This document shows positions 1 through 64,000 of a stretch of DNA of 64,000 bases, piece by piece. How positions within the stretch are numbered: the stretch's first letter is position 1; each line of letters opens with the position of its first letter. The notes beneath the pieces are model-generated. The model was not told the DNA's origin. It was given only the letters and a program-made list of their open reading frames with translations, and searched no databases. Location of the stretch: positions 26,436 to 90,435 of the forward strand of contig DASCPX010000112.1 in the NCBI GenBank assembly GCA_036012755.1. Reading direction: 5' to 3'. The DNA is from Myxococcota bacterium (GTDB lineage: Bacteria > Myxococcota_A > UBA796 > CAJQPC01). A program made the translations under genes and the position numbers.

Positions 1-2
1 TA

Positions 3-1145
3 CCCAACGACTCCGCCGACCGGATCAGCCACGTGCGGGCTCTCCGGGCGGAGTTCCGTCCGGATCGTGTCGTGTCGGCGGGACCCTACGAGCCGGCTCG
101 GGTGGCGGCGCTGAGTGTCGGCGACGAGCCCCTGTTCGTGGACGTCCCGGGTGACCCCTTCGCAGAGGCCCAGGCGAAGTCGGCCCACGCGGGCGAGGGC
201 GACCACACCGGCGCGATGCGTGAAGCCTGGCTCCCGGCGCTGTGCCGTGCGGACGCTTTCGCCACCATCAGCCGCAGCCAGCGGGCGGCGCTGCTCGGAC
301 AGCTGGGCCTGTTGGGGCGCCTGGGCGTCGAGCCGGCGGACCACCGCTGGGTGGAGGTGGTCCCGGCCATCTACGACTTCGGCGGGCTCTCCGGCGGCCA
401 GCCGCGGTCCTGGAAGGAGAAGGGGGAGCTCGTGGTCGCCATCTGCGGCGGCTACAACACCTGGCTCGACACGGACACCTTGCTCGACGGGCTGCTCCTG
501 GCGATGGAGGAGGTCCCGGCGCTCCGCGTCATCTCGACCGGGGGCGGCATCGCGGGCCACCACACCAGCTCCTACGATGCCTTCCGAGACCGGGCCCTGG
601 CATCACCCCACGGCCGGCGGTTCACCTTCCATGGCTGGGTCCCGCACCAGGTCCTGCCCGGGCTCCTCAGCGCCGCGCACATCGGCGTGACCCTGGACCG
701 CCCTGGCGCGGAGGCGGAGCTCGGGACCCGCACGCGGGTGTTGTTCTACGGACACCGGGGGCTCGGCGTGTTCGCCACGCCTCGGAGCGACCTGACGCGG
801 GAGCTGGCGGGGATCCGTATGATCCAGGCCATCGCCCCAGGAGACCCGGAGCACCTCGCCAGGATGCTGGGGCGAGCTTGGGAGGAAGGCAGCGACGGCA
901 CACGCCAGGCCAGGCTCCAGGGCTACCTCACGAGCCGTTACAGCGCCGAAGTCGTACTGCGGGGACTGCTCCAGTGGATCGAAGAGGCCCAGCGGACCAC
1001 CCCGGCAGAGGACATGGGCGCCGCCCTCGTCCGCCAGGTCACGGCCCTGCGGGCAGAGCTCGCCGCGGTGCACCAGAGCCCCACGTGGAGGGCGTCTTCG
1101 CAGGCCCGACGGATGCTGGGTCGGCTCTTCGGTGACGAGACGTAA
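3..1145 (+). CDS. Glycosyltransferase (GT-B/GT4-like), 5' end probably outside the window
   Basis: Frame is open from base 3. GT-B-like segments (ADAFATIS, FTFHGWVP...LLSAAHIG). C-terminal coiled coil plus SPTWR motif as seen in glycan-locus proteins. Confidence 0.6.
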   Translation, partial: PNDSADRISHVRALRAEFRPDRVVSAGPYEPARVAALSVGDEPLFVDVPGDPFAEAQAKSAHAGEGDHTGAMREAWLPALCRADAFATISRSQRAALLGQLGLLGRLGVEPADHRWVEVVPAIYDFGGLSGGQPRSWKEKGELVVAICGGYNTWLDTDTLLDGLLLAMEEVPALRVISTGGGIAGHHTSSYDAFRDRALASPHGRRFTFHGWVPHQVLPGLLSAAHIGVTLDRPGAEAELGTRTRVLFYGHRGLGVFATPRSDLTRELAGIRMIQAIAPGDPEHLARMLGRAWEEGSDGTRQARLQGYLTSRYSAEVVLRGLLQWIEEAQRTTPAEDMGAALVRQVTALRAELAAVHQSPTWRASSQARRMLGRLFGDET

Positions 1146-1208
1146 GCCAACTGTCACTTGTTATCTATGCAGGCAGGTGCATAGTCATGCAGCCGCATCG
1201 AGGTCCGC

Positions 1209-1652
1209 GTGCTGGAGCTTCGCAAACCCAAGGTCACCGACGTCGCCGCGATGCAGGCCTTGATGGCGCCTCACGTCCTCGCCGAGTCCCTGCTCCCACG
1301 CACGCGGCTGAGCATCGTGAAGGGGCTCCGCGACTACACCCTGGCCGAGGACGGGGGCGACCTGGTCGGGCTCGCCAGCGTGAGCCTGGTCGATGTCCAC
1401 CTCGCCGAGATCGGGGCGGTCGTGTGCGAGAACCCCGAGCTGTTGGAAGAGCTCCTCGGCGCCGTCCTCGACGAGGCCCGGGCCATGGGCGTCGAGCGGG
1501 TGTTCATCCTCGCGAGGGATCCAGCTCCATACGAGGCGGTGGGCTTCGCACGGACGGACATCGAGACGCTCCCCGAGAAGCGCGACCGCCAGTGTCTGCG
1601 CTGTCTGCGCCAGCCGCGGTGTCGGCAGGTGGCGCTGCTCAGGCAGGTCTAG
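1209..1652 (+). CDS. GNAT N-acetyltransferase (short ArgA-like)
   Basis: LLPR motif, LAEIGAVV, ARAMGVERVFILA, LPEK followed by a Cys cluster; GAGGT upstream of the GTG. Confidence 0.7.
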   Translation: MLELRKPKVTDVAAMQALMAPHVLAESLLPRTRLSIVKGLRDYTLAEDGGDLVGLASVSLVDVHLAEIGAVVCENPELLEELLGAVLDEARAMGVERVFILARDPAPYEAVGFARTDIETLPEKRDRQCLRCLRQPRCRQVALLRQV

Positions 1653-3130
1653 AACAGCGGCTCACCAGGCTCTCTGGGGTCCTTGTGGGCCCCCCGGACC
1701 TCCAGTTCCTCGACCTGTGCCCTTGGAGGAGGCGGCCCGGCCGGCGCTCCGCGCTCGGCGACGTAGTAGCGGCTCGCGAAGTAGCGGACCGTGTCGTCAT
1801 CCCCGGGCACGAGGCGGACGTAGTTCCAGCCGTTCTGGAGGAAGAAGAACTCGTCCCGACCATCCTGGTACATGCGGTACCAGGTGTCGGTTCCGTCCAC
1901 GAAGCGGACGTAGAGGTACGGGTCAGTGGCCCCGAGGCTGAGCTCCACGGTGCCGACACCGTCGCTGTCTTCGTAGGTGCCCTCGTACTTCGTCCAGCCG
2001 TCGGGGTCGGTGCGCACCTCCTCCGGATCGGGCTCGTCGAGCTCCCCGAGGAAGAGCTCGATCGCGCTGTGGGCGAGTCCGTATGGGTTCCACGTGCCGG
2101 AGTTGGCGACGACCACGACGCCGAAGTCCTCTTCGGGGACCATGAGCACGTAGCTGCGGTGGCCGCCGCCGGAGCCACCGTGGCCGACCAGCTGCACGTC
2201 GCCCTCTGACCACGCGAAGTAGCCGTAGCCAGCCGAGCTCAGCGACGCGGTGTAGGTGGGGTGCTGGGCGTGCATGCCCACCCAGACGCCGGCGTCGACG
2301 AGGTCCCCGGCGAGCTGGGCCTCGACGCTGTGGGCGAGGTCCTCGACGCTTCCGTGGAGCCAGCCCGCGGGCCGCAGCCAGGGGCAGTCGTTGAGGTCGG
2401 GGGTGTAGTAGGCGCCGTTGCTGTAGCCGATGCTGTAGGGGTGTTGCGTGACCTCGGCGACGTCGAAGGTCGCGGTCTCCATGCCCGCGGGGTCGATGAC
2501 CCAGGCACGCATGAGCTCGGTGAACTCGGTGCCGCTGGCGGACTCCAGCACCGCGCCTGCCAGTGACCACCCGACGTTGGAGTAGTTGTAGAGCGTGCCA
2601 GGCTCGGCGTGCAGGGCCTCTGCGGAGTCGGTCCAGTGTTCTGAGAGGCTGGGGCTGCAGCTGGTGTCCCACCAGTCGGGCAGCGCCGTGGTGTGGGTCA
2701 TCGCCTGGTGCAGGGTCAGGTCGTCGGGCGACCAGTCCCCGTCGATGGATGCCTCTGGAAGGTAGGTGCTGACCGGCTCCTCGAGGTCCACGATCCCCTC
2801 CTTGGCGAGCTGCATGGCCGCCAGGGCGACGTGCATCTTGGACACCGAGTTCCAGCGCATGACCGTGTCGGTCGTCAGCGGGATGTCCGAGCCGTAGGTC
2901 GCGTCGCCGAGCGCCGCGGCGTAGGCGAGCCTGCCATCGAGCACGACGGCAAAGGCCACCCCCGGGGGCCCGTCGTGGGTGTAGCGGTCGACGGCCTCGT
3001 CGAGCAGCGCCTCCCAGGCGATCTCGTCCTCGTCCACCCCGGTGTCGTGGACGTGATCCGGCTCGTGCTCGTGGACGAGTTGATCCGAGATGTCGTGCTC
3101 GTGGGAACAGGCAAGCGAAAGGGCGATCAT
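1649..3130 (-). CDS. Serine hydrolase (beta-lactamase family) lipoprotein
   Basis: SVSK (SxxK), YSN (YxN) and HGG motifs; N-terminus MIALSLAC followed by a His/Asp-rich tether. Confidence 0.85.
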   Translation of the reverse strand: MIALSLACSHEHDISDQLVHEHEPDHVHDTGVDEDEIAWEALLDEAVDRYTHDGPPGVAFAVVLDGRLAYAAALGDATYGSDIPLTTDTVMRWNSVSKMHVALAAMQLAKEGIVDLEEPVSTYLPEASIDGDWSPDDLTLHQAMTHTTALPDWWDTSCSPSLSEHWTDSAEALHAEPGTLYNYSNVGWSLAGAVLESASGTEFTELMRAWVIDPAGMETATFDVAEVTQHPYSIGYSNGAYYTPDLNDCPWLRPAGWLHGSVEDLAHSVEAQLAGDLVDAGVWVGMHAQHPTYTASLSSAGYGYFAWSEGDVQLVGHGGSGGGHRSYVLMVPEEDFGVVVVANSGTWNPYGLAHSAIELFLGELDEPDPEEVRTDPDGWTKYEGTYEDSDGVGTVELSLGATDPYLYVRFVDGTDTWYRMYQDGRDEFFFLQNGWNYVRLVPGDDDTVRYFASRYYVAERGAPAGPPPPRAQVEELEVRGAHKDPREPGEPLF

Positions 3131-3152
3131 GAAGCACTCTCCGGGCGGGAGC

Positions 3153-4223
3153 TTATCCGCGTTGGCGGCGCTTCTTGTAGACCACCGCCAGGACCTTGGC
3201 GACCGGGGCGAAGAGCTCCTCCGGGATCATCTCGCCGACCTTGCCCGCGGCGTACAGTGCTCGCGCCAGGGGGCGGTTCTCGATGCGGATGATGTCGTTC
3301 TGTCGGGCCTCACGGCGGATCCTCAGCGCCATGTGGTCCACACCCATGGCCAGGATGATCGGTGCCGGAGCTTCGCCCTTGCGGTAGCGCAGGGCGACGG
3401 CGTAGTGGGTGGGGTTCGTGACGACGAGGTCGGCCTCCCTCACCCGGGCCAGCCCCATCCCCATGGCGACGAGGCGCTGGCGGCTCCGGCGAGCGGCCTT
3501 CATCAGCGGGTCGCCTTCCTGCTGCTTGCGCTCCTCCTTCAGCTCGTGGTCGGTCATCATGAGGTCGTCGTTGAGCTTCCAGTGGTTGTAGGCGTAGTCC
3601 GCCACCGCGATGACGAGCATCAGCGGTACGCTGTAGAGCACCAGGTCGAAGCCCAGGTCCACCAGCGTGCTGATCTGCTGGTCCGCCGGAAGCACCGCCA
3701 TCGCCGGCAGCTCGAGGATGCGGTCTCGCATCCCGAAGGCCACGACCCCCGCCAGCGCGGCCAGCTTGGAGACCCCCTTGGCGAGCTCCATCAACGGAGT
3801 CCAGGAGAAGAACTTCTGCTTGGCGCCTGCGATGGGGTCCAGTCGCTCGGGCTTTGGCTCCAGGGCCTTTGGCGCCAGCCGGAAGCGTGTCTGGGCGAGG
3901 CCGACCGCGAGCACGCCCACGCAGATCGAGCCCAGCGGGACCGCCACGGCGATCGCGGCGGCCTTGACGCTTCGGTCCAACAGCAGCGTCGCGAGGCCGA
4001 GGTCCATGCTCTGGGGCCCGCCGAAGCTCCAGCACCACTGCATGAGCTCGCTCAGGGCCTCGGCAGCCGGGCCGAAGCCGTAGGCCAGGGCCACGGCCCC
4101 GCAGATCAGCACCGTCGCGGAGGACAGCTCCTGCGAGCGGACGATCTGCCCCTTCTCCGAGGCATCCTCGAGGCGTTTTTCGGTGGGTTGGTGTTTCTTT
4201 TCCTGGCCGGAGTCATCCGCCAT
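3153..4223 (-). CDS. flhB: Flagellar export protein FlhB
   Basis: EKKHQPTEKRLEDASEKGQIVRSQEL, EGDP and NPTH autocleavage motif, ENRPLARALY. Confidence 0.97.
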   Translation of the reverse strand: MADDSGQEKKHQPTEKRLEDASEKGQIVRSQELSSATVLICGAVALAYGFGPAAEALSELMQWCWSFGGPQSMDLGLATLLLDRSVKAAAIAVAVPLGSICVGVLAVGLAQTRFRLAPKALEPKPERLDPIAGAKQKFFSWTPLMELAKGVSKLAALAGVVAFGMRDRILELPAMAVLPADQQISTLVDLGFDLVLYSVPLMLVIAVADYAYNHWKLNDDLMMTDHELKEERKQQEGDPLMKAARRSRQRLVAMGMGLARVREADLVVTNPTHYAVALRYRKGEAPAPIILAMGVDHMALRIRREARQNDIIRIENRPLARALYAAGKVGEMIPEELFAPVAKVLAVVYKKRRQRG

Positions 4224-4974
4224 TGACGGCCTCCAGCACGCGGAGCATCCACGCCAGCCCTGTCTCGAGCAGGGTGAGATGCCCGGTGAGCATCCAGGGC
4301 AGCGCCGCTGCGTACAGCCCCAGGCCGGCCGCGGCCGTGAGCACGGTGCCGACCGAGAAGTAGACGTTCATGCGCGGAGCCAGCCGTGTGAGCACGGCGA
4401 TGAAGACGTTGACCAGCCAGACCAGGGCGAGCACCGGCCCGGCGAGCGAGACGCCGGTCGCGATGGCCAGGCCCACGACCTCGACCACCACGGGCCCTGC
4501 CAACGCCAGCTCGACGGCGCCGCCCGGGGGTACCAGGGCGAAGCTCCCGCCAAGGATCTCGAGGCAGTGGAGGTGGAGGCCCGTGCCCAGGAAGACCAGG
4601 CCGGCCAGCCAGGACGCCAGCGTCCCCAGGGCGCCGCTGGAGATCTTCAGGAAGGGGTTGAAGAGCGCCGCCATGCCGAAGCCGATCTGGATGCCCATCA
4701 GCTCGCAGCCGAGGGCGATGGAGCCAAACAGCGCCGAGACGACGCTCCCCATCAACAGCCCGAGGACGAGCTCTGTGGCCACGCCGACCATCAAGACGCC
4801 GACGCTCGGGGGGATCTCCGCGTAGGGCAGGGCCGGCGCCAGCACCATCGTCAGCGCTCCGGCCCCGAGGACCGCGATGTAGCGAGGCACACCCTGGGCC
4901 GAGACGACCGGCAGGCTCAGGAAGAGCCCACCGAGGCGAGCGAAGACGAGCATCCCTGAGAGCCAGAGGCCCAC
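4213..4974 (-). CDS. fliR: Flagellar export gate protein FliR
   Basis: Polytopic membrane protein with GIQIGFGMA and RLAPRMNVY; lies between fliQ and flhB. Confidence 0.93.
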   Translation of the reverse strand: MGLWLSGMLVFARLGGLFLSLPVVSAQGVPRYIAVLGAGALTMVLAPALPYAEIPPSVGVLMVGVATELVLGLLMGSVVSALFGSIALGCELMGIQIGFGMAALFNPFLKISSGALGTLASWLAGLVFLGTGLHLHCLEILGGSFALVPPGGAVELALAGPVVVEVVGLAIATGVSLAGPVLALVWLVNVFIAVLTRLAPRMNVYFSVGTVLTAAAGLGLYAAALPWMLTGHLTLLETGLAWMLRVLEAVNGG

Positions 4975-4982
4975 GACGGATC

Positions 4983-5249
4983 CTACTGGGCCGCTGCGAT
5001 CGACTCGAACATCTCAGTTCCGAATCCAACCGCGATCTGGAGCATCCAGGCCCCGACCAGGAAGAGGACGACGAAGACTCCGACCATCTTCGGCACGAAG
5101 ACCAGCGTGATCTCCTGGATCTGTGTCACCGACTGGATGACGGACACCATCGTCCCGATGACCAGGGCCGTCAGCAAGAGCGGGCCCCCGAGTCGGAGCA
5201 CGGTCCAGATGGCGTTCTGCCCGTAGAAGACGACCTCGTCGAAGCTCAT
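4983..5249 (-). CDS. fliQ: Flagellar export gate protein FliQ
   Basis: 88 aa with VSVIQSVTQIQEITLVFVPK signature. Confidence 0.96.
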   Translation of the reverse strand: MSFDEVVFYGQNAIWTVLRLGGPLLLTALVIGTMVSVIQSVTQIQEITLVFVPKMVGVFVVLFLVGAWMLQIAVGFGTEMFESIAAAQ

Positions 5250-6022
5250 TGGAAACTCAGGACCATGTTTGTGACCAACAGACCCCAGCCGTCCATCAGC
5301 ACGAAGACGAGGAGCTTGAAGGGCAGCGAGATGACCACCGGGGGCAGGACCATCATGCCCATGCCGAGCAAGACGCTCGCGACGACCAGGTCGATGACCA
5401 GGAAGGGGATGTAGACCTTGACCGCGATGATGAAGGCGGTCTCGAGCTCGGAGAGGATGTAGGCGCTGACGACCACCGGCGAGGGGATGTCGTCGAGGGA
5501 CTCCGGACGGTCGATCCGCGCGATGTTCAGCACGGTCACCATCTCTTCCGTCTGCGTGTTCGCCAGCATGAATTCGCGCATGGGCTTCATCGCCGTGTCG
5601 ATGGCGTCGCCGGTCTCCATCTGCCCCGCCATGTAGGGGTCGACCGCCGTCTCGTTGATCTCCTTGACCTGCGGCGCCATCACCAGGAGCGACAGGAACA
5701 GGGCGAGCCCGACGAGCACCTGGTTCGGCGGGGTCTGCTGGAGACCGAGGGCCTGGCGCAGCAGCGAGAAGACGATGATGAAGCGGGTGAAGGGTGTCAT
5801 CACCAAGATGACCGCCGGCAGGAAGGACAGGGCCGTGAGCAGGACGATGATGCGCACCGCCTGGGAGGTGTCCTGACCACCGCTGAGCAGGCCGCTGGCC
5901 ATCTCGACCGACTCCACGACCGCGGCGTCGGGAGCAGCGAGATCCTGGGCGAAGACGATCCCCGGGAACATCATCAGCAGGAGGATGCCGAGGAGCGCGG
6001 TCGCGGCGATGAGGTGCCTCAT
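5246..6022 (-). CDS. fliP: Flagellar export gate protein FliP
   Basis: FTRFIIVFSLLRQALGLQQTPPNQVL and LGMGMMVLPPVVISLPFKLLVFVLMDGW. Confidence 0.97.
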   Translation of the reverse strand: MRHLIAATALLGILLLMMFPGIVFAQDLAAPDAAVVESVEMASGLLSGGQDTSQAVRIIVLLTALSFLPAVILVMTPFTRFIIVFSLLRQALGLQQTPPNQVLVGLALFLSLLVMAPQVKEINETAVDPYMAGQMETGDAIDTAMKPMREFMLANTQTEEMVTVLNIARIDRPESLDDIPSPVVVSAYILSELETAFIIAVKVYIPFLVIDLVVASVLLGMGMMVLPPVVISLPFKLLVFVLMDGWGLLVTNMVLSFQ

Positions 6023-6741
6023 CCGGCCTTGGCCTCCCAGACCTGGCGGCCGCAGAGGACCTCGTCGACGAGGCTCAGGTGGTCCTGCAAGGCGTTGCGC
6101 GGAGCTGGTGTCTTCTCCCAGCGCGAGAACCCGGGCAGCGGGCTCGCGTCGATCGGCGCCAGGTCCGCGTCCGTGAAGCGGCCCACGAGCGCCCGCTTGG
6201 GAGCGCTCGGCACCTCTGGGAGTGTCTCGACCACTGGAGGCAGGACTGCCTCCTGCTCGAGGCAGGTCTCGGTGACCTCTGTGATCTCGGCGAAGCCCGG
6301 GATGTCACCGCCGAGGTCGGCCACCAGCGTCGGTGAGCCCTGCGCGGAGACGCCGACGAGCAAGCGGCGTGAGCCACCATCGCCGGTCTGGCACTCCAGG
6401 AGCACGAGCCCGGCCTGGTGGCCGACGCCGTGACGGGCGATGACCTCCAGCTGCGCGCCCTCCTTGGCCTTCTTCGTCAGCTTGGCGGTGAGCTTCTTCC
6501 GCGCCGCGAAGGCGACGCCGAGGAGCAGGAATCCGCCGACCCAGGCCCAACTGGTGTCGATGCCGGAGGCGGAGGAGGTCGCGCTGGGGGTCTCATCGAG
6601 GAACGAGTCCAACAGAGCCTGCTCCGCGGCCGCGTCCTCGGCCACGAGCGCCGGGTTGATGACGACGGGCTCCTCGACGACGGACTCGCCGTAGGGCTCC
6701 GGGTCCTGGGCGAGCGCCAGGGTGGTGAGCAGGGTCAGCAT
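6019..6741 (-). CDS. fliO: FliO-like protein
   Basis: Position between fliN and fliP; one TM helix followed by LEVIARHGVG...LVLLEC...RLLVGVS beta-domain; short N-terminal signal. Confidence 0.7.
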   Translation of the reverse strand: MLTLLTTLALAQDPEPYGESVVEEPVVINPALVAEDAAAEQALLDSFLDETPSATSSASGIDTSWAWVGGFLLLGVAFAARKKLTAKLTKKAKEGAQLEVIARHGVGHQAGLVLLECQTGDGGSRRLLVGVSAQGSPTLVADLGGDIPGFAEITEVTETCLEQEAVLPPVVETLPEVPSAPKRALVGRFTDADLAPIDASPLPGFSRWEKTPAPRNALQDHLSLVDEVLCGRQVWEAKAG

Positions 6742-7040
6742 CAGCCGGTCTCCGCGAGCACCGGGCCCGCCGTCTCGGACTCGCGGCTCTGGCCGACGAG
6801 CTCGGTGATGCGCAAGGCCAGCCGGTCACCGACCATGACGACCTCGCCACGGGCGTAGACGCGATCCCCGACCACGATGTCCAGCGGATGATCCGCCGGA
6901 CGCTCGAGCTCCAGGACCTCGTCGGTGCCGAGCTCGGCGAGCTCGCGAACGGTCAAGCGTGCCCTACCCAGCTCGACGACCACCTCGACGGGGATATCGT
7001 GGAGGAATGCGATGTCCTCCGGGAACCTGCGCTGCGACAT
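6741..7040 (-). CDS. fliN: Flagellar motor switch protein FliN
   Basis: DIPVEVVVELGR...ARGEVVMVG...ALRITE SpoA domain. Confidence 0.92.
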   Translation of the reverse strand: MSQRRFPEDIAFLHDIPVEVVVELGRARLTVRELAELGTDEVLELERPADHPLDIVVGDRVYARGEVVMVGDRLALRITELVGQSRESETAGPVLAETG

Positions 7041-7078
7041 GAGGTCTCTCCTGTGGACCTCGCATCGGACAGCGGTGG

Positions 7079-7969
7079 CTAAGTTTGAGTCGAATTCACC
7101 TGGCCGATCCTCCGGACGATCCGCACGGAGTGACTCCCGGCCCGCTTTCCAGGCTCACCGACGAAAAGGTCCTTTCCGTTGACGTGCACCTTGACGCTCT
7201 GGCGGCTGCCGAGGTCGATGGTGGAGCCGACTTCGAGGCCCCGGAGATCCGCCAGCGTCAGGCGCGTCCGGGCCAGCTCTGCGACCGCTTCGAGCTCGAC
7301 CGGCATCAGCCGTCCGGCGTCGTAGCGGCGCTTGCGGGTCTCTTCGTTGATCGCCTGGATCCGGGGCACACGAAGGTCACGGGCCGCTTCGGCCGGGATG
7401 GCGACGATCATCAGCCCATAGGGCGCGTCGGGCGCGCCGAAGTCCAGGGATGCCGCCACGACCGATGTCGTCTGCGACAGGCCTCGCGCCAGGCGCGGGT
7501 TCGGCCCCAGGGACTCGATGTCGAGCTGGGGCCGGGGGCTCTTGGGCCACGCTCCGGCCAGGCTGGCGAGCACGTCCTCGCAGACGCGCTGGCAGAACCG
7601 ACTCTCGACCGAGGTCACGGGGCGCACCCGGTAGGGAGGGGGCTCGAGCTCCGGATCCTCTCCGAGCAGGACGCCAACGAGGCGCGCGAGCAGCCGACCC
7701 TGAACGACCAGCAGGCCAGGTAGCCCGAGGGGGTTGAAGCGGAAGAGGCCGAAGACGCCCCCGTCGCGGGCGTCGGTGTCCTGCACGATCCGCCCGACGG
7801 TGGTCACCTGGGCGACGCCAAGGCGAACCGGGATGTCTGCCCCGGCGCGGTTCACCAGCCGAGTGCGCACGTCGCGTGCTGCTGCGCGGAACAGATCCTC
7901 CAGCGCCGGGAGTGTGCTCGAGGCTTCCCGGTCCGGGTGGACCAGCGGGTTCTGGGTTGCAGGATCCAT
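7079..7969 (-). CDS. fliM: Flagellar motor switch protein FliM (N-terminally short)
   Basis: FliM middle domain (LVGVLLG...RPVTSVE) plus C-terminal SpoA domain (LRGLEVGSTIDL...GEPG); synteny fliL-fliM-fliN. Confidence 0.8.
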   Translation of the reverse strand: MDPATQNPLVHPDREASSTLPALEDLFRAAARDVRTRLVNRAGADIPVRLGVAQVTTVGRIVQDTDARDGGVFGLFRFNPLGLPGLLVVQGRLLARLVGVLLGEDPELEPPPYRVRPVTSVESRFCQRVCEDVLASLAGAWPKSPRPQLDIESLGPNPRLARGLSQTTSVVAASLDFGAPDAPYGLMIVAIPAEAARDLRVPRIQAINEETRKRRYDAGRLMPVELEAVAELARTRLTLADLRGLEVGSTIDLGSRQSVKVHVNGKDLFVGEPGKRAGSHSVRIVRRIGQVNSTQT

Positions 7970-8491
7970 CTACTGGACGACGAACTCGGTGAAGTAGACC
8001 CGCTCGATGCGGCCCTCCGCCGGGAGCAGGGTGTTGACGCGGCCGAGCAGCTCGTCGCGCAGGCGTGTCTTGCCGTCGAGGCCCTCTACGTCCGCGTAGC
8101 TGTAGTCGCTCGCCAGGGTGATCACGGCGTCGCGCAGCTGGGCGGTGTTCTCCTCGACCGTGGGCAGCGCCGTGTCATCGGTCTCGACCTGGACCTCCAT
8201 GCGCAGGACGCGCCCACCCCCGCTCCCGCGGAGGTTGACGGTGAAGTTGCCCAGGCTGTGGACCACGCGGGTGGACTCCGGCTCCTCGGCCTCGCCCTCT
8301 GCGGGGACACAGTCCTCGTCGCCCTCCTCGCACTCGATCTCGGCGGCTCCAGCGTCCTCGGATGCCAGGACCATGCTGGCGCCGAAGCCGGCACCTCCGC
8401 CTAGGATGAAGGCCGCTGCACCTGCGAGGATGAGCGGGAGTTTGGACTTCCTGGGGGCGTCCTCGACTTCCTCGATCTCTTCTGCGGACAT
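7970..8491 (-). CDS. fliL: Flagellar basal body-associated protein FliL
   Basis: N-terminal TM, FTVNL, LRDAVI, GKTRLRDEL, VYFTEFVVQ. Confidence 0.95.
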   Translation of the reverse strand: MSAEEIEEVEDAPRKSKLPLILAGAAAFILGGGAGFGASMVLASEDAGAAEIECEEGDEDCVPAEGEAEEPESTRVVHSLGNFTVNLRGSGGGRVLRMEVQVETDDTALPTVEENTAQLRDAVITLASDYSYADVEGLDGKTRLRDELLGRVNTLLPAEGRIERVYFTEFVVQ

Positions 8492-9225
8492 CAGGGGTCT
8501 CCGTGGTGGAGTGTCTCGATGGCACCAACGGTCGCGCTGTCCTCTGACTTGAGGACGAGTTCGACGCGGCGATTCCAGCGCGCGTCTTCGCCGAAGGTGG
8601 ATGCGGGGCGGAACTCGCCGTAGGCGTCGGCCTCGAGCCGGTCGCCGGGCACGGGGCCTCGCTCGCGCATGGCGGTCACGACCGCCAGGGCGCGCTCGGA
8701 GCTCACACGCCAGTTCTCCAGCTCGGATCCGCTGGAGTCCGTGTGACCCTCGACCCGGACCTCGACCTCGTGCTCGGCGGCGATGGTGGCGACATCGCTG
8801 ATGAGGGCGTACGCGGCGGGGTGGAGGTCGGTGGAGCCCGGCTCGAAGAGCACGCGATCGTCGAGGCGAACCCTGATCTCCTGCTCGTTGCTCACCATGC
8901 GGATGAGGTCGTCGGAGATGTGCTTCTCGAAGGCCTGGCGGAGGCGGGCCTCTGTGGGGCTGACCGTCTCCTGTCGCCGCGCAGGCGCGGTCGTGTAGAG
9001 CTCCTCGATGTGGGTCGCGAGGAGCTCGCTGTCGAAGCCGTTGACGCCGAGGGCGGACCTGATGGAGGTCAGCACTGCCTCGACCTTCGTCGGGTCGTCG
9101 AAGTTGGCCATGGACAGAAGCAGCACGAAGAAGGTCAGCAGCAGCGTGACCATGTCCGAGAAGGTGGCCATCCAGAGGGGAAGCCCGCCTCCTCCCTCCT
9201 CGGCCTTTTTCCTCTTGCGGGCCAT
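8491..9225 (-). CDS. motB: Stator protein MotB/PomB
   Basis: ATG overlaps the motA stop (TGATG); WMATFSDMVTLLLTFFVLLLSM TM; OmpA-like domain (VEGHTD, NW.VSSERA, NRRVE). Confidence 0.95.
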   Translation of the reverse strand: MARKRKKAEEGGGGLPLWMATFSDMVTLLLTFFVLLLSMANFDDPTKVEAVLTSIRSALGVNGFDSELLATHIEELYTTAPARRQETVSPTEARLRQAFEKHISDDLIRMVSNEQEIRVRLDDRVLFEPGSTDLHPAAYALISDVATIAAEHEVEVRVEGHTDSSGSELENWRVSSERALAVVTAMRERGPVPGDRLEADAYGEFRPASTFGEDARWNRRVELVLKSEDSATVGAIETLHHGDP

Positions 9226-9992
9226 CAGGCGGCCTCGTCGACCACGCGCGCGGTCGGTGCGAGCGATGCGTTGAGCCGGTCGACCATGAAGCGCGGGTTC
9301 TCGCCGTTGAGGGTGCTCAACAGGCCCTGGGCGACGATCGTCTTCGCCGCGATCTCCTCGGCGCTGCGGACCTTGAGCTTGTTCGCGATGGGGATGCCGA
9401 GGAGGTTCGCGAGCAGCGAGCCGTAGAAGGTCGTGAGCAGCGCGACGGCCATCGCGGGACCGATGGCGTTGGGGTCGCTGAGGTTCTGGAGCATCTGGAC
9501 CAGGCCGACCAGGGTTCCGATCATGCCCATCGCAGGTCCGTAGGCGCCGATGCTGTCCCAGACGGCGGCGGCGCCCTTGTGGCGCGCCTCGATCTTGTCG
9601 AGCTCGTCGAAGAGCACCTCTTCGATCGCCGCGGCCTCGTGGCCGTCGACGACCATCAACAGCCCGCGCTTCATGAAGTCGTCGCTGGTCTCCTGGGCGG
9701 CGCTCTCGAGGGACAAGAGGCCCTCGCGGCGGGCGCGGTTGGAGAGCTCGGAGAGGAGCTTGATGACGTCCGTGATGGCGATGGGCTTGGAGAAGACCGC
9801 GGCCTTGCCCGCTTTGAGCGCGCCCATGACCTGTCCCCCGGGGAAGCCGACGAAGATGACACCGATGGTGCCGCCGATGACGATCGCCATGGAAGGGACG
9901 TCGACGAAGATGCCCAGGGAGCTCCCCATCAAGATGGCGGCCACGATCAGGGCCACGGTGACGAACAGTCCGCCGATGGTCGCGAGATCCAA
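9225..9992 (-). CDS. motA: Stator protein MotA/PomA
   Basis: TTG start 4 nt after GGAGGA giving MDLATIGG; ARREGLLSLE; PAMGMIGTLVGLV; IGPAMAVALLTTFYG. Confidence 0.96.
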   Translation of the reverse strand: MDLATIGGLFVTVALIVAAILMGSSLGIFVDVPSMAIVIGGTIGVIFVGFPGGQVMGALKAGKAAVFSKPIAITDVIKLLSELSNRARREGLLSLESAAQETSDDFMKRGLLMVVDGHEAAAIEEVLFDELDKIEARHKGAAAVWDSIGAYGPAMGMIGTLVGLVQMLQNLSDPNAIGPAMAVALLTTFYGSLLANLLGIPIANKLKVRSAEEIAAKTIVAQGLLSTLNGENPRFMVDRLNASLAPTARVVDEAA

Positions 9993-10031
9993 GTGGTCCT
10001 CCAAGGAGAGACAGAATCGGGTTCAAGGAAC

Positions 10032-10058
10032 TCATCGGCCCCCAGGGGCCTGGATTTA
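10032..10058 (-). promoter_or_regulatory. sigma28 (FliA/SigD)-type promoter upstream of motA
   Basis: Minus strand reads TAAA-N15-GCCGATGA versus consensus TAAA-N15-GCCGATAA. Confidence 0.8.
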
Positions 10059-10100
10059 GGCTTCCTGGGGACCGATTGTGGCGAGAGTGTCTGAGGGGAA

Positions 10101-11426
10101 TCAGACGAGGTTGACGAGTTCCTGCAGCGTGTCGTTCGCGGTGGACACGACCCTGGCGTTTGCCTGGTAGCTGCGCTGGCTCTGGATCATGGCCACGAAC
10201 TGGTCCTCGAGTTCGACGTTCGAGCCCTCCAGTGCGTAGCCGTTGACCGAGCCACGACCGCCGACGCCGGCGGCGCCGAGCACGCCTTCTCCGGAGTCCG
10301 GGGTGGCCCGGAAGAGGTTGCCGCCGGCGCGGGACAGGAAGGAATCGGCCGCGAAGGTCGCCAGGGCGATCTGGCCGAGGATCTCGTCCTTGCCGTTGGA
10401 GTAGCTGGCGATGATCTGGCCGTCGTCGTCGATCTGGACGGAGCTGACCTCGCCGGAGGCGTAGCCGTCCTGGCTGATGTTGTAGGCAGCGAAGGACTCG
10501 CCGCTCATCGAGATCGAGCCGTCGTCGTCGTCGCCGGAGCTGTCGACGCCGAACTCGACCTCGAAGTCCATCGTCGAGCCGGTGGCCCAGGGGTCGGTAG
10601 AGGTCATCGTCTGCTCGATGGACTCCAGGTCCGTGCCGTCGAAGGTCAGGGTGCCGTCCATGAGCTCGGTGACGTAGCCCTCGCCGTCTGGGTCGGCGGT
10701 GGGGTCGAGTTCCGTGGCGGCGGTGACCACCTTGTAGTCCCAGCTGTCGGCGCCGGTCTGCTCGAAGTAGATGACCACGTCGTGGGCGACGCCGTAGTCG
10801 TCGTAGATCGTGGTGGACGTGCTGTGCACGAAGTCACCCTCGAGGTCGTCCCAGGTCTCGCTGGCGCCGTCGAGGGTCGCGCTCGACAGCGTGCTCCCGT
10901 AGTTCCCGTCCTCGTCCGCGTCATGGATCGGGAGGTTCAGGTCGAGGGTGATGTTCTCCGTGGCCTCCGGATCGGTCGGCGCGGTGTCGATGCGGAGGTC
11001 GGAGATGCGCGAGGTCAGGTCGCCGTCGTAGGCGTTGTAGCCCTGCAGGCGCAGCCCCGATGAGGTCGTCAGGAAGCCGTCGGCATCCATGTAGAAGGCG
11101 CCGTCGCGGGTGTAGTAGGAGTTGTCGCCGTCGTTGACCTGGAAGAAGCCCTTCCCGGAGATGGCCATGTCCAGCGCCGAGTCGGAGCTGGACACGCTGC
11201 CCTGTCCGAAGAGCGTCATGGTGCTGGCGAGTCCGGCGCCGCCGCCGAGCTGGTTCTGACCGTTGAGCCCGCCGATGCCGTTGGGGATGAGGTCCGCGAA
11301 GCTGGCGCGGGTGCCCTTGAAGCCGGTCGTGTTGATGTTGGCGATGTTGTCGCCGATCACCGACATGGACGTCGAGCTCACGCCGAGGCCAGAGGCCCCC
11401 GTGTTCAGGGTTCCGAAGAGGGACAT
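10101..11426 (-). CDS. flgE: Flagellar hook protein FlgE
   Basis: GASGL...VIGDNIANINTTGFK, DMAISGKGFF, YTRDGAF, LEGSNVEL...QRSYQANARVV; 441 aa. Confidence 0.96.
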   Translation of the reverse strand: MSLFGTLNTGASGLGVSSTSMSVIGDNIANINTTGFKGTRASFADLIPNGIGGLNGQNQLGGGAGLASTMTLFGQGSVSSSDSALDMAISGKGFFQVNDGDNSYYTRDGAFYMDADGFLTTSSGLRLQGYNAYDGDLTSRISDLRIDTAPTDPEATENITLDLNLPIHDADEDGNYGSTLSSATLDGASETWDDLEGDFVHSTSTTIYDDYGVAHDVVIYFEQTGADSWDYKVVTAATELDPTADPDGEGYVTELMDGTLTFDGTDLESIEQTMTSTDPWATGSTMDFEVEFGVDSSGDDDDGSISMSGESFAAYNISQDGYASGEVSSVQIDDDGQIIASYSNGKDEILGQIALATFAADSFLSRAGGNLFRATPDSGEGVLGAAGVGGRGSVNGYALEGSNVELEDQFVAMIQSQRSYQANARVVSTANDTLQELVNLV

Positions 11427-11525
11427 GAGAAGGCTCCTGTGGAAGTGGATCGCATCAATCGGTCAGCGATCCCCAGGCCTCCTCGGTGTCACCTTGGTCC
11501 GGCCTGGTGGGTTTGGTCACAGAAC

Positions 11526-11553
11526 CCTTCGGCACAACGGTGACAGGCGTTTA
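11526..11553 (-). promoter_or_regulatory. Possible sigma28-type promoter upstream of flgE
   Basis: Minus strand reads TAAA-N16-GCCGAAGG; weaker match than the motA promoter. Confidence 0.5.
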
Positions 11554-11561
11554 GGACCGAT

Positions 11562-12302
11562 TCACTTCACGAGGGTCTTCACCAGCTCGTTGGCGGCCTT
11601 GTAGTCGTAGACGTAGATCGAAAGGTCGTTGTCGTCGCCCTGGTAGACGCTGGCGTAGCCACCGTCCAGCTCACGGTCTTCGTCTGCCGTGCTGCTGCCG
11701 GGGACGTACTCCCAGTCGATGGACACATAGGACCTGGCCGCCTTCTCACCTTCGACGTTGTTGTAGGTGTAGCCGTCGCTGGTCGACATCGACTTCTCGA
11801 TGATGCTGTAGCCGCCCTTCTCGAGGTGACCGACGACCGTGTCGGCCTTTACCTCTGTGATCTTGGCGCCCTTGGGCAGGACAGCGCCCAGGATCTTCTC
11901 GGCCTCGTCGCCGTTGTAGACGGTGACGTCGAGGACCGACTTCCCGTCGATGGCGACGCCCTGGGCGTCCTCGGCCATCCACAGGGCGTCCTTTCTGGTG
12001 TCGTAGCGGTCGATGTCGATCTCCGCCCACTGGTTGCCCTTCTTGGCGCTGCACTCGTCGTCGCGAATGCCCTCGTCGGTGTAGCTGTAGCACTCGGTCA
12101 CGGTCCAGCCGTTGGCCACCAGCGCCCCTTGCAGCTCGGAGGTACTCCAGTCGCCGAAGGAGCCGCCCGGGGCCGCAGGGGCGGTCGCCGTCGAGGGGGT
12201 GGCCCTTGGTGCGGTGTTGTCTGCTGGGGTCGTCCCGCCGCCGCAGGCCAGCGCCAATGCGGCCAGGCTGGCGATCGTGATCGCGCGTGTGGTCCTGCTC
12301 AT
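11562..12302 (-). CDS. Hypothetical lipoprotein
   Basis: Canonical signal MSRTTRAITIASLAALALAC, Pro/Thr/Ala tether, two loosely similar domains. Confidence 0.75.
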   Translation of the reverse strand: MSRTTRAITIASLAALALACGGGTTPADNTAPRATPSTATAPAAPGGSFGDWSTSELQGALVANGWTVTECYSYTDEGIRDDECSAKKGNQWAEIDIDRYDTRKDALWMAEDAQGVAIDGKSVLDVTVYNGDEAEKILGAVLPKGAKITEVKADTVVGHLEKGGYSIIEKSMSTSDGYTYNNVEGEKAARSYVSIDWEYVPGSSTADEDRELDGGYASVYQGDDNDLSIYVYDYKAANELVKTLVK

Positions 12303-12354
12303 CTCCGTACTCCGGTCCGGGGTGGGAGTGGTATCGTGCGAGGGTTCGAGTTGC

Positions 12355-13728
12355 TTACAGGCCGAGGTGGCGCCGGCATGCACCGACCAGGCTGGAGATC
12401 TCGTCCTGCTCCTCGGAGAGCCAGGTCTCGGAGGTCACCCACTCGCAGACGGCGCGCTTCTCCTCTGGGTCTGGCTCGTCCTCCATCAGGTTGGCGAGCT
12501 CCCCAGGATCATCGCCGAGGTCGAAGAGGCCTTCGCTGGGCCCAGGCCAGTATGTGCCCGGCACGTCCTGGAAGGGCTTGCACTCCGTGTACTGTCGCTC
12601 GGGGAAGAGGAAGTACTTGCGGTCGCCCCGAACGACGCCGGCGGTCTCCGGTCCGCGCTCGAAGAAGACATCGACGGCGTCTGTGCCCTCGCCGCTCATC
12701 AAGGGGATCAGGCTGCGCCCATCGATGCGGTTGGGCCACTCCATGTCGAGCAGCTCCAGCATCGTCGGCAGGATGTCGATCGAGCTGACGTGGGTGTCGA
12801 CCAGCGAAGGCTCGAAGCCGGGGGCGCGGATCGAGAAGGTCGTGTTCAGCACGGCGTCGTAGGTGCTGCAGCCGTGGAGGTAGTAGTCGTGGTGCTCGCC
12901 GAGCTCCTCGCCGTGGTCCGTGCCGGTGACCACGATGTCCCAGCGGTCCTGGTCCTCGAGCAGAGTTCGGATCTGGGCGAAGAGCTCGTCGTCGGAGCGG
13001 ACCTGGCTTGCGTAGACCGCCTCGAACCACTCCTGGAAGCCCTCCGGGATCGGCTCGCCGAGGGTGTGGGCGGAGACGTCCTCTGAGTTGATGGTGCTCC
13101 GCGGCTCCCAGTCGCCGTCGTAGAAGTCGTCGATCCAGGGGTCGCGCGGGCTGTAGGCGGCGTGGGGGTCCCGGAAGTGGATCCAGAAGAAGGCGTCGCG
13201 CTCTGGCGCCAGGCGCTCGAGGTCCTCTGCGAAGGCGTCCACCAGGGTGGAGTCCCGGAAGTCGTCCGAGCCTGCCTCGGCCCACTCGTCGGGGTCCGTG
13301 CAGACCGTCTCGGTCCAGTCGTCGTCGAGGAGGTGACACTTGTTCGCGCTGTAGCCGAAGGTGGCCCAGCCCTCTGCCTTCAGCAGCTGGTGGATCATCG
13401 GCGGCATGTCGGCTGGGATGTCGTGGCTCTGGACGCTGTGGGTGCGAGGGTAGGTCCCGGTCGCCAGCGACGGCAGGCTGACCACAGTCACGCCGCGGGG
13501 CACCACCGTGTTCTCGAAGACAACCGCCTCGCTGAAGAGCTGATCGTGGGCCGGGGAGGAGTCGAAGGCGCCGCCGCCCCCGATGTAGTCCTCGTTCAGC
13601 GTGTCCATCGTGAACCAGAGGATGGTGCGCCCGGGGCCGGCGGGCAGCTCCAGCTCCGGGACGCGCAGATTGGCTTCTGCGGGTTGGCCGGTGTCGTCTC
13701 CCGCTGTGCAGGCCAACAGGAGGATCAT
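12355..13728 (-). CDS. Sulfatase-fold (alkaline phosphatase superfamily) lipoprotein, paralog 3
   Basis: ATGA overlap with the upstream stop; MILLLAC; FTMDTLN, WIHFRDPH, GTDHGEELGEH, DILPTMLELL. Confidence 0.88.
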   Translation of the reverse strand: MILLLACTAGDDTGQPAEANLRVPELELPAGPGRTILWFTMDTLNEDYIGGGGAFDSSPAHDQLFSEAVVFENTVVPRGVTVVSLPSLATGTYPRTHSVQSHDIPADMPPMIHQLLKAEGWATFGYSANKCHLLDDDWTETVCTDPDEWAEAGSDDFRDSTLVDAFAEDLERLAPERDAFFWIHFRDPHAAYSPRDPWIDDFYDGDWEPRSTINSEDVSAHTLGEPIPEGFQEWFEAVYASQVRSDDELFAQIRTLLEDQDRWDIVVTGTDHGEELGEHHDYYLHGCSTYDAVLNTTFSIRAPGFEPSLVDTHVSSIDILPTMLELLDMEWPNRIDGRSLIPLMSGEGTDAVDVFFERGPETAGVVRGDRKYFLFPERQYTECKPFQDVPGTYWPGPSEGLFDLGDDPGELANLMEDEPDPEEKRAVCEWVTSETWLSEEQDEISSLVGACRRHLGL

Positions 13729-15095
13729 TCGTCGAGGTGGTCCGTGCAGGCCTGGATGAGCGCCAGCGCCTTGCTGTATTCCTTGCCCCAGGCGTAGTCG
13801 ACCACCCACTGGCAGAGGATGGTCTTCTCGGCGGAGTGCGGCTCGACCTTGTTGAGGTTGTCGTTCTCGTCCGGGTCGGCGTCCAGATCGTAGAGGCCCT
13901 CGGTCGGCCCGGGCCAGGGGTGGTCGTCGTCGAAGGGGCTGCAGCGGGGCAGATCGTCGCCGGCGTGGAGGAAGTACTTGCGGCCATCGACGACCGTTCC
14001 GGCGGTGTTCGTTCCGCGCTGGAAGAAGACCGGCACCGACTCCGTGCGCTGGCCCACCGCGACCGGCACCAGGCTGCGTCCTTCGATCTCCTCTGGGATC
14101 CGTATCTCCAGCAGGTCGAGCAAGGTGGGGAGCATGTCGGTCGTGCTGACCCTCTGGTCCACGACCGTGGGCTCGAGGCCGGGCGCCTGGAAGCTCCAGG
14201 TCGTGTTGAGCACGGGCTCGTAGGTGGAACAGCCGTGCTGGTAGTAGTCGTGGTGTGCGCCGAGCTCCTCTCCGTGGTCCGTGCCGGTGAACACGATGTC
14301 CCACCGTCCGGCTTCCTCGAGGGCTTCGCGCACCTGGCCGAGCATCTCGTCGCCCGAGGCCACCTGGCTCGCATAGACGGCCTCGAGCCAGTTCTCGAAG
14401 TCGTCGCCCGGCTCGAGCTCGCCGAGCGTGATGGCTCGGAGCTCCTCGCCCTCGATCGGGGAGCGGTCCTCGCGCGGGCCGTCGTAGAACTCGTCGATCC
14501 AGGGAACGCGCGCGCTGTAGTCGACGTGGGGGTCCCGGAGGTGCAGCCAGAAGAAGGCGTCGCGATCTGGCGGGAGGTGGTCGAGATCGTCGACGAAGGC
14601 GTCGACCACGACCTGGTCCCGCTCCCGGTCGGTGAGGCCCTCTGCGACCGGAGTCCCGTCCACACAGACGGCCTTGTTCCAGCCGCGGTTCTGCATCACG
14701 CAGATGTTCGAGGAGTAGCCGAAGGTGGACCACCCTTCGTCCTTCAGCAGCTCCTGCACCATCGGCGGCATGTCGTCCGGAGCGGGGATGTCCTTGTCGT
14801 ACACGCCGTGGGTGCGCGGGTAGGTCCCGGTCGCGATCGAGGGCAGGCTGATCACCGTGACGCCGCGGGTGACCAGGGTGTTCTGCAGGAGCACGCCCTC
14901 TTCGAAGAACTCGTTGTGGTTTGGGCTCGAGGGGTGGATCGAGTCTGGGCCGAGGTGATCCTGGTTGAGCGTGTCGATGGTGAACCACACCACCGTCCTC
15001 CCGGGAGGGGCAGGGGCGTCCAGGACCGGGATGTGCAGTCGGGCGGGCCCGCCGGTGTCCGCGCCCGTGTTGCATGCGATCAAGAGGAGGGTCAT
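13725..15095 (-). CDS. Sulfatase-fold lipoprotein, paralog 2
   Basis: ATGA overlap; MTLLLIAC; FTIDTLN, WLHLRDPH, GTDHGEELG, DMLPTLLDLL. Confidence 0.88.
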   Translation of the reverse strand: MTLLLIACNTGADTGGPARLHIPVLDAPAPPGRTVVWFTIDTLNQDHLGPDSIHPSSPNHNEFFEEGVLLQNTLVTRGVTVISLPSIATGTYPRTHGVYDKDIPAPDDMPPMVQELLKDEGWSTFGYSSNICVMQNRGWNKAVCVDGTPVAEGLTDRERDQVVVDAFVDDLDHLPPDRDAFFWLHLRDPHVDYSARVPWIDEFYDGPREDRSPIEGEELRAITLGELEPGDDFENWLEAVYASQVASGDEMLGQVREALEEAGRWDIVFTGTDHGEELGAHHDYYQHGCSTYEPVLNTTWSFQAPGLEPTVVDQRVSTTDMLPTLLDLLEIRIPEEIEGRSLVPVAVGQRTESVPVFFQRGTNTAGTVVDGRKYFLHAGDDLPRCSPFDDDHPWPGPTEGLYDLDADPDENDNLNKVEPHSAEKTILCQWVVDYAWGKEYSKALALIQACTDHLDE

Positions 15096-16450
15096 TCGGC
15101 CAGGTGCTCCGTGCAAGCGTCGATGAGCTCCTGAGCCTGAGCGACGTCGTCGCCCCAATCGTAATCCACGACCCACCCGCAGAGGGTCGTCTTCTCGATG
15201 GGGTTGGGTTCTGTCTCGGCGAGGTTGTCGGCTTCGTCGGGATCCTGGACCAGGTCGAAGAGGCCTTCTGTGGGCCCAGGCCACACCTCGTCGCCGCCGA
15301 ATGGGCGACAGAAGGGCTGCTCTCCCTTGGACAGGAAGTACTTGCGGTCCCCTTCGACGACACCGGCGGTACCGGAGCCCTTCTGGAAGAAGACCGGCAC
15401 GATGGAGTCGTCTTCGCCACCCGCGGCCGCGACCAGGCTGCGACCCTCGACGCTCTCTGGGATCGGGATGTCCAGGATCTCCAGCAGGCTCGGCAACATG
15501 TCGGTCGTGCTCACGCTGTCCTCTATGCGGCTGGGCTCGAGCTCCGGCGCGCGCATGCTCCAGGTCGTGTTGATCACGGGCTCGTAGGTCGAGCAGCCAT
15601 GGAGGAAGTAGTCGTGATGGGCTCCGAGCTCCTCGCCGTGATCCGTGCCCGTGAAGATGACATCGAGCCGGTCGGCTCCTTCCAGGGCATCGCGTACCTG
15701 GCCGAGCATCGCGTCGCTGGAGGCCACCTGGCTTGCGTAGACCGCGCTCAACCAGTCCTCGAAGCCGTCAGGAGGCTCCGTCTCTCCGAGCGTGATGCCG
15801 TCGAGGTCGTCCATGATGATGGTCGTGCGGCCGTCCCGCGGGGCGTCGTAGAAGTCGCTGATCCAGGGTTCGCGCGGGCTGTAGGGAGCGTGCGGATCTC
15901 GCAGGTGGATCCAGAAGAACGCGTCCTGGTGGGCGGGCAGTCTCGCCAGATCCCGCAGGAAGGCATCGACCATCAGCTGGTCGCGCGCCTGGTCGGTGGA
16001 GGCTGTCGCGCTGTCCGCGGAGCAGTGCGACTCGGTCCAGCCGCGGCTGTGCATGACGCAGATGTTGGCGGAGTAGACGTAGGTCTCGAAGCCCTCGTCC
16101 TGGAGCAGCTCCTGCACCATCGCAGGCATCGCGCCAGGCGGGGGGATCTGCTTCTCCGTCACGCCGTGGGTGCGGGGGTAGGTGCCCGTGGCGATCGACG
16201 GCAAGCTGATCACCGTCACACCGCGGGTGACGACGGTGTGGGGCATCACCACCCCCTGCTCGAACAGCGCCTCGTGGTGCGGGCTCGAGGGGTGGACGGA
16301 GTCCGGACCGAGGTGGTCCTGGTTGAGCGTGTCGATGGTGAACCAGACGACCGTCCTCGGGCCACTGGTCCTGGCCTCCTGCACGGGTATGCGCAGCGCT
16401 GGAGCCGAGGGGTCCTCGGGACCGGCGGCGCAGGCGAGGAGCCAGATCAT
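15092..16450 (-). CDS. Sulfatase-fold lipoprotein, paralog 1
   Basis: ATGA overlap; MIWLLAC; same motif set as paralogs 2 and 3. Confidence 0.88.
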   Translation of the reverse strand: MIWLLACAAGPEDPSAPALRIPVQEARTSGPRTVVWFTIDTLNQDHLGPDSVHPSSPHHEALFEQGVVMPHTVVTRGVTVISLPSIATGTYPRTHGVTEKQIPPPGAMPAMVQELLQDEGFETYVYSANICVMHSRGWTESHCSADSATASTDQARDQLMVDAFLRDLARLPAHQDAFFWIHLRDPHAPYSPREPWISDFYDAPRDGRTTIIMDDLDGITLGETEPPDGFEDWLSAVYASQVASSDAMLGQVRDALEGADRLDVIFTGTDHGEELGAHHDYFLHGCSTYEPVINTTWSMRAPELEPSRIEDSVSTTDMLPSLLEILDIPIPESVEGRSLVAAAGGEDDSIVPVFFQKGSGTAGVVEGDRKYFLSKGEQPFCRPFGGDEVWPGPTEGLFDLVQDPDEADNLAETEPNPIEKTTLCGWVVDYDWGDDVAQAQELIDACTEHLAE

Positions 16451-17778
16451 TCCAGGTACCCCAGGGCCCGGAGTCCCTCCAGGGTGGCCTCGTCGACTTC
16501 GATCTCGGTCTCGGCAGGGCTACGGAGGACCACGGTGGCCCGGTAGTCGTCCAGCGCCTCGCGGAGTGTCTGCAGCGGGGTGCCGTCTTCTTCGACGAGA
16601 CTGGTCTGCTCGTCGTCGCCCCGGTAGAGCGCCTCGCCGCCTCGCCACTGCATGAGCTTCCAGTCGTCCTGGACCACCATCCACGTGCCGGTCTCGATGG
16701 TCTTCAGCCCTCCGCGGTAGCCGATGACGGCGCGCTCCGGCAGCGGCTCGGTCAGATCGAGGCCGTCGACGGCCTGGGGCAGCTTTCGAACGCCGGCGAG
16801 GCTGGCGAGGGTCGGTGCGAGGTCCACCTGGCTCACGTTGTCACGAACGACGCGGCCCTGCGGAACTCCCGGGCCGGCGACGAGGAAGACGACGTCGTTG
16901 ACCTCCTGCCAGGTGCGCGTGTTCAGCCCGTGTCCCCACTTTTCGTGCTCGCCGAAGGCGTCGCCGTGGTCGGAGATGACGACGATGATGGCGTCCTCCA
17001 TCTCGAGGTCGGCGACGATGCGCTCTACCCAGTGGTCCATCCAGGCGATCTCGGAGGCGTAGGCGCTCTTCATCTCGTCGACGGGGTCGGCCTCGTCGAC
17101 GAAGCCCGGCGCCCGGCGGTGGTAGGGCTGGTGCGCGTCCATGAGGTGGACCCAGACGAAGTCGGGGCGGGGGTCCGTCTCCAGCGCGTCGGAGAACTCC
17201 AGGAGCTTGGCGTGGACCTTCTCCGCGTCGGCGGGGGCTTGTCCTCGGGCCTCGAGGCACCACTCCTGGGGAGCGTCGGGGTTCGCCGTCTTGGGTCCGG
17301 GGTGGACCTCCATGTCGTCGACCCCGAGCTTGTCGTAGAGCTCGAAGCCGCGGGCGTAGCCCTGGCGACTCAGCATCAGGTGGTTCGTCGTGACCCCGGC
17401 GGTCTGGTAGCCGTTGCGGCGGAAGTGCTGCGCGAGGGTGAGGGTGGACTTGTCGAGGACGGGGAGGGGGAGGAGCTCTCGCCCGGACTCCGCGGACTCG
17501 GCGCGCTTGGGGATGGGGCCCTCCAGCACGCCGTGGCGGTCGGCATACTGGCCGGTCATCAGGCTCATGATGCTCGGCGGCGTCCAGGAGCTGACGGAGT
17601 GCGCGTTTTCGTAGACGACGCCTCGCTCCGCGAGGGCTCGCATCGTGGGGGTCCCGTCACCGGAGAGATCGAGGTGGTCGGCACGCATCGTGTCCAGCAC
17701 GAAGACGATCACGTCCGGGTGGTTGTCCTGCGCGGTCGCAGGAGCGCATGCGCCGAGACACTGGAGCAGCAGGAACAT
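16447..17778 (-). CDS. Sulfatase-family lipoprotein
   Basis: LDTMRADH, SSWTPPSIMSLMTG, HLMDAHQPY, SDHGD, C-terminal LRALGY. Confidence 0.88.
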   Translation of the reverse strand: MFLLLQCLGACAPATAQDNHPDVIVFVLDTMRADHLDLSGDGTPTMRALAERGVVYENAHSVSSWTPPSIMSLMTGQYADRHGVLEGPIPKRAESAESGRELLPLPVLDKSTLTLAQHFRRNGYQTAGVTTNHLMLSRQGYARGFELYDKLGVDDMEVHPGPKTANPDAPQEWCLEARGQAPADAEKVHAKLLEFSDALETDPRPDFVWVHLMDAHQPYHRRAPGFVDEADPVDEMKSAYASEIAWMDHWVERIVADLEMEDAIIVVISDHGDAFGEHEKWGHGLNTRTWQEVNDVVFLVAGPGVPQGRVVRDNVSQVDLAPTLASLAGVRKLPQAVDGLDLTEPLPERAVIGYRGGLKTIETGTWMVVQDDWKLMQWRGGEALYRGDDEQTSLVEEDGTPLQTLREALDDYRATVVLRSPAETEIEVDEATLEGLRALGYLE

Positions 17779-17812
17779 CAACGACGTCTAACCAGTGTGG
17801 GACGATGGCCGC

Positions 17813-18568
17813 GTGCTGCTTCTGCTGCTGGCTTGTGTGACGAACCTGCCCGACACCGGGACGGCCCCGGACTCGGAGGCCGAGGCTGATGCGGACGCGG
17901 ACGCCGACAGCGACACCGACGCAGACGCAGACGGTGACACCGACGCGGACTCCGACGCTGACGGCGACGCCGACACCGACGCTGACGGGGACGCGGACAA
18001 CTGCGTGATGCTCGCCGAGGATCTGCCTGGGAACAACGATGTCGTCGAGCGGGACCTGGGGTCGGTGGTCAGCGCCGGCGGGGCTCAGCTGTGGCTGAAG
18101 AACTTCGACCCCCCGAACCAGTCGAGTTCGGACAAGCACCACGTCTTCGCCGGTCGGACCGTAGAGGACGCCGGAGACGGTGGCGGGCCGGGTCAGACCG
18201 ACTTCTGGCGCTTCCGGACCGGCCAGAACTACGGCGGCGGCGGTGACGGCACGATGAAGATCCTGACCTCGAAGGAGCCCAACGGGCAGGAAGAGGATCG
18301 CCTGCTCGACGACTACGCCTGGGACACCTCCGCGACCTACACCCTGCGCGCGGAGTGGGGCGCCGATGGCAACACCCGCTACGCGCTGGATGGCTCCGAG
18401 ATCTGGTCCTTCGCCTGGGACGTGCCTCTGGACATCCGGTACATCTACGTCGGCAACGACGGCTACCACGGCTACGCGACGACCCCCGACGCCCAGTACG
18501 TGCGGCTGGTGGCATGGCGCGGAGACAAGCCCGAGCACCTGGACTCTGCGGTCGCGGACTGCCCCTAA
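17813..18568 (+). CDS. Hypothetical lipoprotein with Asp-rich (DADAD/DTD) linker and beta-rich domain
   Basis: GTG start giving MLLLLLAC; alternating-Asp tract; strong GC3 codon bias. Confidence 0.75.
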   Translation: MLLLLLACVTNLPDTGTAPDSEAEADADADADSDTDADADGDTDADSDADGDADTDADGDADNCVMLAEDLPGNNDVVERDLGSVVSAGGAQLWLKNFDPPNQSSSDKHHVFAGRTVEDAGDGGGPGQTDFWRFRTGQNYGGGGDGTMKILTSKEPNGQEEDRLLDDYAWDTSATYTLRAEWGADGNTRYALDGSEIWSFAWDVPLDIRYIYVGNDGYHGYATTPDAQYVRLVAWRGDKPEHLDSAVADCP

Positions 18569-18578
18569 GAGGACGAGA

Positions 18579-19001
18579 ATGCTCAGCGTCATGGTTCTGG
18601 CGGTGGCTTGTACGAAGTCGGTGGACACTCCTACGGACTCTGCAGCCGTCGGCGACTCTGGCGATCGTTCAGACAGCGGGCCCAACACCGACAGTGGCGA
18701 AGAGCCGGCGAGGGTGTCGGTGACCGTGTCGCTGGATGTCGATGTCGGTTGGGTCATCGTCGTAGGGGAAGACGAGGAGTGGGACGACATCACCCCGAGC
18801 GAGTTTCCTGCGGGCACTGTGCTTGTCGATGAGGTGGACCCGGGTACGTGGTACCTGCTCGCCGCATCCCCAGAGCGGGACCGCTGTGAGTCCACGGCTC
18901 CGATGACGTTCGCTGCAGGCGATCGTTGGCTTTGGACCGTTTCGGAGTTCTCGAGCGACTACGACTACGAAGCGGACTTCTTCGCGTGCGGAGCGCGCTG
19001 A
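18579..19001 (+). CDS. Hypothetical lipoprotein
   Basis: GAGGA upstream; MLSVMVLAVAC; acidic tether; somewhat lower GC3 than neighbours. Confidence 0.65.
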   Translation: MLSVMVLAVACTKSVDTPTDSAAVGDSGDRSDSGPNTDSGEEPARVSVTVSLDVDVGWVIVVGEDEEWDDITPSEFPAGTVLVDEVDPGTWYLLAASPERDRCESTAPMTFAAGDRWLWTVSEFSSDYDYEADFFACGAR

Positions 19002-19016
19002 CGCATAGTCCAGCTT

Positions 19017-19192
19017 GGACCTGATCTCAGGTCCGGCTTCGCCTGGTTCTCACGCGTCGCCAAGCGACTAGCCCGCATCGTTCATGAGACGCCGTGAGTC
19101 GGCTCTTGGGAGCGGAATCGAGATCGAGATCGAGATCGAGATCGAGAGTCGATGCTCGTGCTCGGTCCTCGATGGCTCGACGGCTCGACGGA
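19017..19192. repeat. Intergenic palindrome plus (ATCGAG)5 hexamer tract
   Basis: GGACCTGA-TC-TCAGGTCC at 19017-19034; five ATCGAG units at 19117-19146, followed by partly complementary CTCG units; lies between convergent genes. Confidence 0.75.
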
Positions 19193-19203
19193 GGTACCAG
19201 CTA

Positions 19204-20226
19204 CTAGTACCGGGCCTTCTCGCCGTTCCAGGTCCGCACCAGCCGCCCGTCGGGCACCCCGATGACCAACTCGCGCACCCTCCCGCGGTCGTAGGGGAGC
19301 GGCAGGTACAGCGCATCGGAGCGCCAGCCGCCGTGGGAACGGCCCCACACCAGGCCGTGCCCGTAGCCCGCGCCTGTGGACTTGAAGAAGACCTCGGTTT
19401 CTCCCTCTGGGGAGATCCTGTAGAGCGAGCTGGTGTCGTAGTCCGCCGCCCAGAGGTAGCCGCAGGCGTCCATGCGAAGGCCGTCCTTCCACTGGCCTGG
19501 GGTCCTGGCGAAGCGCTCGAGTTCCCCGGTCGGGGCCAGGTTCTCGTCCAGCGGTGCCCGGTAGATGTTCCCGTCGCCGACCCCCCCGACGTACAGCATG
19601 GTCGAGTCGAGGTTCAGCGTGAGCGAGTGGGCCATCCAGCTGTCGTTGGGGCCCTTCTCGAACAGCACCTCGAGCTCTCCGGACTCGGGGTCCAGCCGGA
19701 GCACGTTGCCGTCGGCGATCAGCAGGCTTCCGTCTGGAGCGAGCTCGAGGCCATAGCCCCAATACAGGCCGCCCACGACGATCTCCGTGCCCCCCTCGGG
19801 CCACAGGCGGTAGACGGCGCCTTCCTCGAGCATCACCATGTAGACGGTGCCGTCGGGGTGGCGCTGCATCTGCTCGACCCCTCGGATGCCTGGCACGAAG
19901 GTCTCGTAGCCGTCGTCGTAGGCGGTCTTGGTCAGCGCGTTTCGACCGTCCCAGCCGACCAGCATCCCGTCGTCGTCGAAGGCCATCCCGTGGTACGCGC
20001 GGGCACCGTCGAAGATCTTGTCGCCGACGGGCTCCGATGGCAGATCGTCGCAGTCGTACTCGAAGTCCGGGTAGGGCAGGGGGTCGCCGGGCTGGTAGCT
20101 GTCGCCCGTGTCCTCGGAGTCCACGGGTTGGGAGTCGTCCGGCGGCGTGGAGTCCACCGTCGAGTCGTCCGTTTGCGTGATCGGACCGACGCTGGGGGGC
20201 GAGCAGCACAAGAGAGCGATGAGCAT
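19204..20226 (-). CDS. SMP-30/gluconolactonase-like beta-propeller lipoprotein
   Basis: MLIALLCC; blades such as GMAFDDDG, GLELAPDG, DGLRMDACGYLW, LYRISPEG. Confidence 0.75.
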   Translation of the reverse strand: MLIALLCCSPPSVGPITQTDDSTVDSTPPDDSQPVDSEDTGDSYQPGDPLPYPDFEYDCDDLPSEPVGDKIFDGARAYHGMAFDDDGMLVGWDGRNALTKTAYDDGYETFVPGIRGVEQMQRHPDGTVYMVMLEEGAVYRLWPEGGTEIVVGGLYWGYGLELAPDGSLLIADGNVLRLDPESGELEVLFEKGPNDSWMAHSLTLNLDSTMLYVGGVGDGNIYRAPLDENLAPTGELERFARTPGQWKDGLRMDACGYLWAADYDTSSLYRISPEGETEVFFKSTGAGYGHGLVWGRSHGGWRSDALYLPLPYDRGRVRELVIGVPDGRLVRTWNGEKARY

Positions 20227-20320
20227 GGACCCAGTGTGCCCGACGCCGGGTGGGGAACGGCGCCTGGCTCCCGCAAGGTTCCTGTCATGCCGCTGGTCCG
20301 GGGCTGCCCCGAGGATCCGG

Positions 20321-20719
20321 TCAGATCACGACGGTGCTGTCTATGCCCGTGAAGATGTTGCCCATCGCCTCGCTGCGGCTCATCGCCGTGATGACCGTGC
20401 GCTTGGGCACGCCGACGATGAAGGCGTTGTCGTCCATGAGCACCAGCGACTCCTTGGCGCCCTTGTCGGCGAGGCGGTCGATGGCACCGCTGAGCATGGC
20501 GGTGTCGTCGTCGTCGAGCTCGATGCCTCGGGACTCCAAGCGCGCCTTCGCGTGCCTGGAGAAGCGCAGCTCCGGAGCCTCTCTCGGGCGCTCCAGATCC
20601 GCCGCGTGGTCCCTCAGCAGCTGGTCGAAGGCCGTGTCGAAGTCGGCGCTCTTTCCCGGTCGCGAGCCCGTGCTCGGGGTCGTCGCGATGCCCGGGAGGA
20701 TGGCGTCGAGGGATCTCAT
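20321..20719 (-). CDS. Flagellar operon protein (TIGR02530-like)
   Basis: LRFSRHAKARLESRGI, KGAKESLVL, RTVITAM, IFTGIDSTVV; directly follows flgD. Confidence 0.9.
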   Translation of the reverse strand: MRSLDAILPGIATTPSTGSRPGKSADFDTAFDQLLRDHAADLERPREAPELRFSRHAKARLESRGIELDDDDTAMLSGAIDRLADKGAKESLVLMDDNAFIVGVPKRTVITAMSRSEAMGNIFTGIDSTVVI

Positions 20720-21477
20720 GTCTCGGTCTTCTTGTCCGCGTCGGTGTCCACGCTGGTGGTCTCGCTGTCGTCGACGTCGTCCTGGTCCGCCTCGGACTCG
20801 GAGCCGGTCGTGAGGCGGATGAGCGCCGAGATGTCGACGGTCACGCCGTCGATGCTCGGGCGTGGGCTGCCGCTGGAGTAGTCCATCTCGTCGACGGTGC
20901 CGTGGATGAGCTCTGTCACCTCGACCGAGTTGCCCTGGTCGTCCGCTGCGGTCACCTCGAAGGTGTACTCGCCCTCTTCGGCCTGGGCACCGCTGGTGGT
21001 GGTGCCGTCCCAGGTCCAGGTGCCTTCGCCCTCTTCGAGACCCGAGAGATCCTCGCTGTAGACCACGCTGCCGTTGTCGTCGTAGACGGTCACGGTCGCG
21101 GAGGTGGCAGAGGACTCGGCGTCGTACATGAGCTCGACCTCGCCCTCGCCGGAGTAGCGGAACTCGTTGCCCTCTGCGACGACGTCCATGCCGACGAGGT
21201 CGGCCATCGCGGCGTTGTTGAGGCTGGAGATGCCCAGCGTGATGGCCTGGGCGATGCCGTTGAGGGTCATCAGCTGCTCGAGGCTGGAGAAGGTCGCGAG
21301 CTGGGCGATGAACTCCTCGTTCGCCATCGGGTCGAGGGGGTCCTGGTTCTGCATCTGCGTGGTCAGCAGGTTCATGAAGGCGGCCTGGTCGAGGTCCTGG
21401 CCTCCGAAGGTCGCGCTGTTGGCGCTGGTGAGTGCCGTCTCGTCCGACAGTCCCGTGATTCCTTCGATGCTCGACAT
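20716..21477 (-). CDS. flgD: Hook capping protein FlgD
   Basis: FMNLLTTQMQNQDPLDPM...FIAQLATFSSLEQ; WTWDG Ig-like domain. Confidence 0.96.
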   Translation of the reverse strand: MSSIEGITGLSDETALTSANSATFGGQDLDQAAFMNLLTTQMQNQDPLDPMANEEFIAQLATFSSLEQLMTLNGIAQAITLGISSLNNAAMADLVGMDVVAEGNEFRYSGEGEVELMYDAESSATSATVTVYDDNGSVVYSEDLSGLEEGEGTWTWDGTTTSGAQAEEGEYTFEVTAADDQGNSVEVTELIHGTVDEMDYSSGSPRPSIDGVTVDISALIRLTTGSESEADQDDVDDSETTSVDTDADKKTET

Positions 21478-21508
21478 GGTCCTCTCCTCGGATCGACGCC
21501 GGTTCGCT

Positions 21509-22744
21509 TCAAGCGATGACGTCGAGAAGGGTCCCGCGGATCACCCGCGGCTCTGGTGTTGCCTCGTCCGTGTCCCCGGCGTCCTCGACGGGCGCGTCGG
21601 GACCGTCGAGGGTCTGGCGATTGCGGGTGTCTCGCTCCCTCGCGCTGAACTCGGCGAGGTTGAAGCCAGCCCGTGTCAGCTCCTCTTGGAGCTCCGGACC
21701 GATCTCGCGCAGGGGCTCGACGGCCTCTGCTGCGCCCTCGAGCACCACGCCGATGCCCTCGCCGTCAGCGGTGATGGCGACCTCGAGATCCTCGTCGATC
21801 CGCACTGTCACGGTCTTCGGCATTGGGGCCGCCAGCTCCGGGATCTCCATCTCGAGCGTGCTGATGAGCTCGATCGGATCGACGGTGACGGGCTCCGCCT
21901 GGGCCTCGATGATGGGCTCGTTGGTTCCGGCGACAGCCATCTCCGGCGTGTTCGTCGTCGATGCCTGTGGTGTCTTCGGGCGTCGCTGCGGGGCGGCACG
22001 CACGGCCACGACCTCGACGCCCTCTGGCAGCGCGGGCTGCTCGGAGGGAGCCTCCTCGCCTGGCATCGCGAGGGGGGCCTCTTCGGGTGATCCGAGCGCC
22101 TGGGGCCTGGCGGCAAGCGGCGTGGGCTGCGCGAGCTGGAGTCGCGGGAGGACCTGCTCGAGTCGCGGAAGGACCTGCTCCAGCGGGGGCTCCGTAGTCA
22201 GGGCCTGGGGTGTCACCGGCTCAGCGTGCTCGACCGGCGGGAGGTGGCCCTCCAACTTGGAGAGGACCGAAGAGGCGGTGTGTTGCGTCGAGACCTCGGC
22301 CCGGGGGACCGCCCTGGGCTCGACGCTGTCACCCACGGCCAGAGCGGCCAGGGGCGCGTCGTCCAGCGGTGCGTCGTCCACGGCCAGCGGTGCATCGGCC
22401 AGCGGTGCCTCGCCGAGATGAAGCGGCACCTCGCCCTCGGGCAGCGGCGTGTCGGTCAGGTGATGGGGCGCGTCGCGCGGGCCCGCGATCCGGGTCATCG
22501 GTCGCAGGTCCAGGCCGTGCTCGGCAAGGAGGGGATCGGGGACCTCGGTGTGCCGGTCCAAGAGAGGCGTCGCCGGATCGGTGTCGGAGGCGAGGCCTTG
22601 CTCGATGGGCGCCGAGAATCCGATCTCCGGGGCCTGGGTGTTGGCGGCTTCTGCGAGGAAGCGCTCGAAGGAGGCCGCCGGTGCCTCTGGACCAGAGGGC
22701 CCCAGCATCAGCATCAACAGCGGATCGACCGGCAACAGCTGCAC
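21509..22744 (-). CDS. fliK: Hook-length control protein FliK-like
   Basis: Pro/Ala/Glu low-complexity N-region, compact C-domain (LEVAITADGEGIGVVL...ELQEELTRAGF); immediately upstream of flgD. Confidence 0.7.
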   Translation of the reverse strand: MQLLPVDPLLMLMLGPSGPEAPAASFERFLAEAANTQAPEIGFSAPIEQGLASDTDPATPLLDRHTEVPDPLLAEHGLDLRPMTRIAGPRDAPHHLTDTPLPEGEVPLHLGEAPLADAPLAVDDAPLDDAPLAALAVGDSVEPRAVPRAEVSTQHTASSVLSKLEGHLPPVEHAEPVTPQALTTEPPLEQVLPRLEQVLPRLQLAQPTPLAARPQALGSPEEAPLAMPGEEAPSEQPALPEGVEVVAVRAAPQRRPKTPQASTTNTPEMAVAGTNEPIIEAQAEPVTVDPIELISTLEMEIPELAAPMPKTVTVRIDEDLEVAITADGEGIGVVLEGAAEAVEPLREIGPELQEELTRAGFNLAEFSARERDTRNRQTLDGPDAPVEDAGDTDEATPEPRVIRGTLLDVIA

Positions 22745-22747
22745 GAT

Positions 22748-23245
22748 CTACCTCTGGAGCGTCGGGAGGGTGAGGCGCTCCGCCAGCGATGCCGCCTTGT
22801 CCGGCTCCATGCTGGCCAGCACCTTGCCTGCCTTCGAGGTGTTCATGCCGTCGAGCACCTCTACGGCGAGGTCCTCTTCCAGCTCCGCGACGAAGGTGCC
22901 CGCGTCGCTGGCGCGCATGGACTCCACCATCTTGATCAGCGCGCGGACGCGAGCCTTGCGGACCTCGTCACCGTCGTCGAGCAGGGTCTCGATCTCCGAG
23001 CGGAGAGTCTCGAGCTCGACCAGGCGCTCCTCGATGCGGGTCTCGACCTCGCGCAGCTCGGCCTCGCGGGCCTCTGCGCTGGCCTCGCGTCGGTCAAGGG
23101 CACGCTCGCGAGTCTCCAGCCGGTCGACGAGCTCCTGCATGCCGCGGGTGTCCCCCTCGGGCCAGGAGGCAGCCTCGGCGAGCGGGACCCCCTCGTCCTG
23201 GCCGATCGCGGAGCCGCAGCCGCACAAGAGGGCCAAGAGCAGCAT
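22748..23245 (-). CDS. MotE/YlxF-like flagellar lipoprotein
   Basis: Coiled coil then LIKMVESM..SDA...KAGKVLASMEPDKAASL; between fliJ and fliK; MLLLALLCGC. Confidence 0.8.
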   Translation of the reverse strand: MLLLALLCGCGSAIGQDEGVPLAEAASWPEGDTRGMQELVDRLETRERALDRREASAEAREAELREVETRIEERLVELETLRSEIETLLDDGDEVRKARVRALIKMVESMRASDAGTFVAELEEDLAVEVLDGMNTSKAGKVLASMEPDKAASLAERLTLPTLQR

Positions 23246-23661
23246 CACGCCACCTTCCGGAGCCATGCGCTCAGGGCGAGCTGGTCGAGGACCTTCTCTT
23301 CATCCCGGCGCTCTTGCAGGGCGGCTTCTTCTTCACGGGCTTCGATGACCAGCGCCACGACCTCGGCCTCTCGAACGGCGGTGGCGACCTCGCCTCGACG
23401 CTCGTTCACCACCCGGCCGGTCTCGTCGAGGAAGGACCGCTCGCGGCGGCCCAGCAGCTCCATCTGGACACGGAACTGGTGGTAGATGGCCAGCGACGCC
23501 GCGTCCTCGGTGGTCTCCGCGCGGGCCTCGACGACGCGCTGGTTGACGCGCTCGACGCGGTCCAGCTGTTGGTCGTGCCGTTTCTCGGCTCGGACGAGCT
23601 CCAGGCGTGCCCGGCGCTTGTCGTGGTCTCGCAGTCGCTTGAGAACGTCCAGCGTCTTCAT
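23245..23661 (-). CDS. fliJ: FliJ-like export chaperone
   Basis: 138 aa all-helical coiled coil, C-terminal EEKVLDQLA, typical fliJ position. Confidence 0.7.
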   Translation of the reverse strand: MKTLDVLKRLRDHDKRRARLELVRAEKRHDQQLDRVERVNQRVVEARAETTEDAASLAIYHQFRVQMELLGRRERSFLDETGRVVNERRGEVATAVREAEVVALVIEAREEEAALQERRDEEKVLDQLALSAWLRKVA

Positions 23662-23756
23662 GCGTCTCGCAACGGATCGCTGGGCGGCCGCTTGAGGTGA
23701 AGTGGCCGAGGCAGCCTGGACCGTGTAGGTTGCTGCCCCCCCGAGGAAACGCTGGA

Positions 23757-24761
23757 ATGGGTCTCGACTACCGCGTTCGCTGCTGTCCCGATGGCCTCGT
23801 CACGGATCGACGTCGCCGCATCAAGGTGCTGGACTGCACGATTCGGGACGGCGGCATCTGCAACCGCTGGCGGTTCGGCGACGACCTCGTTCAGCGCACC
23901 TTCCAGGCGCTCACTCGCTCCGGTGTCGACTACATGGAGGTCGGCTACCGCACCTCTGACGGCGTCTACAGCCGCGACGACGTCGGCCCCTGGCGTTTCT
24001 GCGACGAGCGCGATCTACAGCGCGTCGTCACCCCTGGCCGAATGAAGCTCACGACGATGATCGACATCGGTCGCGTCGAGGTCGCGGACATCCCGAAGAA
24101 GTCCGACAGCGTCATCGACGTCATCCGCATCGCAGCCTACGCCCACCAGATGGACGAGGCCCTTCGCCTGGCCGACCACGCCAAGGAGCAGGGCTACGAG
24201 ACCTTCATGAACGTGATGGCCGTCTCGGTGCTGGAGCCCGAAGATGTCGACACCTTCCTCAACCGCCTGGCCGTCAGCGGCATCGACAACGTGGCGATCG
24301 TCGACTCCTTCGGCGCTCTCTACCCCCACCACGTCCGCTACCTCGTCCGCAAGTACATGAACTACCTGGGCAGGGACATCAAGGTCGGCGTGCACTTCCA
24401 CAACAACCAGCAGCAGGCCTTCGCCAACTCGGTGGCCGCCATCGACGAGGGCGTCGACTTCGTGGACGCGACCGTGCACGGCATGGGTCGCGGCGCCGGC
24501 AACTGTCCTTTGGAGCTCTTGCTCTTCTACCTCGACAACCCGCGCTACGACGTGCGCCCGGTGCTCGAGCTCGTCGACGACTTCGCCAACATGCGCGACA
24601 GCCTGCGCTGGGGCTACCACCTGCCCTACGCCATCACGGGCTTCTTCAACGTCCACCCCCGAAGCGGCATCGAGCGCATGTCGCGGCCGGACCGCTACGA
24701 GTGCCGGGAGATGTACGAGAAGCTCTCCCCGCGCCTGGACGCTGCCTCGAAGGCTGGCTGA
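23757..24761 (+). CDS. DRE-TIM metallolyase (4-hydroxy-2-oxovalerate aldolase-like)
   Basis: LDCTIRDGG, DSFG, HFHNN, GMGRGAGNCPLE; exact start uncertain. Confidence 0.85.
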   Translation: MGLDYRVRCCPDGLVTDRRRRIKVLDCTIRDGGICNRWRFGDDLVQRTFQALTRSGVDYMEVGYRTSDGVYSRDDVGPWRFCDERDLQRVVTPGRMKLTTMIDIGRVEVADIPKKSDSVIDVIRIAAYAHQMDEALRLADHAKEQGYETFMNVMAVSVLEPEDVDTFLNRLAVSGIDNVAIVDSFGALYPHHVRYLVRKYMNYLGRDIKVGVHFHNNQQQAFANSVAAIDEGVDFVDATVHGMGRGAGNCPLELLLFYLDNPRYDVRPVLELVDDFANMRDSLRWGYHLPYAITGFFNVHPRSGIERMSRPDRYECREMYEKLSPRLDAASKAG

Positions 24762-24768
24762 GCCGGGC

Positions 24769-26103
24769 TCAGTCCCGGAAGGGATCCCACTGAAAGCGGT
24801 CATCGTACCGGGGCTCTTTTTCATCGTCGAGGAAGTCCGTGTCGAAGCCTCTTCCGGTGATGAGGAGGTCCATCTCGAAGTGCACGCCGTACCGCAGGGC
24901 CGGGGACAGCTTCGGGAACGGGGGCTGGCTGGAGACGTGATCGACCAGCTCGATGGGCCGCACGCGCCTGATCTTGGTCCCGCGGTAGGAGGCCTGGACG
25001 ATGCCGTCGACCGAGAGGTGCTTCCTGGTGGGGTCCCACCTGCCGTGGAGCCGTGCAGTTGGTGAGAACACCCGCTTCCAGGTCAGGGTGGGGAGCGTCC
25101 GGGCGGCCCGGTTGAGGCGCTTCTCGAGGCGCTTCTTCGAGGGAGCCTGAGAAGCCTGCCGCAGCATCTTGATGCGGCGCGGACGAATCGGGGAGCCCGG
25201 TCGTGGCGTCGGGGTCGGCCAGACATGCTCGACCAGGTCGAGCTTCTCGCTCTTCGGGACCTCGTCCCAGAGGCGATCCTCCCAGCGGAGGATGGCCGCC
25301 GGTTCGCCGACCAGGTCCCGGCGAAGCAGGCAGCGGGAGGAGCCACCAGGCATGCCGACATCCAGCGTCGGGCTGAAGAGCATCTTCGGGATCCCCAGCA
25401 CCTCGCGCCCGATCGCCAGGGCGGTCAGATCGTCGAGGTAAACGGCGTCCACGTAGGCCTTGGGAGCGCCGAACCGGTCCTTGTGGGTGGGCACGATCAC
25501 GGCGACCTCGGTGTAGCGAACGGTCTCCGGACGCCCCTCGAAGCCGATCCCGCCGGCGTAGTCGATGACCGCGACGACGAAGTACGGGGGGTAGCCGATC
25601 GGGTCGAGCCAGGTGTACCCGGGCGGGAGCATCCGGCGCCAGAGGTCCGGGCGCTCGAAGTGGAAGAGGAACACCTGGGCGCCCCTCGCCACGTAGGGAC
25701 CGGGCAAGGTCCAGGGCTGCGGGTTCCTGGCCTCGTACCACTCCTGGCGACTGAGGCGGTCGATCCCGGAAGTCGCCTGGGCGCTGCGCGTCTTGGCCTC
25801 CTTGAAGCAGGCGGCGCGCAGATCCTCGTCCTCGGCTACGAGCTGGCGCAGGTCGGACTCGGGAAGGACCGTCACCGTGGCGGCCTCGCGGCATCGGATC
25901 TCGCCTGTGTGCTCGCCTCCGGGTCCGAGCACGTCGAGCGCTCCGACCACGTCCCCGGCTTCCGCCACGTAGACACGACGCTGTCCGGCGTAGACCTCGA
26001 GCGAGCCGCTCTGGACCCGCCAGGCCTCGGTCGCCGGGTCTCCGGGGCTCGCGAGCACGAACTCGTCCGTCAGGGACTTCGAGGTTGTGGCCAAGCCTGA
26101 CAC
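24769..26103 (-). CDS. cNMP-binding-like domain fused to an acetoacetate-decarboxylase-like domain
   Basis: N-terminal cNMP-like beta-roll (VQSGSLEV...GDVVG); YTEVAVIVP...YLDD...IGREVLGIPK ADC-family motif. Confidence 0.6.
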   Translation of the reverse strand: MSGLATTSKSLTDEFVLASPGDPATEAWRVQSGSLEVYAGQRRVYVAEAGDVVGALDVLGPGGEHTGEIRCREAATVTVLPESDLRQLVAEDEDLRAACFKEAKTRSAQATSGIDRLSRQEWYEARNPQPWTLPGPYVARGAQVFLFHFERPDLWRRMLPPGYTWLDPIGYPPYFVVAVIDYAGGIGFEGRPETVRYTEVAVIVPTHKDRFGAPKAYVDAVYLDDLTALAIGREVLGIPKMLFSPTLDVGMPGGSSRCLLRRDLVGEPAAILRWEDRLWDEVPKSEKLDLVEHVWPTPTPRPGSPIRPRRIKMLRQASQAPSKKRLEKRLNRAARTLPTLTWKRVFSPTARLHGRWDPTRKHLSVDGIVQASYRGTKIRRVRPIELVDHVSSQPPFPKLSPALRYGVHFEMDLLITGRGFDTDFLDDEKEPRYDDRFQWDPFRD

Positions 26104-26124
26104 AATGGCAGCTTCGGAGGCCCC

Positions 26125-28020
26125 ATGCTGCTCGTCATCCTGTCCCTCGGCTGCCGCAACAAGGACTACACGGCCGACAGCGCCGGCATCTCAGAGGACA
26201 CCGCGCCGGTCTACGAGGACCTCGACGGCGACGGGGTGACAGGGGAGACCGACTGCGACGACGGGGACCCCGCGCGCTTCCCCGGCAACACCGAGACGCC
26301 CTACAACGGCGTCGACGACGACTGCGACGAGTCCACCCTCGACGACGATCTGGACGGGGACGGCTACCTCGGCGCGGACGACTGCAACGACCTCGACGGC
26401 GACGTGCACCCCGACGCGGTGGAGTTCTGCAACGGCGTCGACGACGACTGCGACGGCGAGATCGACGACGCGGTCGGCGGCACCTGGTACGCGGACGACG
26501 ACGGTGACGGCTTCGGTGACCCCGACGCCAGCTCCCAGTCCTGCGAGGCGGGGGACGGGCAGGTGGCGGACGCCACGGACTGTGACGACTCGGATGCCGA
26601 CGTGAACCTGGCGGCGGACGAGGTCTGCAACGGTGTCGACGACGACTGTGACGGAGAGGTGGACGCCGACGCGCTGGACATGACTACCTGGCTCATCGAC
26701 ACGGACGGAGACGGCTTCGGTGACGACGACGACACGGTGGAGTCCTGCGACAGCTGCAGCGCATGCGTGACCGAGGGCGGGGACTGCGACGACGACGACG
26801 GCGACGTGCACCCCGACGCGGACGAGGTCTGCAACGGCGTCGACGACGACTGCGACGGTGACGTCGACCCGGACGACTCCCTCGACGTGGAGACCTGGTA
26901 CGCGGACGCGGACTCTGACGGCTTCGGCGCCGCCGACTACCCCACAGAGGCATGCGACCAGCCCACGGGCCACGTCGCCGACGACACCGACTGCGACGAC
27001 TCCGACTCCGACATCTGGCCAGGCGCGACGGAGGTCTGCAACGACGTGGACGACGACTGCGACGGCGACGTCGACGAGGGGGTGCTGTCGTCCTGGTTCC
27101 TCGACGCCGACGGTGACGGCTATGGCGACGGGGCCGCGGTGGAGGGCTGCGACGCCCCGACCAGCGCCTATGTCGCTGTCGACGGGGACTGCGACGACAC
27201 GGACACGGCCTACAGCCCGGGCGCCACCGCCGGCTGCGACGGAGAGGACTACGACTGCGACGGCAGCGTCGACAACGACGCCGACGGCGATGGCTACGCG
27301 GACTCGGCTTGCGGTGGGGACGACTGCGACGACTCAGACGCCAGCATCAAGCCCGAGCGCACCGGCGACTGCGCGCTGGGCACCAGCTGCGATGACATCC
27401 TGGGGGCCGGGTACTCCAGCGGCGACGGCAACTACACCATCGACGTCGACGGCTACAGCACCGGAGAGGACCCCGAAGAGGTCTACTGCGACATGAACAC
27501 CGCCAGCGGCGGCTGGACGCTCATCGCCACCAACGCCAGCGGTGGCTACTGGAGCAGCACGACCGTGGTCGGCGACACTGCCAGCGGCAGCGTCTCCACG
27601 AGCACCGACTACAAGGCCGAGGCCTGGTCGACCCTGGCGTTCACCGACCTGATGTTCGACGACGGCACCGACTACGCCGTCTACCTGGCCGTCGACTCGG
27701 GCTCGAACACCTACTACGACTTCCAGGCCGCCATCCCGGTCCACAACTGCGGGGACTCCGACGGCTACTCCTACTCGCTCTCGAGCGGGAGCTTCGCGGG
27801 CGACTGCAACACGAACCTCTACTTCCACGCCATCGACGTCGACGGCGGCTACAACTCGACCTGCAGCGAGACCTACACCTACACGAACAACGCCTACGGC
27901 CCCAACTGGAGCGCCGGCAACAACGACGGCTGCCCGATGGACGACCCCTACTACTCGAGCTTCATGTACGACTCGCTCGGCGTCTGGAGTGGCGACCCGC
28001 TGTTGATGTTCGTGCGCTGA
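26125..28020 (+). CDS. Lipoprotein with MopE-like Cys/Asp repeats and C-terminal fibrinogen-like domain
   Basis: Repeated DCDD...P.A.EVCNGVDDDCDG units; SC...GDGNYTID...VYCDM...GGWTLIA. Confidence 0.85.
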   Translation: MLLVILSLGCRNKDYTADSAGISEDTAPVYEDLDGDGVTGETDCDDGDPARFPGNTETPYNGVDDDCDESTLDDDLDGDGYLGADDCNDLDGDVHPDAVEFCNGVDDDCDGEIDDAVGGTWYADDDGDGFGDPDASSQSCEAGDGQVADATDCDDSDADVNLAADEVCNGVDDDCDGEVDADALDMTTWLIDTDGDGFGDDDDTVESCDSCSACVTEGGDCDDDDGDVHPDADEVCNGVDDDCDGDVDPDDSLDVETWYADADSDGFGAADYPTEACDQPTGHVADDTDCDDSDSDIWPGATEVCNDVDDDCDGDVDEGVLSSWFLDADGDGYGDGAAVEGCDAPTSAYVAVDGDCDDTDTAYSPGATAGCDGEDYDCDGSVDNDADGDGYADSACGGDDCDDSDASIKPERTGDCALGTSCDDILGAGYSSGDGNYTIDVDGYSTGEDPEEVYCDMNTASGGWTLIATNASGGYWSSTTVVGDTASGSVSTSTDYKAEAWSTLAFTDLMFDDGTDYAVYLAVDSGSNTYYDFQAAIPVHNCGDSDGYSYSLSSGSFAGDCNTNLYFHAIDVDGGYNSTCSETYTYTNNAYGPNWSAGNNDGCPMDDPYYSSFMYDSLGVWSGDPLLMFVR

Positions 28021-28029
28021 GCCTAGACC

Positions 28030-28764
28030 CTAGCTGATCATCCCTCCGCGCGGGTGGCGGCCGGGAGGCCCGGTGGAGCCGGGGGGGATGATGATGATCG
28101 GCATGCTGTTGAGCGCGCCCTCGGCTGCCGAGCCGATGAAGCCGCCGAGGGTCTGGACGGCGCTCCAGGCGGCCGCTGCGGCGCCGGCGGTGATCGCGGC
28201 TGCGGCGAGGGCGGCCCGCATGCCCATGAGCGTCGAGGGGTCCCCCTTGATGTTCACCTTCACCCCGGGCTGGAGCTTGAAGGTGTAGTAGCCCCACTGC
28301 AGATCGACGGACTTCGGCTCACTCTCGAACTCCACCTCCATCGGGCTCTTGACCGTCATCTTCAGGGGCAGGGTCATGCTCTTGGAGGCCACGCTCAGGC
28401 CGTCGCCGTCCACCATGAGCTCGGTCTTGGAGAACTCTCCGGCGACCGCGGCGAAGAGCGCACCCTTGCAGCCCCCGTCCTTCGTGCAGGAGACGTCGAT
28501 GCCGCCTGGTGCCTGGGACTCGGCCTCGCCCTTGAGCTCGAACTCCAGGGTGGCCATGATCCCCATCGAGATGATGGGTCCGACGGTGTGTGAGGCCAGC
28601 GGGATCTCGGCCTTTCGGATGACCGGCCCCTTCTTCTCCTCTTTGTCGCCTTCGGCAGCCTTGCCCCCTCCTGGGGCCTTGCACTGGGGCTGGGCTTTCC
28701 AGGGGGGCACGCCGTCGCGCATGGCGTCTTGTGCCGCGGCGTTGCCACGGGGCTGGTCGACCAT
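28030..28764 (-). CDS. Hypothetical protein
   Basis: GC3-biased ORF with GNAAAQ motif and hydrophobic C-terminal helix; true start may be 28843 via a frameshift. Confidence 0.6.
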   Translation of the reverse strand: MVDQPRGNAAAQDAMRDGVPPWKAQPQCKAPGGGKAAEGDKEEKKGPVIRKAEIPLASHTVGPIISMGIMATLEFELKGEAESQAPGGIDVSCTKDGGCKGALFAAVAGEFSKTELMVDGDGLSVASKSMTLPLKMTVKSPMEVEFESEPKSVDLQWGYYTFKLQPGVKVNIKGDPSTLMGMRAALAAAAITAGAAAAAWSAVQTLGGFIGSAAEGALNSMPIIIIPPGSTGPPGRHPRGGMIS

Positions 28765-28932
28765 CCGGCTCTGGGGGTTCCTGCATCGGGAACGTGTCGG
28801 GCGCGCACTGCTGAGGAGTCTGCTTTTTGCTCTTTCCGCTCATGGAGACTCTGTCGGGCAGTACCAACGTACCAGCCCAAACAGGGCGTCGGAGGGCAGA
28901 TCCCGCATTCCAGATCCGGCCCCGGCGAGCGC

Positions 28933-28938
28933 TACGAT
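28933..28938 (+). promoter_or_regulatory. -10 element of a leaderless promoter
   Basis: TACGAT 6 nt before GTG 28945; no Shine-Dalgarno. Confidence 0.55.
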
Positions 28939-28944
28939 GGGCAG

Positions 28945-30585
28945 GTGACGTTGTTGCTCGCCGCCTGCGCAGGGTCGGGTCAGCTCGGGCTCGCCGAGCC
29001 GGCGGACAGCGCCGTGGAGAGCGTCCCCGGGATTCACCCAGACGGCGACCCCACCGATGTGGTCTTCGACACCGAGCGCATCTCCTCCATCGAGCTCGAC
29101 ATGGCTCCGGAGGACTGGCTGAGCGTACGGGACGACCCCTGGTCCAAGGCATGGGTCCCGGCCGTGTTCAGGTGGAACGGCGAGGAGGTCGCCGACGTCG
29201 CGGTCCGGGCCTTCGGCTACGGCAGCATCAGGGTGGGCAAGCCCTCGCTGAAGGTGAGCTTCGATCGCATCGTCGAGAGGCAGCTCTGGCGGGAGCTCGA
29301 CGAGCTCAAGCTGGACAACTCCTCACAGGACCCCGGCTACCTCAACGAGTGCATCGCCACGGCGATAGTCCGCCGCGCGGGCCTCCCCGCTGCCCGCACC
29401 GGCTGGGCCGAGGTCAGCGTCAACGGCGACGCCGCCGGCTTCTTCGTGGTGCTGGAGTCCATCGACGACCGCTTCGTCGAGCGCTGGTTCGGCCACGACG
29501 ATGGCGCCCTGTACGGCACTCGCGACCACCAGTACGGTCACGGCCTGAACCCCACGGACGACCCCCTCGTCTACTACGAAGCCCAGACCAGCAAGGGGGG
29601 AGACGGCACGGATCTGGCCCACTTCATCGAGCTCGTCTCCGAGGGCAGCGACGACGACCTGGCAGCAGCCGTGGACCTCGAGGGCTTCTTCGGGGTGAGC
29701 GTCGCCCGGTCGATGATGGGCTCGATGGACGCCTTTTCGGCCGACGGAAACAACTTCTACCTCTACAACGACCACGACCGATTGCGGCTGGTGCCCTGGG
29801 ACTTCGACGTCGATCTCGGCGGCTACTACCTCTCGACCGCGCTCACCGTGGATCCGCGGGCCCCCTGGGCCACCTCGCCCTGGTCTGCGGACTCGGTGAC
29901 CGGCGCTCCCTACATGGACCCGGTGCTCCTGCGGAGCCTGGCCATGGGCTACGACCCGGACCCGCTCGTCGAGGAGCTGCTGGCGGGGCCCTTCGACTGG
30001 GCCTCCGTCGACGCCGAGGCCGCCGCCGCAGCGGTCCTGATCCGCGACGCCGTCGGACGCGACGTGCTCGGGGATCTCTCTACCTTCGACCAGCGCGCGG
30101 CTGACCTGCGTCTGTTCGTCCACAGTCGCCTGGCCGGACTGGCCGGTGGCGAGGTGGCCGACTGTCCGGAGACCGACCTGCTGCAGGCGGCCGACCTCGT
30201 GGACTCGGGCACGGTGGGGTGGGGGAGTCTCCTGGTGGACAGCACCAACTGGGGCCCGGGCTTCAACGTGAACGGGGTGCACACCTGCACCGGCGTGTTC
30301 GCCCACGCGCCGAGCACCGTGTCGCTGACCATTCCCGAGAGCGGCCAGATCAGCGGAGCCGTGGGCTTGCAGGACTGGAACCAGCGCTGCGGGGACGGCG
30401 CCACCTTCTCCATCGTCCAGGCCGACGAGGTCCTGTGGCAGAGCTCCACGCTCCAGACCTACGACCCCTCAGAGGCCTTCGACGTCGAGGTCAGCGCGGG
30501 GTCCCTGACGCTGCAGGCCGGTGCAGGCGGCGACTACTCCTGCGACACCACGGTCTGGTTGGATCTGGCCCTTCAGCCGGGGTAG
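28945..30585 (+). CDS. CotH-kinase-family lipoprotein with C-terminal NPCBM-like domain
   Basis: MTLLLAAC; KPSLKVSFD, LKLDN, NNFYLY, LVPWDFD; GVFAHAPS...GDGATFSI carbohydrate-binding module. Confidence 0.8.
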   Translation: MTLLLAACAGSGQLGLAEPADSAVESVPGIHPDGDPTDVVFDTERISSIELDMAPEDWLSVRDDPWSKAWVPAVFRWNGEEVADVAVRAFGYGSIRVGKPSLKVSFDRIVERQLWRELDELKLDNSSQDPGYLNECIATAIVRRAGLPAARTGWAEVSVNGDAAGFFVVLESIDDRFVERWFGHDDGALYGTRDHQYGHGLNPTDDPLVYYEAQTSKGGDGTDLAHFIELVSEGSDDDLAAAVDLEGFFGVSVARSMMGSMDAFSADGNNFYLYNDHDRLRLVPWDFDVDLGGYYLSTALTVDPRAPWATSPWSADSVTGAPYMDPVLLRSLAMGYDPDPLVEELLAGPFDWASVDAEAAAAAVLIRDAVGRDVLGDLSTFDQRAADLRLFVHSRLAGLAGGEVADCPETDLLQAADLVDSGTVGWGSLLVDSTNWGPGFNVNGVHTCTGVFAHAPSTVSLTIPESGQISGAVGLQDWNQRCGDGATFSIVQADEVLWQSSTLQTYDPSEAFDVEVSAGSLTLQAGAGGDYSCDTTVWLDLALQPG

Positions 30586-30630
30586 CGCCGGGTCACGAGC
30601 GGGCCCACCGGCTGGCCCTTTACTCGTCTC

Positions 30631-30993
30631 ATGACCACCTCGAACCTGCGTTCCTTGTCGCTGCTCCTTCTGGTGGGCCTGTCGTTGTCCTGTGGCGACA
30701 AGGATGATCCGGGCGACTCCTCGGCCGAAGCAGACGCCGACACCGACTCGGACACCGACTCCGACTCGGACACCGACACGGATCCGAGCAACTGTGGGGA
30801 TGGGGTCGACAACGACGGCGATGGCTGGATCGATGAACACTACCCGGACTGCGCGAGCTCGTCACATGAGACGGGCTACGGCTCCACCGAGTGCAATGAC
30901 GGTGCCGACAACGATGCGGACGGCTACGTCGACGCCGCCGACGCAGGCTGCGAGTCCGCAGACGATGACGACGAGGCCGAGTCGCGCGAGTGA
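30631..30993 (+). CDS. Small acidic lipoprotein with Cys-rich DGxDNDxDG repeats
   Basis: Canonical signal ending LSLSC; DTDSD tract; two CxDGxDNDxDG..D..C repeats. Confidence 0.75.
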   Translation: MTTSNLRSLSLLLLVGLSLSCGDKDDPGDSSAEADADTDSDTDSDSDTDTDPSNCGDGVDNDGDGWIDEHYPDCASSSHETGYGSTECNDGADNDADGYVDAADAGCESADDDDEAESRE

Positions 30994-31217
30994 GCCTCCT
31001 GTTTCCCCTGGCCGGGCGACACATGTTGATCGAAGTGCCCGCCGAGCGGCTGGTCGAGGGGCTCCATGCGGGCTTCGAGACCACCGCGACGCTCACGGAC
31101 TGCGCCGGTGCCCCGGACGAGGCGTTCTGGTCCGAGGAGCCCTGTCCCTAGCGAAAGGCGAGCCACCCGCTCCACCGCGGAGACACCTTCGTCTGTCGGG
31201 GGCTGTCTGCCTGGCGC

Positions 31218-31703
31218 TCAGTCCAGCTCGGCTTCGATCGTGCCGACGAAGGTCGAGGTGCCGTAGTTGCCCCAGTCCATCTCGGTCTCCCACGCCGCCT
31301 CGAAGTCGCCGTCGTCGGCCTCTCCCTCCAGGCTGCTTTCGTAGGGCTCGTCGCTGCCCCAGCTCATCTCGAAGACCACCTCCCCGCTGATGGTGCCGTC
31401 CTCGTCCACCTGGCCAACGACGTCGACCGGGATCTCCGATCCGCCCCACTCGCTCGAGCAGAGCATGCTGGCTTCGAAGGAGCCCTCGTCCTCGTCGACC
31501 GTGAAGGTGGCCTCGCCGGTGCAGTAGTCGTATTCGTAGTCCTCGCTCTCGATGATGACCGTGCCCTCGTAGTCACCGCTGAAGGGGTGGACGGTCTCCT
31601 CCTCCTCGCCCGAGTCGTCGTTCGATGGGCCCGTGCCGTCGCCTTGCTCGTCGAGCGTGACGGATCCGAAGCTGCAGGCCAAAAGGGACAGCATTGCGAT
31701 CAT
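31218..31703 (-). CDS. Hypothetical acidic lipoprotein
   Basis: AGGAGG upstream of the ATG; MIAMLSLLAC; beta-rich. Confidence 0.75.
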   Translation of the reverse strand: MIAMLSLLACSFGSVTLDEQGDGTGPSNDDSGEEEETVHPFSGDYEGTVIIESEDYEYDYCTGEATFTVDEDEGSFEASMLCSSEWGGSEIPVDVVGQVDEDGTISGEVVFEMSWGSDEPYESSLEGEADDGDFEAAWETEMDWGNYGTSTFVGTIEAELD

Positions 31704-31933
31704 CTCGATCCTCCTGGGCAGACTGTAGCCGACCTGGTGAGGCGGCACGTGCCCGATCCACGAGCACGCGCGATCTGAGACAATCGCTACGACGCAAAAC
31801 CGGCGATGACTGGTCGGCGGATCGCTTCAATAACATGACCCGCACGGCGGCCTGGAGGAGGGTGTTCGAGGTCGTCCCAGGCCGGAAGCGTGGCCTCTGG
31901 CGGCTCAAGACCGTCAGCCCCGGGCTGGACCCG

Positions 31934-32257
31934 TCAGTCTGAGTCCGGGAACGGTCCGCAGGAGTCGTTCACGCACATCAGCCATTCGGTCTGATTCAGC
32001 TCACCAGCATCGCGCAGAGGGGTTCCCTGGCAGTGGTAGAGAAGCACCGACCCAGGGGCCGGACGACAGCGCACTTGAAGCCCAGTGAGTTCCGGGTGCA
32101 CTTCGGATAGGAAGCGCTGCGCGGCGGCGATTGCTTCGGCCTCAGCATTCCCTGATTGACCTGCGATCGAGAGAACAACCACGAGAACCAATACGACAAC
32201 GGGCATGAGCACGACCAGGCAGCCGGCAACGATCGATCGATCCGATCCGGTCGGCAC
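31934..32257 (-). CDS. Hypothetical membrane-anchored protein
   Basis: One TM and four downstream Cys; atypical codon usage. Confidence 0.4.
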   Translation of the reverse strand: MPTGSDRSIVAGCLVVLMPVVVLVLVVVLSIAGQSGNAEAEAIAAAQRFLSEVHPELTGLQVRCRPAPGSVLLYHCQGTPLRDAGELNQTEWLMCVNDSCGPFPDSD

Positions 32258-32699
32258 GGGAACGAGTGGAGGGGGGCCGGGTGCTGAGGATCACTCAGCA
32301 GTACGCTCCATCGGCAGCCTCTCGGGCGGTCGGGGCCGCAGTGGGCAGGTTGGTGGACAAGATCGGGTCCTCCGGGGAAGGGGGTGGGACATCTCCAGCC
32401 GTGCCAGGCTGCGAAGGGCTCGAACGCTGTCTCGGTGGCCAATCCGCCAAGCGCCGCCCAGGTCAGGAGGCCGGCTGGCATCCCCTTGTACGGTTGCGGC
32501 GATCGGGGCGCTCACGGACTCTTGAAATGGCCGTGGACTGGCCCCGGGGGCGGCTTCGAAGCACCTTTGCGGTCGAGTTGGTACATCCGCCTGTACTCGC
32601 CGGTCCGCACCCGGCCTGGGGGCGCTTGAAGAAGTGTCACTCCTCCGGGAACAAAGCCCTTGGCGCTGAGCGATCCCCTTGCTACGGTCTGAACAGACG

Positions 32700-32747
32700 G
32701 AACCCGAGTCAGCCGCTGCCTGCGTTGCTGAGCTCGGGTTCTTTCGT
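32700..32747. terminator. Putative intrinsic terminator hairpin
   Basis: GAACCCGAG-TCAGC ... GCTGA-G-CTCGGGTTC inverted repeat followed by TTTCGTT; just downstream of the 32770-32985 gene. Confidence 0.55.
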
Positions 32748-32769
32748 TCCTTGGGGTCGGGATTGGACG

Positions 32770-32985
32770 CTACTTGTCGTCCGGCAGGGCACCCTTCGCG
32801 GCCTTCTTCGCGTCGCGAATCGTGGGCTGCATGCCGCGGTCCCCGTCCTTCGTCTCCCAGGTGTAGACGGTCTTGCCGCCGCTCTCGTCTTCGCGGACGC
32901 TGTAGTTCTTCTTGTTGACGACGACGTCGCCCGGGTCGGCCCCTGCGGTGGTCGTGAGGGCGAGCAGGATGGCGAACATGGACAC
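32770..32985 (-). CDS. Small secreted protein
   Basis: Short signal MSMFAILLALTTTAGA; GC3-biased; basic/acidic mature part. Confidence 0.6.
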   Translation of the reverse strand: MSMFAILLALTTTAGADPGDVVVNKKNYSVREDESGGKTVYTWETKDGDRGMQPTIRDAKKAAKGALPDDK

Positions 32986-33084
32986 CCCTTGGTTGTCCTC
33001 AAGCTATGCGCCAGGGAGCCCGGGAATGTCTCGGACGGGTCTCAGAGACGCTATTCTGTGCGCGCAGGGTGCGTGAGGAAGCCG

Positions 33085-33558
33085 ATGACCCTCCTCTTGA
33101 TCGCCTGTGGGGATCCCTCCACCGGGGATCCCTCCACCGGGGATCCCTCCACCGACGACTCCGCCAACAGCACCGTCTGTCCGCTGCCCGAAGGGGCCGT
33201 GGAGCTGGAGTGGGCCGAGTTCGATTCCCCCTGCGGGGGCTCTACCGATGTCGGCACGCTCAGCTCCGAAGAGGAGTTCGTCGGGGCCTACGGCTGCGCA
33301 TCGGACATCGACTGGGAGACCTGGCGGCTCGTGGGCTTCGCAGAGGTCATCGACATCCCGAACGCCCGGGTCACCAGCGTCTACTCCAGCGAGGGCGCGA
33401 CCACGGTGATGACCGAGGTCCACACCTGGTGCGGGGGCTACGACCCGGAGGGTGCGATGCTCGAGCAGACAGTGCTCGTCCCGGTCTCCGAGGAGCCCGT
33501 GGCGCTTCGTGTGTGCGAGTACGGCGGCTGCGACTGGGACAGCCAGCCGCCGCCCTGA
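33085..33558 (+). CDS. Hypothetical lipoprotein
   Basis: GAGGA upstream; MTLLLIAC; (GDPST)3 tether; Cys-containing domain. Confidence 0.75.
   Translation: MTLLLIACGDPSTGDPSTGDPSTDDSANSTVCPLPEGAVELEWAEFDSPCGGSTDVGTLSSEEEFVGAYGCASDIDWETWRLVGFAEVIDIPNARVTSVYSSEGATTVMTEVHTWCGGYDPEGAMLEQTVLVPVSEEPVALRVCEYGGCDWDSQPPP
33109..33153 (+). repeat. Perfect 15-bp tandem repeat x3 (coding)
   Basis: (GGGGATCCCTCCACC)3 encoding GDPST. Confidence 0.95.
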
Positions 33559-35451
33559 TCAACGCCCGGCGACCGGCCCGGTCTCGCCGGAGAGTGCTCC
33601 AGCGGTCTCGATGAGTCCGAGGAGCTCTGTGTCCTCGTCCCGGCCGCGGTCAGCGCTCTTGGCCAGTGCCCAGACGTCGCTGTAGGAGACCTCTGCGAGG
33701 TAGGGGCTGCCCCGGAGGAGCTCGGCGAAGCTGGCGGTGGCCAGGGCGAGGCGGAAGTCGTCCGAGGTGTCGTTGATGTCAGCGCGCAAGAGCTCGCCGT
33801 CCATGAGCGTGGCCCACTCGCTGGCGGCGGAGTCGGGTCCCGGCTTCTTGGCGCGGATGCGCACGGTGGCCAGCTCCTGGCTCATGGCGTCGTCCTTGAG
33901 CACGACGTCGTAGAGCGCGGTGACGGCGTGTCCGCTGCCGATCTCGCCAGCGTCGACGCGGTCGTTGCGGAAGTCGACGTCCGCGATGTCGCGGTTTTCG
34001 TAGCCGATGAGCCTGTAGGCGGTGACGGCGTCCGGGTTGAACTCGACCTGGATCTTCACGTCCTTGGCGATGGTCTGGATCGTCCCTGCGAGGTCCTTGC
34101 CGAAGACCTCGTGGGCCTCGTCGAGGGAGTCGATGTAGAAGTAGTTGCCGTCGCCGTTGTTCGACAGCTGCTCCATCATCGTGTCCTTGTAGTTGCCCAT
34201 GCCGAAGCCGATGGTGGAGAGCGTGATGCCCTCTTCGGCGTGGTTCTGGATGGTGGCGAGGATCTCGTCGTGGGTGGTCCGCCCGATGTTGGCGTCGCCG
34301 TCGGAGAGCACGATGACGCGGTTCTCTGCGCCGTGGAGGTATGACTGGCTCGCCATCTGGTAGGCGAGGTTCATGCCCGAGTCCATGTGGGTGCCGCCGC
34401 CCGAGGACAGCGAGTCGATCGCTGCATGGATGGTGGCCTTGCGTGTGCAGGAGGTGGGCTCGAGGATGACCTGTGAGGATCCGGCGTAGGTGACGAGAGA
34501 GACGGTGTCCTCTTCGCCGAGGTTGTTCACCAGGACCTTCAGGGACTCTTTCGCGTAGCCGAGCTTGTCGGTGCGGTTCATGGAGCCCGAGGTGTCGACG
34601 AGGAAGGTGAGGTGCATGGGGGCTCTGGAGTCCTGGTCGATCTCCGCACCCTGGACGCCGACACGCAGGACGTGGTGGTTGTCCTGCCAGGGGCTGGGGG
34701 CGGCCTCCATGTGAACGGCGAAGGGAGCGCCGTCGTTGGTGCCCGCGCGCGGCGCGTCGTAGTCGTAGTCCATCGCGTTGACGAACTCCTCGACGCGGAC
34801 GCTTGCTGTAGGCGGCATCCAGCCCTCTGTGAGCTTGCGACGGGAGATGGCGAAGCTGGCCGTGTCCACGTCGATGCTGAAGGTCGAGAAGCGGTCCTTG
34901 TCCGACAGCGTCATGTCGTTGACGCCGTAGTGGACGTAGTCCTCTGTGTTGTCTTCCTGCCGGCGGTAGCCGTCCCAGCCGAGGGTGTCGTCAGAGGCGT
35001 CTGCGATCTCCTTCGGGGGTGCCGGAGGGGGGCCGGCCGTCGTCGTGGACGGTCTCGACGCGGGCTCGCTCTTCTTTCGGCCGGCCTTCGTCGCGCCACC
35101 GATGGGCATGGCGACGCTGTCCGGCTCGGGGTCCATGGCGACGCCGCCGCTCTCTTCGCCCGCGGTGCGGCGATCGTGGAGGGCCACGCCTTCGGGCTGG
35201 ACCAGCTCGGCGCCGACCTCGAAGCTCTCGAAGTCGATCGTCTTGCGCTCGCTGTACTTGATGGCGCGGCTCTCGTCCTTGCCGGTGGAAGGCAGGTCCT
35301 CTGCGATCGGCTCGGCGTTGTCGGGTTCTTCGAGGGTCTCTTCGACTGCGTCGGTGAGGTCCTCGCCCTCCATGGACATCTGCTTTCCGCCGGTGCACGC
35401 GGCGAGGGCGGTCAGGGTGAGGACGCTGGAGAGGAGGAGAGCGCGGTTCAT
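33559..35451 (-). CDS. vWA-domain (YfbK/DUF3520-like) lipoprotein
   Basis: STFSIDVDTAS, VRVEEFVN, DTSGSM MIDAS motif, LSDGDAN, TIAKDVKIQVEFNP, YRLIGYENR, DAGEIGSGH. Confidence 0.92.
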   Translation of the reverse strand: MNRALLLSSVLTLTALAACTGGKQMSMEGEDLTDAVEETLEEPDNAEPIAEDLPSTGKDESRAIKYSERKTIDFESFEVGAELVQPEGVALHDRRTAGEESGGVAMDPEPDSVAMPIGGATKAGRKKSEPASRPSTTTAGPPPAPPKEIADASDDTLGWDGYRRQEDNTEDYVHYGVNDMTLSDKDRFSTFSIDVDTASFAISRRKLTEGWMPPTASVRVEEFVNAMDYDYDAPRAGTNDGAPFAVHMEAAPSPWQDNHHVLRVGVQGAEIDQDSRAPMHLTFLVDTSGSMNRTDKLGYAKESLKVLVNNLGEEDTVSLVTYAGSSQVILEPTSCTRKATIHAAIDSLSSGGGTHMDSGMNLAYQMASQSYLHGAENRVIVLSDGDANIGRTTHDEILATIQNHAEEGITLSTIGFGMGNYKDTMMEQLSNNGDGNYFYIDSLDEAHEVFGKDLAGTIQTIAKDVKIQVEFNPDAVTAYRLIGYENRDIADVDFRNDRVDAGEIGSGHAVTALYDVVLKDDAMSQELATVRIRAKKPGPDSAASEWATLMDGELLRADINDTSDDFRLALATASFAELLRGSPYLAEVSYSDVWALAKSADRGRDEDTELLGLIETAGALSGETGPVAGR

Positions 35452-35536
35452 CTTGAGCTCCGGAGGCGGGTTCGGGACCTCAACGATTGCCAGGATCCCG
35501 GGCTTACACTCCCGATCGAATTTTCTCGGGTCCCTT

Positions 35537-36628
35537 GTGTTCCTTCTTCTTTCCCTCGCCGTCGCCGAGCCCTTCACGGAGCTCGTGCCAGCCGAGGACG
35601 GGACGGCCCTGGCGACCGACGTCTACCTCCCCCGAAGGCGAGGGGCCCTGGCCCACCGTGCTGGTGCGTACGCCCTACGGAAAAGGGGGACTGGGGGATC
35701 TCGGCGACGTCTTCAACACCTACGGCGCCGTCTTGGTGACCCAGGATGTGCGCGGTCGCTTCGAGAGCGACGGCATCGACACCGTCTTCCAGGACGCCGG
35801 GCGAGACGGCGTCGCCACGATCGACTGGATCACCGAGCAGGACTGGTCCGACGGCGAGGTCGGCATGTACGGGGGTTCGGCGCTCGCGATCACCCAGTAC
35901 CTGGTCGCGCCAGAAGCCCCGGAGGGCCTGCGGGTCATCCTCGCGATGGCTGGCACCGGCGATCTCTACGAAGACGTCTACTTCCCGCAGGGCACCTTTC
36001 GCGAGGCCATGGCCACGGGCTGGCTCACCCAGCAGGGCTCGATCGGCTGGCTCGACGAGATCTTCGAGCACCCCTACCGCGACACCTGGTGGGAGCCGCT
36101 GGAGGCGGACCACTCCGCCGTGGTCGCCGACGGTGTGCACATCGGCGGCTGGTACGACATCTTCCGTGACGGCACGATCGAGGCCTGGCAGGAGCAGTCG
36201 CTGGGCCCAGGCGAACACTGGCTGATCGTGGGCCCGTGGACCCACGGTGGCTTCGGGTCCCAGCAGCAGGGGGAGCTCACCTACCCCGCCGACGCCGTCG
36301 ACTCGCCCACACCGATGACCCACGTGATGTTGCGGGCGCTCTTCGACGCGCTGGGGCTCGAGGGGCTCGACTCGCCGGATGCGATCCCGCGGGTCCAGTA
36401 CTTCGTCATGGGAGACCCAGAGGCCGAGACCGGCAACTTCTGGCGCGAGGCCGACAGCTGGCCGCCAGAGGCGACCGAGTCGTGCTGAGCCTGGAGCGCG
36501 CGCTCAACCCTGGGGTGATCGAGGCCCACGCCGACGACGAGGGCTACGCCTACATCGGCCCGGAAGACCTCATGGCGGACGTGCTCGCCGAGCTGATCCG
36601 CGAGGACGTCCAGCTCGAGATTCAGTAG
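35537..36628 (+). pseudogene. CocE/NonD-family hydrolase, frameshifted (pseudogene or assembly error)
   Basis: MFLLLSLAVA...DGTALATDVYLP joins EGEGPWPTVLVRTPY only across an extra C at 35629-35633; QDVRGRFESDG, GMYGGSA, GGWYD, GPWTH; second shift near 36480. Confidence 0.75.
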
Positions 36629-39075
36629 CGCTCCTTCATCTCGTCGACCTCGCGGCGGAGCCCTTCGAGGTCGTCTTCGAGCTTCTCCAGCCGGCGGCCG
36701 ACCTCGGCATCGGTCTCCTTCGCGGGGTCCTTGCGATCCCGGATGGCGTCGATGGCGCGGGTCGCGGAGTCCTTCTGCTCCTGGAGCCGCGTGAGCTTGC
36801 GATAGGCCTTCAGGACCGACGTGCTCTCGCTGTCGCCGACCTTGCCGAGGGCCGACACCGCGGTCTGGCGCGTGCGCAGGTCCGTCGACGCGACGAGGGG
36901 CTCGAGCTCGCGGGCGAGGTCTTCTCGCGCGCGGTCCCTGGTCTTGCCGTCCTGCCGCTCGGCGATCCCCACCGCCGTCCAGATCCCGGTGTGGAGCACC
37001 TCCCGGTGGGTCTCCTCCCGGATCAGTCGGAGCACGGCGGCCAGGTCGTTGCTCTCTCCGGCCTTCTTGAGGACGTTGAGCGCGGCGTTGTGGACGGGGT
37101 TGTGCGTCGAGGTGGGTCTCTTGATCTCGGCCAGCGCCACGCGCCTGGCGAAGCTCTCGTCGTGGGGTCGCAGGGACCGGAGGATGCTGGCGCGCACGTC
37201 CGGCTGGCGCTCGCTCCGCCACGCCGCTCGCAGCTCGGCTCCGACCTCTGCGGTGCTGCCATAGAGGGCCTCTGCGGCCTTCTTCCGGACCCGCTCGTCC
37301 TCGTCGTCGAGCAGCTCGGCGAGCTCCGCTCCGGAGCCCCCGCCGACCAGGGCGTCGATGGCCTCGAGGCGGTAGGCGGTGGCGGCGGCCACGTTGGCCG
37401 CGATGCCGACCAGGAAGTCCTCGTTGTCGCCGTCTTTGGAGAGGGCCTCGATGGCGCGTACGCGGGCATAGGGTGTGGAGCGGGTGGCCTGGGCCTGCCA
37501 CATCTCGTTGGACTGGTCGACCTCGACATGGGCGAGCAGGCCGGCGTCCGGATCGATGGCGACGTAGGCGGGGGCCCCCTCGAGTTCGAAGGTCACAGAG
37601 GCGCTCTCGCCGTCGAGCCAGAGGCGCTGGCGCTGGCTCTCCTCGGAGAGCCCCACCTCTATGTCGATGGGGAGGACCAGCAGCTTCTCGACCTGCTCCA
37701 CGTGGACCGTCAGGATGCCGGCGTCGTTGTCCCAGCTCTGGCTCACCTTCAGCTCGGCGCCACCTGGGAGGTGGACCCACTGGTCGAAGAACCAGCGCAG
37801 GTGGAGACCGGTGACGTCCTCGAAGGCTCGCCGGAGGTCGTCGGTCTCGACCATGCCCATGGCGTTTTCGGTGGTGTACCGGTGGATCCCCGCCCAGAAG
37901 GCCTCCTCGCCGAGCATCACCCGCAGCATCTGGAGCACCGAGGAGCCCTTGGCGTAGACGTTCTGGGAGGGGGGATGGTCGCCCTCTGGTGTGCTCCAGA
38001 AGCGTCCAGCCAGGGGGCCGGTGTGGGAGCCGTCGTAGCGTTGGGCGACGTTTGCGTAGAACTGCTCGTCGCCGTCGGCGTGGCGCATCCACTCGGCTGA
38101 GAAGAAGGTCGCGAAGCCCTCGTTCAGCCAGATCTCGTGCCAGCTCCGGCAGGTCAGGGTGTCGCCGTACCACTGGTGGGCGAGCTCGTGGGCGACGACG
38201 GACTCGGAGCCCCTCCGGGTGCCGAGGAACTCATCGTCGATGAGCACTCGCCGGTGCATCACGGTCGCGGTCGTGTTCTCCATGCCGGTGTACATGAAGC
38301 GCTGGACGTAGACCTCGCGGTAGTTGGCCCAGGGGTAGGGGAGCCCGGACAGCTCGCCGAAGAACCTCAGCATCTCCGGCAGGCGGCCCGCGGCGTTGTG
38401 GGCCTGCTCGACGGTGGCGTCCGGTGGCAGCCACCACTCGATGGGCACCGGACCGCCGTCGAGCTCAACGCGCTGGTACTCGGCCGCCGCGACCATGACG
38501 AGGTAGGCCACCAGGTCGCCCTCTGTGAGCTCCCAGGTCCAGCTGCCGTCTTCGTTCTGTCCGCCGACGCCGTTGCTCAGGACGCTGTAGCCCTTCGGCG
38601 CGCGGAAGGTCCCGCGGTAGGTGAAGCGGTCGTTGGGGTGGTCCCAGAGCGGCAGCCAGTGCCGGTTGTCCTCGCCCTCGCCTTGGCTCCAGACCTCTGT
38701 GTAGGTGTCGGGACCGTCACCGCGGAAGTGCAGACCGGTCTCGGGCTCGGCGGAGTAGGCGACGTAGACCTCGTGCGATCCACTGGGGTCGAGCTCGACG
38801 TGGAGGTGCGTGTCGTCGCTGCGCCAGGTGGTGGCTTCGCCGTCGATGAGCACCTCGTCGATCTGCAGGCCGACCTGGTCGAGGCGGAGCTCGCTCGCCG
38901 GCGGCAGCATCGGCTCGACGCTCAGGGTTGCGCTGCCCTCGATGCGCCCGGCGGCAGGCGACAGCTCGAGATCCAGCTCCAGGTGGACCAGATCCCAGTG
39001 ACGGTCGGGAGCCTCGACACCTGGGGCGCCGTGCTTCGGCGGAGCGGAGGACAGGGCGATCCAGAACGGCAGCAT
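36622..39075 (-). CDS. M1-family aminopeptidase with C-terminal HEAT repeats
   Basis: GMEN, HELAH...WLNEG, YAKG; HEAT-like helical C-terminus. Confidence 0.93.
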   Translation of the reverse strand: MLPFWIALSSAPPKHGAPGVEAPDRHWDLVHLELDLELSPAAGRIEGSATLSVEPMLPPASELRLDQVGLQIDEVLIDGEATTWRSDDTHLHVELDPSGSHEVYVAYSAEPETGLHFRGDGPDTYTEVWSQGEGEDNRHWLPLWDHPNDRFTYRGTFRAPKGYSVLSNGVGGQNEDGSWTWELTEGDLVAYLVMVAAAEYQRVELDGGPVPIEWWLPPDATVEQAHNAAGRLPEMLRFFGELSGLPYPWANYREVYVQRFMYTGMENTTATVMHRRVLIDDEFLGTRRGSESVVAHELAHQWYGDTLTCRSWHEIWLNEGFATFFSAEWMRHADGDEQFYANVAQRYDGSHTGPLAGRFWSTPEGDHPPSQNVYAKGSSVLQMLRVMLGEEAFWAGIHRYTTENAMGMVETDDLRRAFEDVTGLHLRWFFDQWVHLPGGAELKVSQSWDNDAGILTVHVEQVEKLLVLPIDIEVGLSEESQRQRLWLDGESASVTFELEGAPAYVAIDPDAGLLAHVEVDQSNEMWQAQATRSTPYARVRAIEALSKDGDNEDFLVGIAANVAAATAYRLEAIDALVGGGSGAELAELLDDEDERVRKKAAEALYGSTAEVGAELRAAWRSERQPDVRASILRSLRPHDESFARRVALAEIKRPTSTHNPVHNAALNVLKKAGESNDLAAVLRLIREETHREVLHTGIWTAVGIAERQDGKTRDRAREDLARELEPLVASTDLRTRQTAVSALGKVGDSESTSVLKAYRKLTRLQEQKDSATRAIDAIRDRKDPAKETDAEVGRRLEKLEDDLEGLRREVDEMKERY

Positions 39076-39082
39076 GGGCGGG

Positions 39083-39088
39083 AGAGTA
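39083..39088 (-). promoter_or_regulatory. -10 element of a leaderless promoter
   Basis: TACTCT 7 nt before ATG 39075; no Shine-Dalgarno. Confidence 0.55.
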
Positions 39089-39130
39089 CACTCGGGCTGT
39101 GCTTCCCCTGCGCGTCGTGATCGGTCTGTC

Positions 39131-40345
39131 GTGATCCTCCTCGTCGCGGCTGCGTGGGCTGGAGAGCTCGGGGGATACGCCGAGGTGCGCGCGGGGGTCT
39201 ACGGCGGAGTCGAGGGCACCCCCTGGGACACGGTCGAGCGCGTCAGGCCGAGCTTCGAGCACGATCTCCACGAGCGGGTGCGCGTCGCCACCACGGTCGA
39301 GGGGATGCTCGTCCAGGGCCGCTACCCGCTGGAGGAGGGCTACGCGCTGATCGATGACCAGATCGGCCACCTGCTCGAGCCCGCCGGCTGCAGCCTGGAG
39401 GCCCCGCCGAGGATCTCGGGCGCCGACGAGGTGCTGAGCGTCGAGCGGCTCTACGTCGACCTCTACCACCCCCGCGTGGATGTGCGCATCGGGCGCCAGG
39501 CGCTCAACTGGGGCTCGGCCCTGTTCCTCAACCCGACCGATCTCTTCGGCGAGGTGCTCATCGCCGAGCCCTACCGGGAGCGGCGGGGCGTCGACGCTGT
39601 CCGGGCGACGGTGCCCGTCGGCGAGGCTCACCAGGTCCTGGCAGTGGCGGCCATCGACGAGGACCTCGAGAGCGGCCGCTTCGGGCTCAAGCCCACCTTC
39701 AACGTCGCCTCGACGGACATCTCGCCGGTCCTGGGCTACCGCTCGGCCCAGGACGACTTCCTCGGTGGCGTGCCCTCCGCGGGTCTTGATGTGCGCGGTC
39801 AGCTGGTCGTCGGCTGGTGGGTCGAGGGGCGCGCGGACCTCGACGATCTCGGGGAGATCGAGCCCGTCGTGAGCGCCGGGGTGGACTACTCCCTGCCGGT
39901 CCTCGACCGCCTGTTCTTCGCGGCCCAGTACACATACGACCGGTCCGGAAAGGAGGATCCGGCCAGCTACCACCTGCAGGATCGCGGGCTCAGCGTCGAG
40001 GTGCCCGAGTGCGCGGGAGACATCGCCCCAGAGGTCGGCGAGCCGCGCTTCACCATCGGTCGGCACTACGGCCTGCTCACCGGTCAGGCCGCCTACGAGA
40101 CCGTGAGCGTCCAGCTCTCGGGGCTCATGAACCTGCAGGACCGCTCGAGCCTGTTGGTGCCGCAGGTGACCTGGACTCCTGGAGACCGCTGGAGCATCGC
40201 CGCTGGCGGCAACATCCCCCTGGGCTCGGGCGAGTTCAAACCCACAGAGGAGATGGCGACCTTCCGCCAGGGCTTCGTCGAGCTCGACGTCTCGGGGCTG
40301 GTGCCCACCTGGACCGCCTACGGCTACGTGCGCTTGTCGCTGTAG
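39131..40345 (+). CDS. Outer-membrane beta-barrel protein
   Basis: GTG start giving MILLVAAAWA; ERLYVD...IGRQALNWG...NPTD...GVDAVR; C-terminal YGYVRLSL beta-signal-like end. Confidence 0.75.
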   Translation: MILLVAAAWAGELGGYAEVRAGVYGGVEGTPWDTVERVRPSFEHDLHERVRVATTVEGMLVQGRYPLEEGYALIDDQIGHLLEPAGCSLEAPPRISGADEVLSVERLYVDLYHPRVDVRIGRQALNWGSALFLNPTDLFGEVLIAEPYRERRGVDAVRATVPVGEAHQVLAVAAIDEDLESGRFGLKPTFNVASTDISPVLGYRSAQDDFLGGVPSAGLDVRGQLVVGWWVEGRADLDDLGEIEPVVSAGVDYSLPVLDRLFFAAQYTYDRSGKEDPASYHLQDRGLSVEVPECAGDIAPEVGEPRFTIGRHYGLLTGQAAYETVSVQLSGLMNLQDRSSLLVPQVTWTPGDRWSIAAGGNIPLGSGEFKPTEEMATFRQGFVELDVSGLVPTWTAYGYVRLSL

Positions 40346-40350
40346 TCCCC

Positions 40351-40516
40351 AGCAGGCTGCTGAAAAACGTCCTGGTCGGCCATCGGCCGCCGCCAGCGGC
40401 GACGGCCGCCCCTACGGGCTCCTCGGTTGCTTGCCTAGGCAAGCGCCCTCGTCGTACGTCCAACCAGCACTCGCCTCCGCCGTCGCGGCCTCGGGAGCCT
40501 TCTTCAGCAGCCTGCT
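40351..40516. mobile_element. MITE-like element with 17-bp terminal inverted repeats
   Basis: AGCAGGCTGCTGAAAAA ... TTCTTCAGCAGCCTGCT (1 mismatch); internal perfect palindrome GCTTGCCTAGGCAAGC at 40429-40444; no coding capacity. Confidence 0.7.
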
Positions 40517-41252
40517 AGCGCTCGAGCCAGCGCATGGAGAAGACCTCTTCTTCGAGTTCGACCGTGAAGCTCATCTCGTCGAAGACCATCTCGGTCTTCG
40601 TGCCCTCCTGGAGCTTGTCCACCACGACCATGCGCGAGGGGTACCAGCGCTCGCCGTACTGCTCGGCGTCGTGCATGGTCCAGACCTTGAGCAGCATGCC
40701 GGACAGGGCGTAGAGCTCCTGCTTCACGGGGATCTTCGTCTGCTGGTCCACCCACACCACGCGCTTGGGGTAGGCGATGTCGTCGGTCTTGGCGATCATC
40801 TCCAGCTTCCAGCAGGGGCGGTCCTCGAAGGTGTCGACGCCGCTGACCTCTGCGGTGTAGGAATCCAGCCACGAGCTGGACTCCATCATGTCCTCGTAGC
40901 TGATGTCGCTGCCCATCATTCCCTGGCGCAGCATGTGGCCCGAGAGCTTCTGGACCTTCTCGATCGAGGGCAGGTACATCCACATCTCCTCGCCCTTCTT
41001 GAGCATCTTCGTGCCGGCGTCGCGCTCTGGGCTGAGGAACTCGGTGGCCGCGTCGTCGACGCCGCGGCCGTAGGACAACAAGGTGTAGGTCTTGGTCCTG
41101 CGCGGCTTCACCACGGTCATCGTCGCGGTCGTGCTGCGTACGTCGAAGACCATGTTGGCGTCGACCTCGGCGAGGATCTCGCCGACGGTGGGCAGCTCCT
41201 CGGCGTGGACCCCTGGTGTCAGGGTCGCAGTCAGGGCGAAGAACAAGCTCAT
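40515..41252 (-). CDS. LolA-like outer-membrane lipoprotein-sorting protein
   Basis: FLSPERDAGTKMLK, MWMYLPS, GMMGSDISYEDM, YPKRVVWVD. Confidence 0.85.
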   Translation of the reverse strand: MSLFFALTATLTPGVHAEELPTVGEILAEVDANMVFDVRSTTATMTVVKPRRTKTYTLLSYGRGVDDAATEFLSPERDAGTKMLKKGEEMWMYLPSIEKVQKLSGHMLRQGMMGSDISYEDMMESSSWLDSYTAEVSGVDTFEDRPCWKLEMIAKTDDIAYPKRVVWVDQQTKIPVKQELYALSGMLLKVWTMHDAEQYGERWYPSRMVVVDKLQEGTKTEMVFDEMSFTVELEEEVFSMRWLER

Positions 41253-42472
41253 CTGCGGCTCCGCATGGCGTCGACCGGCTGGATGGCCGTCGCGCGAATG
41301 GAGGGGAGGAGGGCCCCGAGCGCTGCGATCAGCAGCCCGAGGAGGAAGGCGAGGATCACGATGTCAGACGACAGATCGGCGTAGAAGGTCGAGTTGACCG
41401 GGATGGTGATCTTCGAGCTGATGTCGTCTCCGAGGACGACGCCGTGGGTCTCGGCCCACCAGGCCGGGAGCGCCCCCAGGAGCACTCCGGCTGCCGAGCC
41501 GCCGACGCCGATGCAGGTGGCCTCCACGACGAACATCGACACGACCGTGCGGGCCTTCATTCCCATGGCTCGCAAGACACCGATCTCGGCGGTTCGCTCC
41601 AGGACGGACATCATCATCGTGTTGAGGACCCCCAGCGCCGTGATGAACACGATGGCGCCGCCCAACACGTAGAGGATGGCCTGGTTGACGTCGTAGATCG
41701 TGTTGTAGGGGTCCCGGTCGTTCCAGGCCTGCACCACGTAGCCCTCCAGCGCCGGGTCCTTCGCCAGCGAGGCCGCGTGAGCCCTGGCCGCGCCGACCTC
41801 GTCACCGGTGCCGACGTAGATCTCCAAGGCGCCGCCTGGAATGTCGGTCATCCACTGGAGCGCGGGCAGTGGCACGAAGGCTTGGCGGTTCCCGACCACG
41901 TTGCCCGTGTCGACGATGCCGGTGAGCTCCGCCTGGATCGGGGAGATCGAGCCGTCCTGGGTCTGACCGAGGAAGACGATGGTGTCCCCGGCGCTCGCTC
42001 CGAGCTCCTCTGCCAGGCTGAGTCCGATGACCGCCTCTCCCTCGACGGTGGCCATGCGGCCCTCGACGACGCGGTTGGCCAGGCCGAGCTCGCCCTCCAG
42101 CCAGTCCTCCGGCCCGCCGACGAGCTGGCAGAAGATCTCGCCGATCTCCTCGCCGACGCTGGCCGTGACGCCTGTCTTGATGACCGGCCAGGCAGTGAAA
42201 CCGTGGGCCTCGATGGCCTCTACGACGGGGTCCGCGTCTGCGATGTTGTAGTGGAGCGGCATGAGGCTCTCGCGTGCCTCGAACTCCGGCGTGACGACCC
42301 GGACCTCGCCCGCGGTGGCCGCGATGTTCCCGATGGCGCCGCCCAGGACACCGATGATCCAGGACAGGCCGAGGGTGAGCACCCCCGTCCCCAGCAGGAC
42401 CGTCGTTGCGGTCAGCATCGTGCGGCGAGTGTTCCGCGTCAGGTTGCGCAGGGCGAGGGTGAGCAGGAACAT
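41249..42472 (-). CDS. ABC transporter permease (FtsX/MacB/LolC-E-like)
   Basis: LALRNLTRNTRRT, NTMMMSVLERTAEIGVLRAMG, PVDAMR. Confidence 0.92.
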   Translation of the reverse strand: MFLLTLALRNLTRNTRRTMLTATTVLLGTGVLTLGLSWIIGVLGGAIGNIAATAGEVRVVTPEFEARESLMPLHYNIADADPVVEAIEAHGFTAWPVIKTGVTASVGEEIGEIFCQLVGGPEDWLEGELGLANRVVEGRMATVEGEAVIGLSLAEELGASAGDTIVFLGQTQDGSISPIQAELTGIVDTGNVVGNRQAFVPLPALQWMTDIPGGALEIYVGTGDEVGAARAHAASLAKDPALEGYVVQAWNDRDPYNTIYDVNQAILYVLGGAIVFITALGVLNTMMMSVLERTAEIGVLRAMGMKARTVVSMFVVEATCIGVGGSAAGVLLGALPAWWAETHGVVLGDDISSKITIPVNSTFYADLSSDIVILAFLLGLLIAALGALLPSIRATAIQPVDAMRSRR

Positions 42473-43656
42473 CAGTCCGCCCGCACCGCTTCCGCGGGGT
42501 CCAGGCGCGCCGCCCAGTTCGCCGGGTAGAGGCTCGCCAGGGCAGCGACGACGGTGCCGAAGAGCACGCCGGCGGCCACCGGGCCCCAGGAGAAGGCCGT
42601 ATACAGCGTCGTGTCGAAGGCCAGGGCGGTCCCCGACTCCCCGAGGGCCGAGAAGTCCAAGCCGACGCTGGCCCAGTAGGCGTTGATCGAGCCGCCCACC
42701 ACTCCGCCGAGACAGCCGGCGACCAGCCCCATGGTGCCGCCCTCGATGAGGAAGAGCCTGCGGATGTCCCCCGGTCGCATGCCCAGGGCCGCCAGCGTTC
42801 CGATCTCACGCGTGCGCTCGTAGGTGGCCATGATCACGGTGTTTGCGATCCCCGTCGCGGCGATCGCCATGATCATGAAGACCAGGAACCCGATGGCCTT
42901 GCGGCGGACCCGGTTGATCTCGAGCAGGTCCTCTGCGCCTTGCAGGTAGGTCTCGCTCTGCCAGGTGGATCCCAGCTCCGTCGCCACCGCGCTGGCGTCG
43001 TCGCGGGTCTCGAGGCGGATCGCGATGTCGCTCGGCCCCGGTGCCTGCACGAGCTCCATGGCCGTGTCGAGGGGCAGCAGGACGGCGTAGTTGTCGATGG
43101 CCGGGTTCCGCGTCTTCACGACGCCGGCGACCTCGAAGGACAGGGCGTTGATGGCGCCCGCAGAGGTCCGCACCTGCAGCACGACCGGGGTCCCGGGCGA
43201 GGCCCCGACCAGGCGGGCGAGGCGGGCCCCGAGGACCACCCCGTCCCAGCTCCCGTCGAGCTGGAAGCCATCCCGGGGGAAGACCGCCTCATCGGTGGTC
43301 GGGTCCAGCCCGACGCCGATCGCCCGCACCGACTCGGCGCCGGCCACAAGTCGCACGTCGAAGCGCAGGCGCTCCGTGGAGGTGTAGGCCACCAGGGCCT
43401 CGCCGAGCTCATCCGGCACGGGCTCGAGCACGTCCACCGGCGCCGTCAGGCCGGTCTCGGGGTACTCCGGCGGACGCAGCAGCACGTGGCCCGACTGGGT
43501 GTTGATCTGGCTGCGGATCACGTTCTCGTCCAGGCCGTCGACCACGCCGAAGCCCAGGATCATCAGGGCCACCCCCCAGACCACCGCGACGGAGGTGATG
43601 ACGTTCCGGCGCCGGTTCCTGAGCAGGTTCTTCAGCGCGAGCTGCGCCAGGAACAT
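42472..43656 (-). CDS. ABC transporter permease (FtsX/MacB/LolC-E-like)
   Basis: LALKNLLRNRRR, ERTREIGTLAALG, LDPAEAVR. Confidence 0.92.
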   Translation of the reverse strand: MFLAQLALKNLLRNRRRNVITSVAVVWGVALMILGFGVVDGLDENVIRSQINTQSGHVLLRPPEYPETGLTAPVDVLEPVPDELGEALVAYTSTERLRFDVRLVAGAESVRAIGVGLDPTTDEAVFPRDGFQLDGSWDGVVLGARLARLVGASPGTPVVLQVRTSAGAINALSFEVAGVVKTRNPAIDNYAVLLPLDTAMELVQAPGPSDIAIRLETRDDASAVATELGSTWQSETYLQGAEDLLEINRVRRKAIGFLVFMIMAIAATGIANTVIMATYERTREIGTLAALGMRPGDIRRLFLIEGGTMGLVAGCLGGVVGGSINAYWASVGLDFSALGESGTALAFDTTLYTAFSWGPVAAGVLFGTVVAALASLYPANWAARLDPAEAVRAD

Positions 43657-44327
43657 CAGGAGTCGCCGATGACCTTGCCGTCACGGAGGCGCACGGTTCT
43701 CCGCACGCGGTCCATGACGATGGGGTCGTGGGTCGAGAACAGGAAGGTGGCGCCTTGTTCCTCGTTGAGCTCGCGCATGAGGTCGAGCACCGCCTCCCCG
43801 TTCTTGCTGTCGAGGTTCGCTGTGGGCTCGTCGGCGATGACCAGCCGGGGCTCCTTGACCAGCGCTCGGGCGATGGCCACACGCTGCTGCTGGCCGCCGG
43901 ACATCTGGGAGGGGCGCTTGTGCATCTGGTCGGCCAGACCGACCTCTTCCAGGACATTCGCGCAGCGCTCGCGGCTCGGCTCGCGTCCGCCCAGACGCAG
44001 GGCGACCTCGACGTTCTCGATCGCGGACAGCACCGGGATGAGGTTGAAGGACTGGAAGACGAAGCCGACGTTGTCGGCCCGGATGTCCCCGAGCTCGGCG
44101 CGAGAGAGCTTCGAGAGCTCCTTGCCGTCCAGCACGATCGATCCGCTCGTGGCGACGTCGAGGCAGCCGACGAGGTTCAAGAGCGTCGTCTTGCCAGAGC
44201 CAGAAGGTCCGGCGAAGGCCAGGAACTCGCCCTCGTCGATGTCGAGGGTGACCCCGTTGAGTGCGTCGACGTAGCTCTCACCGAGGGGATAGCGCTTTCC
44301 GACGTCGCTCAGCGAGAGGATGGGCAC
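43656..44327 (-). CDS. ABC transporter ATP-binding protein (LolD-like)
   Basis: GPSGSGKT, FQSFNL, MSGGQQQRVAIARAL, ADEPTANLD, STHD; GTG start inferred. Confidence 0.95.
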   Translation of the reverse strand: MPILSLSDVGKRYPLGESYVDALNGVTLDIDEGEFLAFAGPSGSGKTTLLNLVGCLDVATSGSIVLDGKELSKLSRAELGDIRADNVGFVFQSFNLIPVLSAIENVEVALRLGGREPSRERCANVLEEVGLADQMHKRPSQMSGGQQQRVAIARALVKEPRLVIADEPTANLDSKNGEAVLDLMRELNEEQGATFLFSTHDPIVMDRVRRTVRLRDGKVIGDS

Positions 44328-44420
44328 GCCCCTGACTAATTGGTTGGCATGCGTCTTGCGCGCGTCCCTCCCGCAAAGTGGGCTCCCAGCTGATAAAACG
44401 GTGGACCGGAGGCCCACCAC

Positions 44421-46544
44421 ATGCTCCTCGCCCTCACTCTCGTCTTGAGCTGCAACAACCGCAACGGCGGCGACCGTGACCGTAGCGACGGCTACGACGG
44501 TCCTGGCTCGGAGGCGTGGGGGAGCGTCGACGTCAGCTGCAACAACGCTGACGACTGCCTCACGGGCGAAGCCTGCCTCCAGAGCGTGTGCCAGCCCGAT
44601 GCCTGCTCGGGCAACCTCGCGGACACCTCCGCGCCCATCGGCGACAAGCTCACCTTCTTCGAGGAGATGGAGGTCGCCTTCGCCGACACCGAGCCGTGGG
44701 AGGGCTACTACCCGGTCGACCAGTACTCCGGGGACCTCGACTACGAGGGCAGCGACAAGGCCACGCAGTACCCGATCACCGGCCTGGCCGGCGGCGACTT
44801 CGACGGCGACGGGGTCGGCGGCTACGCGGTCAGCATCGAGGGCAGCCGCAAGATCGAGGTGCTCGACTCCGGCAAGACCGTGGACGTGGACTTCGTTCCG
44901 GTCGCGATCGCAGGCGGCGACGTCGACGCCGACGGCGTCACCGAGCTCGTCGCCATCTCGGCCACCGCCGAGGTCGCCATCTGCACTGGCACGGCCTGTG
45001 ACATCTACAGCTTCGGCGACAGCGGCATCGGGGGCCTCGACATCGCGGTCGGCGACGTCGACGGGGACACCTTCGAGGAGGTCGTGCTCCTGATCTCCTA
45101 CGACGGCTACAGCGTGCTCTACGGCATGAACGTCGACGCCGAGCTCACCGGCCAGGTCGACGCCTGGTGGAGCGGCGGGGACGACGACAACCTCCACCGC
45201 ATCACCGTCGGAGACCTCGACGGCGATCGGGTCGCCGAGGTCATCGGGCTCGTCCAGGACAGCTGCTGGGACTACTGCGACGACTACATGATGACCTGGC
45301 AGGCCGTCGAGAGCGGCGACGAGGGCAGCTTCGTCGAGCAGTACAACGCGGAGCTCGACGGCATCGCCACCGCCATCGACATCGCTGCCGCGGACGCCGA
45401 CTTCGACGAGAAGGCGGACATCGTCATCCTCGGCGAGGGCGGCCAGGCGACGCTCGCGCGAGAGGGTGGGACCAGCGGCATCTACGTCCGCTCGGCGATG
45501 TTCTCGCTGGGTGTCAGCGTCGACCCCGACTTCGTCGCGATGGCGGACCACGACGGGAACAGCCCCAGGGCGTCCCTGGTCGCCGAGCAGGAGTGCCAGG
45601 GCAGCGTGATGCCGGTGATGGTCCTGCTCATCCCGCCCTACGACGCGGCCTACAGCGCTGGCCCGGCCTTCGCCGGCTTCGGCGACACCGAGTCCACGAG
45701 CGAGACCTGGAGCGACACCGTCAGCCTCGGTCTCAACGTCGACATCGGCGCCGGCGCGAGCTTCATGGACCTCTTCGGCGCCAACTACTCGACGAAGGTC
45801 ACCGAGCGCGTCACGGTCATCGAGTCCTTTGGCGAGACCACCGGGGTCGGCGCCCGCTACTTCCTCGAGGGCGACCCCCAGACCTACGGCAACCAGTACG
45901 GCGGCGTCGTGCTCGCCTGGGGTTGCTTCGACGCCTACAAGTACGAGATCGAAGACCCCTCCAGGCTCGTCGGCGATGACGGCGAGAGCTTCGTGGTCAC
46001 CGTGCCCAACGGCGGCGGAATGAGCATCTGGTCCACCCCTCGCTACAACGCGATGGCCGAGCTCGTCGGCCTGCCGGTCATCGAGATCCCCTACACGGTT
46101 GGCGACGTCGAGAGCTACCCGACGACTCCGGAAGACCTCAACGGCGACCCCATCCCCGACGAGAAGATGGTCTTCCCGGAGCTCAAGACCTACACCGTCT
46201 CCGACATCGGCAAGGTCATGTGGTGGTCGTGGGCCCAGGAAGAGGTGACGAACAGCACCAACCTCGACCACGGCCTCGGAGTGAGCGCGGGGGTCGAGGC
46301 CTTCGGCGTCAAGATCGGCACCGGCGTCGACTACGGCTGGGGCGAGGGCTACTCCCTGCGCGTCGGCAAGAACGCTGGCTTCTTCGGCGGGGTGCATCCG
46401 ATCCCGGACGACCCGAACACCCCAGAGGACGAGTACACGCAGCACGTCTACGAGATGTCCCCGGTGGTCTACCTGCACGACTACATCACCCCGACGGGCG
46501 ACGAGTCCGCCCACTACGTGATGACCTACACGTCCAAGCGCTAG
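44421..46544 (+). CDS. Large acidic lipoprotein with FG-GAP/VCBS-like repeats
   Basis: GGAGG upstream; MLLALTLVLSC; repeated GDxDGDG..E units; long amphipathic beta segments in the C-terminal half. Confidence 0.8.
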   Translation: MLLALTLVLSCNNRNGGDRDRSDGYDGPGSEAWGSVDVSCNNADDCLTGEACLQSVCQPDACSGNLADTSAPIGDKLTFFEEMEVAFADTEPWEGYYPVDQYSGDLDYEGSDKATQYPITGLAGGDFDGDGVGGYAVSIEGSRKIEVLDSGKTVDVDFVPVAIAGGDVDADGVTELVAISATAEVAICTGTACDIYSFGDSGIGGLDIAVGDVDGDTFEEVVLLISYDGYSVLYGMNVDAELTGQVDAWWSGGDDDNLHRITVGDLDGDRVAEVIGLVQDSCWDYCDDYMMTWQAVESGDEGSFVEQYNAELDGIATAIDIAAADADFDEKADIVILGEGGQATLAREGGTSGIYVRSAMFSLGVSVDPDFVAMADHDGNSPRASLVAEQECQGSVMPVMVLLIPPYDAAYSAGPAFAGFGDTESTSETWSDTVSLGLNVDIGAGASFMDLFGANYSTKVTERVTVIESFGETTGVGARYFLEGDPQTYGNQYGGVVLAWGCFDAYKYEIEDPSRLVGDDGESFVVTVPNGGGMSIWSTPRYNAMAELVGLPVIEIPYTVGDVESYPTTPEDLNGDPIPDEKMVFPELKTYTVSDIGKVMWWSWAQEEVTNSTNLDHGLGVSAGVEAFGVKIGTGVDYGWGEGYSLRVGKNAGFFGGVHPIPDDPNTPEDEYTQHVYEMSPVVYLHDYITPTGDESAHYVMTYTSKR

Positions 46545-46551
46545 GGCCCAC

Positions 46552-47730
46552 ATGTTCTCGTTGTTGCTGGCCTGCGCCCAGCCGTTGGCGCCGGGTGAGT
46601 GGGGGACCATGCGGTGGTTCGCCGAGCTCAAGGGCGAGCAGCCGATGCGGCTCTTGCCTCCCGCTACGGACCGCGACGGCAACGCCTACGTGCTCTACGG
46701 CGACCGGGAAAACCCGGAGAGCTACGTCTTCACCGGTGGCGCCCTCGGCGGCTGGTCTGGCGGCTGTGACGCCCACCGGGGCAACCGCGGCCTCCACGGC
46801 TTCGTCGGTCGCAGCGACTCGCGCATGTGGTTCTGGAGCGGCGACGCCCTGAGCGTCGTGAGCGGCGAGACCGGAGCCTGTCGCGAGGTCCTCTCGGCGG
46901 ATCCGGTCACCGGGACCGGGCTCTACTTCCTGGGTGTGATCCCGCGGGTGAGCGAGACGCCATCTCATCGCTACCTGCCGGCGCTGGTCCAGGGGGCCAG
47001 CGACACGACGCCCTTCTACGTGACGATGGACCTCGACGAGGACCGTTACTTCGACGCCATCCGCTTCGAGCCCGAAGGAGTAGAGGCCGTCGCCGTCGCT
47101 GGTACGGGCGCCGATCCGGTGGCCGACGAAGGTGTCTTCGTCGTCACCTACACCCTGGGCGAGGGCAGCTTCACCCGCGCCATCTTCGTGGCCGGAGACG
47201 GGCGCAAGCGCCTGCGCACCCTGGACGTGCCAGAGGTGCTCGAAGAGGACGCGATCCTCGGCTTCGTGCAGTTCGCGGCGGACGGCGTCGGGGCAGCCCT
47301 GCTCGAGGACGGGCGGCTCTTGCGCATCGCCCGCGGCCAGGTGTTCATCGACGAGATCGTCGGCATCGAGCCCCATGGCGTGCAGACCTGGAATGGCTCG
47401 CTGTACCTCACCGGCCTGGTCGACGGCATGCCCTCCATCCAGAAGATCGAGGCCACCGGGGCCTCTGGCTCGAAGAACTGGACGGCCGCGCGGCAGGCCC
47501 AGGCGAACCTCGGCGAGGTCTCGGTGCTCGACGAGCGCAGCGACCCGGCCCTCACGACGGACTGGGCGGAGTCGAGCAGCGCTATAAGCGCGGGGGCGCT
47601 GTTGTCGCCCTGGCCCCTCGACGTCTACACGACCGACTCAACCAGCTGGCTGGTGGCGGGACCGGCCTACGAGGCTGGCGCGGAGCCCTTCACGGCGGTG
47701 GCCTTCGCGCCGGTGGGGGTGAGCTTCTGA
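46552..47730 (+). CDS. Hypothetical lipoprotein (beta-propeller-like)
   Basis: MFSLLLAC; co-oriented with and tightly spaced to its neighbours. Confidence 0.75.
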   Translation: MFSLLLACAQPLAPGEWGTMRWFAELKGEQPMRLLPPATDRDGNAYVLYGDRENPESYVFTGGALGGWSGGCDAHRGNRGLHGFVGRSDSRMWFWSGDALSVVSGETGACREVLSADPVTGTGLYFLGVIPRVSETPSHRYLPALVQGASDTTPFYVTMDLDEDRYFDAIRFEPEGVEAVAVAGTGADPVADEGVFVVTYTLGEGSFTRAIFVAGDGRKRLRTLDVPEVLEEDAILGFVQFAADGVGAALLEDGRLLRIARGQVFIDEIVGIEPHGVQTWNGSLYLTGLVDGMPSIQKIEATGASGSKNWTAARQAQANLGEVSVLDERSDPALTTDWAESSSAISAGALLSPWPLDVYTTDSTSWLVAGPAYEAGAEPFTAVAFAPVGVSF

Positions 47731-48806
47731 TGCTGTGGCTGGTCCCCGCGGCGCTGTCCGCGGACATCGACGCCTGGGTGCGGCCCTCTGCAGAGGCCGT
47801 GGTGCGCCCTGATGCCATCCCAGAGGACCAGCTCCAGGTCGGGACCAGCGCGGCCAACGCCGGCCTCGTCGTGACCGGAGACGCGAGCGAGACCGTCAGC
47901 GGCACGGTCTACCTCTTGCTGTCCCGGGACGTGGTCGAGGCCGTCACGGCCGTCAGCGCCGTCGACCAGGACAACAACGGCTCCATCGACGGCGTCGCCA
48001 CCTCGACCCGCTCGGTGGCCTCGTCGCTGGTGCGCGAGGCCAGCCTGACCTGGGCACCGACGGAGTCCTTGGCGCTCAAGGGCGGCCACATGCCGATCCC
48101 CTTCACGTCCCAGTCCCAGTCGGCGGACACGGCGCTTCTGTTCGCGACGCGCTCCGGGCCGACCTCCGAGTTCATCGCCGACGACGACCTCGGCGTGCTC
48201 GCCCTCGGGTCGCTGGTCGATGTGGCCACCGTGCAGGGCGGGGCCTTCCTCGGCTCGGCCTCTGGGGAGCACCTCCCCGCCGGGACCCGAGGCGGGCTGT
48301 ACCTGGCCCGGGTCGACGTGCATCCCTTGGGAGATTTCGACTTCGACGAGACCGTTGGCGTCGATCAGCCCCTCCGCATCGGCCTTGGCGCGGGGCTGGC
48401 CTGGCACCCCTACGTGGGCTTCGACACAGCCGGCTACGAGGCGATCCGCGTCAACGACGTCCGGGCCGCGGGCTCCGCGCGCATCGGTGTCGCCGGCTTC
48501 TCTGCTGGGGCAGAGGTGCTCTGGCGCGAAGAGACCAACGACCTGAACCACCGCCCCAACGAGGCCCTGGGCGGCTACCTCCAGGCGGGCTTCCACAGCG
48601 CCGTGGGCCTGGAGCCCGTGGTGCGCATCGGCCTCACGGAAGAGGACCGGAGCTTCGACACCCGCCGCACCCGCTGGCTGGACATCGGCGCGAACTGGTA
48701 CGCCTCGGAGCGCGTGAAGCTCTCGGCCCAGTACCTCGGAGAGCACCGCCTGACGGAGGGCGAGCTGGCTCACGGAGGGCGGCTGGCGCTGCAAGCGGAG
48801 CTGTAG
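47730..48806 (+). CDS. Outer-membrane porin (OprO/P-like)
   Basis: TGATG overlap; MLWLVPAALSA; REASLTW...GHMPIPF...LLFATRS; GANWY; ends LALQAEL. Confidence 0.7.
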   Translation: MLWLVPAALSADIDAWVRPSAEAVVRPDAIPEDQLQVGTSAANAGLVVTGDASETVSGTVYLLLSRDVVEAVTAVSAVDQDNNGSIDGVATSTRSVASSLVREASLTWAPTESLALKGGHMPIPFTSQSQSADTALLFATRSGPTSEFIADDDLGVLALGSLVDVATVQGGAFLGSASGEHLPAGTRGGLYLARVDVHPLGDFDFDETVGVDQPLRIGLGAGLAWHPYVGFDTAGYEAIRVNDVRAAGSARIGVAGFSAGAEVLWREETNDLNHRPNEALGGYLQAGFHSAVGLEPVVRIGLTEEDRSFDTRRTRWLDIGANWYASERVKLSAQYLGEHRLTEGELAHGGRLALQAEL

Positions 48807-48852
48807 GGCGCGAATCGGTGGAGGCGCGTCGCACCGTCGCTGTAGCGGGCGT

Positions 48853-49635
48853 TCAGCGCTTCCTCAAGTGGAACGCCCAGCTGTTGCCGTCTTCGTTGGT
48901 GGCGATGCCGAACATCTGGTCCGGCCAGGTGGCCACCGCGACGTGCTCCACCGCCATGTCGTTGACCCAGAAGTGGACGACGCCGTCGCTGGCCTTCCAG
49001 GTGTTGAACTCGGTCGGCAGGGTGACCTCGAGGGTGCCGTCGTGGTTGAAGGTCAGTTCGAGGTCGACGGGCTGGTCGGGGTCGAGGTCCTCGAGCCGCC
49101 AGCTCGTGCCGGCGAGGTCCGCGCGGAGGTAGCCGTCCTCTGGGAGCTCGTCTGGAGCCTGGATCTTGGTGGCCCCGGGAGCCTGGCGGATCAGCGCGAA
49201 GCCCCAGGTGTCCTCTGCGTTGCTGGCAGTGCCGCGGACCAGGTTCAGGTCCGTGAAGACGCCTCGGTACTCGACGAAGCCGTCGTTCATGGAGAGCGTG
49301 ACGACCGCGCCGTCCTGGCCCCAACCGTCGTTGTCCTTGGTCGTGTCCGCGGGGTTGTGCAGCATCGCCACGCCGTCTTCGAGGAACTCGACCTCGTAGG
49401 CGTACTGACCGTCGGGCGCGCTGTAGTACAGCGTCCACGGGCTCGTGCTGACGTCCAGCGCCGGGGGAGCGCTGGTGGGAGTGTCACCGGACTCGGGGGT
49501 GCTGAACTCGGAGGTCGGGATCTCCTCTGTCCTCGGCAGGTCCCGCAGGGCGAGGGGCGGAATGGGCTCGTCGGGCACCTCGCGGCGGTGGGCCGCGAAG
49601 TCCGGGTACTTCACACATGCGAGGAGGAACAACAC
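48853..49635 (-). CDS. Hypothetical lipoprotein with two tandem beta-domains
   Basis: MLFLLAC; internal duplication (F..DG...W...G.V...ND...G.A.N....W.F.L.R). Confidence 0.75.
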   Translation of the reverse strand: MLFLLACVKYPDFAAHRREVPDEPIPPLALRDLPRTEEIPTSEFSTPESGDTPTSAPPALDVSTSPWTLYYSAPDGQYAYEVEFLEDGVAMLHNPADTTKDNDGWGQDGAVVTLSMNDGFVEYRGVFTDLNLVRGTASNAEDTWGFALIRQAPGATKIQAPDELPEDGYLRADLAGTSWRLEDLDPDQPVDLELTFNHDGTLEVTLPTEFNTWKASDGVVHFWVNDMAVEHVAVATWPDQMFGIATNEDGNSWAFHLRKR

Positions 49636-49645
49636 AGCCGAGAGC

Positions 49646-51061
49646 TTACTCGTCGAGGCCGTAGCGCGCCGCGAGGTCCGTCCGCAGCACGCGCTGTGGA
49701 TCGACCTCGGCGCGCAGCTCGTTGAAGGCCGAGATGCGCTCCTGGCCCCAGGCTCGCTGGAAGTGGTGGGGCTGGAGGATGAGGTCCTTGGCCGGGTAGA
49801 AGCGCCCGCCGGCTTCGAGCACCATGTCCGAGAACTCCCTGCACATCTGCCAGAGGTGCTTCTTGTTGTCCCGGGTCACGGGGTAGTCCAGCGCGAACGA
49901 GTAGCCGTCCAGCGCGTGGGAGAGCAGGAAGTCGTCCGGGCGATAGCGCTTGATCACGCCGAGGTAGCTGACGATCCCTCGCCGCTTGCTGATGCGCAGG
50001 ATCTCGCCGAAGACCTCGCGCGCGTGCTCCTTCGGCACGAAGGGCTGGTACTGGATGAAGCCGCCGGGGTCATAGGCGTTGCGGAAGCCCGGCATCTGGT
50101 CGAGCAGGAAGTGGAAGCCGGCGTGGCTCTGGTAGTGGGGGCGCGTGTCGCCATGGCGCGAGGCCAGGTACTTGAGCTGGTTGGTGAGCTGGACGCCGTA
50201 GTTGGAGCTGTAGAAGATCTTCAGCATCGTGGGCACCAGGGGCATCGGCACGCCCATCATCGAGCCCGGCAGCTTCTGGGCCGCGAGCGACAGGGTCTCT
50301 GTGGCCTCCGGGTCCTCGCCGGGCTTCACGTAGCAGGCCCGGTGGAGCTGGCCCCTGCCCGCGGGGCTGGAGCCGAAACCGAAGCAGTCGACCCACGAGA
50401 CGAAGTAGTCGTTGCCTGGCGCCTGCTCGAAGGCCGCGAACTGACCGTCGAGGTCGGGCACCGACCGCTGCTGGACGAGCAGGCGTCCCCCGTGGACGCG
50501 CTTGAGCTTCAGCTTCACCCGCGTGATGGCGCCGAGCATGCCGAAGCCCGAGATCACGGCGTGGAAGAGCTCCGGGCGAAGCTCCCGCGACAGGGTCAGG
50601 AGCTCTCCGCCAGGGGTGACCAGATCCAGCTCGAGGATGTGGTCGCCGATGCCGCCCAGGGCGTAGTGGTTCTTGCCGTGCACGTTCATCGAGGCGCAGC
50701 CGGCCAGGGTCGGCCAGCTCGTGCCGGGGACGATGGGGGGCCACCAGCCATCGGGCAGGGTGTGGTGCCAGAGCTCCTGGATCGTCAGGCCGGGCTCGGT
50801 CTCGATGACCCCGGCCTCCGGATCCCAGGACAGCACGCCCTTCATGCGGCGCATGTCGAGGATGAGCTCGCCGGTGTTGAGCGCCGCGTCGCCGTAGCTT
50901 CGTCCAGATCCGCGCATCGCCACGCGCACGCCCTCTTCGGAGGCGCGGGAGAACAGCGCCGCGACCTCGTCGGCGGTGCGGGGCTGGGCATAGACCGAGA
51001 GCCCGAAGGACGCGAGGCCGAAGCCGTCGAAGACTCGACGGGGCAGCTCGTGCTTGAGCAT
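49646..51061 (-). CDS. FAD-linked oxidase, DprE1-like
   Basis: RGSGRSYGDAALN, PGT..TLAG...NVHGKNH, FIQYQ, GYSFALD, GGRFYPAKD. Confidence 0.85.
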   Translation of the reverse strand: MLKHELPRRVFDGFGLASFGLSVYAQPRTADEVAALFSRASEEGVRVAMRGSGRSYGDAALNTGELILDMRRMKGVLSWDPEAGVIETEPGLTIQELWHHTLPDGWWPPIVPGTSWPTLAGCASMNVHGKNHYALGGIGDHILELDLVTPGGELLTLSRELRPELFHAVISGFGMLGAITRVKLKLKRVHGGRLLVQQRSVPDLDGQFAAFEQAPGNDYFVSWVDCFGFGSSPAGRGQLHRACYVKPGEDPEATETLSLAAQKLPGSMMGVPMPLVPTMLKIFYSSNYGVQLTNQLKYLASRHGDTRPHYQSHAGFHFLLDQMPGFRNAYDPGGFIQYQPFVPKEHAREVFGEILRISKRRGIVSYLGVIKRYRPDDFLLSHALDGYSFALDYPVTRDNKKHLWQMCREFSDMVLEAGGRFYPAKDLILQPHHFQRAWGQERISAFNELRAEVDPQRVLRTDLAARYGLDE

Positions 51062-51786
51062 CAGACGTTCGTCTTACGGAAGATGAAGCTCGGAACGGCC
51101 TTGATGATCGACATGATCGGCCACCAGATGAGGGGGACGTAGCCCTCGCCAGTGCCGCGGTGGGCGAGCTTCAGGACGCCAGCGGCGGCCTCGTCGGCGT
51201 CGATCATGAAGGGGAGCTGCATCCCTTCGGTCATGGGGGTCCTCACCGGGCCCGGCTTCACCGTCACGACCTCTACGCCATAGCGGTGGCAGCGATTGCG
51301 CAGGGCCTCCATGTAGGCCGTCAGGCCGGCCTTGCTGGCGGTGTAGACCGGGGCGCCTCTGCGGCCCCGCTCTCCGGCGACGCTGGAGATGCCCACGAGC
51401 GTGCCGCTCCGCTGGGCCTCCATGTGTCCGGCGCCGAGGTCCAGCCAGCGCACGGCGCCGAGCAGGTTGACCTCGAGCATCGCCCGGTCTTTTTCGAAGT
51501 TGTACTCCCCCTCTTCCACCTCTGGCATGACGCCGGCGCAGTAGACGAGCAGGTCGAGACCGCCGAGGCGCTCGACGAGGTCATCGAAGAGTGCAGGCGC
51601 CGCCTCGTAGTCCAGCACGTCGTGCTCGGCGACGATGACCTCTCCGGCGGCTCTGTTCGCGAGGGCGTCGAGGCGCTCCTTGCGCCTGGCGATGGCGGCG
51701 ACGGCAGCGCCCTGTGCGGTGAGCTGCAGCACGAGCTGCTCGCCTATTCCCGAACTCGCACCGACGACGATTGCGCGATTGAACAT
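51061..51786 (-). CDS. Short-chain dehydrogenase, DprE2-like
   Basis: GASSGIG, SSVAGERGR, YTASK, VKPGPVRTPMT; TGATG coupling to the DprE1-like gene. Confidence 0.85.
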   Translation of the reverse strand: MFNRAIVVGASSGIGEQLVLQLTAQGAAVAAIARRKERLDALANRAAGEVIVAEHDVLDYEAAPALFDDLVERLGGLDLLVYCAGVMPEVEEGEYNFEKDRAMLEVNLLGAVRWLDLGAGHMEAQRSGTLVGISSVAGERGRRGAPVYTASKAGLTAYMEALRNRCHRYGVEVVTVKPGPVRTPMTEGMQLPFMIDADEAAAGVLKLAHRGTGEGYVPLIWWPIMSIIKAVPSFIFRKTNV

Positions 51787-51806
51787 GGCGGGCTCTTAGC
51801 CTGTTG

Positions 51807-53354
51807 TCACCGGCTCGAGCGCTGGACCCTCACGACCTTGCCTCGAATCTCGATTCGGTCGATCCGATCGATGACCTGCGCGGCGAGGACCTCTGGCATG
51901 CAGACGAAGCTCTTGTCGTAGCGGACCTCGATGCGGCCGATGCGCACGCCGGGGATGTTGGCCTCGTTGGCGAGGGCTCCGACGAGGTCGCCGGGCCGCA
52001 CTCCGTGCTTCTTGCCCACCGGCAGGTAGAGCTCCGATTCGTTCTGGTTCTCGTCGGGGGGAGGGGCCTCGATCACGCCGCCTTCGGCCTTGGTCATGAG
52101 CGTCAGGGCCGCGACGGCGAGGCGCTCGTGGGTCCAGCCGGCCTCGATGAGCTGCTCGACGAGCTCCTTGGCGTGCTCTCCAGCTGCCTCCAGGCGCTCT
52201 CCAAGCCTCTCTCGCTGGCGACGGGCGAGGACGTCGTCGGTGGGAGCGCCCACCCGGGCGATGTTCACCCCGAGCTCGCGAGCCAGGCCCCGGATGCGCT
52301 TCTGCTGGATCGGCGTGACGAACGAGATGGCGCGGCCCTGGGCTCCGGCCCGGCCCGTGCGCCCGATGCGATGCACGTAGGACTCGGTGTCGGTCGGCAG
52401 GTCCAGGTTGATGACGTGGGTGATGTGGTCCACGTCCAGACCCCGGGCGGCGATGTCCGTCGCCACCACCACGTCCAGCTCCTTGTTGCGCAGGCGCCGC
52501 ACGACGCGCTCGCGGGCTGGCTGGGAGAGATCCGAGTTGAGCGCCGCGGCGGAGATCCCGACCTTGTCGAGGGCCTCTGCGGCTCGGGCGCAGTCGGCCT
52601 TCGTGCGCGCAAAGACCAAGGTGGTGCCTCGGTGAAGTGCGGCGAGCACACGGATCAAGAGCGCCAGCTTCTTCCTGTGCGGCGTGTGGATCCAGATCTG
52701 GTCGATGTGGTCGACCGAGAGGGCGCGCTCCTCGACCTGCAGCTCGACCGGGTCGACGAGGTGCTCCTCCGCCACGCGGCGGATCGCGTTCGGCATCGTC
52801 GCGGAGAACAGCGCCACCTGTCGGCCCTCGGGCGTCGCCGAGAGGATGTGGCGCACGTCGTCGATGAAGCCCATGCGCAGCATCTCGTCGGCTTCGTCGA
52901 GGACGACGACCTCGATGTGCGAGGTGTCCACCCGGTCCCGCTCCATCAGGTCGATGAGGCGACCGGGCGTCGCGACGACGACCGTGGCCTTCTTCAGCGC
53001 CGTGATCTGGGGCCCATAGGGCGCGCCGCCATAGATCGTGGCTCCGTGGATGGGCAGATCCCCGCACATGGAGCGGATCGCGCGAGAGGTCTGCTGGGCC
53101 AGCTCCCGAGTCGGCGCGAGCACCAGCGCCCGCGGCTTGCGTCCGCCATCCTTGAGGCGATGGAGGATCGGCAGGGCGAAGGCCGCGGTCTTTCCGCTCC
53201 CGGTCCGGGCGCGCCCGATGACGTCGCGGCCCTCCATCATCGGGGGAATGACCGCCGACTGGATGGGGGTCGGCGTCGAGAAGCCAAGGCGCTCGCAAGC
53301 AGCGAGCAGGCTCGGGTCCAGGGGGAGGTCGGAAAAGGGCGTCAGCTCAGAGAT
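51807..53354 (-). CDS. DEAD-box RNA helicase (DeaD/CshA-like, DbpA-type C-terminal domain)
   Basis: Q motif (FSDL...LGFSTPTPIQ) lies upstream of the first ATG (53240); ARTGSGKT, PTRELA, DEAD, SAT, HRIGRTGR; start placed at ATC 53354 by inference. Confidence 0.9.
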   Translation of the reverse strand: MSELTPFSDLPLDPSLLAACERLGFSTPTPIQSAVIPPMMEGRDVIGRARTGSGKTAAFALPILHRLKDGGRKPRALVLAPTRELAQQTSRAIRSMCGDLPIHGATIYGGAPYGPQITALKKATVVVATPGRLIDLMERDRVDTSHIEVVVLDEADEMLRMGFIDDVRHILSATPEGRQVALFSATMPNAIRRVAEEHLVDPVELQVEERALSVDHIDQIWIHTPHRKKLALLIRVLAALHRGTTLVFARTKADCARAAEALDKVGISAAALNSDLSQPARERVVRRLRNKELDVVVATDIAARGLDVDHITHVINLDLPTDTESYVHRIGRTGRAGAQGRAISFVTPIQQKRIRGLARELGVNIARVGAPTDDVLARRQRERLGERLEAAGEHAKELVEQLIEAGWTHERLAVAALTLMTKAEGGVIEAPPPDENQNESELYLPVGKKHGVRPGDLVGALANEANIPGVRIGRIEVRYDKSFVCMPEVLAAQVIDRIDRIEIRGKVVRVQRSSR

Positions 53355-53370
53355 GGCGCCGGATAACGCG

Positions 53371-55176
53371 TCAGCGCACCTCTACGACGTCTTCGCCGAC
53401 AATGAGCTGGAAGCTCCGCCCCGCGGCATCTCCCCGGGTGACCTCGGCCAGCAGCCTGACGTCCGAGGAATAGTCCCCCCCCACAGTCGCCGAGATCTCC
53501 AGGTAGTGGGCGCACTTGGAGTCCATGCTGTAGCCGAGCTCGTCGAGGTCCTCGCTGAAGCGATCGAAGGCGGCCTCGTAGCCGAGTTCGGCCTTCTCGA
53601 GGCCGCGGAGTTCGCTGTAGACGCAGCCGAGCACCCCGGTCTCGTCGAGCTGAGGGACGAGGTTTCCGCCCTCGAGCGCGACCGTCGTGTTCTCGGTCGG
53701 TGCCTGTTCGGGCATCCAGGTGTCGCGGTTTCCGAGGACCCCCGGCCCCTCCAGGAAGGCGGCGATGCCGTCTTCGTCGAGGCGCTCGAGCTCGTACTGG
53801 TCGTGGTCCTTGATCTGCTGACCGAAGCGCCGGCCCCGGTGCTCGCCGCGGGTGACGAGGGCCTGCAGCGGGTAGGGATCCTCGTGGTCGATGACGTAGG
53901 CCACCCACAGCGAGGCGGGCGCCTCTGGCTCCCAGCCCCCCTCCTCCAGGCTGGACGGCCAGCCGTCGAAGGCCGAGTCGTAGGCCAGGCAGGCCGTCCT
54001 CATGCCGTAGAGGCCGCCGCTGACGGCTCCAAGGACCCCGGCTTCGTCCAGCAGGGGGAGGAGCGACCCGTCCGGCGCCGTCACGATGCCGGTGGGGTTG
54101 GTCTTGCTGCGGCTTCCCAGCAGCCGGACCGGCTCCGCGGTGACCTCCGAGACCTCTGGGACCTCTGGAACCTCGGGGACGATCGGCGTGGCCGGGGTCC
54201 CAGCAGGGCCCGCAGCGGGCGGCGGAGCGCTGGCGTCCAGGAGCGCGTAGGTCACGCCGAGGGCCATCAGCAGCCCGGCGACACCCAGGGCGATGGCCAC
54301 CGAGCGCCCCCTGCTCCTGGGGGCAGGCAGGCCGACGCCGGTCTTCAGGGCCTGGCGCAGCCCGGCCACCTCCTTCGCGAGCCCATCGGCGTCGCGCGGC
54401 CGCATGCCGGGGTCCGGCTCCAGCATGCGCTCGAGCAGGGCTTCGACGGCGTGGTGTACGTCGAGCTCGGGCCCCCAGCGCATCGCACCCGACCAGTCCA
54501 TGAGCCTGGCCGGGTCCTTTCGGGACAGGAGCGCCACCGCCAGCGCGCCCAGCCCGTAGATGTCCGTCGCTGGCGAGGCGTCACCGCGGAGCTGCTCGGG
54601 GGCCATGTAGCCGAAGGTCCCGGCGACCGTGCTGCCGCCGAGCTCCGGGTCGCGCAGGGCGTCCCTGACGGAGCCGAAGTCCACCAGCACCAGCCCCCTG
54701 TCGCTGCGGATGACGTTGCTGGGCTTGAGGTCCCGGTGGATGACCGGCGGGCTGCGCCCGTGGAGATAGGCGAGCACGCCGAGGAGCTCTTCGACGATGG
54801 CGAGGACCTCGTCGACCTCGAAGCGTGTCTCAGCCAGCTCCTGGGCCAGGGTCGGGCCCTCGACGAACTCCTGCACCAGGTAGAGGCGACCGCCCAGGGC
54901 GAAGCTCTCGATGGCCCGGACCACCTGGGCATGGTCCAGCTGGGAGAGCACCGCGGCCTCGCGCCTGGCGAGCTCGACCGTCTTGCCGTCCGGGTGGACC
55001 AGCGGCATGTCCTTGACCGCCACGGCACGGCCATCGTGTGTCGCTCGGTAGACCACCCCCATCGCCCCTCGGCCGAGGACCTCGTCGAGCCGGATGCGGC
55101 CGTCCAGCAGCACGGGCTCGCCGCAACAGCAGCAGGGGTCCGTCTGGCTGGGTCGGCGGCAGGCAGCGCAGATCAC
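53371..55176 (-). CDS. Membrane Ser/Thr protein kinase with N-terminal Zn-ribbon and duplicated extracellular domain
   Basis: GTGA overlap; CAAC...CCCC; GRGAMG, HRDLKPSN, DFG, GTFGYMAPE; one TM helix. Confidence 0.9.
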   Translation of the reverse strand: MICAACRRPSQTDPCCCCGEPVLLDGRIRLDEVLGRGAMGVVYRATHDGRAVAVKDMPLVHPDGKTVELARREAAVLSQLDHAQVVRAIESFALGGRLYLVQEFVEGPTLAQELAETRFEVDEVLAIVEELLGVLAYLHGRSPPVIHRDLKPSNVIRSDRGLVLVDFGSVRDALRDPELGGSTVAGTFGYMAPEQLRGDASPATDIYGLGALAVALLSRKDPARLMDWSGAMRWGPELDVHHAVEALLERMLEPDPGMRPRDADGLAKEVAGLRQALKTGVGLPAPRSRGRSVAIALGVAGLLMALGVTYALLDASAPPPAAGPAGTPATPIVPEVPEVPEVSEVTAEPVRLLGSRSKTNPTGIVTAPDGSLLPLLDEAGVLGAVSGGLYGMRTACLAYDSAFDGWPSSLEEGGWEPEAPASLWVAYVIDHEDPYPLQALVTRGEHRGRRFGQQIKDHDQYELERLDEDGIAAFLEGPGVLGNRDTWMPEQAPTENTTVALEGGNLVPQLDETGVLGCVYSELRGLEKAELGYEAAFDRFSEDLDELGYSMDSKCAHYLEISATVGGDYSSDVRLLAEVTRGDAAGRSFQLIVGEDVVEVR

Positions 55177-55634
55177 GAGCGGAGCATCTCCTGTCGAGGG
55201 AGGGGGAGCAAGGGCTGTCGTCCCGGTACGAAGAGAGGGTGACGGGGATGGCCCCCCTTCGTGAGACCGAGGCAGAAGACCTCGGTTCCTTCCAGCAGGG
55301 CGAGGACCTCCTGGTCCCGTCCGCGCCAGGCGCCGTGCACACCCCAGGCAGCGATGACCTTGTCGGCCTCTGCCACCGCAGCCGAGATGGCGTCGTCGTT
55401 GCGCGCGTCCCCGCCCGGACGGGCGCGTTTCCGAAGGTCGGCTGGCTTCGTCGCCCTCGCGGACCACAGGTTGACGACGACCAGGCGCTCGAAGCCCCAG
55501 CGTCCTGAGAAGCCCTCCACCCGCCGGATCGTGGGGTCGCTGCGGACCTCGTCTGCTACCGAGGGGTTGAGCATGATCCAGGTCACTGCGGTCGCCCCCG
55601 GTGTGCCTCGGGTGAGGCGGTACCTGTGACTCAA
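55173..55634 (-). CDS. DUF1643-family protein
   Basis: TTGA overlap; YRLTR, MLNPS.AD...DPTIRR, NL...RAT.P, AAWG, TKGGHPRHPL. Confidence 0.85.
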   Translation of the reverse strand: MSHRYRLTRGTPGATAVTWIMLNPSVADEVRSDPTIRRVEGFSGRWGFERLVVVNLWSARATKPADLRKRARPGGDARNDDAISAAVAEADKVIAAWGVHGAWRGRDQEVLALLEGTEVFCLGLTKGGHPRHPLFVPGRQPLLPLPRQEMLRS

Positions 55635-56560
55635 GGGGCCCACAGGGCGCGCAGGGCGCGCCTGACCTCCACCCGCACCATCTTCTTCCTCCAGGTCGCA
55701 GGCCAGGTGTGCGTAGACAGCGGCTGGACGTAGCGGTAGGCGGCCTCTGCGAGCTCGTCGACCCTGCGCTCGGAGAAGGCCTGCCAGGGCGCGGGGACCT
55801 CGATCGGCCGCGGCCCGACCGCGCTGATGACGATGGTCGTGTCGCTGACAGCGGTGAGCAGCAGGGCGTAGTCGATGGCCTGCCGGGCGCGGAGCTTGCG
55901 GAAGGCCGCTGGTGTCCCCAGCGGGACGAAGATGCGCGTGAGCAGCTCGTCGCTCTCCTTGTTGATCCAGCTGCGCCCGTCTTCGCCGTAGAGCTCCGAG
56001 ACCAGCACCCGGCGAGCTCCCCGCGTCGAGGCCAGCTCGACCTCCGCGCCGAGCACGTGGAGGACGGGGGCGGTGTCGGCCGAGTGCGCCGCGTAGCAGC
56101 CGGTGCCGCCGCGGGCGACGTGGCAGATGCCGTCCTCGTCGCACTTCAGGCAGCCGTCCTCTGTCCCGCCAAGCGCGCCGCGCCAGAAGCGGGACTGGTT
56201 GTAGAAGCGGCAGCGCGTGTCGAGCATGAGGTTGCCGCCGATGGTCCCCATGCGCTGGATGGTGGAGGTCCCCACCGAGCGACATGCGGCCCTCAAGGCC
56301 GGCGGCGTGCTGTCGTGCTCGACCAGCGCGCGCAGGCGGACCCCGGCGCCGATCACCAAGGTGTCGCCTCGGTCTTCGATGGTCTGGAGCTCGGCGACCC
56401 GACCCAGCGACACGAGCCGCGCGGGCTCGAGAAGTCCCTGCTTCATGCTCGGGAGCAGATCGGTGCCGCCGGCGAGGACGCGAGCGTCCCCGGACAGCAG
56501 GGGCAGCACCTGCTCGACGGTGGTCGGGCGCTCCAGGTCGAAGGGCGGCAGCGGCAGCAT
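55631..56560 (-). CDS. Xanthine-dehydrogenase-family FAD subunit with Cys insertion (HcrB-like)
   Basis: AGGTDL, MGTIGGNL, CRFYNQS..WR...CLKC...CH...CYA..SAD [4Fe-4S]-type insertion, R.AIDY. Confidence 0.85.
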   Translation of the reverse strand: MLPLPPFDLERPTTVEQVLPLLSGDARVLAGGTDLLPSMKQGLLEPARLVSLGRVAELQTIEDRGDTLVIGAGVRLRALVEHDSTPPALRAACRSVGTSTIQRMGTIGGNLMLDTRCRFYNQSRFWRGALGGTEDGCLKCDEDGICHVARGGTGCYAAHSADTAPVLHVLGAEVELASTRGARRVLVSELYGEDGRSWINKESDELLTRIFVPLGTPAAFRKLRARQAIDYALLLTAVSDTTIVISAVGPRPIEVPAPWQAFSERRVDELAEAAYRYVQPLSTHTWPATWRKKMVRVEVRRALRALWAP

Positions 56561-58795
56561 CTACTTGGCCGCCGTCTTGCGGTCGCGGCGCTCGATCGCC
56601 TTGAGCACCCGGTCCGGGGTGAAGGGAGCCCGGTTGAGCCACACCCCGCAGGCGTCGAAGATGGCGTTGGCGATGGCCGGGACCGTCGCGAGCTGGGGAC
56701 CCTCTCCGGCTTCCTTGGCCCCTCGCGGGCCCTCCGCGTCGTGGCTCTCGATCAGGATGCTCAGGATCTCCGGGGTCTCGTGGACCGTCGGGATCTTGTA
56801 CTCGAGCATGCTCGGGTTTCGGTGCAGGGCCGGCCCGGTGAAGACGTGCTCCTCGAGCAGCGCCTCGCCCACGCCCATGTAGACGCTGCCCTCGATCTGG
56901 CCCTCCACGATGGTCGGCTGGATCGCGAAGCCGCAGTCGTGGGCGCACCAGATGCGCTCGACGGTGACGAAGCCCGTCTCGGGGTCGACGACCACCTCCG
57001 CCACCTGGGCGGTGAAGGAGTACGCGGGGCTCGGACCGACCGACTGGCGCCGGAAGCGGCTCCCGATCTTCGGTGGTGTGTAGTGGCCGACGAAGCCAAG
57101 GGTGCCCCGAGCGGCCTCGACCCGCTGGACCGCCTCGCGGAAGGGCAGGGTCTTGCCGTCGACGTCGACCACCCCGTCGTGGAAGCTCGCCTCTTCGCCA
57201 AGGACCTCGACCATGGCTGCCTTGAGCTGGCGCGCCGCGGACAGGGCGGCGTTGCCTGCGAAGAAGGTCACTCGCGAGCTGTAGCTGCCGAGATCGACGG
57301 GCGTGAAGTGAGTGTCGGCCTCCAGGACCGGACAGTCCCGCGGATCGATGCCGAGCTCGTCCGCGACCAGCTGGGCGAGCATGTGGTTGCTGCCCTGGCC
57401 GATGTCCGCCGTGCCGCTGAAGATGCGGACCAGCCCGCTCCGATCGGCGCAGATCTGGACGGCGCTCTGGGGCATCTCGCTCGGGTAGATGCTGTGGAGC
57501 GCCCCGCACATGTACGCGCTGGCGGCGATGCCGAGGCCGCGGTTGTCTCCGAGCCTGCCGCGCCTCTCGCGGTACCCGCTGGCCTCCAGGACCGCCGAGA
57601 TGCACTCGTCGAGGGCCACGGAGGTGATGCGCAGCCCGTTGCTCGTCTCCGTGTCCGGCTCCACCGAGTTCTTCCTGCGCAGGTCTGCCGGGTCCATGCC
57701 GATGGCCCGCGCGAGCTTGTCCATGTGCATCTCGAGCGCGAAGCGTGGCTGGATGGCGCCGTGGCCACGCTTTGGCCCGCAGGGCGGGTGGTTCGTGTAG
57801 CAGCGGTGGGCTGTGAACTGCCAGTCGTCGAGGCGGTAGGGAAGGGGCAGGAAGACGCCGAAGTAGTAGGCGGTGACGACCCCGTAGCTGGCATAGGCGC
57901 CGCCCTCGGCCCAGGCCTCGAAGCTCGCGGCGGTGAGCTTCCCCCCTGCGGTCACCCCCATCTTCAGCCGCATCTTCGTCCGGTGGCGCCCGCGGTGGTT
58001 GTAGAAGACCTCTTCGCGGTCCAGCAGGATCTTCACCGGTCGGCCCGTGACCAGGGCCAGCTTGGCGGCGCAGAGCTCGTTGGCGAAGGGGTCCGACTTG
58101 CCACCGTAGCCGCCGCCCACGTCGGGCTTTCGGACCCGGACGTCCTCTGGACGGAGCTCCAGGACCCGGGTCAGCGTGCGGTGGAGGTAGTGGGGGATCT
58201 GGGTCGAGGACCACAGCTCGACTCGGCCCTGGGGCGCCCGGGCGACCGCGACGTGGGTCTCGAGCGGGACGTGGGTCGAGCCGGGGTAGTCGTAGTCCTC
58301 TTCGATGATGATGTCGGCGCGCTCGAAGCCCTCGTCCGGCTTGCCGTAGCGCTGGTGGACTCGGCGGAGGACGTTGCTGGCCTTGCGCCTGCCCTCGTGG
58401 AGCACGGGCATCTCTGCGTCCATGGCGTCCTCGATGGAGAGGACCGGCTCGAGCACCTCGTAGACGACGCCTATGGCTCGGGCCGCCCGGATCGCCGTAG
58501 CTCGATCCACCGCGGCGACGCAGGCGACCTCTTCGCCGACGAAGCGGACCTTGTCCACGGCCAGGGCGTGTTCGTCCATGGCCACCGGGAGGACCCCGTA
58601 GGCGATGGGCAGATCCGCCCCGGTGAGCACGGCGTGTACACCCTCGATCTGCAAGGCCCTGGCTGTGTTGATCGAGAGGATGCGGGCGTGGGCATGCGGG
58701 CTTCGGAGGAAGGCCCCGTGCAGCATCCCCGGAAAGGCGAGGTCGTCCGTGAAGACCGCGGCGCCGGTGATCTTGGGGAGGCCGTCGACCTTCAC
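56561..58795 (-). CDS. Xanthine-dehydrogenase-family molybdopterin subunit (HcrA-like)
   Basis: GTGA overlap; RSPHAHARI, VGGGYGGK, RGHG, DIGQGS, SSR, EGQIEG, KEAGEG. Confidence 0.9.
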   Translation of the reverse strand: MKVDGLPKITGAAVFTDDLAFPGMLHGAFLRSPHAHARILSINTARALQIEGVHAVLTGADLPIAYGVLPVAMDEHALAVDKVRFVGEEVACVAAVDRATAIRAARAIGVVYEVLEPVLSIEDAMDAEMPVLHEGRRKASNVLRRVHQRYGKPDEGFERADIIIEEDYDYPGSTHVPLETHVAVARAPQGRVELWSSTQIPHYLHRTLTRVLELRPEDVRVRKPDVGGGYGGKSDPFANELCAAKLALVTGRPVKILLDREEVFYNHRGRHRTKMRLKMGVTAGGKLTAASFEAWAEGGAYASYGVVTAYYFGVFLPLPYRLDDWQFTAHRCYTNHPPCGPKRGHGAIQPRFALEMHMDKLARAIGMDPADLRRKNSVEPDTETSNGLRITSVALDECISAVLEASGYRERRGRLGDNRGLGIAASAYMCGALHSIYPSEMPQSAVQICADRSGLVRIFSGTADIGQGSNHMLAQLVADELGIDPRDCPVLEADTHFTPVDLGSYSSRVTFFAGNAALSAARQLKAAMVEVLGEEASFHDGVVDVDGKTLPFREAVQRVEAARGTLGFVGHYTPPKIGSRFRRQSVGPSPAYSFTAQVAEVVVDPETGFVTVERIWCAHDCGFAIQPTIVEGQIEGSVYMGVGEALLEEHVFTGPALHRNPSMLEYKIPTVHETPEILSILIESHDAEGPRGAKEAGEGPQLATVPAIANAIFDACGVWLNRAPFTPDRVLKAIERRDRKTAAK

Positions 58796-59256
58796 GAGTC
58801 TCTCGCCTGCCGGGCCGCGGCGAGGATCTTCGTGTAGCCGGTGCAGCGGCAGATGTTGGCGCCCAGGGCCTCGACCAGCTCTTCGTCCGAGGGCCCCTCG
58901 TCCCGCGCCAACAGCGCCACGAGGTTCATGACGAAGCCGGGTGTGCAGTAGCCACACTGGGCGGCCACGTGCTCGTGCAGGGCGGCTTGCACGGGGTGCA
59001 GCCCGTCGGCGGAGATGCCCTCGATGGTGGTGATGTCCCGGCCCTCGACCTCTGCCGCGAGGGTGACGCAGGCCAGGGTAGGGGAGCCGTCGACGAGGAC
59101 GGTGCAGGCGCCACAGTCGCCGATGTCGCAGCCGTGCTTGCTGCCGGTGAGGCCCAGGTCCTCGCGCAGGAGGTCGAGCAGGGAGCGGTTCGCGGGACAG
59201 AGCACGGCTCGGCGGTCGCCGTTGACCTTCAGCTCCAGGATCAGCTCGGAGGGCAT
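58792..59256 (-). CDS. [2Fe-2S] subunit (HcrC/CoxS-like)
   Basis: GCDIGDCGACTV, QCGYCTPG, CRCTGY. Confidence 0.95.
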   Translation of the reverse strand: MPSELILELKVNGDRRAVLCPANRSLLDLLREDLGLTGSKHGCDIGDCGACTVLVDGSPTLACVTLAAEVEGRDITTIEGISADGLHPVQAALHEHVAAQCGYCTPGFVMNLVALLARDEGPSDEELVEALGANICRCTGYTKILAAARQARDS

Positions 59257-59284
59257 GACCGGCCTTAACGTCTGTCGGGCCCTT

Positions 59285-59908
59285 TCAGAGCTCGACCGTC
59301 GCCTCCGCCCGAAGGCCCTCGACGTCCACGATGACCCGGAGCGGCATGCCGCGGGCGGTGTCGGGGTCGAAGGGGATGCGATGCAGCAGCGTGAACAGCG
59401 CCGGAACGCCGGGATGTTGGGGGAGCTCGCTGTCGGTCCAGTCGGCGATGAACACCGTCTCGAGGTGCTGGTTGGGCTGGACCAGCCCCCAGCGGAGCTC
59501 GGCCTCGCCGTCGATCTGGGTGGGCGAGGCCTTGTTGTCGGTCGCCATCATGTAGACGTCCGCCAGCCAGCGGTTCCCCTCCTGGGTCGGGATGATGACG
59601 ACCTCGATTGCCGCGACCCGGGCCGGCTCCAGGATCGTGAGCTCGACGGTGGTGTCGCTGTCGCCAGTGTCGCTGGTGTCTGCCCCTGCGACGATGCGGA
59701 CCACTGGCTCTTTCAGCCCGGTGTCCATCATGAACACCGTGAACAGGACCAGGATGAGGATCACGAGCACCGCGCCGATCCCTGCCACCTGGCGTGGGCG
59801 TGGGCGCCGGAGCTTGTGGCGCCCGTAGCGCTCGAAGACGACGCCGCATGCGTTGCACTCGAAGGCCGCGTCGCCGTTGTCGACGCCGCACTTGGGACAG
59901 GGCTTCAC
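59285..59908 (-). CDS. Zn-ribbon membrane protein
   Basis: CPKC...CNAC, one TM, extracytoplasmic domain. Confidence 0.7.
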   Translation of the reverse strand: MKPCPKCGVDNGDAAFECNACGVVFERYGRHKLRRPRPRQVAGIGAVLVILILVLFTVFMMDTGLKEPVVRIVAGADTSDTGDSDTTVELTILEPARVAAIEVVIIPTQEGNRWLADVYMMATDNKASPTQIDGEAELRWGLVQPNQHLETVFIADWTDSELPQHPGVPALFTLLHRIPFDPDTARGMPLRVIVDVEGLRAEATVEL

Positions 59909-59914
59909 GGGCCC

Positions 59915-59920
59915 AGTCTA
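59915..59920 (-). promoter_or_regulatory. -10 element of a leaderless promoter
   Basis: TAGACT 6 nt before GTG 59908. Confidence 0.6.
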
Positions 59921-60040
59921 TCCGGCGCTCTCCACGGCGCGCTTCTCGGAGGGGTCGCTGGCCGGGTTTGCGAGCCCAAGGGTCAGCATCCACGCGGTCA
60001 TCGGATACCTTGCCCCCTTCGTCTCATCCTCGAGGTCCTC

Positions 60041-62554
60041 ATGTTGCTTCTCCTGGCCTGCGCCAAGCCGGAACCTGCCACCCCGGTGGACCTGACCCGA
60101 CGGCTCGGTCCCGGCGAGGCGCGCGCCGGCTTCGTCACCGATGAGGCGGCGCTCTTCGGAGGGATCTCCGCAGAGGGCCGCTCGGGCGACGTCAAGATCT
60201 ACAACGATCGGGTCCAGTTCGTCATCCAGGGCCTCCGTCCGGGCAACTACTACATGGAACACCCGGGCATGGTCGTCGACGCCGACATCGTGCGCCCGGA
60301 GGGACAGCTCGGGCGGGACATGGTCGATGACTGGGGCACCATGGCGGGTGTCGCCCGCATGCAGGAGGGTACGGCCGTCTCCCTCATCGACGACGGGCGG
60401 ATCTCCGGCAGCGCGATCGTGCGGATCGACGGCGAGGAGATGGGGCTGAAGCTGGCCGAGGGGGCGATGGAGGCTCCGGGCTTCATCCCCGAGCTCGGGC
60501 TGGCCATGCGGACCGACTACGTGCTGCAGCCGGAGTCCTGGTTCCTCGAGGTCTACACGACGATCACCGCGACCGAGGGCGAGGCCACCTTCGCCGCCGG
60601 GGACCTGCTGATGGGCTCACTGGACGCGGCCCAGCTGTTCTTGCCTGGGCATGGCCTCGGCGAGGTGGACCAGGGCGAGTACGCCTACCAGGCCTTCCTC
60701 GGCCGCCGGGGCGAGGGCGCCTTCGGGCTCTTCGCCAGTCCAGGCGGCTACGTGAAGCTGGACGCCACCGCGCAGATCATCTCCTCGCTGGCCGACATGG
60801 CGGTCGGCGTCGACGACCTCGTCACGCTGGAGGAGGGCGAGTCCCACACCTACACGCGGCTCTACGGTGTCGGTCCGGATCTCGCGACCCTGGCCTCGTC
60901 CTGGCTGGAGCTCTCGGGCGAGGCCACCCAGACCGTCGAGGGAGTGGTCGAGGCACCGGACGGACCGGTCGGCGGGGCCTGGGTGGGTGTGCTCGTCGAC
61001 GACGAGCCCTGGACCATCGGGGTCACGGATGCAGACGGCGCCTATGGCTTCGAGGTCCCGGAGGGCGACGTCGAGCTGGTGATCTCCGGCCGCGGTCGGG
61101 GGCTCAGCGCCGACCACGCCACGGGCTGGGCGAGCTACTCCGCCTACGCCGCCGAGGGTGTGCGCGAAGCCCACCTCGCGGCCCTGCAGCAGGGGGCCGT
61201 GGAGGTCCCAGAGGCCGTGGGTCGTGGGATCGCTGTGGACGGCATGCTCGGGGAGCCGGCGGTGCTCTCGGTCAGCGTCACCGATGGGCTCCCCTTCGAG
61301 GTGCAGGTCTTCGACAGCGAAGGCGAGGACACCGTCGACACCCGGGTGGTGCCAGACCGCTTCAAGGGCTCGGCAGCCTGGGGCTTCGCCAGGGGCGGGG
61401 ACATCCAGCTGGCCATCGAGCCCGGGACCTACGACGTGCTGGTCCACCGGGGCGTGCGCTACGAGGTCCACGAGGAGCAGGTGACCCTGGAGGCAGGCGA
61501 CACCATCGGTGTGTCAGCCGTGCTCGACGAGGCCTACTCCCTGCCCGACTGGACCGCGACCGATCCCCACGCCCACGCCTCTCCGAGCCAGGACGGCGGC
61601 TGCCCGATGGAGGACCGCATCGCCGTTGCCGCGGCCCGCGGGGTGCAGGTCCACTTCGGCACGGACCACGACCACGTCTCGGACTACCGCCCCCTGGTCG
61701 AGGCCATGGGGCTCTCCGACGTGATGCAGTCCGTCGTCTCCGACGAGATGAGCCCGGTGGTGCGCGGGCACGTGAACGTCTACCCGATCGAGCCCGACTA
61801 CGAGCTCTCCAACGGCGGGGCCTGGGCCTGGTACGAGGAGCTCGTCCAGACCACGGAGGAGCAGTTCGAGATCCTCCGGGCTCGGCACCCCGAGTCGCTG
61901 TTCCAGCTCAACCACCCGGTGGACAGCGGCGTGGCAGAGGCCGCGAACTGGAGCCCCGGGCGCATCGGCAATCCCGACAAGTGGGTCGAGGACTTCGACG
62001 CGATGGAGGTGCTCAACAGCGGCTCCTACGACAGCTACCTGCCGCTGTACATCGACCTGACGAATCGTGGCTACCGCCCGACCCCGACCGGGACCTCCGA
62101 CACCCACGGCCACGTCAGCGGCAGCCCCGGCTTCAGCATGACCTTCGCGAACGTCGCGCTCTCGGACTGGGACAACGACGCCCTGGTCGATGCCTGGTAC
62201 CGCCGCGCGGTGGTCGTCTCGCGGGGGCCCTTCATCTCCACCTCGCTGGACCCGGGAGCCGAGGTCGTCGGGCCCCAGACCCTCGACGTCGAGGCCCTCT
62301 CACCCAGCTGGATCGTGGTCGATCGGCTGATCCTGCTGGAGAACGGCGAGGCCATCGAGACCGTCGAGGACACCGTCGCCAGCTTCACGCTCGATCCTGA
62401 CGAGGACGCGGTCTACATCGTGCTCGCCGAGGGCGACACCTCGATGGCGCCGGTGGAGGGCGACACCCCCTGGGCGATGACCTCGGCCATCTTCCTGGAC
62501 GTCGACGGCGACGGCTTCGAGCCGCCCCTGCCTGGCTTCGAGTACGGTCCCTGA
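60041..62554 (+). CDS. PHP-like (CehA/McbA-family) metallohydrolase lipoprotein
   Basis: GAGGT upstream; MLLLLAC; DPHAHA..S.D, TDHD, GHVN, NHP, SDTH metal-binding motifs. Confidence 0.8.
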   Translation: MLLLLACAKPEPATPVDLTRRLGPGEARAGFVTDEAALFGGISAEGRSGDVKIYNDRVQFVIQGLRPGNYYMEHPGMVVDADIVRPEGQLGRDMVDDWGTMAGVARMQEGTAVSLIDDGRISGSAIVRIDGEEMGLKLAEGAMEAPGFIPELGLAMRTDYVLQPESWFLEVYTTITATEGEATFAAGDLLMGSLDAAQLFLPGHGLGEVDQGEYAYQAFLGRRGEGAFGLFASPGGYVKLDATAQIISSLADMAVGVDDLVTLEEGESHTYTRLYGVGPDLATLASSWLELSGEATQTVEGVVEAPDGPVGGAWVGVLVDDEPWTIGVTDADGAYGFEVPEGDVELVISGRGRGLSADHATGWASYSAYAAEGVREAHLAALQQGAVEVPEAVGRGIAVDGMLGEPAVLSVSVTDGLPFEVQVFDSEGEDTVDTRVVPDRFKGSAAWGFARGGDIQLAIEPGTYDVLVHRGVRYEVHEEQVTLEAGDTIGVSAVLDEAYSLPDWTATDPHAHASPSQDGGCPMEDRIAVAAARGVQVHFGTDHDHVSDYRPLVEAMGLSDVMQSVVSDEMSPVVRGHVNVYPIEPDYELSNGGAWAWYEELVQTTEEQFEILRARHPESLFQLNHPVDSGVAEAANWSPGRIGNPDKWVEDFDAMEVLNSGSYDSYLPLYIDLTNRGYRPTPTGTSDTHGHVSGSPGFSMTFANVALSDWDNDALVDAWYRRAVVVSRGPFISTSLDPGAEVVGPQTLDVEALSPSWIVVDRLILLENGEAIETVEDTVASFTLDPDEDAVYIVLAEGDTSMAPVEGDTPWAMTSAIFLDVDGDGFEPPLPGFEYGP

Positions 62555-63202
62555 GTGCTCTGGCTCCTCGCATGTCCACCCCCGGCGACGCCTGGCGACA
62601 CCGGCGCTGTCGTCGGCGAGACCGGCGGCGAGGACAGCGTCGTGGACACCTCCTGGCCCGATGACTCGGACTCGGCGGAGGAGACCGGCGAGCCCGTCAT
62701 CGACCTCGACGAGGACGGCTTCCCTCGCGAAGAGGACTGCGACGACGGTGACGCCTCGATCAACCCGGACGCCGAAGAGGTCTTCGACGGCTTCGACAAC
62801 GACTGCGACGGGGTGATCGACGCCAGCGGCAGCTATTCGGGGAGCTTCGGGATCGCCGCTCGGGGTTGGTTCGAGGGGGATCCCCACGACCTCGCCTACG
62901 ACTGCCCGATGGAGATGGAGCGCGAGCTGATCTCGGCGGACTGGGTCGTGACCTGCACGATCCCCTCGGGCGACGAGTGGGGGAGGCTGCTCCTGGGCGA
63001 GACCCTCACCCTCATCCCAGAGGACCCCTACCTCTGGGAGCTCGACAGGTGGGACGGGGACGTCATCGTCACCTCGTCGGACGGATGGGACACCTACGGG
63101 ACTGGCAGCCTGAGCTGGAACACCATGGAGAAGGCGACGCTGGTGGTCGGGCTCGACACGACCTGGCTCGACTTCACGGGCAGCGGCAAGCTGAAGCGCT
63201 GA
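62555..63202 (+). CDS. Lipoprotein with one MopE-like repeat
   Basis: GTG directly after the upstream TGA; MLWLLAC; DCDD..INPDAEE..DG.DNDCDG. Confidence 0.8.
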   Translation: MLWLLACPPPATPGDTGAVVGETGGEDSVVDTSWPDDSDSAEETGEPVIDLDEDGFPREEDCDDGDASINPDAEEVFDGFDNDCDGVIDASGSYSGSFGIAARGWFEGDPHDLAYDCPMEMERELISADWVVTCTIPSGDEWGRLLLGETLTLIPEDPYLWELDRWDGDVIVTSSDGWDTYGTGSLSWNTMEKATLVVGLDTTWLDFTGSGKLKR

Positions 63203-63271
63203 GAGCGATCGGCCGCTCAGGGGCCGCCCGCCTGTAATCGGCTGTAATGGTCTCTTGCCCTCGCCCTGGCG

Positions 63272-63277
63272 TAGCGT
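63272..63277 (+). promoter_or_regulatory. -10 element of a leaderless promoter
   Basis: TAGCGT 6 nt before ATG 63284; no Shine-Dalgarno. Confidence 0.55.
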
Positions 63278-63283
63278 CACTTC

Positions 63284-63649
63284 ATGGCTCTTCTTCCGCG
63301 TCTCCTTGTGGTCGACGATGATGAGCTGGTGGGGAACTCCTTGCGGCGCCTCTACCGTCATCGTTTCGAAGTCACCGTCGTCCAGAGCGTCGAGCACGCC
63401 CTGGGCATCCTCCCGGAGGCGGACGTCGTCCTCTGCGATCTCAAGATGCCGAGCCGCGGCGGGATGGAGTTCTACGCCAGCGTCCGGCGTGACCGCCCGG
63501 AGATGCTGGGGCGCATCGTGTTCATGACAGGCGATCTCTGCTGCATGGACACAGAGGAGTTCCTCGCAGGCGTGCCGAACCCACACTTCGAGAAGCCCTT
63601 CGATCCCGATCGCGTCGGAGACACCCTCTTCGAGGTCGCCGCGGCCTGA
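63284..63649 (+). CDS. Single-domain response regulator (receiver)
   Basis: LVVDDD, CDLKMP..GG, FMTG, EKPF. Confidence 0.92.
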   Translation: MALLPRLLVVDDDELVGNSLRRLYRHRFEVTVVQSVEHALGILPEADVVLCDLKMPSRGGMEFYASVRRDRPEMLGRIVFMTGDLCCMDTEEFLAGVPNPHFEKPFDPDRVGDTLFEVAAA

Positions 63650-63689
63650 GCGCTCAGTCTGGAAGGGCGGTGTCCGCTCGTCCAACTCC

Positions 63690-63782
63690 AGCGGTCGCGG
63701 AAGCGGCAGGGGTAGCGGGAGCGGGGGCGGCAGCCGGAGCGGGATCGGCAGCGGTCGCGGTCGCGGTACGAGAGCGAGAGCG
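63690..63782. repeat. Degenerate hexamer-like (AGCGGN/GGTCGC) strand-biased repeat tract
   Basis: Runs of agcggt, agcggc, agcggg, ggtcgc, agagcg in an intergenic region. Confidence 0.6.
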
Positions 63783-63914
63783 CTGATTCCGCTCAGGGCT
63801 TTGGCCGCCCAGCGCCGGGTCTCTTCAAAAGGCCTCCGGGGCTTCGTCGGCGGCCCCGCCTGGGGCGAGGGGCCGCCTCCTCAACCCCTGCGGCTCCCCG
63901 ATGGAGAGACCCTC

Positions 63915-64000
63915 ATGCGCAGCACGACCAACTACTTCCCCTTCGAGCGGACCGACGTCTACACACTCTCGGTGAGCGTGAACCGCCGGGTGGCCAAGCT
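63915..64000 (+). CDS. Four-helix-bundle (23S rRNA-IVS-protein-like) gene, truncated by the window end
   Basis: GGAGA upstream; MRSTTNYFPFERTDVYTLSV resembles the FE.LDVY..S N-terminal signature; only 28 codons visible. Confidence 0.55.
   Translation, partial: MRSTTNYFPFERTDVYTLSVSVNRRVAK

What the first reader, a model, noticed from the sequence alone, without database searches (positions are those of the whole stretch)
1649..63202. Window-wide ultra-short, uncharged lipoprotein signal peptides (M-h4-8-LAC)
Seen: 18 genes begin with Met, a few hydrophobic residues and a lipobox-like Cys at position 7-11, with no Lys/Arg n-region. They are MIALSLAC (3130), MILLLAC (13728), MTLLLIAC (15095, 33085), MIWLLAC (16450), MFLLLQCLGAC (17778), MLLLLLAC (17813), MLSVMVLAVAC (18579), MLIALLCC (20226), MLLLALLCGC (23245), MLLVILSLGC (26125), MTLLLAAC (28945), MIAMLSLLAC (31703), MLLALTLVLSC (44421), MFSLLLAC (46552), MLFLLAC (49635), MLLLLAC (60041) and MLWLLAC (62555). 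Many starts are pinned by stop/start overlaps (13728, 15095, 16450, 23245, 62555), a Shine-Dalgarno or a leaderless -10. Only three lipoproteins (12302, 30631, 35451) have canonical signals. Known: Sec/SPII signals are typically about 16-25 aa with a basic n-region. Inference: this lineage uses a modified Sec/SRP-Lgt-LspA route, or an unknown export or lipidation route, that accepts signals too short to span a membrane. Standard predictors would miss them.
Basis: partly seen in the sequence, partly recalled or inferred. Interest (0 to 1): 0.88.

Follow-up and report, generated by a model that had tools for sequence, protein, structure and literature searches.

The report
Seven-residue lipoprotein export signals, genome-wide
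In this uncultured high-GC bacterium, hundreds of lipid-anchored and secreted proteins start with an export signal of only about seven uncharged residues, a third of the textbook length, although its export machinery looks ordinary.

Summary
All 18 N-termini are at the stated places, and coding signal switches on at each claimed start. The starts are fixed by nearby in-frame stops, ATGA overlaps, Shine-Dalgarno sites or a leaderless-type -10 box.

The pattern is genome-wide. In my 4777-gene set, 238 genes cannot have more than 12 residues before a lipobox Cys. The mode is 7, and the consensus is M-x-L-L-L-L-A-C. Only 32 are clearly canonical. Non-lipoprotein exported proteins (BamA, FlgI, LolA) also lack an n-region.

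Orthologues in sister genera carry 12-23-residue signals, often M-x-R. The extreme form is confined to this order among 301 genomes of the phylum.

The machinery is canonical. SecY barely differs from that of relatives without the extreme form of the trait. SecA, Ffh, SRP RNA, Lgt x5, LspA x2, Lnt and LolA are present.

Best reading: real, minimal, leucine-rich Sec/SPII signals. A modified or unknown route is not supported but not excluded. Export and lipidation are untested.

This scan reported the same trait before on three other pieces of this genome, and in other lineages. My literature searches found no description.

The parts
1649..3130 (-). Beta-lactamase-family lipoprotein, starts MIALSLAC
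   Evidence: (PF00144, E 1.8e-51). The longest ORF starts here. SD-like GGAG upstream. The G002 orthologue starts MLFLALAC with a stop 7 codons upstream.
12355..13728 (-). Sulfatase lipoprotein, starts MILLLAC; last gene of a four-sulfatase operon
   Evidence: ATGA overlap with the upstream gene; PF00884
13725..15095 (-). Sulfatase lipoprotein, starts MTLLLIAC
   Evidence: (ATGA overlap)
15092..16450 (-). Sulfatase lipoprotein, starts MIWLLAC
   Evidence: (ATGA overlap; longest ORF)
16447..17778 (-). Sulfatase lipoprotein, starts MFLLLQCLGAC
   Evidence: in-frame TAG 3 codons upstream; PF00884, E 7.9e-41
17813..18568 (+). Acidic D/A/T-repeat lipoprotein, GTG start, (M)LLLLLAC
   Evidence: (TAA 7 codons upstream; an alternative GTG at 17795 would give MWDDGRVLLLLLAC)
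18579..19001 (+). Small predicted lipoprotein, MLSVMVLAVAC; the least certain gene
   Evidence: SD-like; weak coding score 0.08. No Pfam match.
19204..20226 (-). SGL/gluconolactonase-like lipoprotein, MLIALLCC
   Evidence: longest ORF; PF08450
22748..23245 (-). Small lipoprotein inside the flagellar cluster, MLLLALLCGC
   Evidence: (TGATG overlap; an alternative ATG 7 codons upstream adds MAPEGGV)
26125..28020 (+). MopE-type Cys-rich repeat lipoprotein, MLLVILSLGC
   Evidence: TGA 8 codons upstream; GGAGG SD; PF11617, E 3.4e-46
28945..30585 (+). CotH + NPCBM lipoprotein, GTG start, (M)TLLLAAC
   Evidence: (TACGAT at -12, leaderless type). Orthologues in 15 other loci have signals of 7 to 23 residues.
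31218..31703 (-). Small lipoprotein, MIAMLSLLAC
   Evidence: (AGGAGG at -12 to -7)
33085..33558 (+). Small lipoprotein, MTLLLIAC
   Evidence: (SD-like). No Pfam match.
44421..46544 (+). FG-GAP-like lipoprotein, MLLALTLVLSC
   Evidence: (TAA 8 codons upstream; GGAGG)
46552..47730 (+). 392-aa lipoprotein of no Pfam family, MFSLLLAC
   Evidence: (TGA 9 codons upstream). Six orthologues have 15-20-residue signals with R or K near the start; G007 has MLTLLLSC.
48853..49635 (-). 260-aa lipoprotein, GTG start, (M)LFLLAC
   Evidence: (TAAGCT at -12)
60041..62554 (+). 837-aa lipoprotein, MLLLLAC
   Evidence: the in-frame upstream 59015-60040 is non-coding; opposite-strand genes lie there; SD-like
62555..63202 (+). 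MopE-motif lipoprotein, GTG start, (M)LWLLAC
   Evidence: TGA of the preceding gene directly abuts the GTG; PF11617
11562..12302 (-). Canonical-signal lipoprotein for comparison, MSRTTRAITIASLAALALAC
30631..30993 (+). Canonical-signal lipoprotein, MTTSNLRSLSLLLLVGLSLSC
33559..35451 (-). Canonical-signal VWA lipoprotein, MNRALLLSSVLTLTALAAC
6019..6741 (-).
   Evidence: No Pfam match.
40515..41252 (-). LolA_like periplasmic protein with an uncharged 17-residue signal, MSLFFALTATLTPGVHA/EE
   Evidence: PF17131, E 9.8e-59

Best explanation
These are true N-termini. They carry minimal Sec-type signal peptides that have lost the basic n-region and most of the h-region.

What remains is fMet, four to six very hydrophobic residues (about half of them leucine) and a perfect lipobox, L-[LA]-[AGS]-C. 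The peptide is most likely taken by the ordinary SecA/SecYEG (or SRP) route. The Cys would then be diacylglycerylated by Lgt, the 6-9-residue leader cut off by LspA, and the protein N-acylated by Lnt and sorted by Lol.

Shortness is probably offset in two ways. One is the very high hydrophobic density of the leader. The other is a strongly acidic early mature region, which keeps the charge difference across the hydrophobic segment 'positive-inside'.

The same loss of the n-region affects signal-peptidase-I substrates, whose signals are 11-15 residues. The trait arose by stepwise shortening within one order of an uncultured lineage.

Shown here: the starts, the motif, its genome-wide excess, orthology to longer signals, the phylogenetic gradient, and the presence and conservation of the machinery. 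Inferred: export, lipidation, cleavage, and how the compensation works.
For: Starts:
- 238 genes have at most 12 residues between the first possible ATG/GTG/TTG and the lipobox Cys (mode 7).
- 106 of these 238 have 10 or fewer open codons upstream.
- An SD-like site lies at spacing 4-8 in 81 of 238, against 374 of 1915 other pinned genes and 137 of 1950 internal controls.
- TANNNT lies exactly at -12 in 15.1% of the 238, against 5.2% of 4498 other genes and 0.0% of 4539 controls.

Motif: L at -3 in 196 of 238 and A/G/S at -1 in all (both partly fixed by my regular expression). K/R occurs in only 7 of 238.

Protein families are of exported type: sulfatases, beta-lactamase family, MopE, CotH/NPCBM. 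Housekeeping exported proteins show the same loss: BamA MIHLLLAFWIALA.., FlgI MLLALLIASTDAQA/EVR, LolA MLLSVLALGLA/AE.

Orthology: the same proteins in sister genera carry 12-23-residue signals, often M-x-R.

Gradient in DNA samples: maximum signal length is 6-9 in G000 and G007, 7-10 in G012, 10-13 in G006, and 12-24 in G029, G031 and G259.

The MxLLLAC DNA pattern gives 42 hits in G000, 20 and 53 in its genus, and 29 in G007. It gives 0-3 in the 257 genomes outside the order.

Machinery is present and conserved.

Compensation:
- Short h-regions average 6.6 residues, Kyte-Doolittle 2.86 per residue and 49% Leu. The 32 canonical ones average 13.7 residues, 2.04 and 29% Leu.
- Net charge of the first 20 mature residues is -3.0.
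- A passage of PMC5427057 states that translocation efficiency depends on h-region length and hydrophobicity, citing Chou and Kendall 1990.
Against: - There is no experimental evidence of export, lipidation or cleavage, and no RNA run was listed.
- A 6-7-residue leader cannot span a membrane, so ordinary handling by Lgt and LspA is an assumption.
- The acidic mature N-terminus is just as strong in the canonical lipoproteins of this genome (-2.8 against -3.0). It does not distinguish the two classes.
- 90 of the 238 starts have neither an SD-like nor a -10-like signal by my simple rules.
- My gene set and motif rules are home-made, so the counts are approximate.
- The samples of relatives are small (2 to 25 lipobox genes each).
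- Of the other Sec and Lol components, I did not search for SecE, SecG, SecDF, YidC, SecB or LolCDE. SecA and Ffh were not compared between genera; the Ffh loci could not be fetched.
Confidence: 0.7

Rival explanations
1. The short leaders are real, but they need a lineage-specific adaptation or an unknown factor. Candidates are a specialised Lgt or LspA paralogue, an unrecognised targeting protein, or an unusual membrane.
For: - G000 has 5 Lgt and 2 LspA genes, including a lspA-lspA-lgt-lgt operon on contig C59.
- The leaders are physically too short to span a bilayer.
- The trait is confined to one order, which suggests something heritable in the machinery.
Against: - 3-6 Lgt copies occur in all 41 genomes searched, and the tandem operon occurs in family f3 genomes with 0 pattern hits.
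- SecY has only 2 discriminating columns in 30 sequences, both mild.
- There is no second SecA or SecY in G000.
- Both LspA copies keep the catalytic motifs.
- Canonical and short signals coexist in one genome.
Confidence: 0.15
2. The hydrophobic N-terminus is not cleaved. It acts as a short uncleaved membrane tether, or the Cys is not lipidated, so these are not classical lipoproteins.
For: - With so short a leader, the LspA site may not be presented normally.
- Homologues of BamD and FlgH here have no lipobox Cys at all. This suggests the lineage's use of lipid anchoring differs from what I recall of E. coli.
Against: - The lipobox is very well conserved directly before the Cys.
- It aligns with the lipobox of the canonical signals in orthologues.
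- Lgt, LspA and Lnt are all present.
- Seven residues are too few for a stable tether.
Confidence: 0.07
3. The starts are mis-assigned. Translation begins upstream at unusual codons or in another frame, giving ordinary signals.
For: In 41 of the 238 genes the in-frame region upstream stays open for more than 50 codons. In a 68% GC genome such regions are rich in Arg codons and can look like n-regions.
Against: - In-frame stops lie within 10 codons in 106 of 238.
- -10 boxes and SD sites are placed for the short start.
- Coding potential switches on at the short start in 17 of the 18 window genes; at 62555 the upstream region is the preceding gene.
- ATGA coupling is present.
- No hydrophobic or basic n-region-like sequence lies upstream in the pinned cases.
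- Stop-codon usage is normal: TGA 6194, TAG 2505, TAA 260 among 8959 long ORFs.
Confidence: 0.04

Closest known systems
Canonical bacterial Sec/SPase II lipoprotein signal peptides (E. coli Lpp type)
   Same: A lipobox [LVI][ASTVI][GAS]C lies at the end of a hydrophobic stretch, as quoted in the abstract of PMC12462473 (listing). The Lgt, LspA, Lnt and Lol genes are present. The leaders are orthologous to normal signals in relatives.
   Different: - There is no basic n-region: K/R in 7 of 238.
- The Cys is at residue 7-10 rather than about 16-25. The PROSITE-type rule, recalled from memory, wants the Cys at 15-35 and a K/R in the first 7.
- The hydrophobic part averages 6.6 residues, against 13.7 in this genome's own canonical signals.
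- The leaders cannot span a bilayer.
Engineered idealised (poly-Leu) signal peptides of the Kendall and Mizushima laboratories. I saw these only as cited in passages of PMC5427057; the details are recalled.
   Same: There is a trade-off between h-region length and hydrophobicity, and the leucine-rich cores are very short.
   Different: Those were single laboratory constructs in E. coli that kept a charged n-region. Here the trait is natural, covers roughly 240-440 lipoproteins and about 160 other exported proteins of one genome, and has no n-region.
Ultra-short uncharged export signals noted by this scan in other lineages: hot-spring and vent bacteria, and a freshwater myxobacterium (AI notes e1-6962470, e1-7544495, e1-7073821, e1-5262367; unchecked by me)
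   Same: Leaders of 7-10 uncharged residues on many exported proteins, lineage-wide.
   Different: Several of those notes report that SRP could not be found. Here the Ffh M domain and SRP RNA are present, and the M domain is found in 40 of 41 relatives. Here the dominant class is lipoproteins.
Twin-arginine (Tat) and type IV pilin (class III) signals
   Same: They are N-terminal and short in part.
   Different: The short leaders have no RR motif. The genome's few Tat-like signals keep long n-regions, for example MASMKRRDFFKMVGVTGAAGLTAC. There is no G/F..E prepilin motif in the logo.

Membership tests
Sec/SPase II lipoprotein signal peptide | Lipobox [LVI][ASTVI][GAS]-Cys | tested here: met
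   n=238: -3 is L in 196, V in 16, I in 14, F in 12; -1 is A in 175, G in 36, S in 27. These positions are partly imposed by my search pattern. The excess over internal positions is about 20-fold. All 18 window cases fit or nearly fit.
Sec/SPase II lipoprotein signal peptide | Positively charged n-region (at least one K/R near the N-terminus) | tested here: not met
   K/R occurs in 7 of 238 short leaders and in none of the 18 in the window.
Sec/SPase II lipoprotein signal peptide | Hydrophobic h-region long enough to span the membrane, with the Cys at about residue 15-35 (rule recalled from memory) | tested here: not met
   The maximum possible leader length has its mode at 7, and 238 genes have 12 or fewer. 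Mean h-region length is 6.6 residues.
Sec/SPase II lipoprotein signal peptide | Processing enzymes Lgt, LspA and Lnt, and Lol sorting, encoded in the genome | tested here: met
   Lgt 5. LspA 2, with the GNxxDR and FNxAD motifs aligned to 6ryo. Lnt N domain 1. LolA 2. LolCDE was not searched.
Sec/SPase II lipoprotein signal peptide | Cys is diacylglycerylated and the leader is removed | not testable with these tools
   Needs lipid labelling, mass spectrometry or LspA inhibition.
Sec/SPase I signal peptide (for BamA, FlgI, LolA and about 160 others) | Tripartite n-h-c structure with A-x-A-type cleavage site | tested here: inconclusive
   The h-region and an A-x-A-like c-region are present, for example MLLSVLALGLA/AE and MLLALLIASTDAQA/EVR. 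The n-region is absent. Cleavage sites were read by eye, not predicted by a tool.
Tat signal peptide | Twin-arginine motif in the n-region | tested here: not met
   There is no R in the 18 window leaders. K/R occurs in 7 of the 238 genome-wide short leaders. Tat-like signals in the genome are separate and long.

The most novel reading that the evidence does not exclude
An undescribed, lineage-specific step handles these leaders. It could be a targeting factor, a specialised Lgt or LspA paralogue, or a membrane property. It would recognise fMet plus five greasy residues plus a lipobox as a complete export-and-lipidation signal. In that case this order would run a second, non-textbook lipoprotein entry route beside the canonical one that serves its roughly 30 normal signals.
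Probability: 0.15. Interest if true: 0.9.

Novelty: new variant of a known kind. Interest (0 to 1): 0.75.

Why it matters
- If a 6-7-residue uncharged leader is enough for Sec export and lipoprotein processing, the accepted minimum for a bacterial signal peptide does not hold everywhere. That minimum is a basic n-region plus a membrane-spanning h-region.
- Rules that require a Cys beyond residue 15, or a K/R near the start, would miss most of this organism's lipoproteins. These are about 240 by a strict count and up to about 440 of 4777 genes by a loose one. A further 160 or so secreted proteins would also be missed, so secretome and lipoproteome estimates for such metagenome-assembled genomes would be far too low.
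- Sister genera range from 12-23 residues down to 6-9 with an almost unchanged SecY. This natural series makes the question 'what is the minimal signal?' directly testable.
- Such leaders would also be very compact secretion or lipidation tags.

Tried and rejected
- RNA evidence: no RNA holder was listed for window 44000-50000.
- Rfam on the window: 0 matches.
- A prl-like SecY change: rejected. Only 2 discriminating columns (position 4 K/M against V/N/Q/L; position 47 M against L) among 30 SecY sequences. My first extraction picked wrong frames and was redone with tblastn.
- LspA or Lgt copy number as the cause: rejected. Two LspA copies, or the tandem operon, also occur in genera g2 and g3 and family f3 with 0-1 pattern hits. 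Lgt is present in 3-6 copies in all 41 genomes.
- Acidic mature N-terminus as a feature special to short signals: rejected. It is equal in the canonical ones.
- Leaderless promoters as the cause: the -12 TANNNT peak is three-fold enriched at short-signal genes. It is also present in samples of G006, G014 and the distant G259, so it is not specific to the trait.
Bit scores show no consistent trend (G000 89.9, G007 106.7).
- Naming the lineage: the SecY scan of genome contigs gave one close record (87% identity) titled only 'uncultured proteobacterium'. The rest were 58% identical or less. That it is a marine Myxococcota comes from earlier AI notes and the PF11617 motifs. I did not verify it.
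- Literature: five full-text searches listed nothing on natural ultra-short or n-region-less bacterial lipoprotein signals. I read only passages of PMC5427057 and PMC13616975.
- Stop-codon reassignment: rejected on normal stop usage.
- Complex prediction, structure prediction and the large protein searches were not used. None would have tested export.
Full report
THE WINDOW. The window lies in a 6.73-Mb, 68.4% GC draft genome of 250 contigs. Fourteen begin with ATG and four with GTG. None has K, R, D or E before the first Cys, which is at residue 7-11.

Six have an in-frame stop 0-9 codons upstream. Three sulfatase genes start in ATGA overlaps, 23245 starts in a TGATG overlap, and 62555 follows the TGA of the preceding gene directly.

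A codon-usage score trained on this genome is negative in the 50 in-frame codons before 17 of the 18 starts and positive after all 18. The exception is 62555, which abuts the previous gene. The long open frame upstream of 60041 is non-coding and is covered by two opposite-strand genes.

Eight of the 18 starts have an SD-like site and three have a TANNNT box at about -12.

Pfam places the proteins in families typical of exported proteins:
- four sulfatases in one operon
- a beta-lactamase-family hydrolase
- an SGL-type protein
- two MopE-motif proteins
- a CotH plus NPCBM protein
- an FG-GAP-like protein

The least secure items are 18579 (weak coding signal) and the alternative nearby starts at 23245, 17813 and 31703.

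THE WHOLE GENOME. I built a simple gene set of 4777 ORFs of at least 80 aa, chosen by codon-usage score and covering 84% of the genome. For each gene with a lipobox near the start, I measured the longest possible leader. That is the distance from the first ATG, GTG or TTG after the previous in-frame stop to the Cys.

Of 405 such genes, the distribution has a sharp mode at 7 residues: 41 at 6, 85 at 7, 46 at 8 and 33 at 9. In all, 238 genes have 12 or fewer. There is a low, broad second group at 15-23. Because this is an upper bound, it does not depend on which start I pick.

The consensus is M-x-L-L-L-L-A-C. K/R occurs in 7 and D/E in 4 of the 238. First codons are ATG 136, GTG 93 and TTG 9. 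A strict motif is found at 494 of 18,722 start-type codons in the first 60 codons of genes, against 105 of 77,121 deeper in.

Only 32 lipoproteins are clearly canonical. Many apparent long ones have an ATG 6-8 residues before the Cys, preceded by non-hydrophobic sequence. A looser rule counts 442 short-lipobox starts and 160 short, uncharged signal-peptidase-I-type starts among the 4777 genes.

Among 2056 genes whose first start lies within 10 codons of a stop, the first hydrophobic window begins at residue 2 in 158. It begins at each of residues 3 to 8 in only 31-49.

THE STARTS ARE INITIATION SITES.
- SD-like motifs peak 4-8 nt upstream of 81 of the 238 short starts. The figures are 374 of 1915 for other pinned genes and 137 of 1950 for internal control positions.
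- A stop codon lies exactly four codons upstream in 44 of the 238, and in 517 of all 4777 genes against about 180 at neighbouring offsets. It is mostly TAG, as part of TAGACT-like hexamers.
- TANNNT begins exactly at -12 in 15.1% of short starts, 5.2% of 4498 other genes and 0.0% of 4539 controls.

This is where a -10 box would lie if transcription began at the start codon itself, that is, on a leaderless mRNA. That reading is an inference from known promoter geometry. For such genes no upstream extension can be translated.

In total 49 short starts have the -10-like box, 99 more have an SD-like site, and 90 have neither.

ESSENTIAL EXPORTED PROTEINS SHOW THE SAME LOSS.
- The best Omp85/BamA match begins MIHLLLAFWIALA.. 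just before its first POTRA-like sequence.
- FlgI begins MLLALLIASTDAQA/EVR, with a stop 3 codons upstream.
- One LolA begins MLLSVLALGLA/AE, with a stop 3 codons upstream.

If the organism makes an outer membrane and flagella, such signals must work. That is an inference.

RELATIVES. Orthologues of the 46552 protein differ between genera. Six start with signals of 15-20 residues with R or K near the N-terminus, for example MIRSLWALAPVLLLSAC. In G007 the protein starts MLTLLLSC.

The CotH protein (28945) has leaders of 7-9 residues in the three genomes of the window's genus, in G027 and in G021. Elsewhere its leaders are 12-23 residues. The beta-lactamase-family protein starts MLFLALAC in G002.

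A degenerate DNA pattern for MxLLLAC gives these counts:
- 42 hits in G000
- 20 and 53 in the two other genomes of its genus
- 29 in G007
- 5-10 in eight other genomes of the order
- 0-2 in 14 genomes of the same class
- 0-3 in 243 other genomes of the phylum
- 0-2 per strand for the reversed-pattern control

The same upper-bound analysis on DNA samples of 88-400 kb shows a gradient:
- G000 and G007: 6-9 residues
- G012: 7-10
- G006: 10-13, some with a single R
- G014: mixed
- G029, G031 and the distant G259: 12-24, usually M-x-R

These samples hold only 2-25 lipobox genes each, and related genomes are not independent. The gradient is indicative, not a statistic.

MACHINERY. G000 has the following:
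- one SecY and one SecA
- an Ffh M domain and SRP RNA
- two deformylases
- three S26 signal peptidases
- two tandem LspA genes followed by two Lgt genes on contig C59, plus three more Lgt
- one Lnt N domain
- two LolA

Both LspA copies align to solved LspA (6ryo) with the GNxxDR and FNxAD motifs intact. These motifs hold the catalytic aspartates, by my recall of the family.

I aligned 30 SecY sequences: four from the strongest-trait genomes and 26 others. Only two columns separate the groups, position 4 and position 47 (M against L). Transmembrane segment lengths are unchanged.

Lgt is present in 3-6 copies in all 41 genomes. The tandem lspA/lgt cluster also occurs in genomes with no pattern hits. 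The SRP M domain is found in 40 of 41 genomes; the miss is a genome that is 73% complete.

So nothing I could examine marks the machinery of the short-signal genera as different. SecA, Ffh, YidC, SecDF and LolCDE were not compared between genera.

WHAT MAY COMPENSATE. Short h-regions are much more hydrophobic per residue (2.86 against 2.04) and richer in Leu (49% against 29%) than this genome's canonical ones. This fits the length and hydrophobicity trade-off reported for engineered signals (passages of PMC5427057; the primary papers were not seen).

The first 20 mature residues carry a net charge of about -3, against a proteome that is only mildly acidic. This is equally true of the canonical lipoproteins here. 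It may have permitted loss of the n-region but does not mark the short class.

Residue 2 is bulky (L, I, F, W or M) in 168 of the 238. By the known specificity of methionine aminopeptidase, the initiator Met should then be retained. That is an inference.

MOST LIKELY MECHANISM. These are minimal Sec/SPase II signals (and SPase I signals) handled by the ordinary pathway.
- Shown: real starts, the motif, orthology to longer signals, a lineage-limited gradient, and machinery that is present and conserved.
- Inferred: targeting, orientation, lipidation and cleavage.

Rivals:
- A lineage-specific factor or specialised paralogue. This is not excluded, but nothing tracks the trait.
- Uncleaved or unlipidated N-termini.
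- Mis-called starts, largely refuted here.

COMPARISON WITH WHAT IS KNOWN. The leaders keep the lipobox and the enzymes of the classical pathway. They fail the other defining features of a lipoprotein signal: the basic n-region, the h-region length and the Cys position.

Five full-text searches listed no description of such natural signals. Subscription-only literature was not searched.

This scan's own earlier notes report the same trait on three other pieces of this genome, and similar leaders in other lineages, some said to lack SRP. Here SRP is present. Those notes are unchecked AI notes. I re-derived the genome-wide and order-wide statements independently.

LIMITS.
- There are no expression or protein data.
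- The gene calls and motif rules are home-made.
- The genome is a 96%-complete draft.
- No signal-peptide predictor was available.

Noticed in passing
window 3153-12383 and 20321-23661: A flagellar gene cluster: FlhB, FliR, FliQ, FliP, FliN, FliM, FliL, a MotB-like protein, the hook protein FlgE, FlgD and a 'Flagellar_put' protein. It is split by a four-gene sulfatase operon and other lipoprotein genes at 12355-20226.
   Followed up: partly
genome-wide; in the window at 28945, 49635 and 62555: A TANNNT hexamer begins exactly 12 nt before the start codon of about 5-6% of genes. Its TAG or TAA often forms an in-frame stop four codons upstream: 517 of 4777 genes, against about 180 at neighbouring offsets. 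This is the signature of leaderless mRNAs. It is also seen in samples of G007, G012, G006, G014 and the distant G259, but 0 of 93 genes in G029.
   Followed up: partly
G000 contig C59:99943-102645 (outside the window): A tandem lspA-lspA-lgt-lgt operon, with five Lgt homologues in the genome in all. Every one of the 41 genomes of the order searched has 3-6 Lgt matches, an unusual multiplicity.
   Followed up: partly
G000 C149:39926-40537 and C47:85224-85751 (outside the window): The best BamD/YfiO and FlgH matches begin with short uncharged signals but have no lipobox Cys: MFALLLTLSLPAVAAKNQ.. and MMLLLMLGAALAGPPEPP... These proteins are lipoproteins in E. coli, by my recall.
   Followed up: no
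window 62552-62557: Genes 60041-62554 and 62555-63202 are in the same frame, separated only by one TGA. I did not test read-through here. The second gene has its own lipoprotein-type start, and TACGGT at -12.
   Followed up: no
window 15095 (-) and 33085 (+): Two unrelated genes share the leader MTLLLIAC, with 22 of 24 identical nucleotides. This could be chance convergence on the consensus or a small duplication.
   Followed up: no
window 40515-43656 (-): A LolA_like periplasmic protein followed by two MacB/FtsX-type permeases, a Lol-like or MacB-like export module. The LolA_like protein has an uncharged 17-residue signal.
   Followed up: no
window 17813-18568 and 30631-30993: Lipoproteins whose mature parts begin with long D-A/D-T/D-S repeats (..ADADADADSDTDADADGD..). 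Across the genome, the first 20 mature residues of lipoproteins average a net charge of about -3 and 2.1-2.3 Pro per 20 residues, against 1.1 for the proteome.
   Followed up: partly
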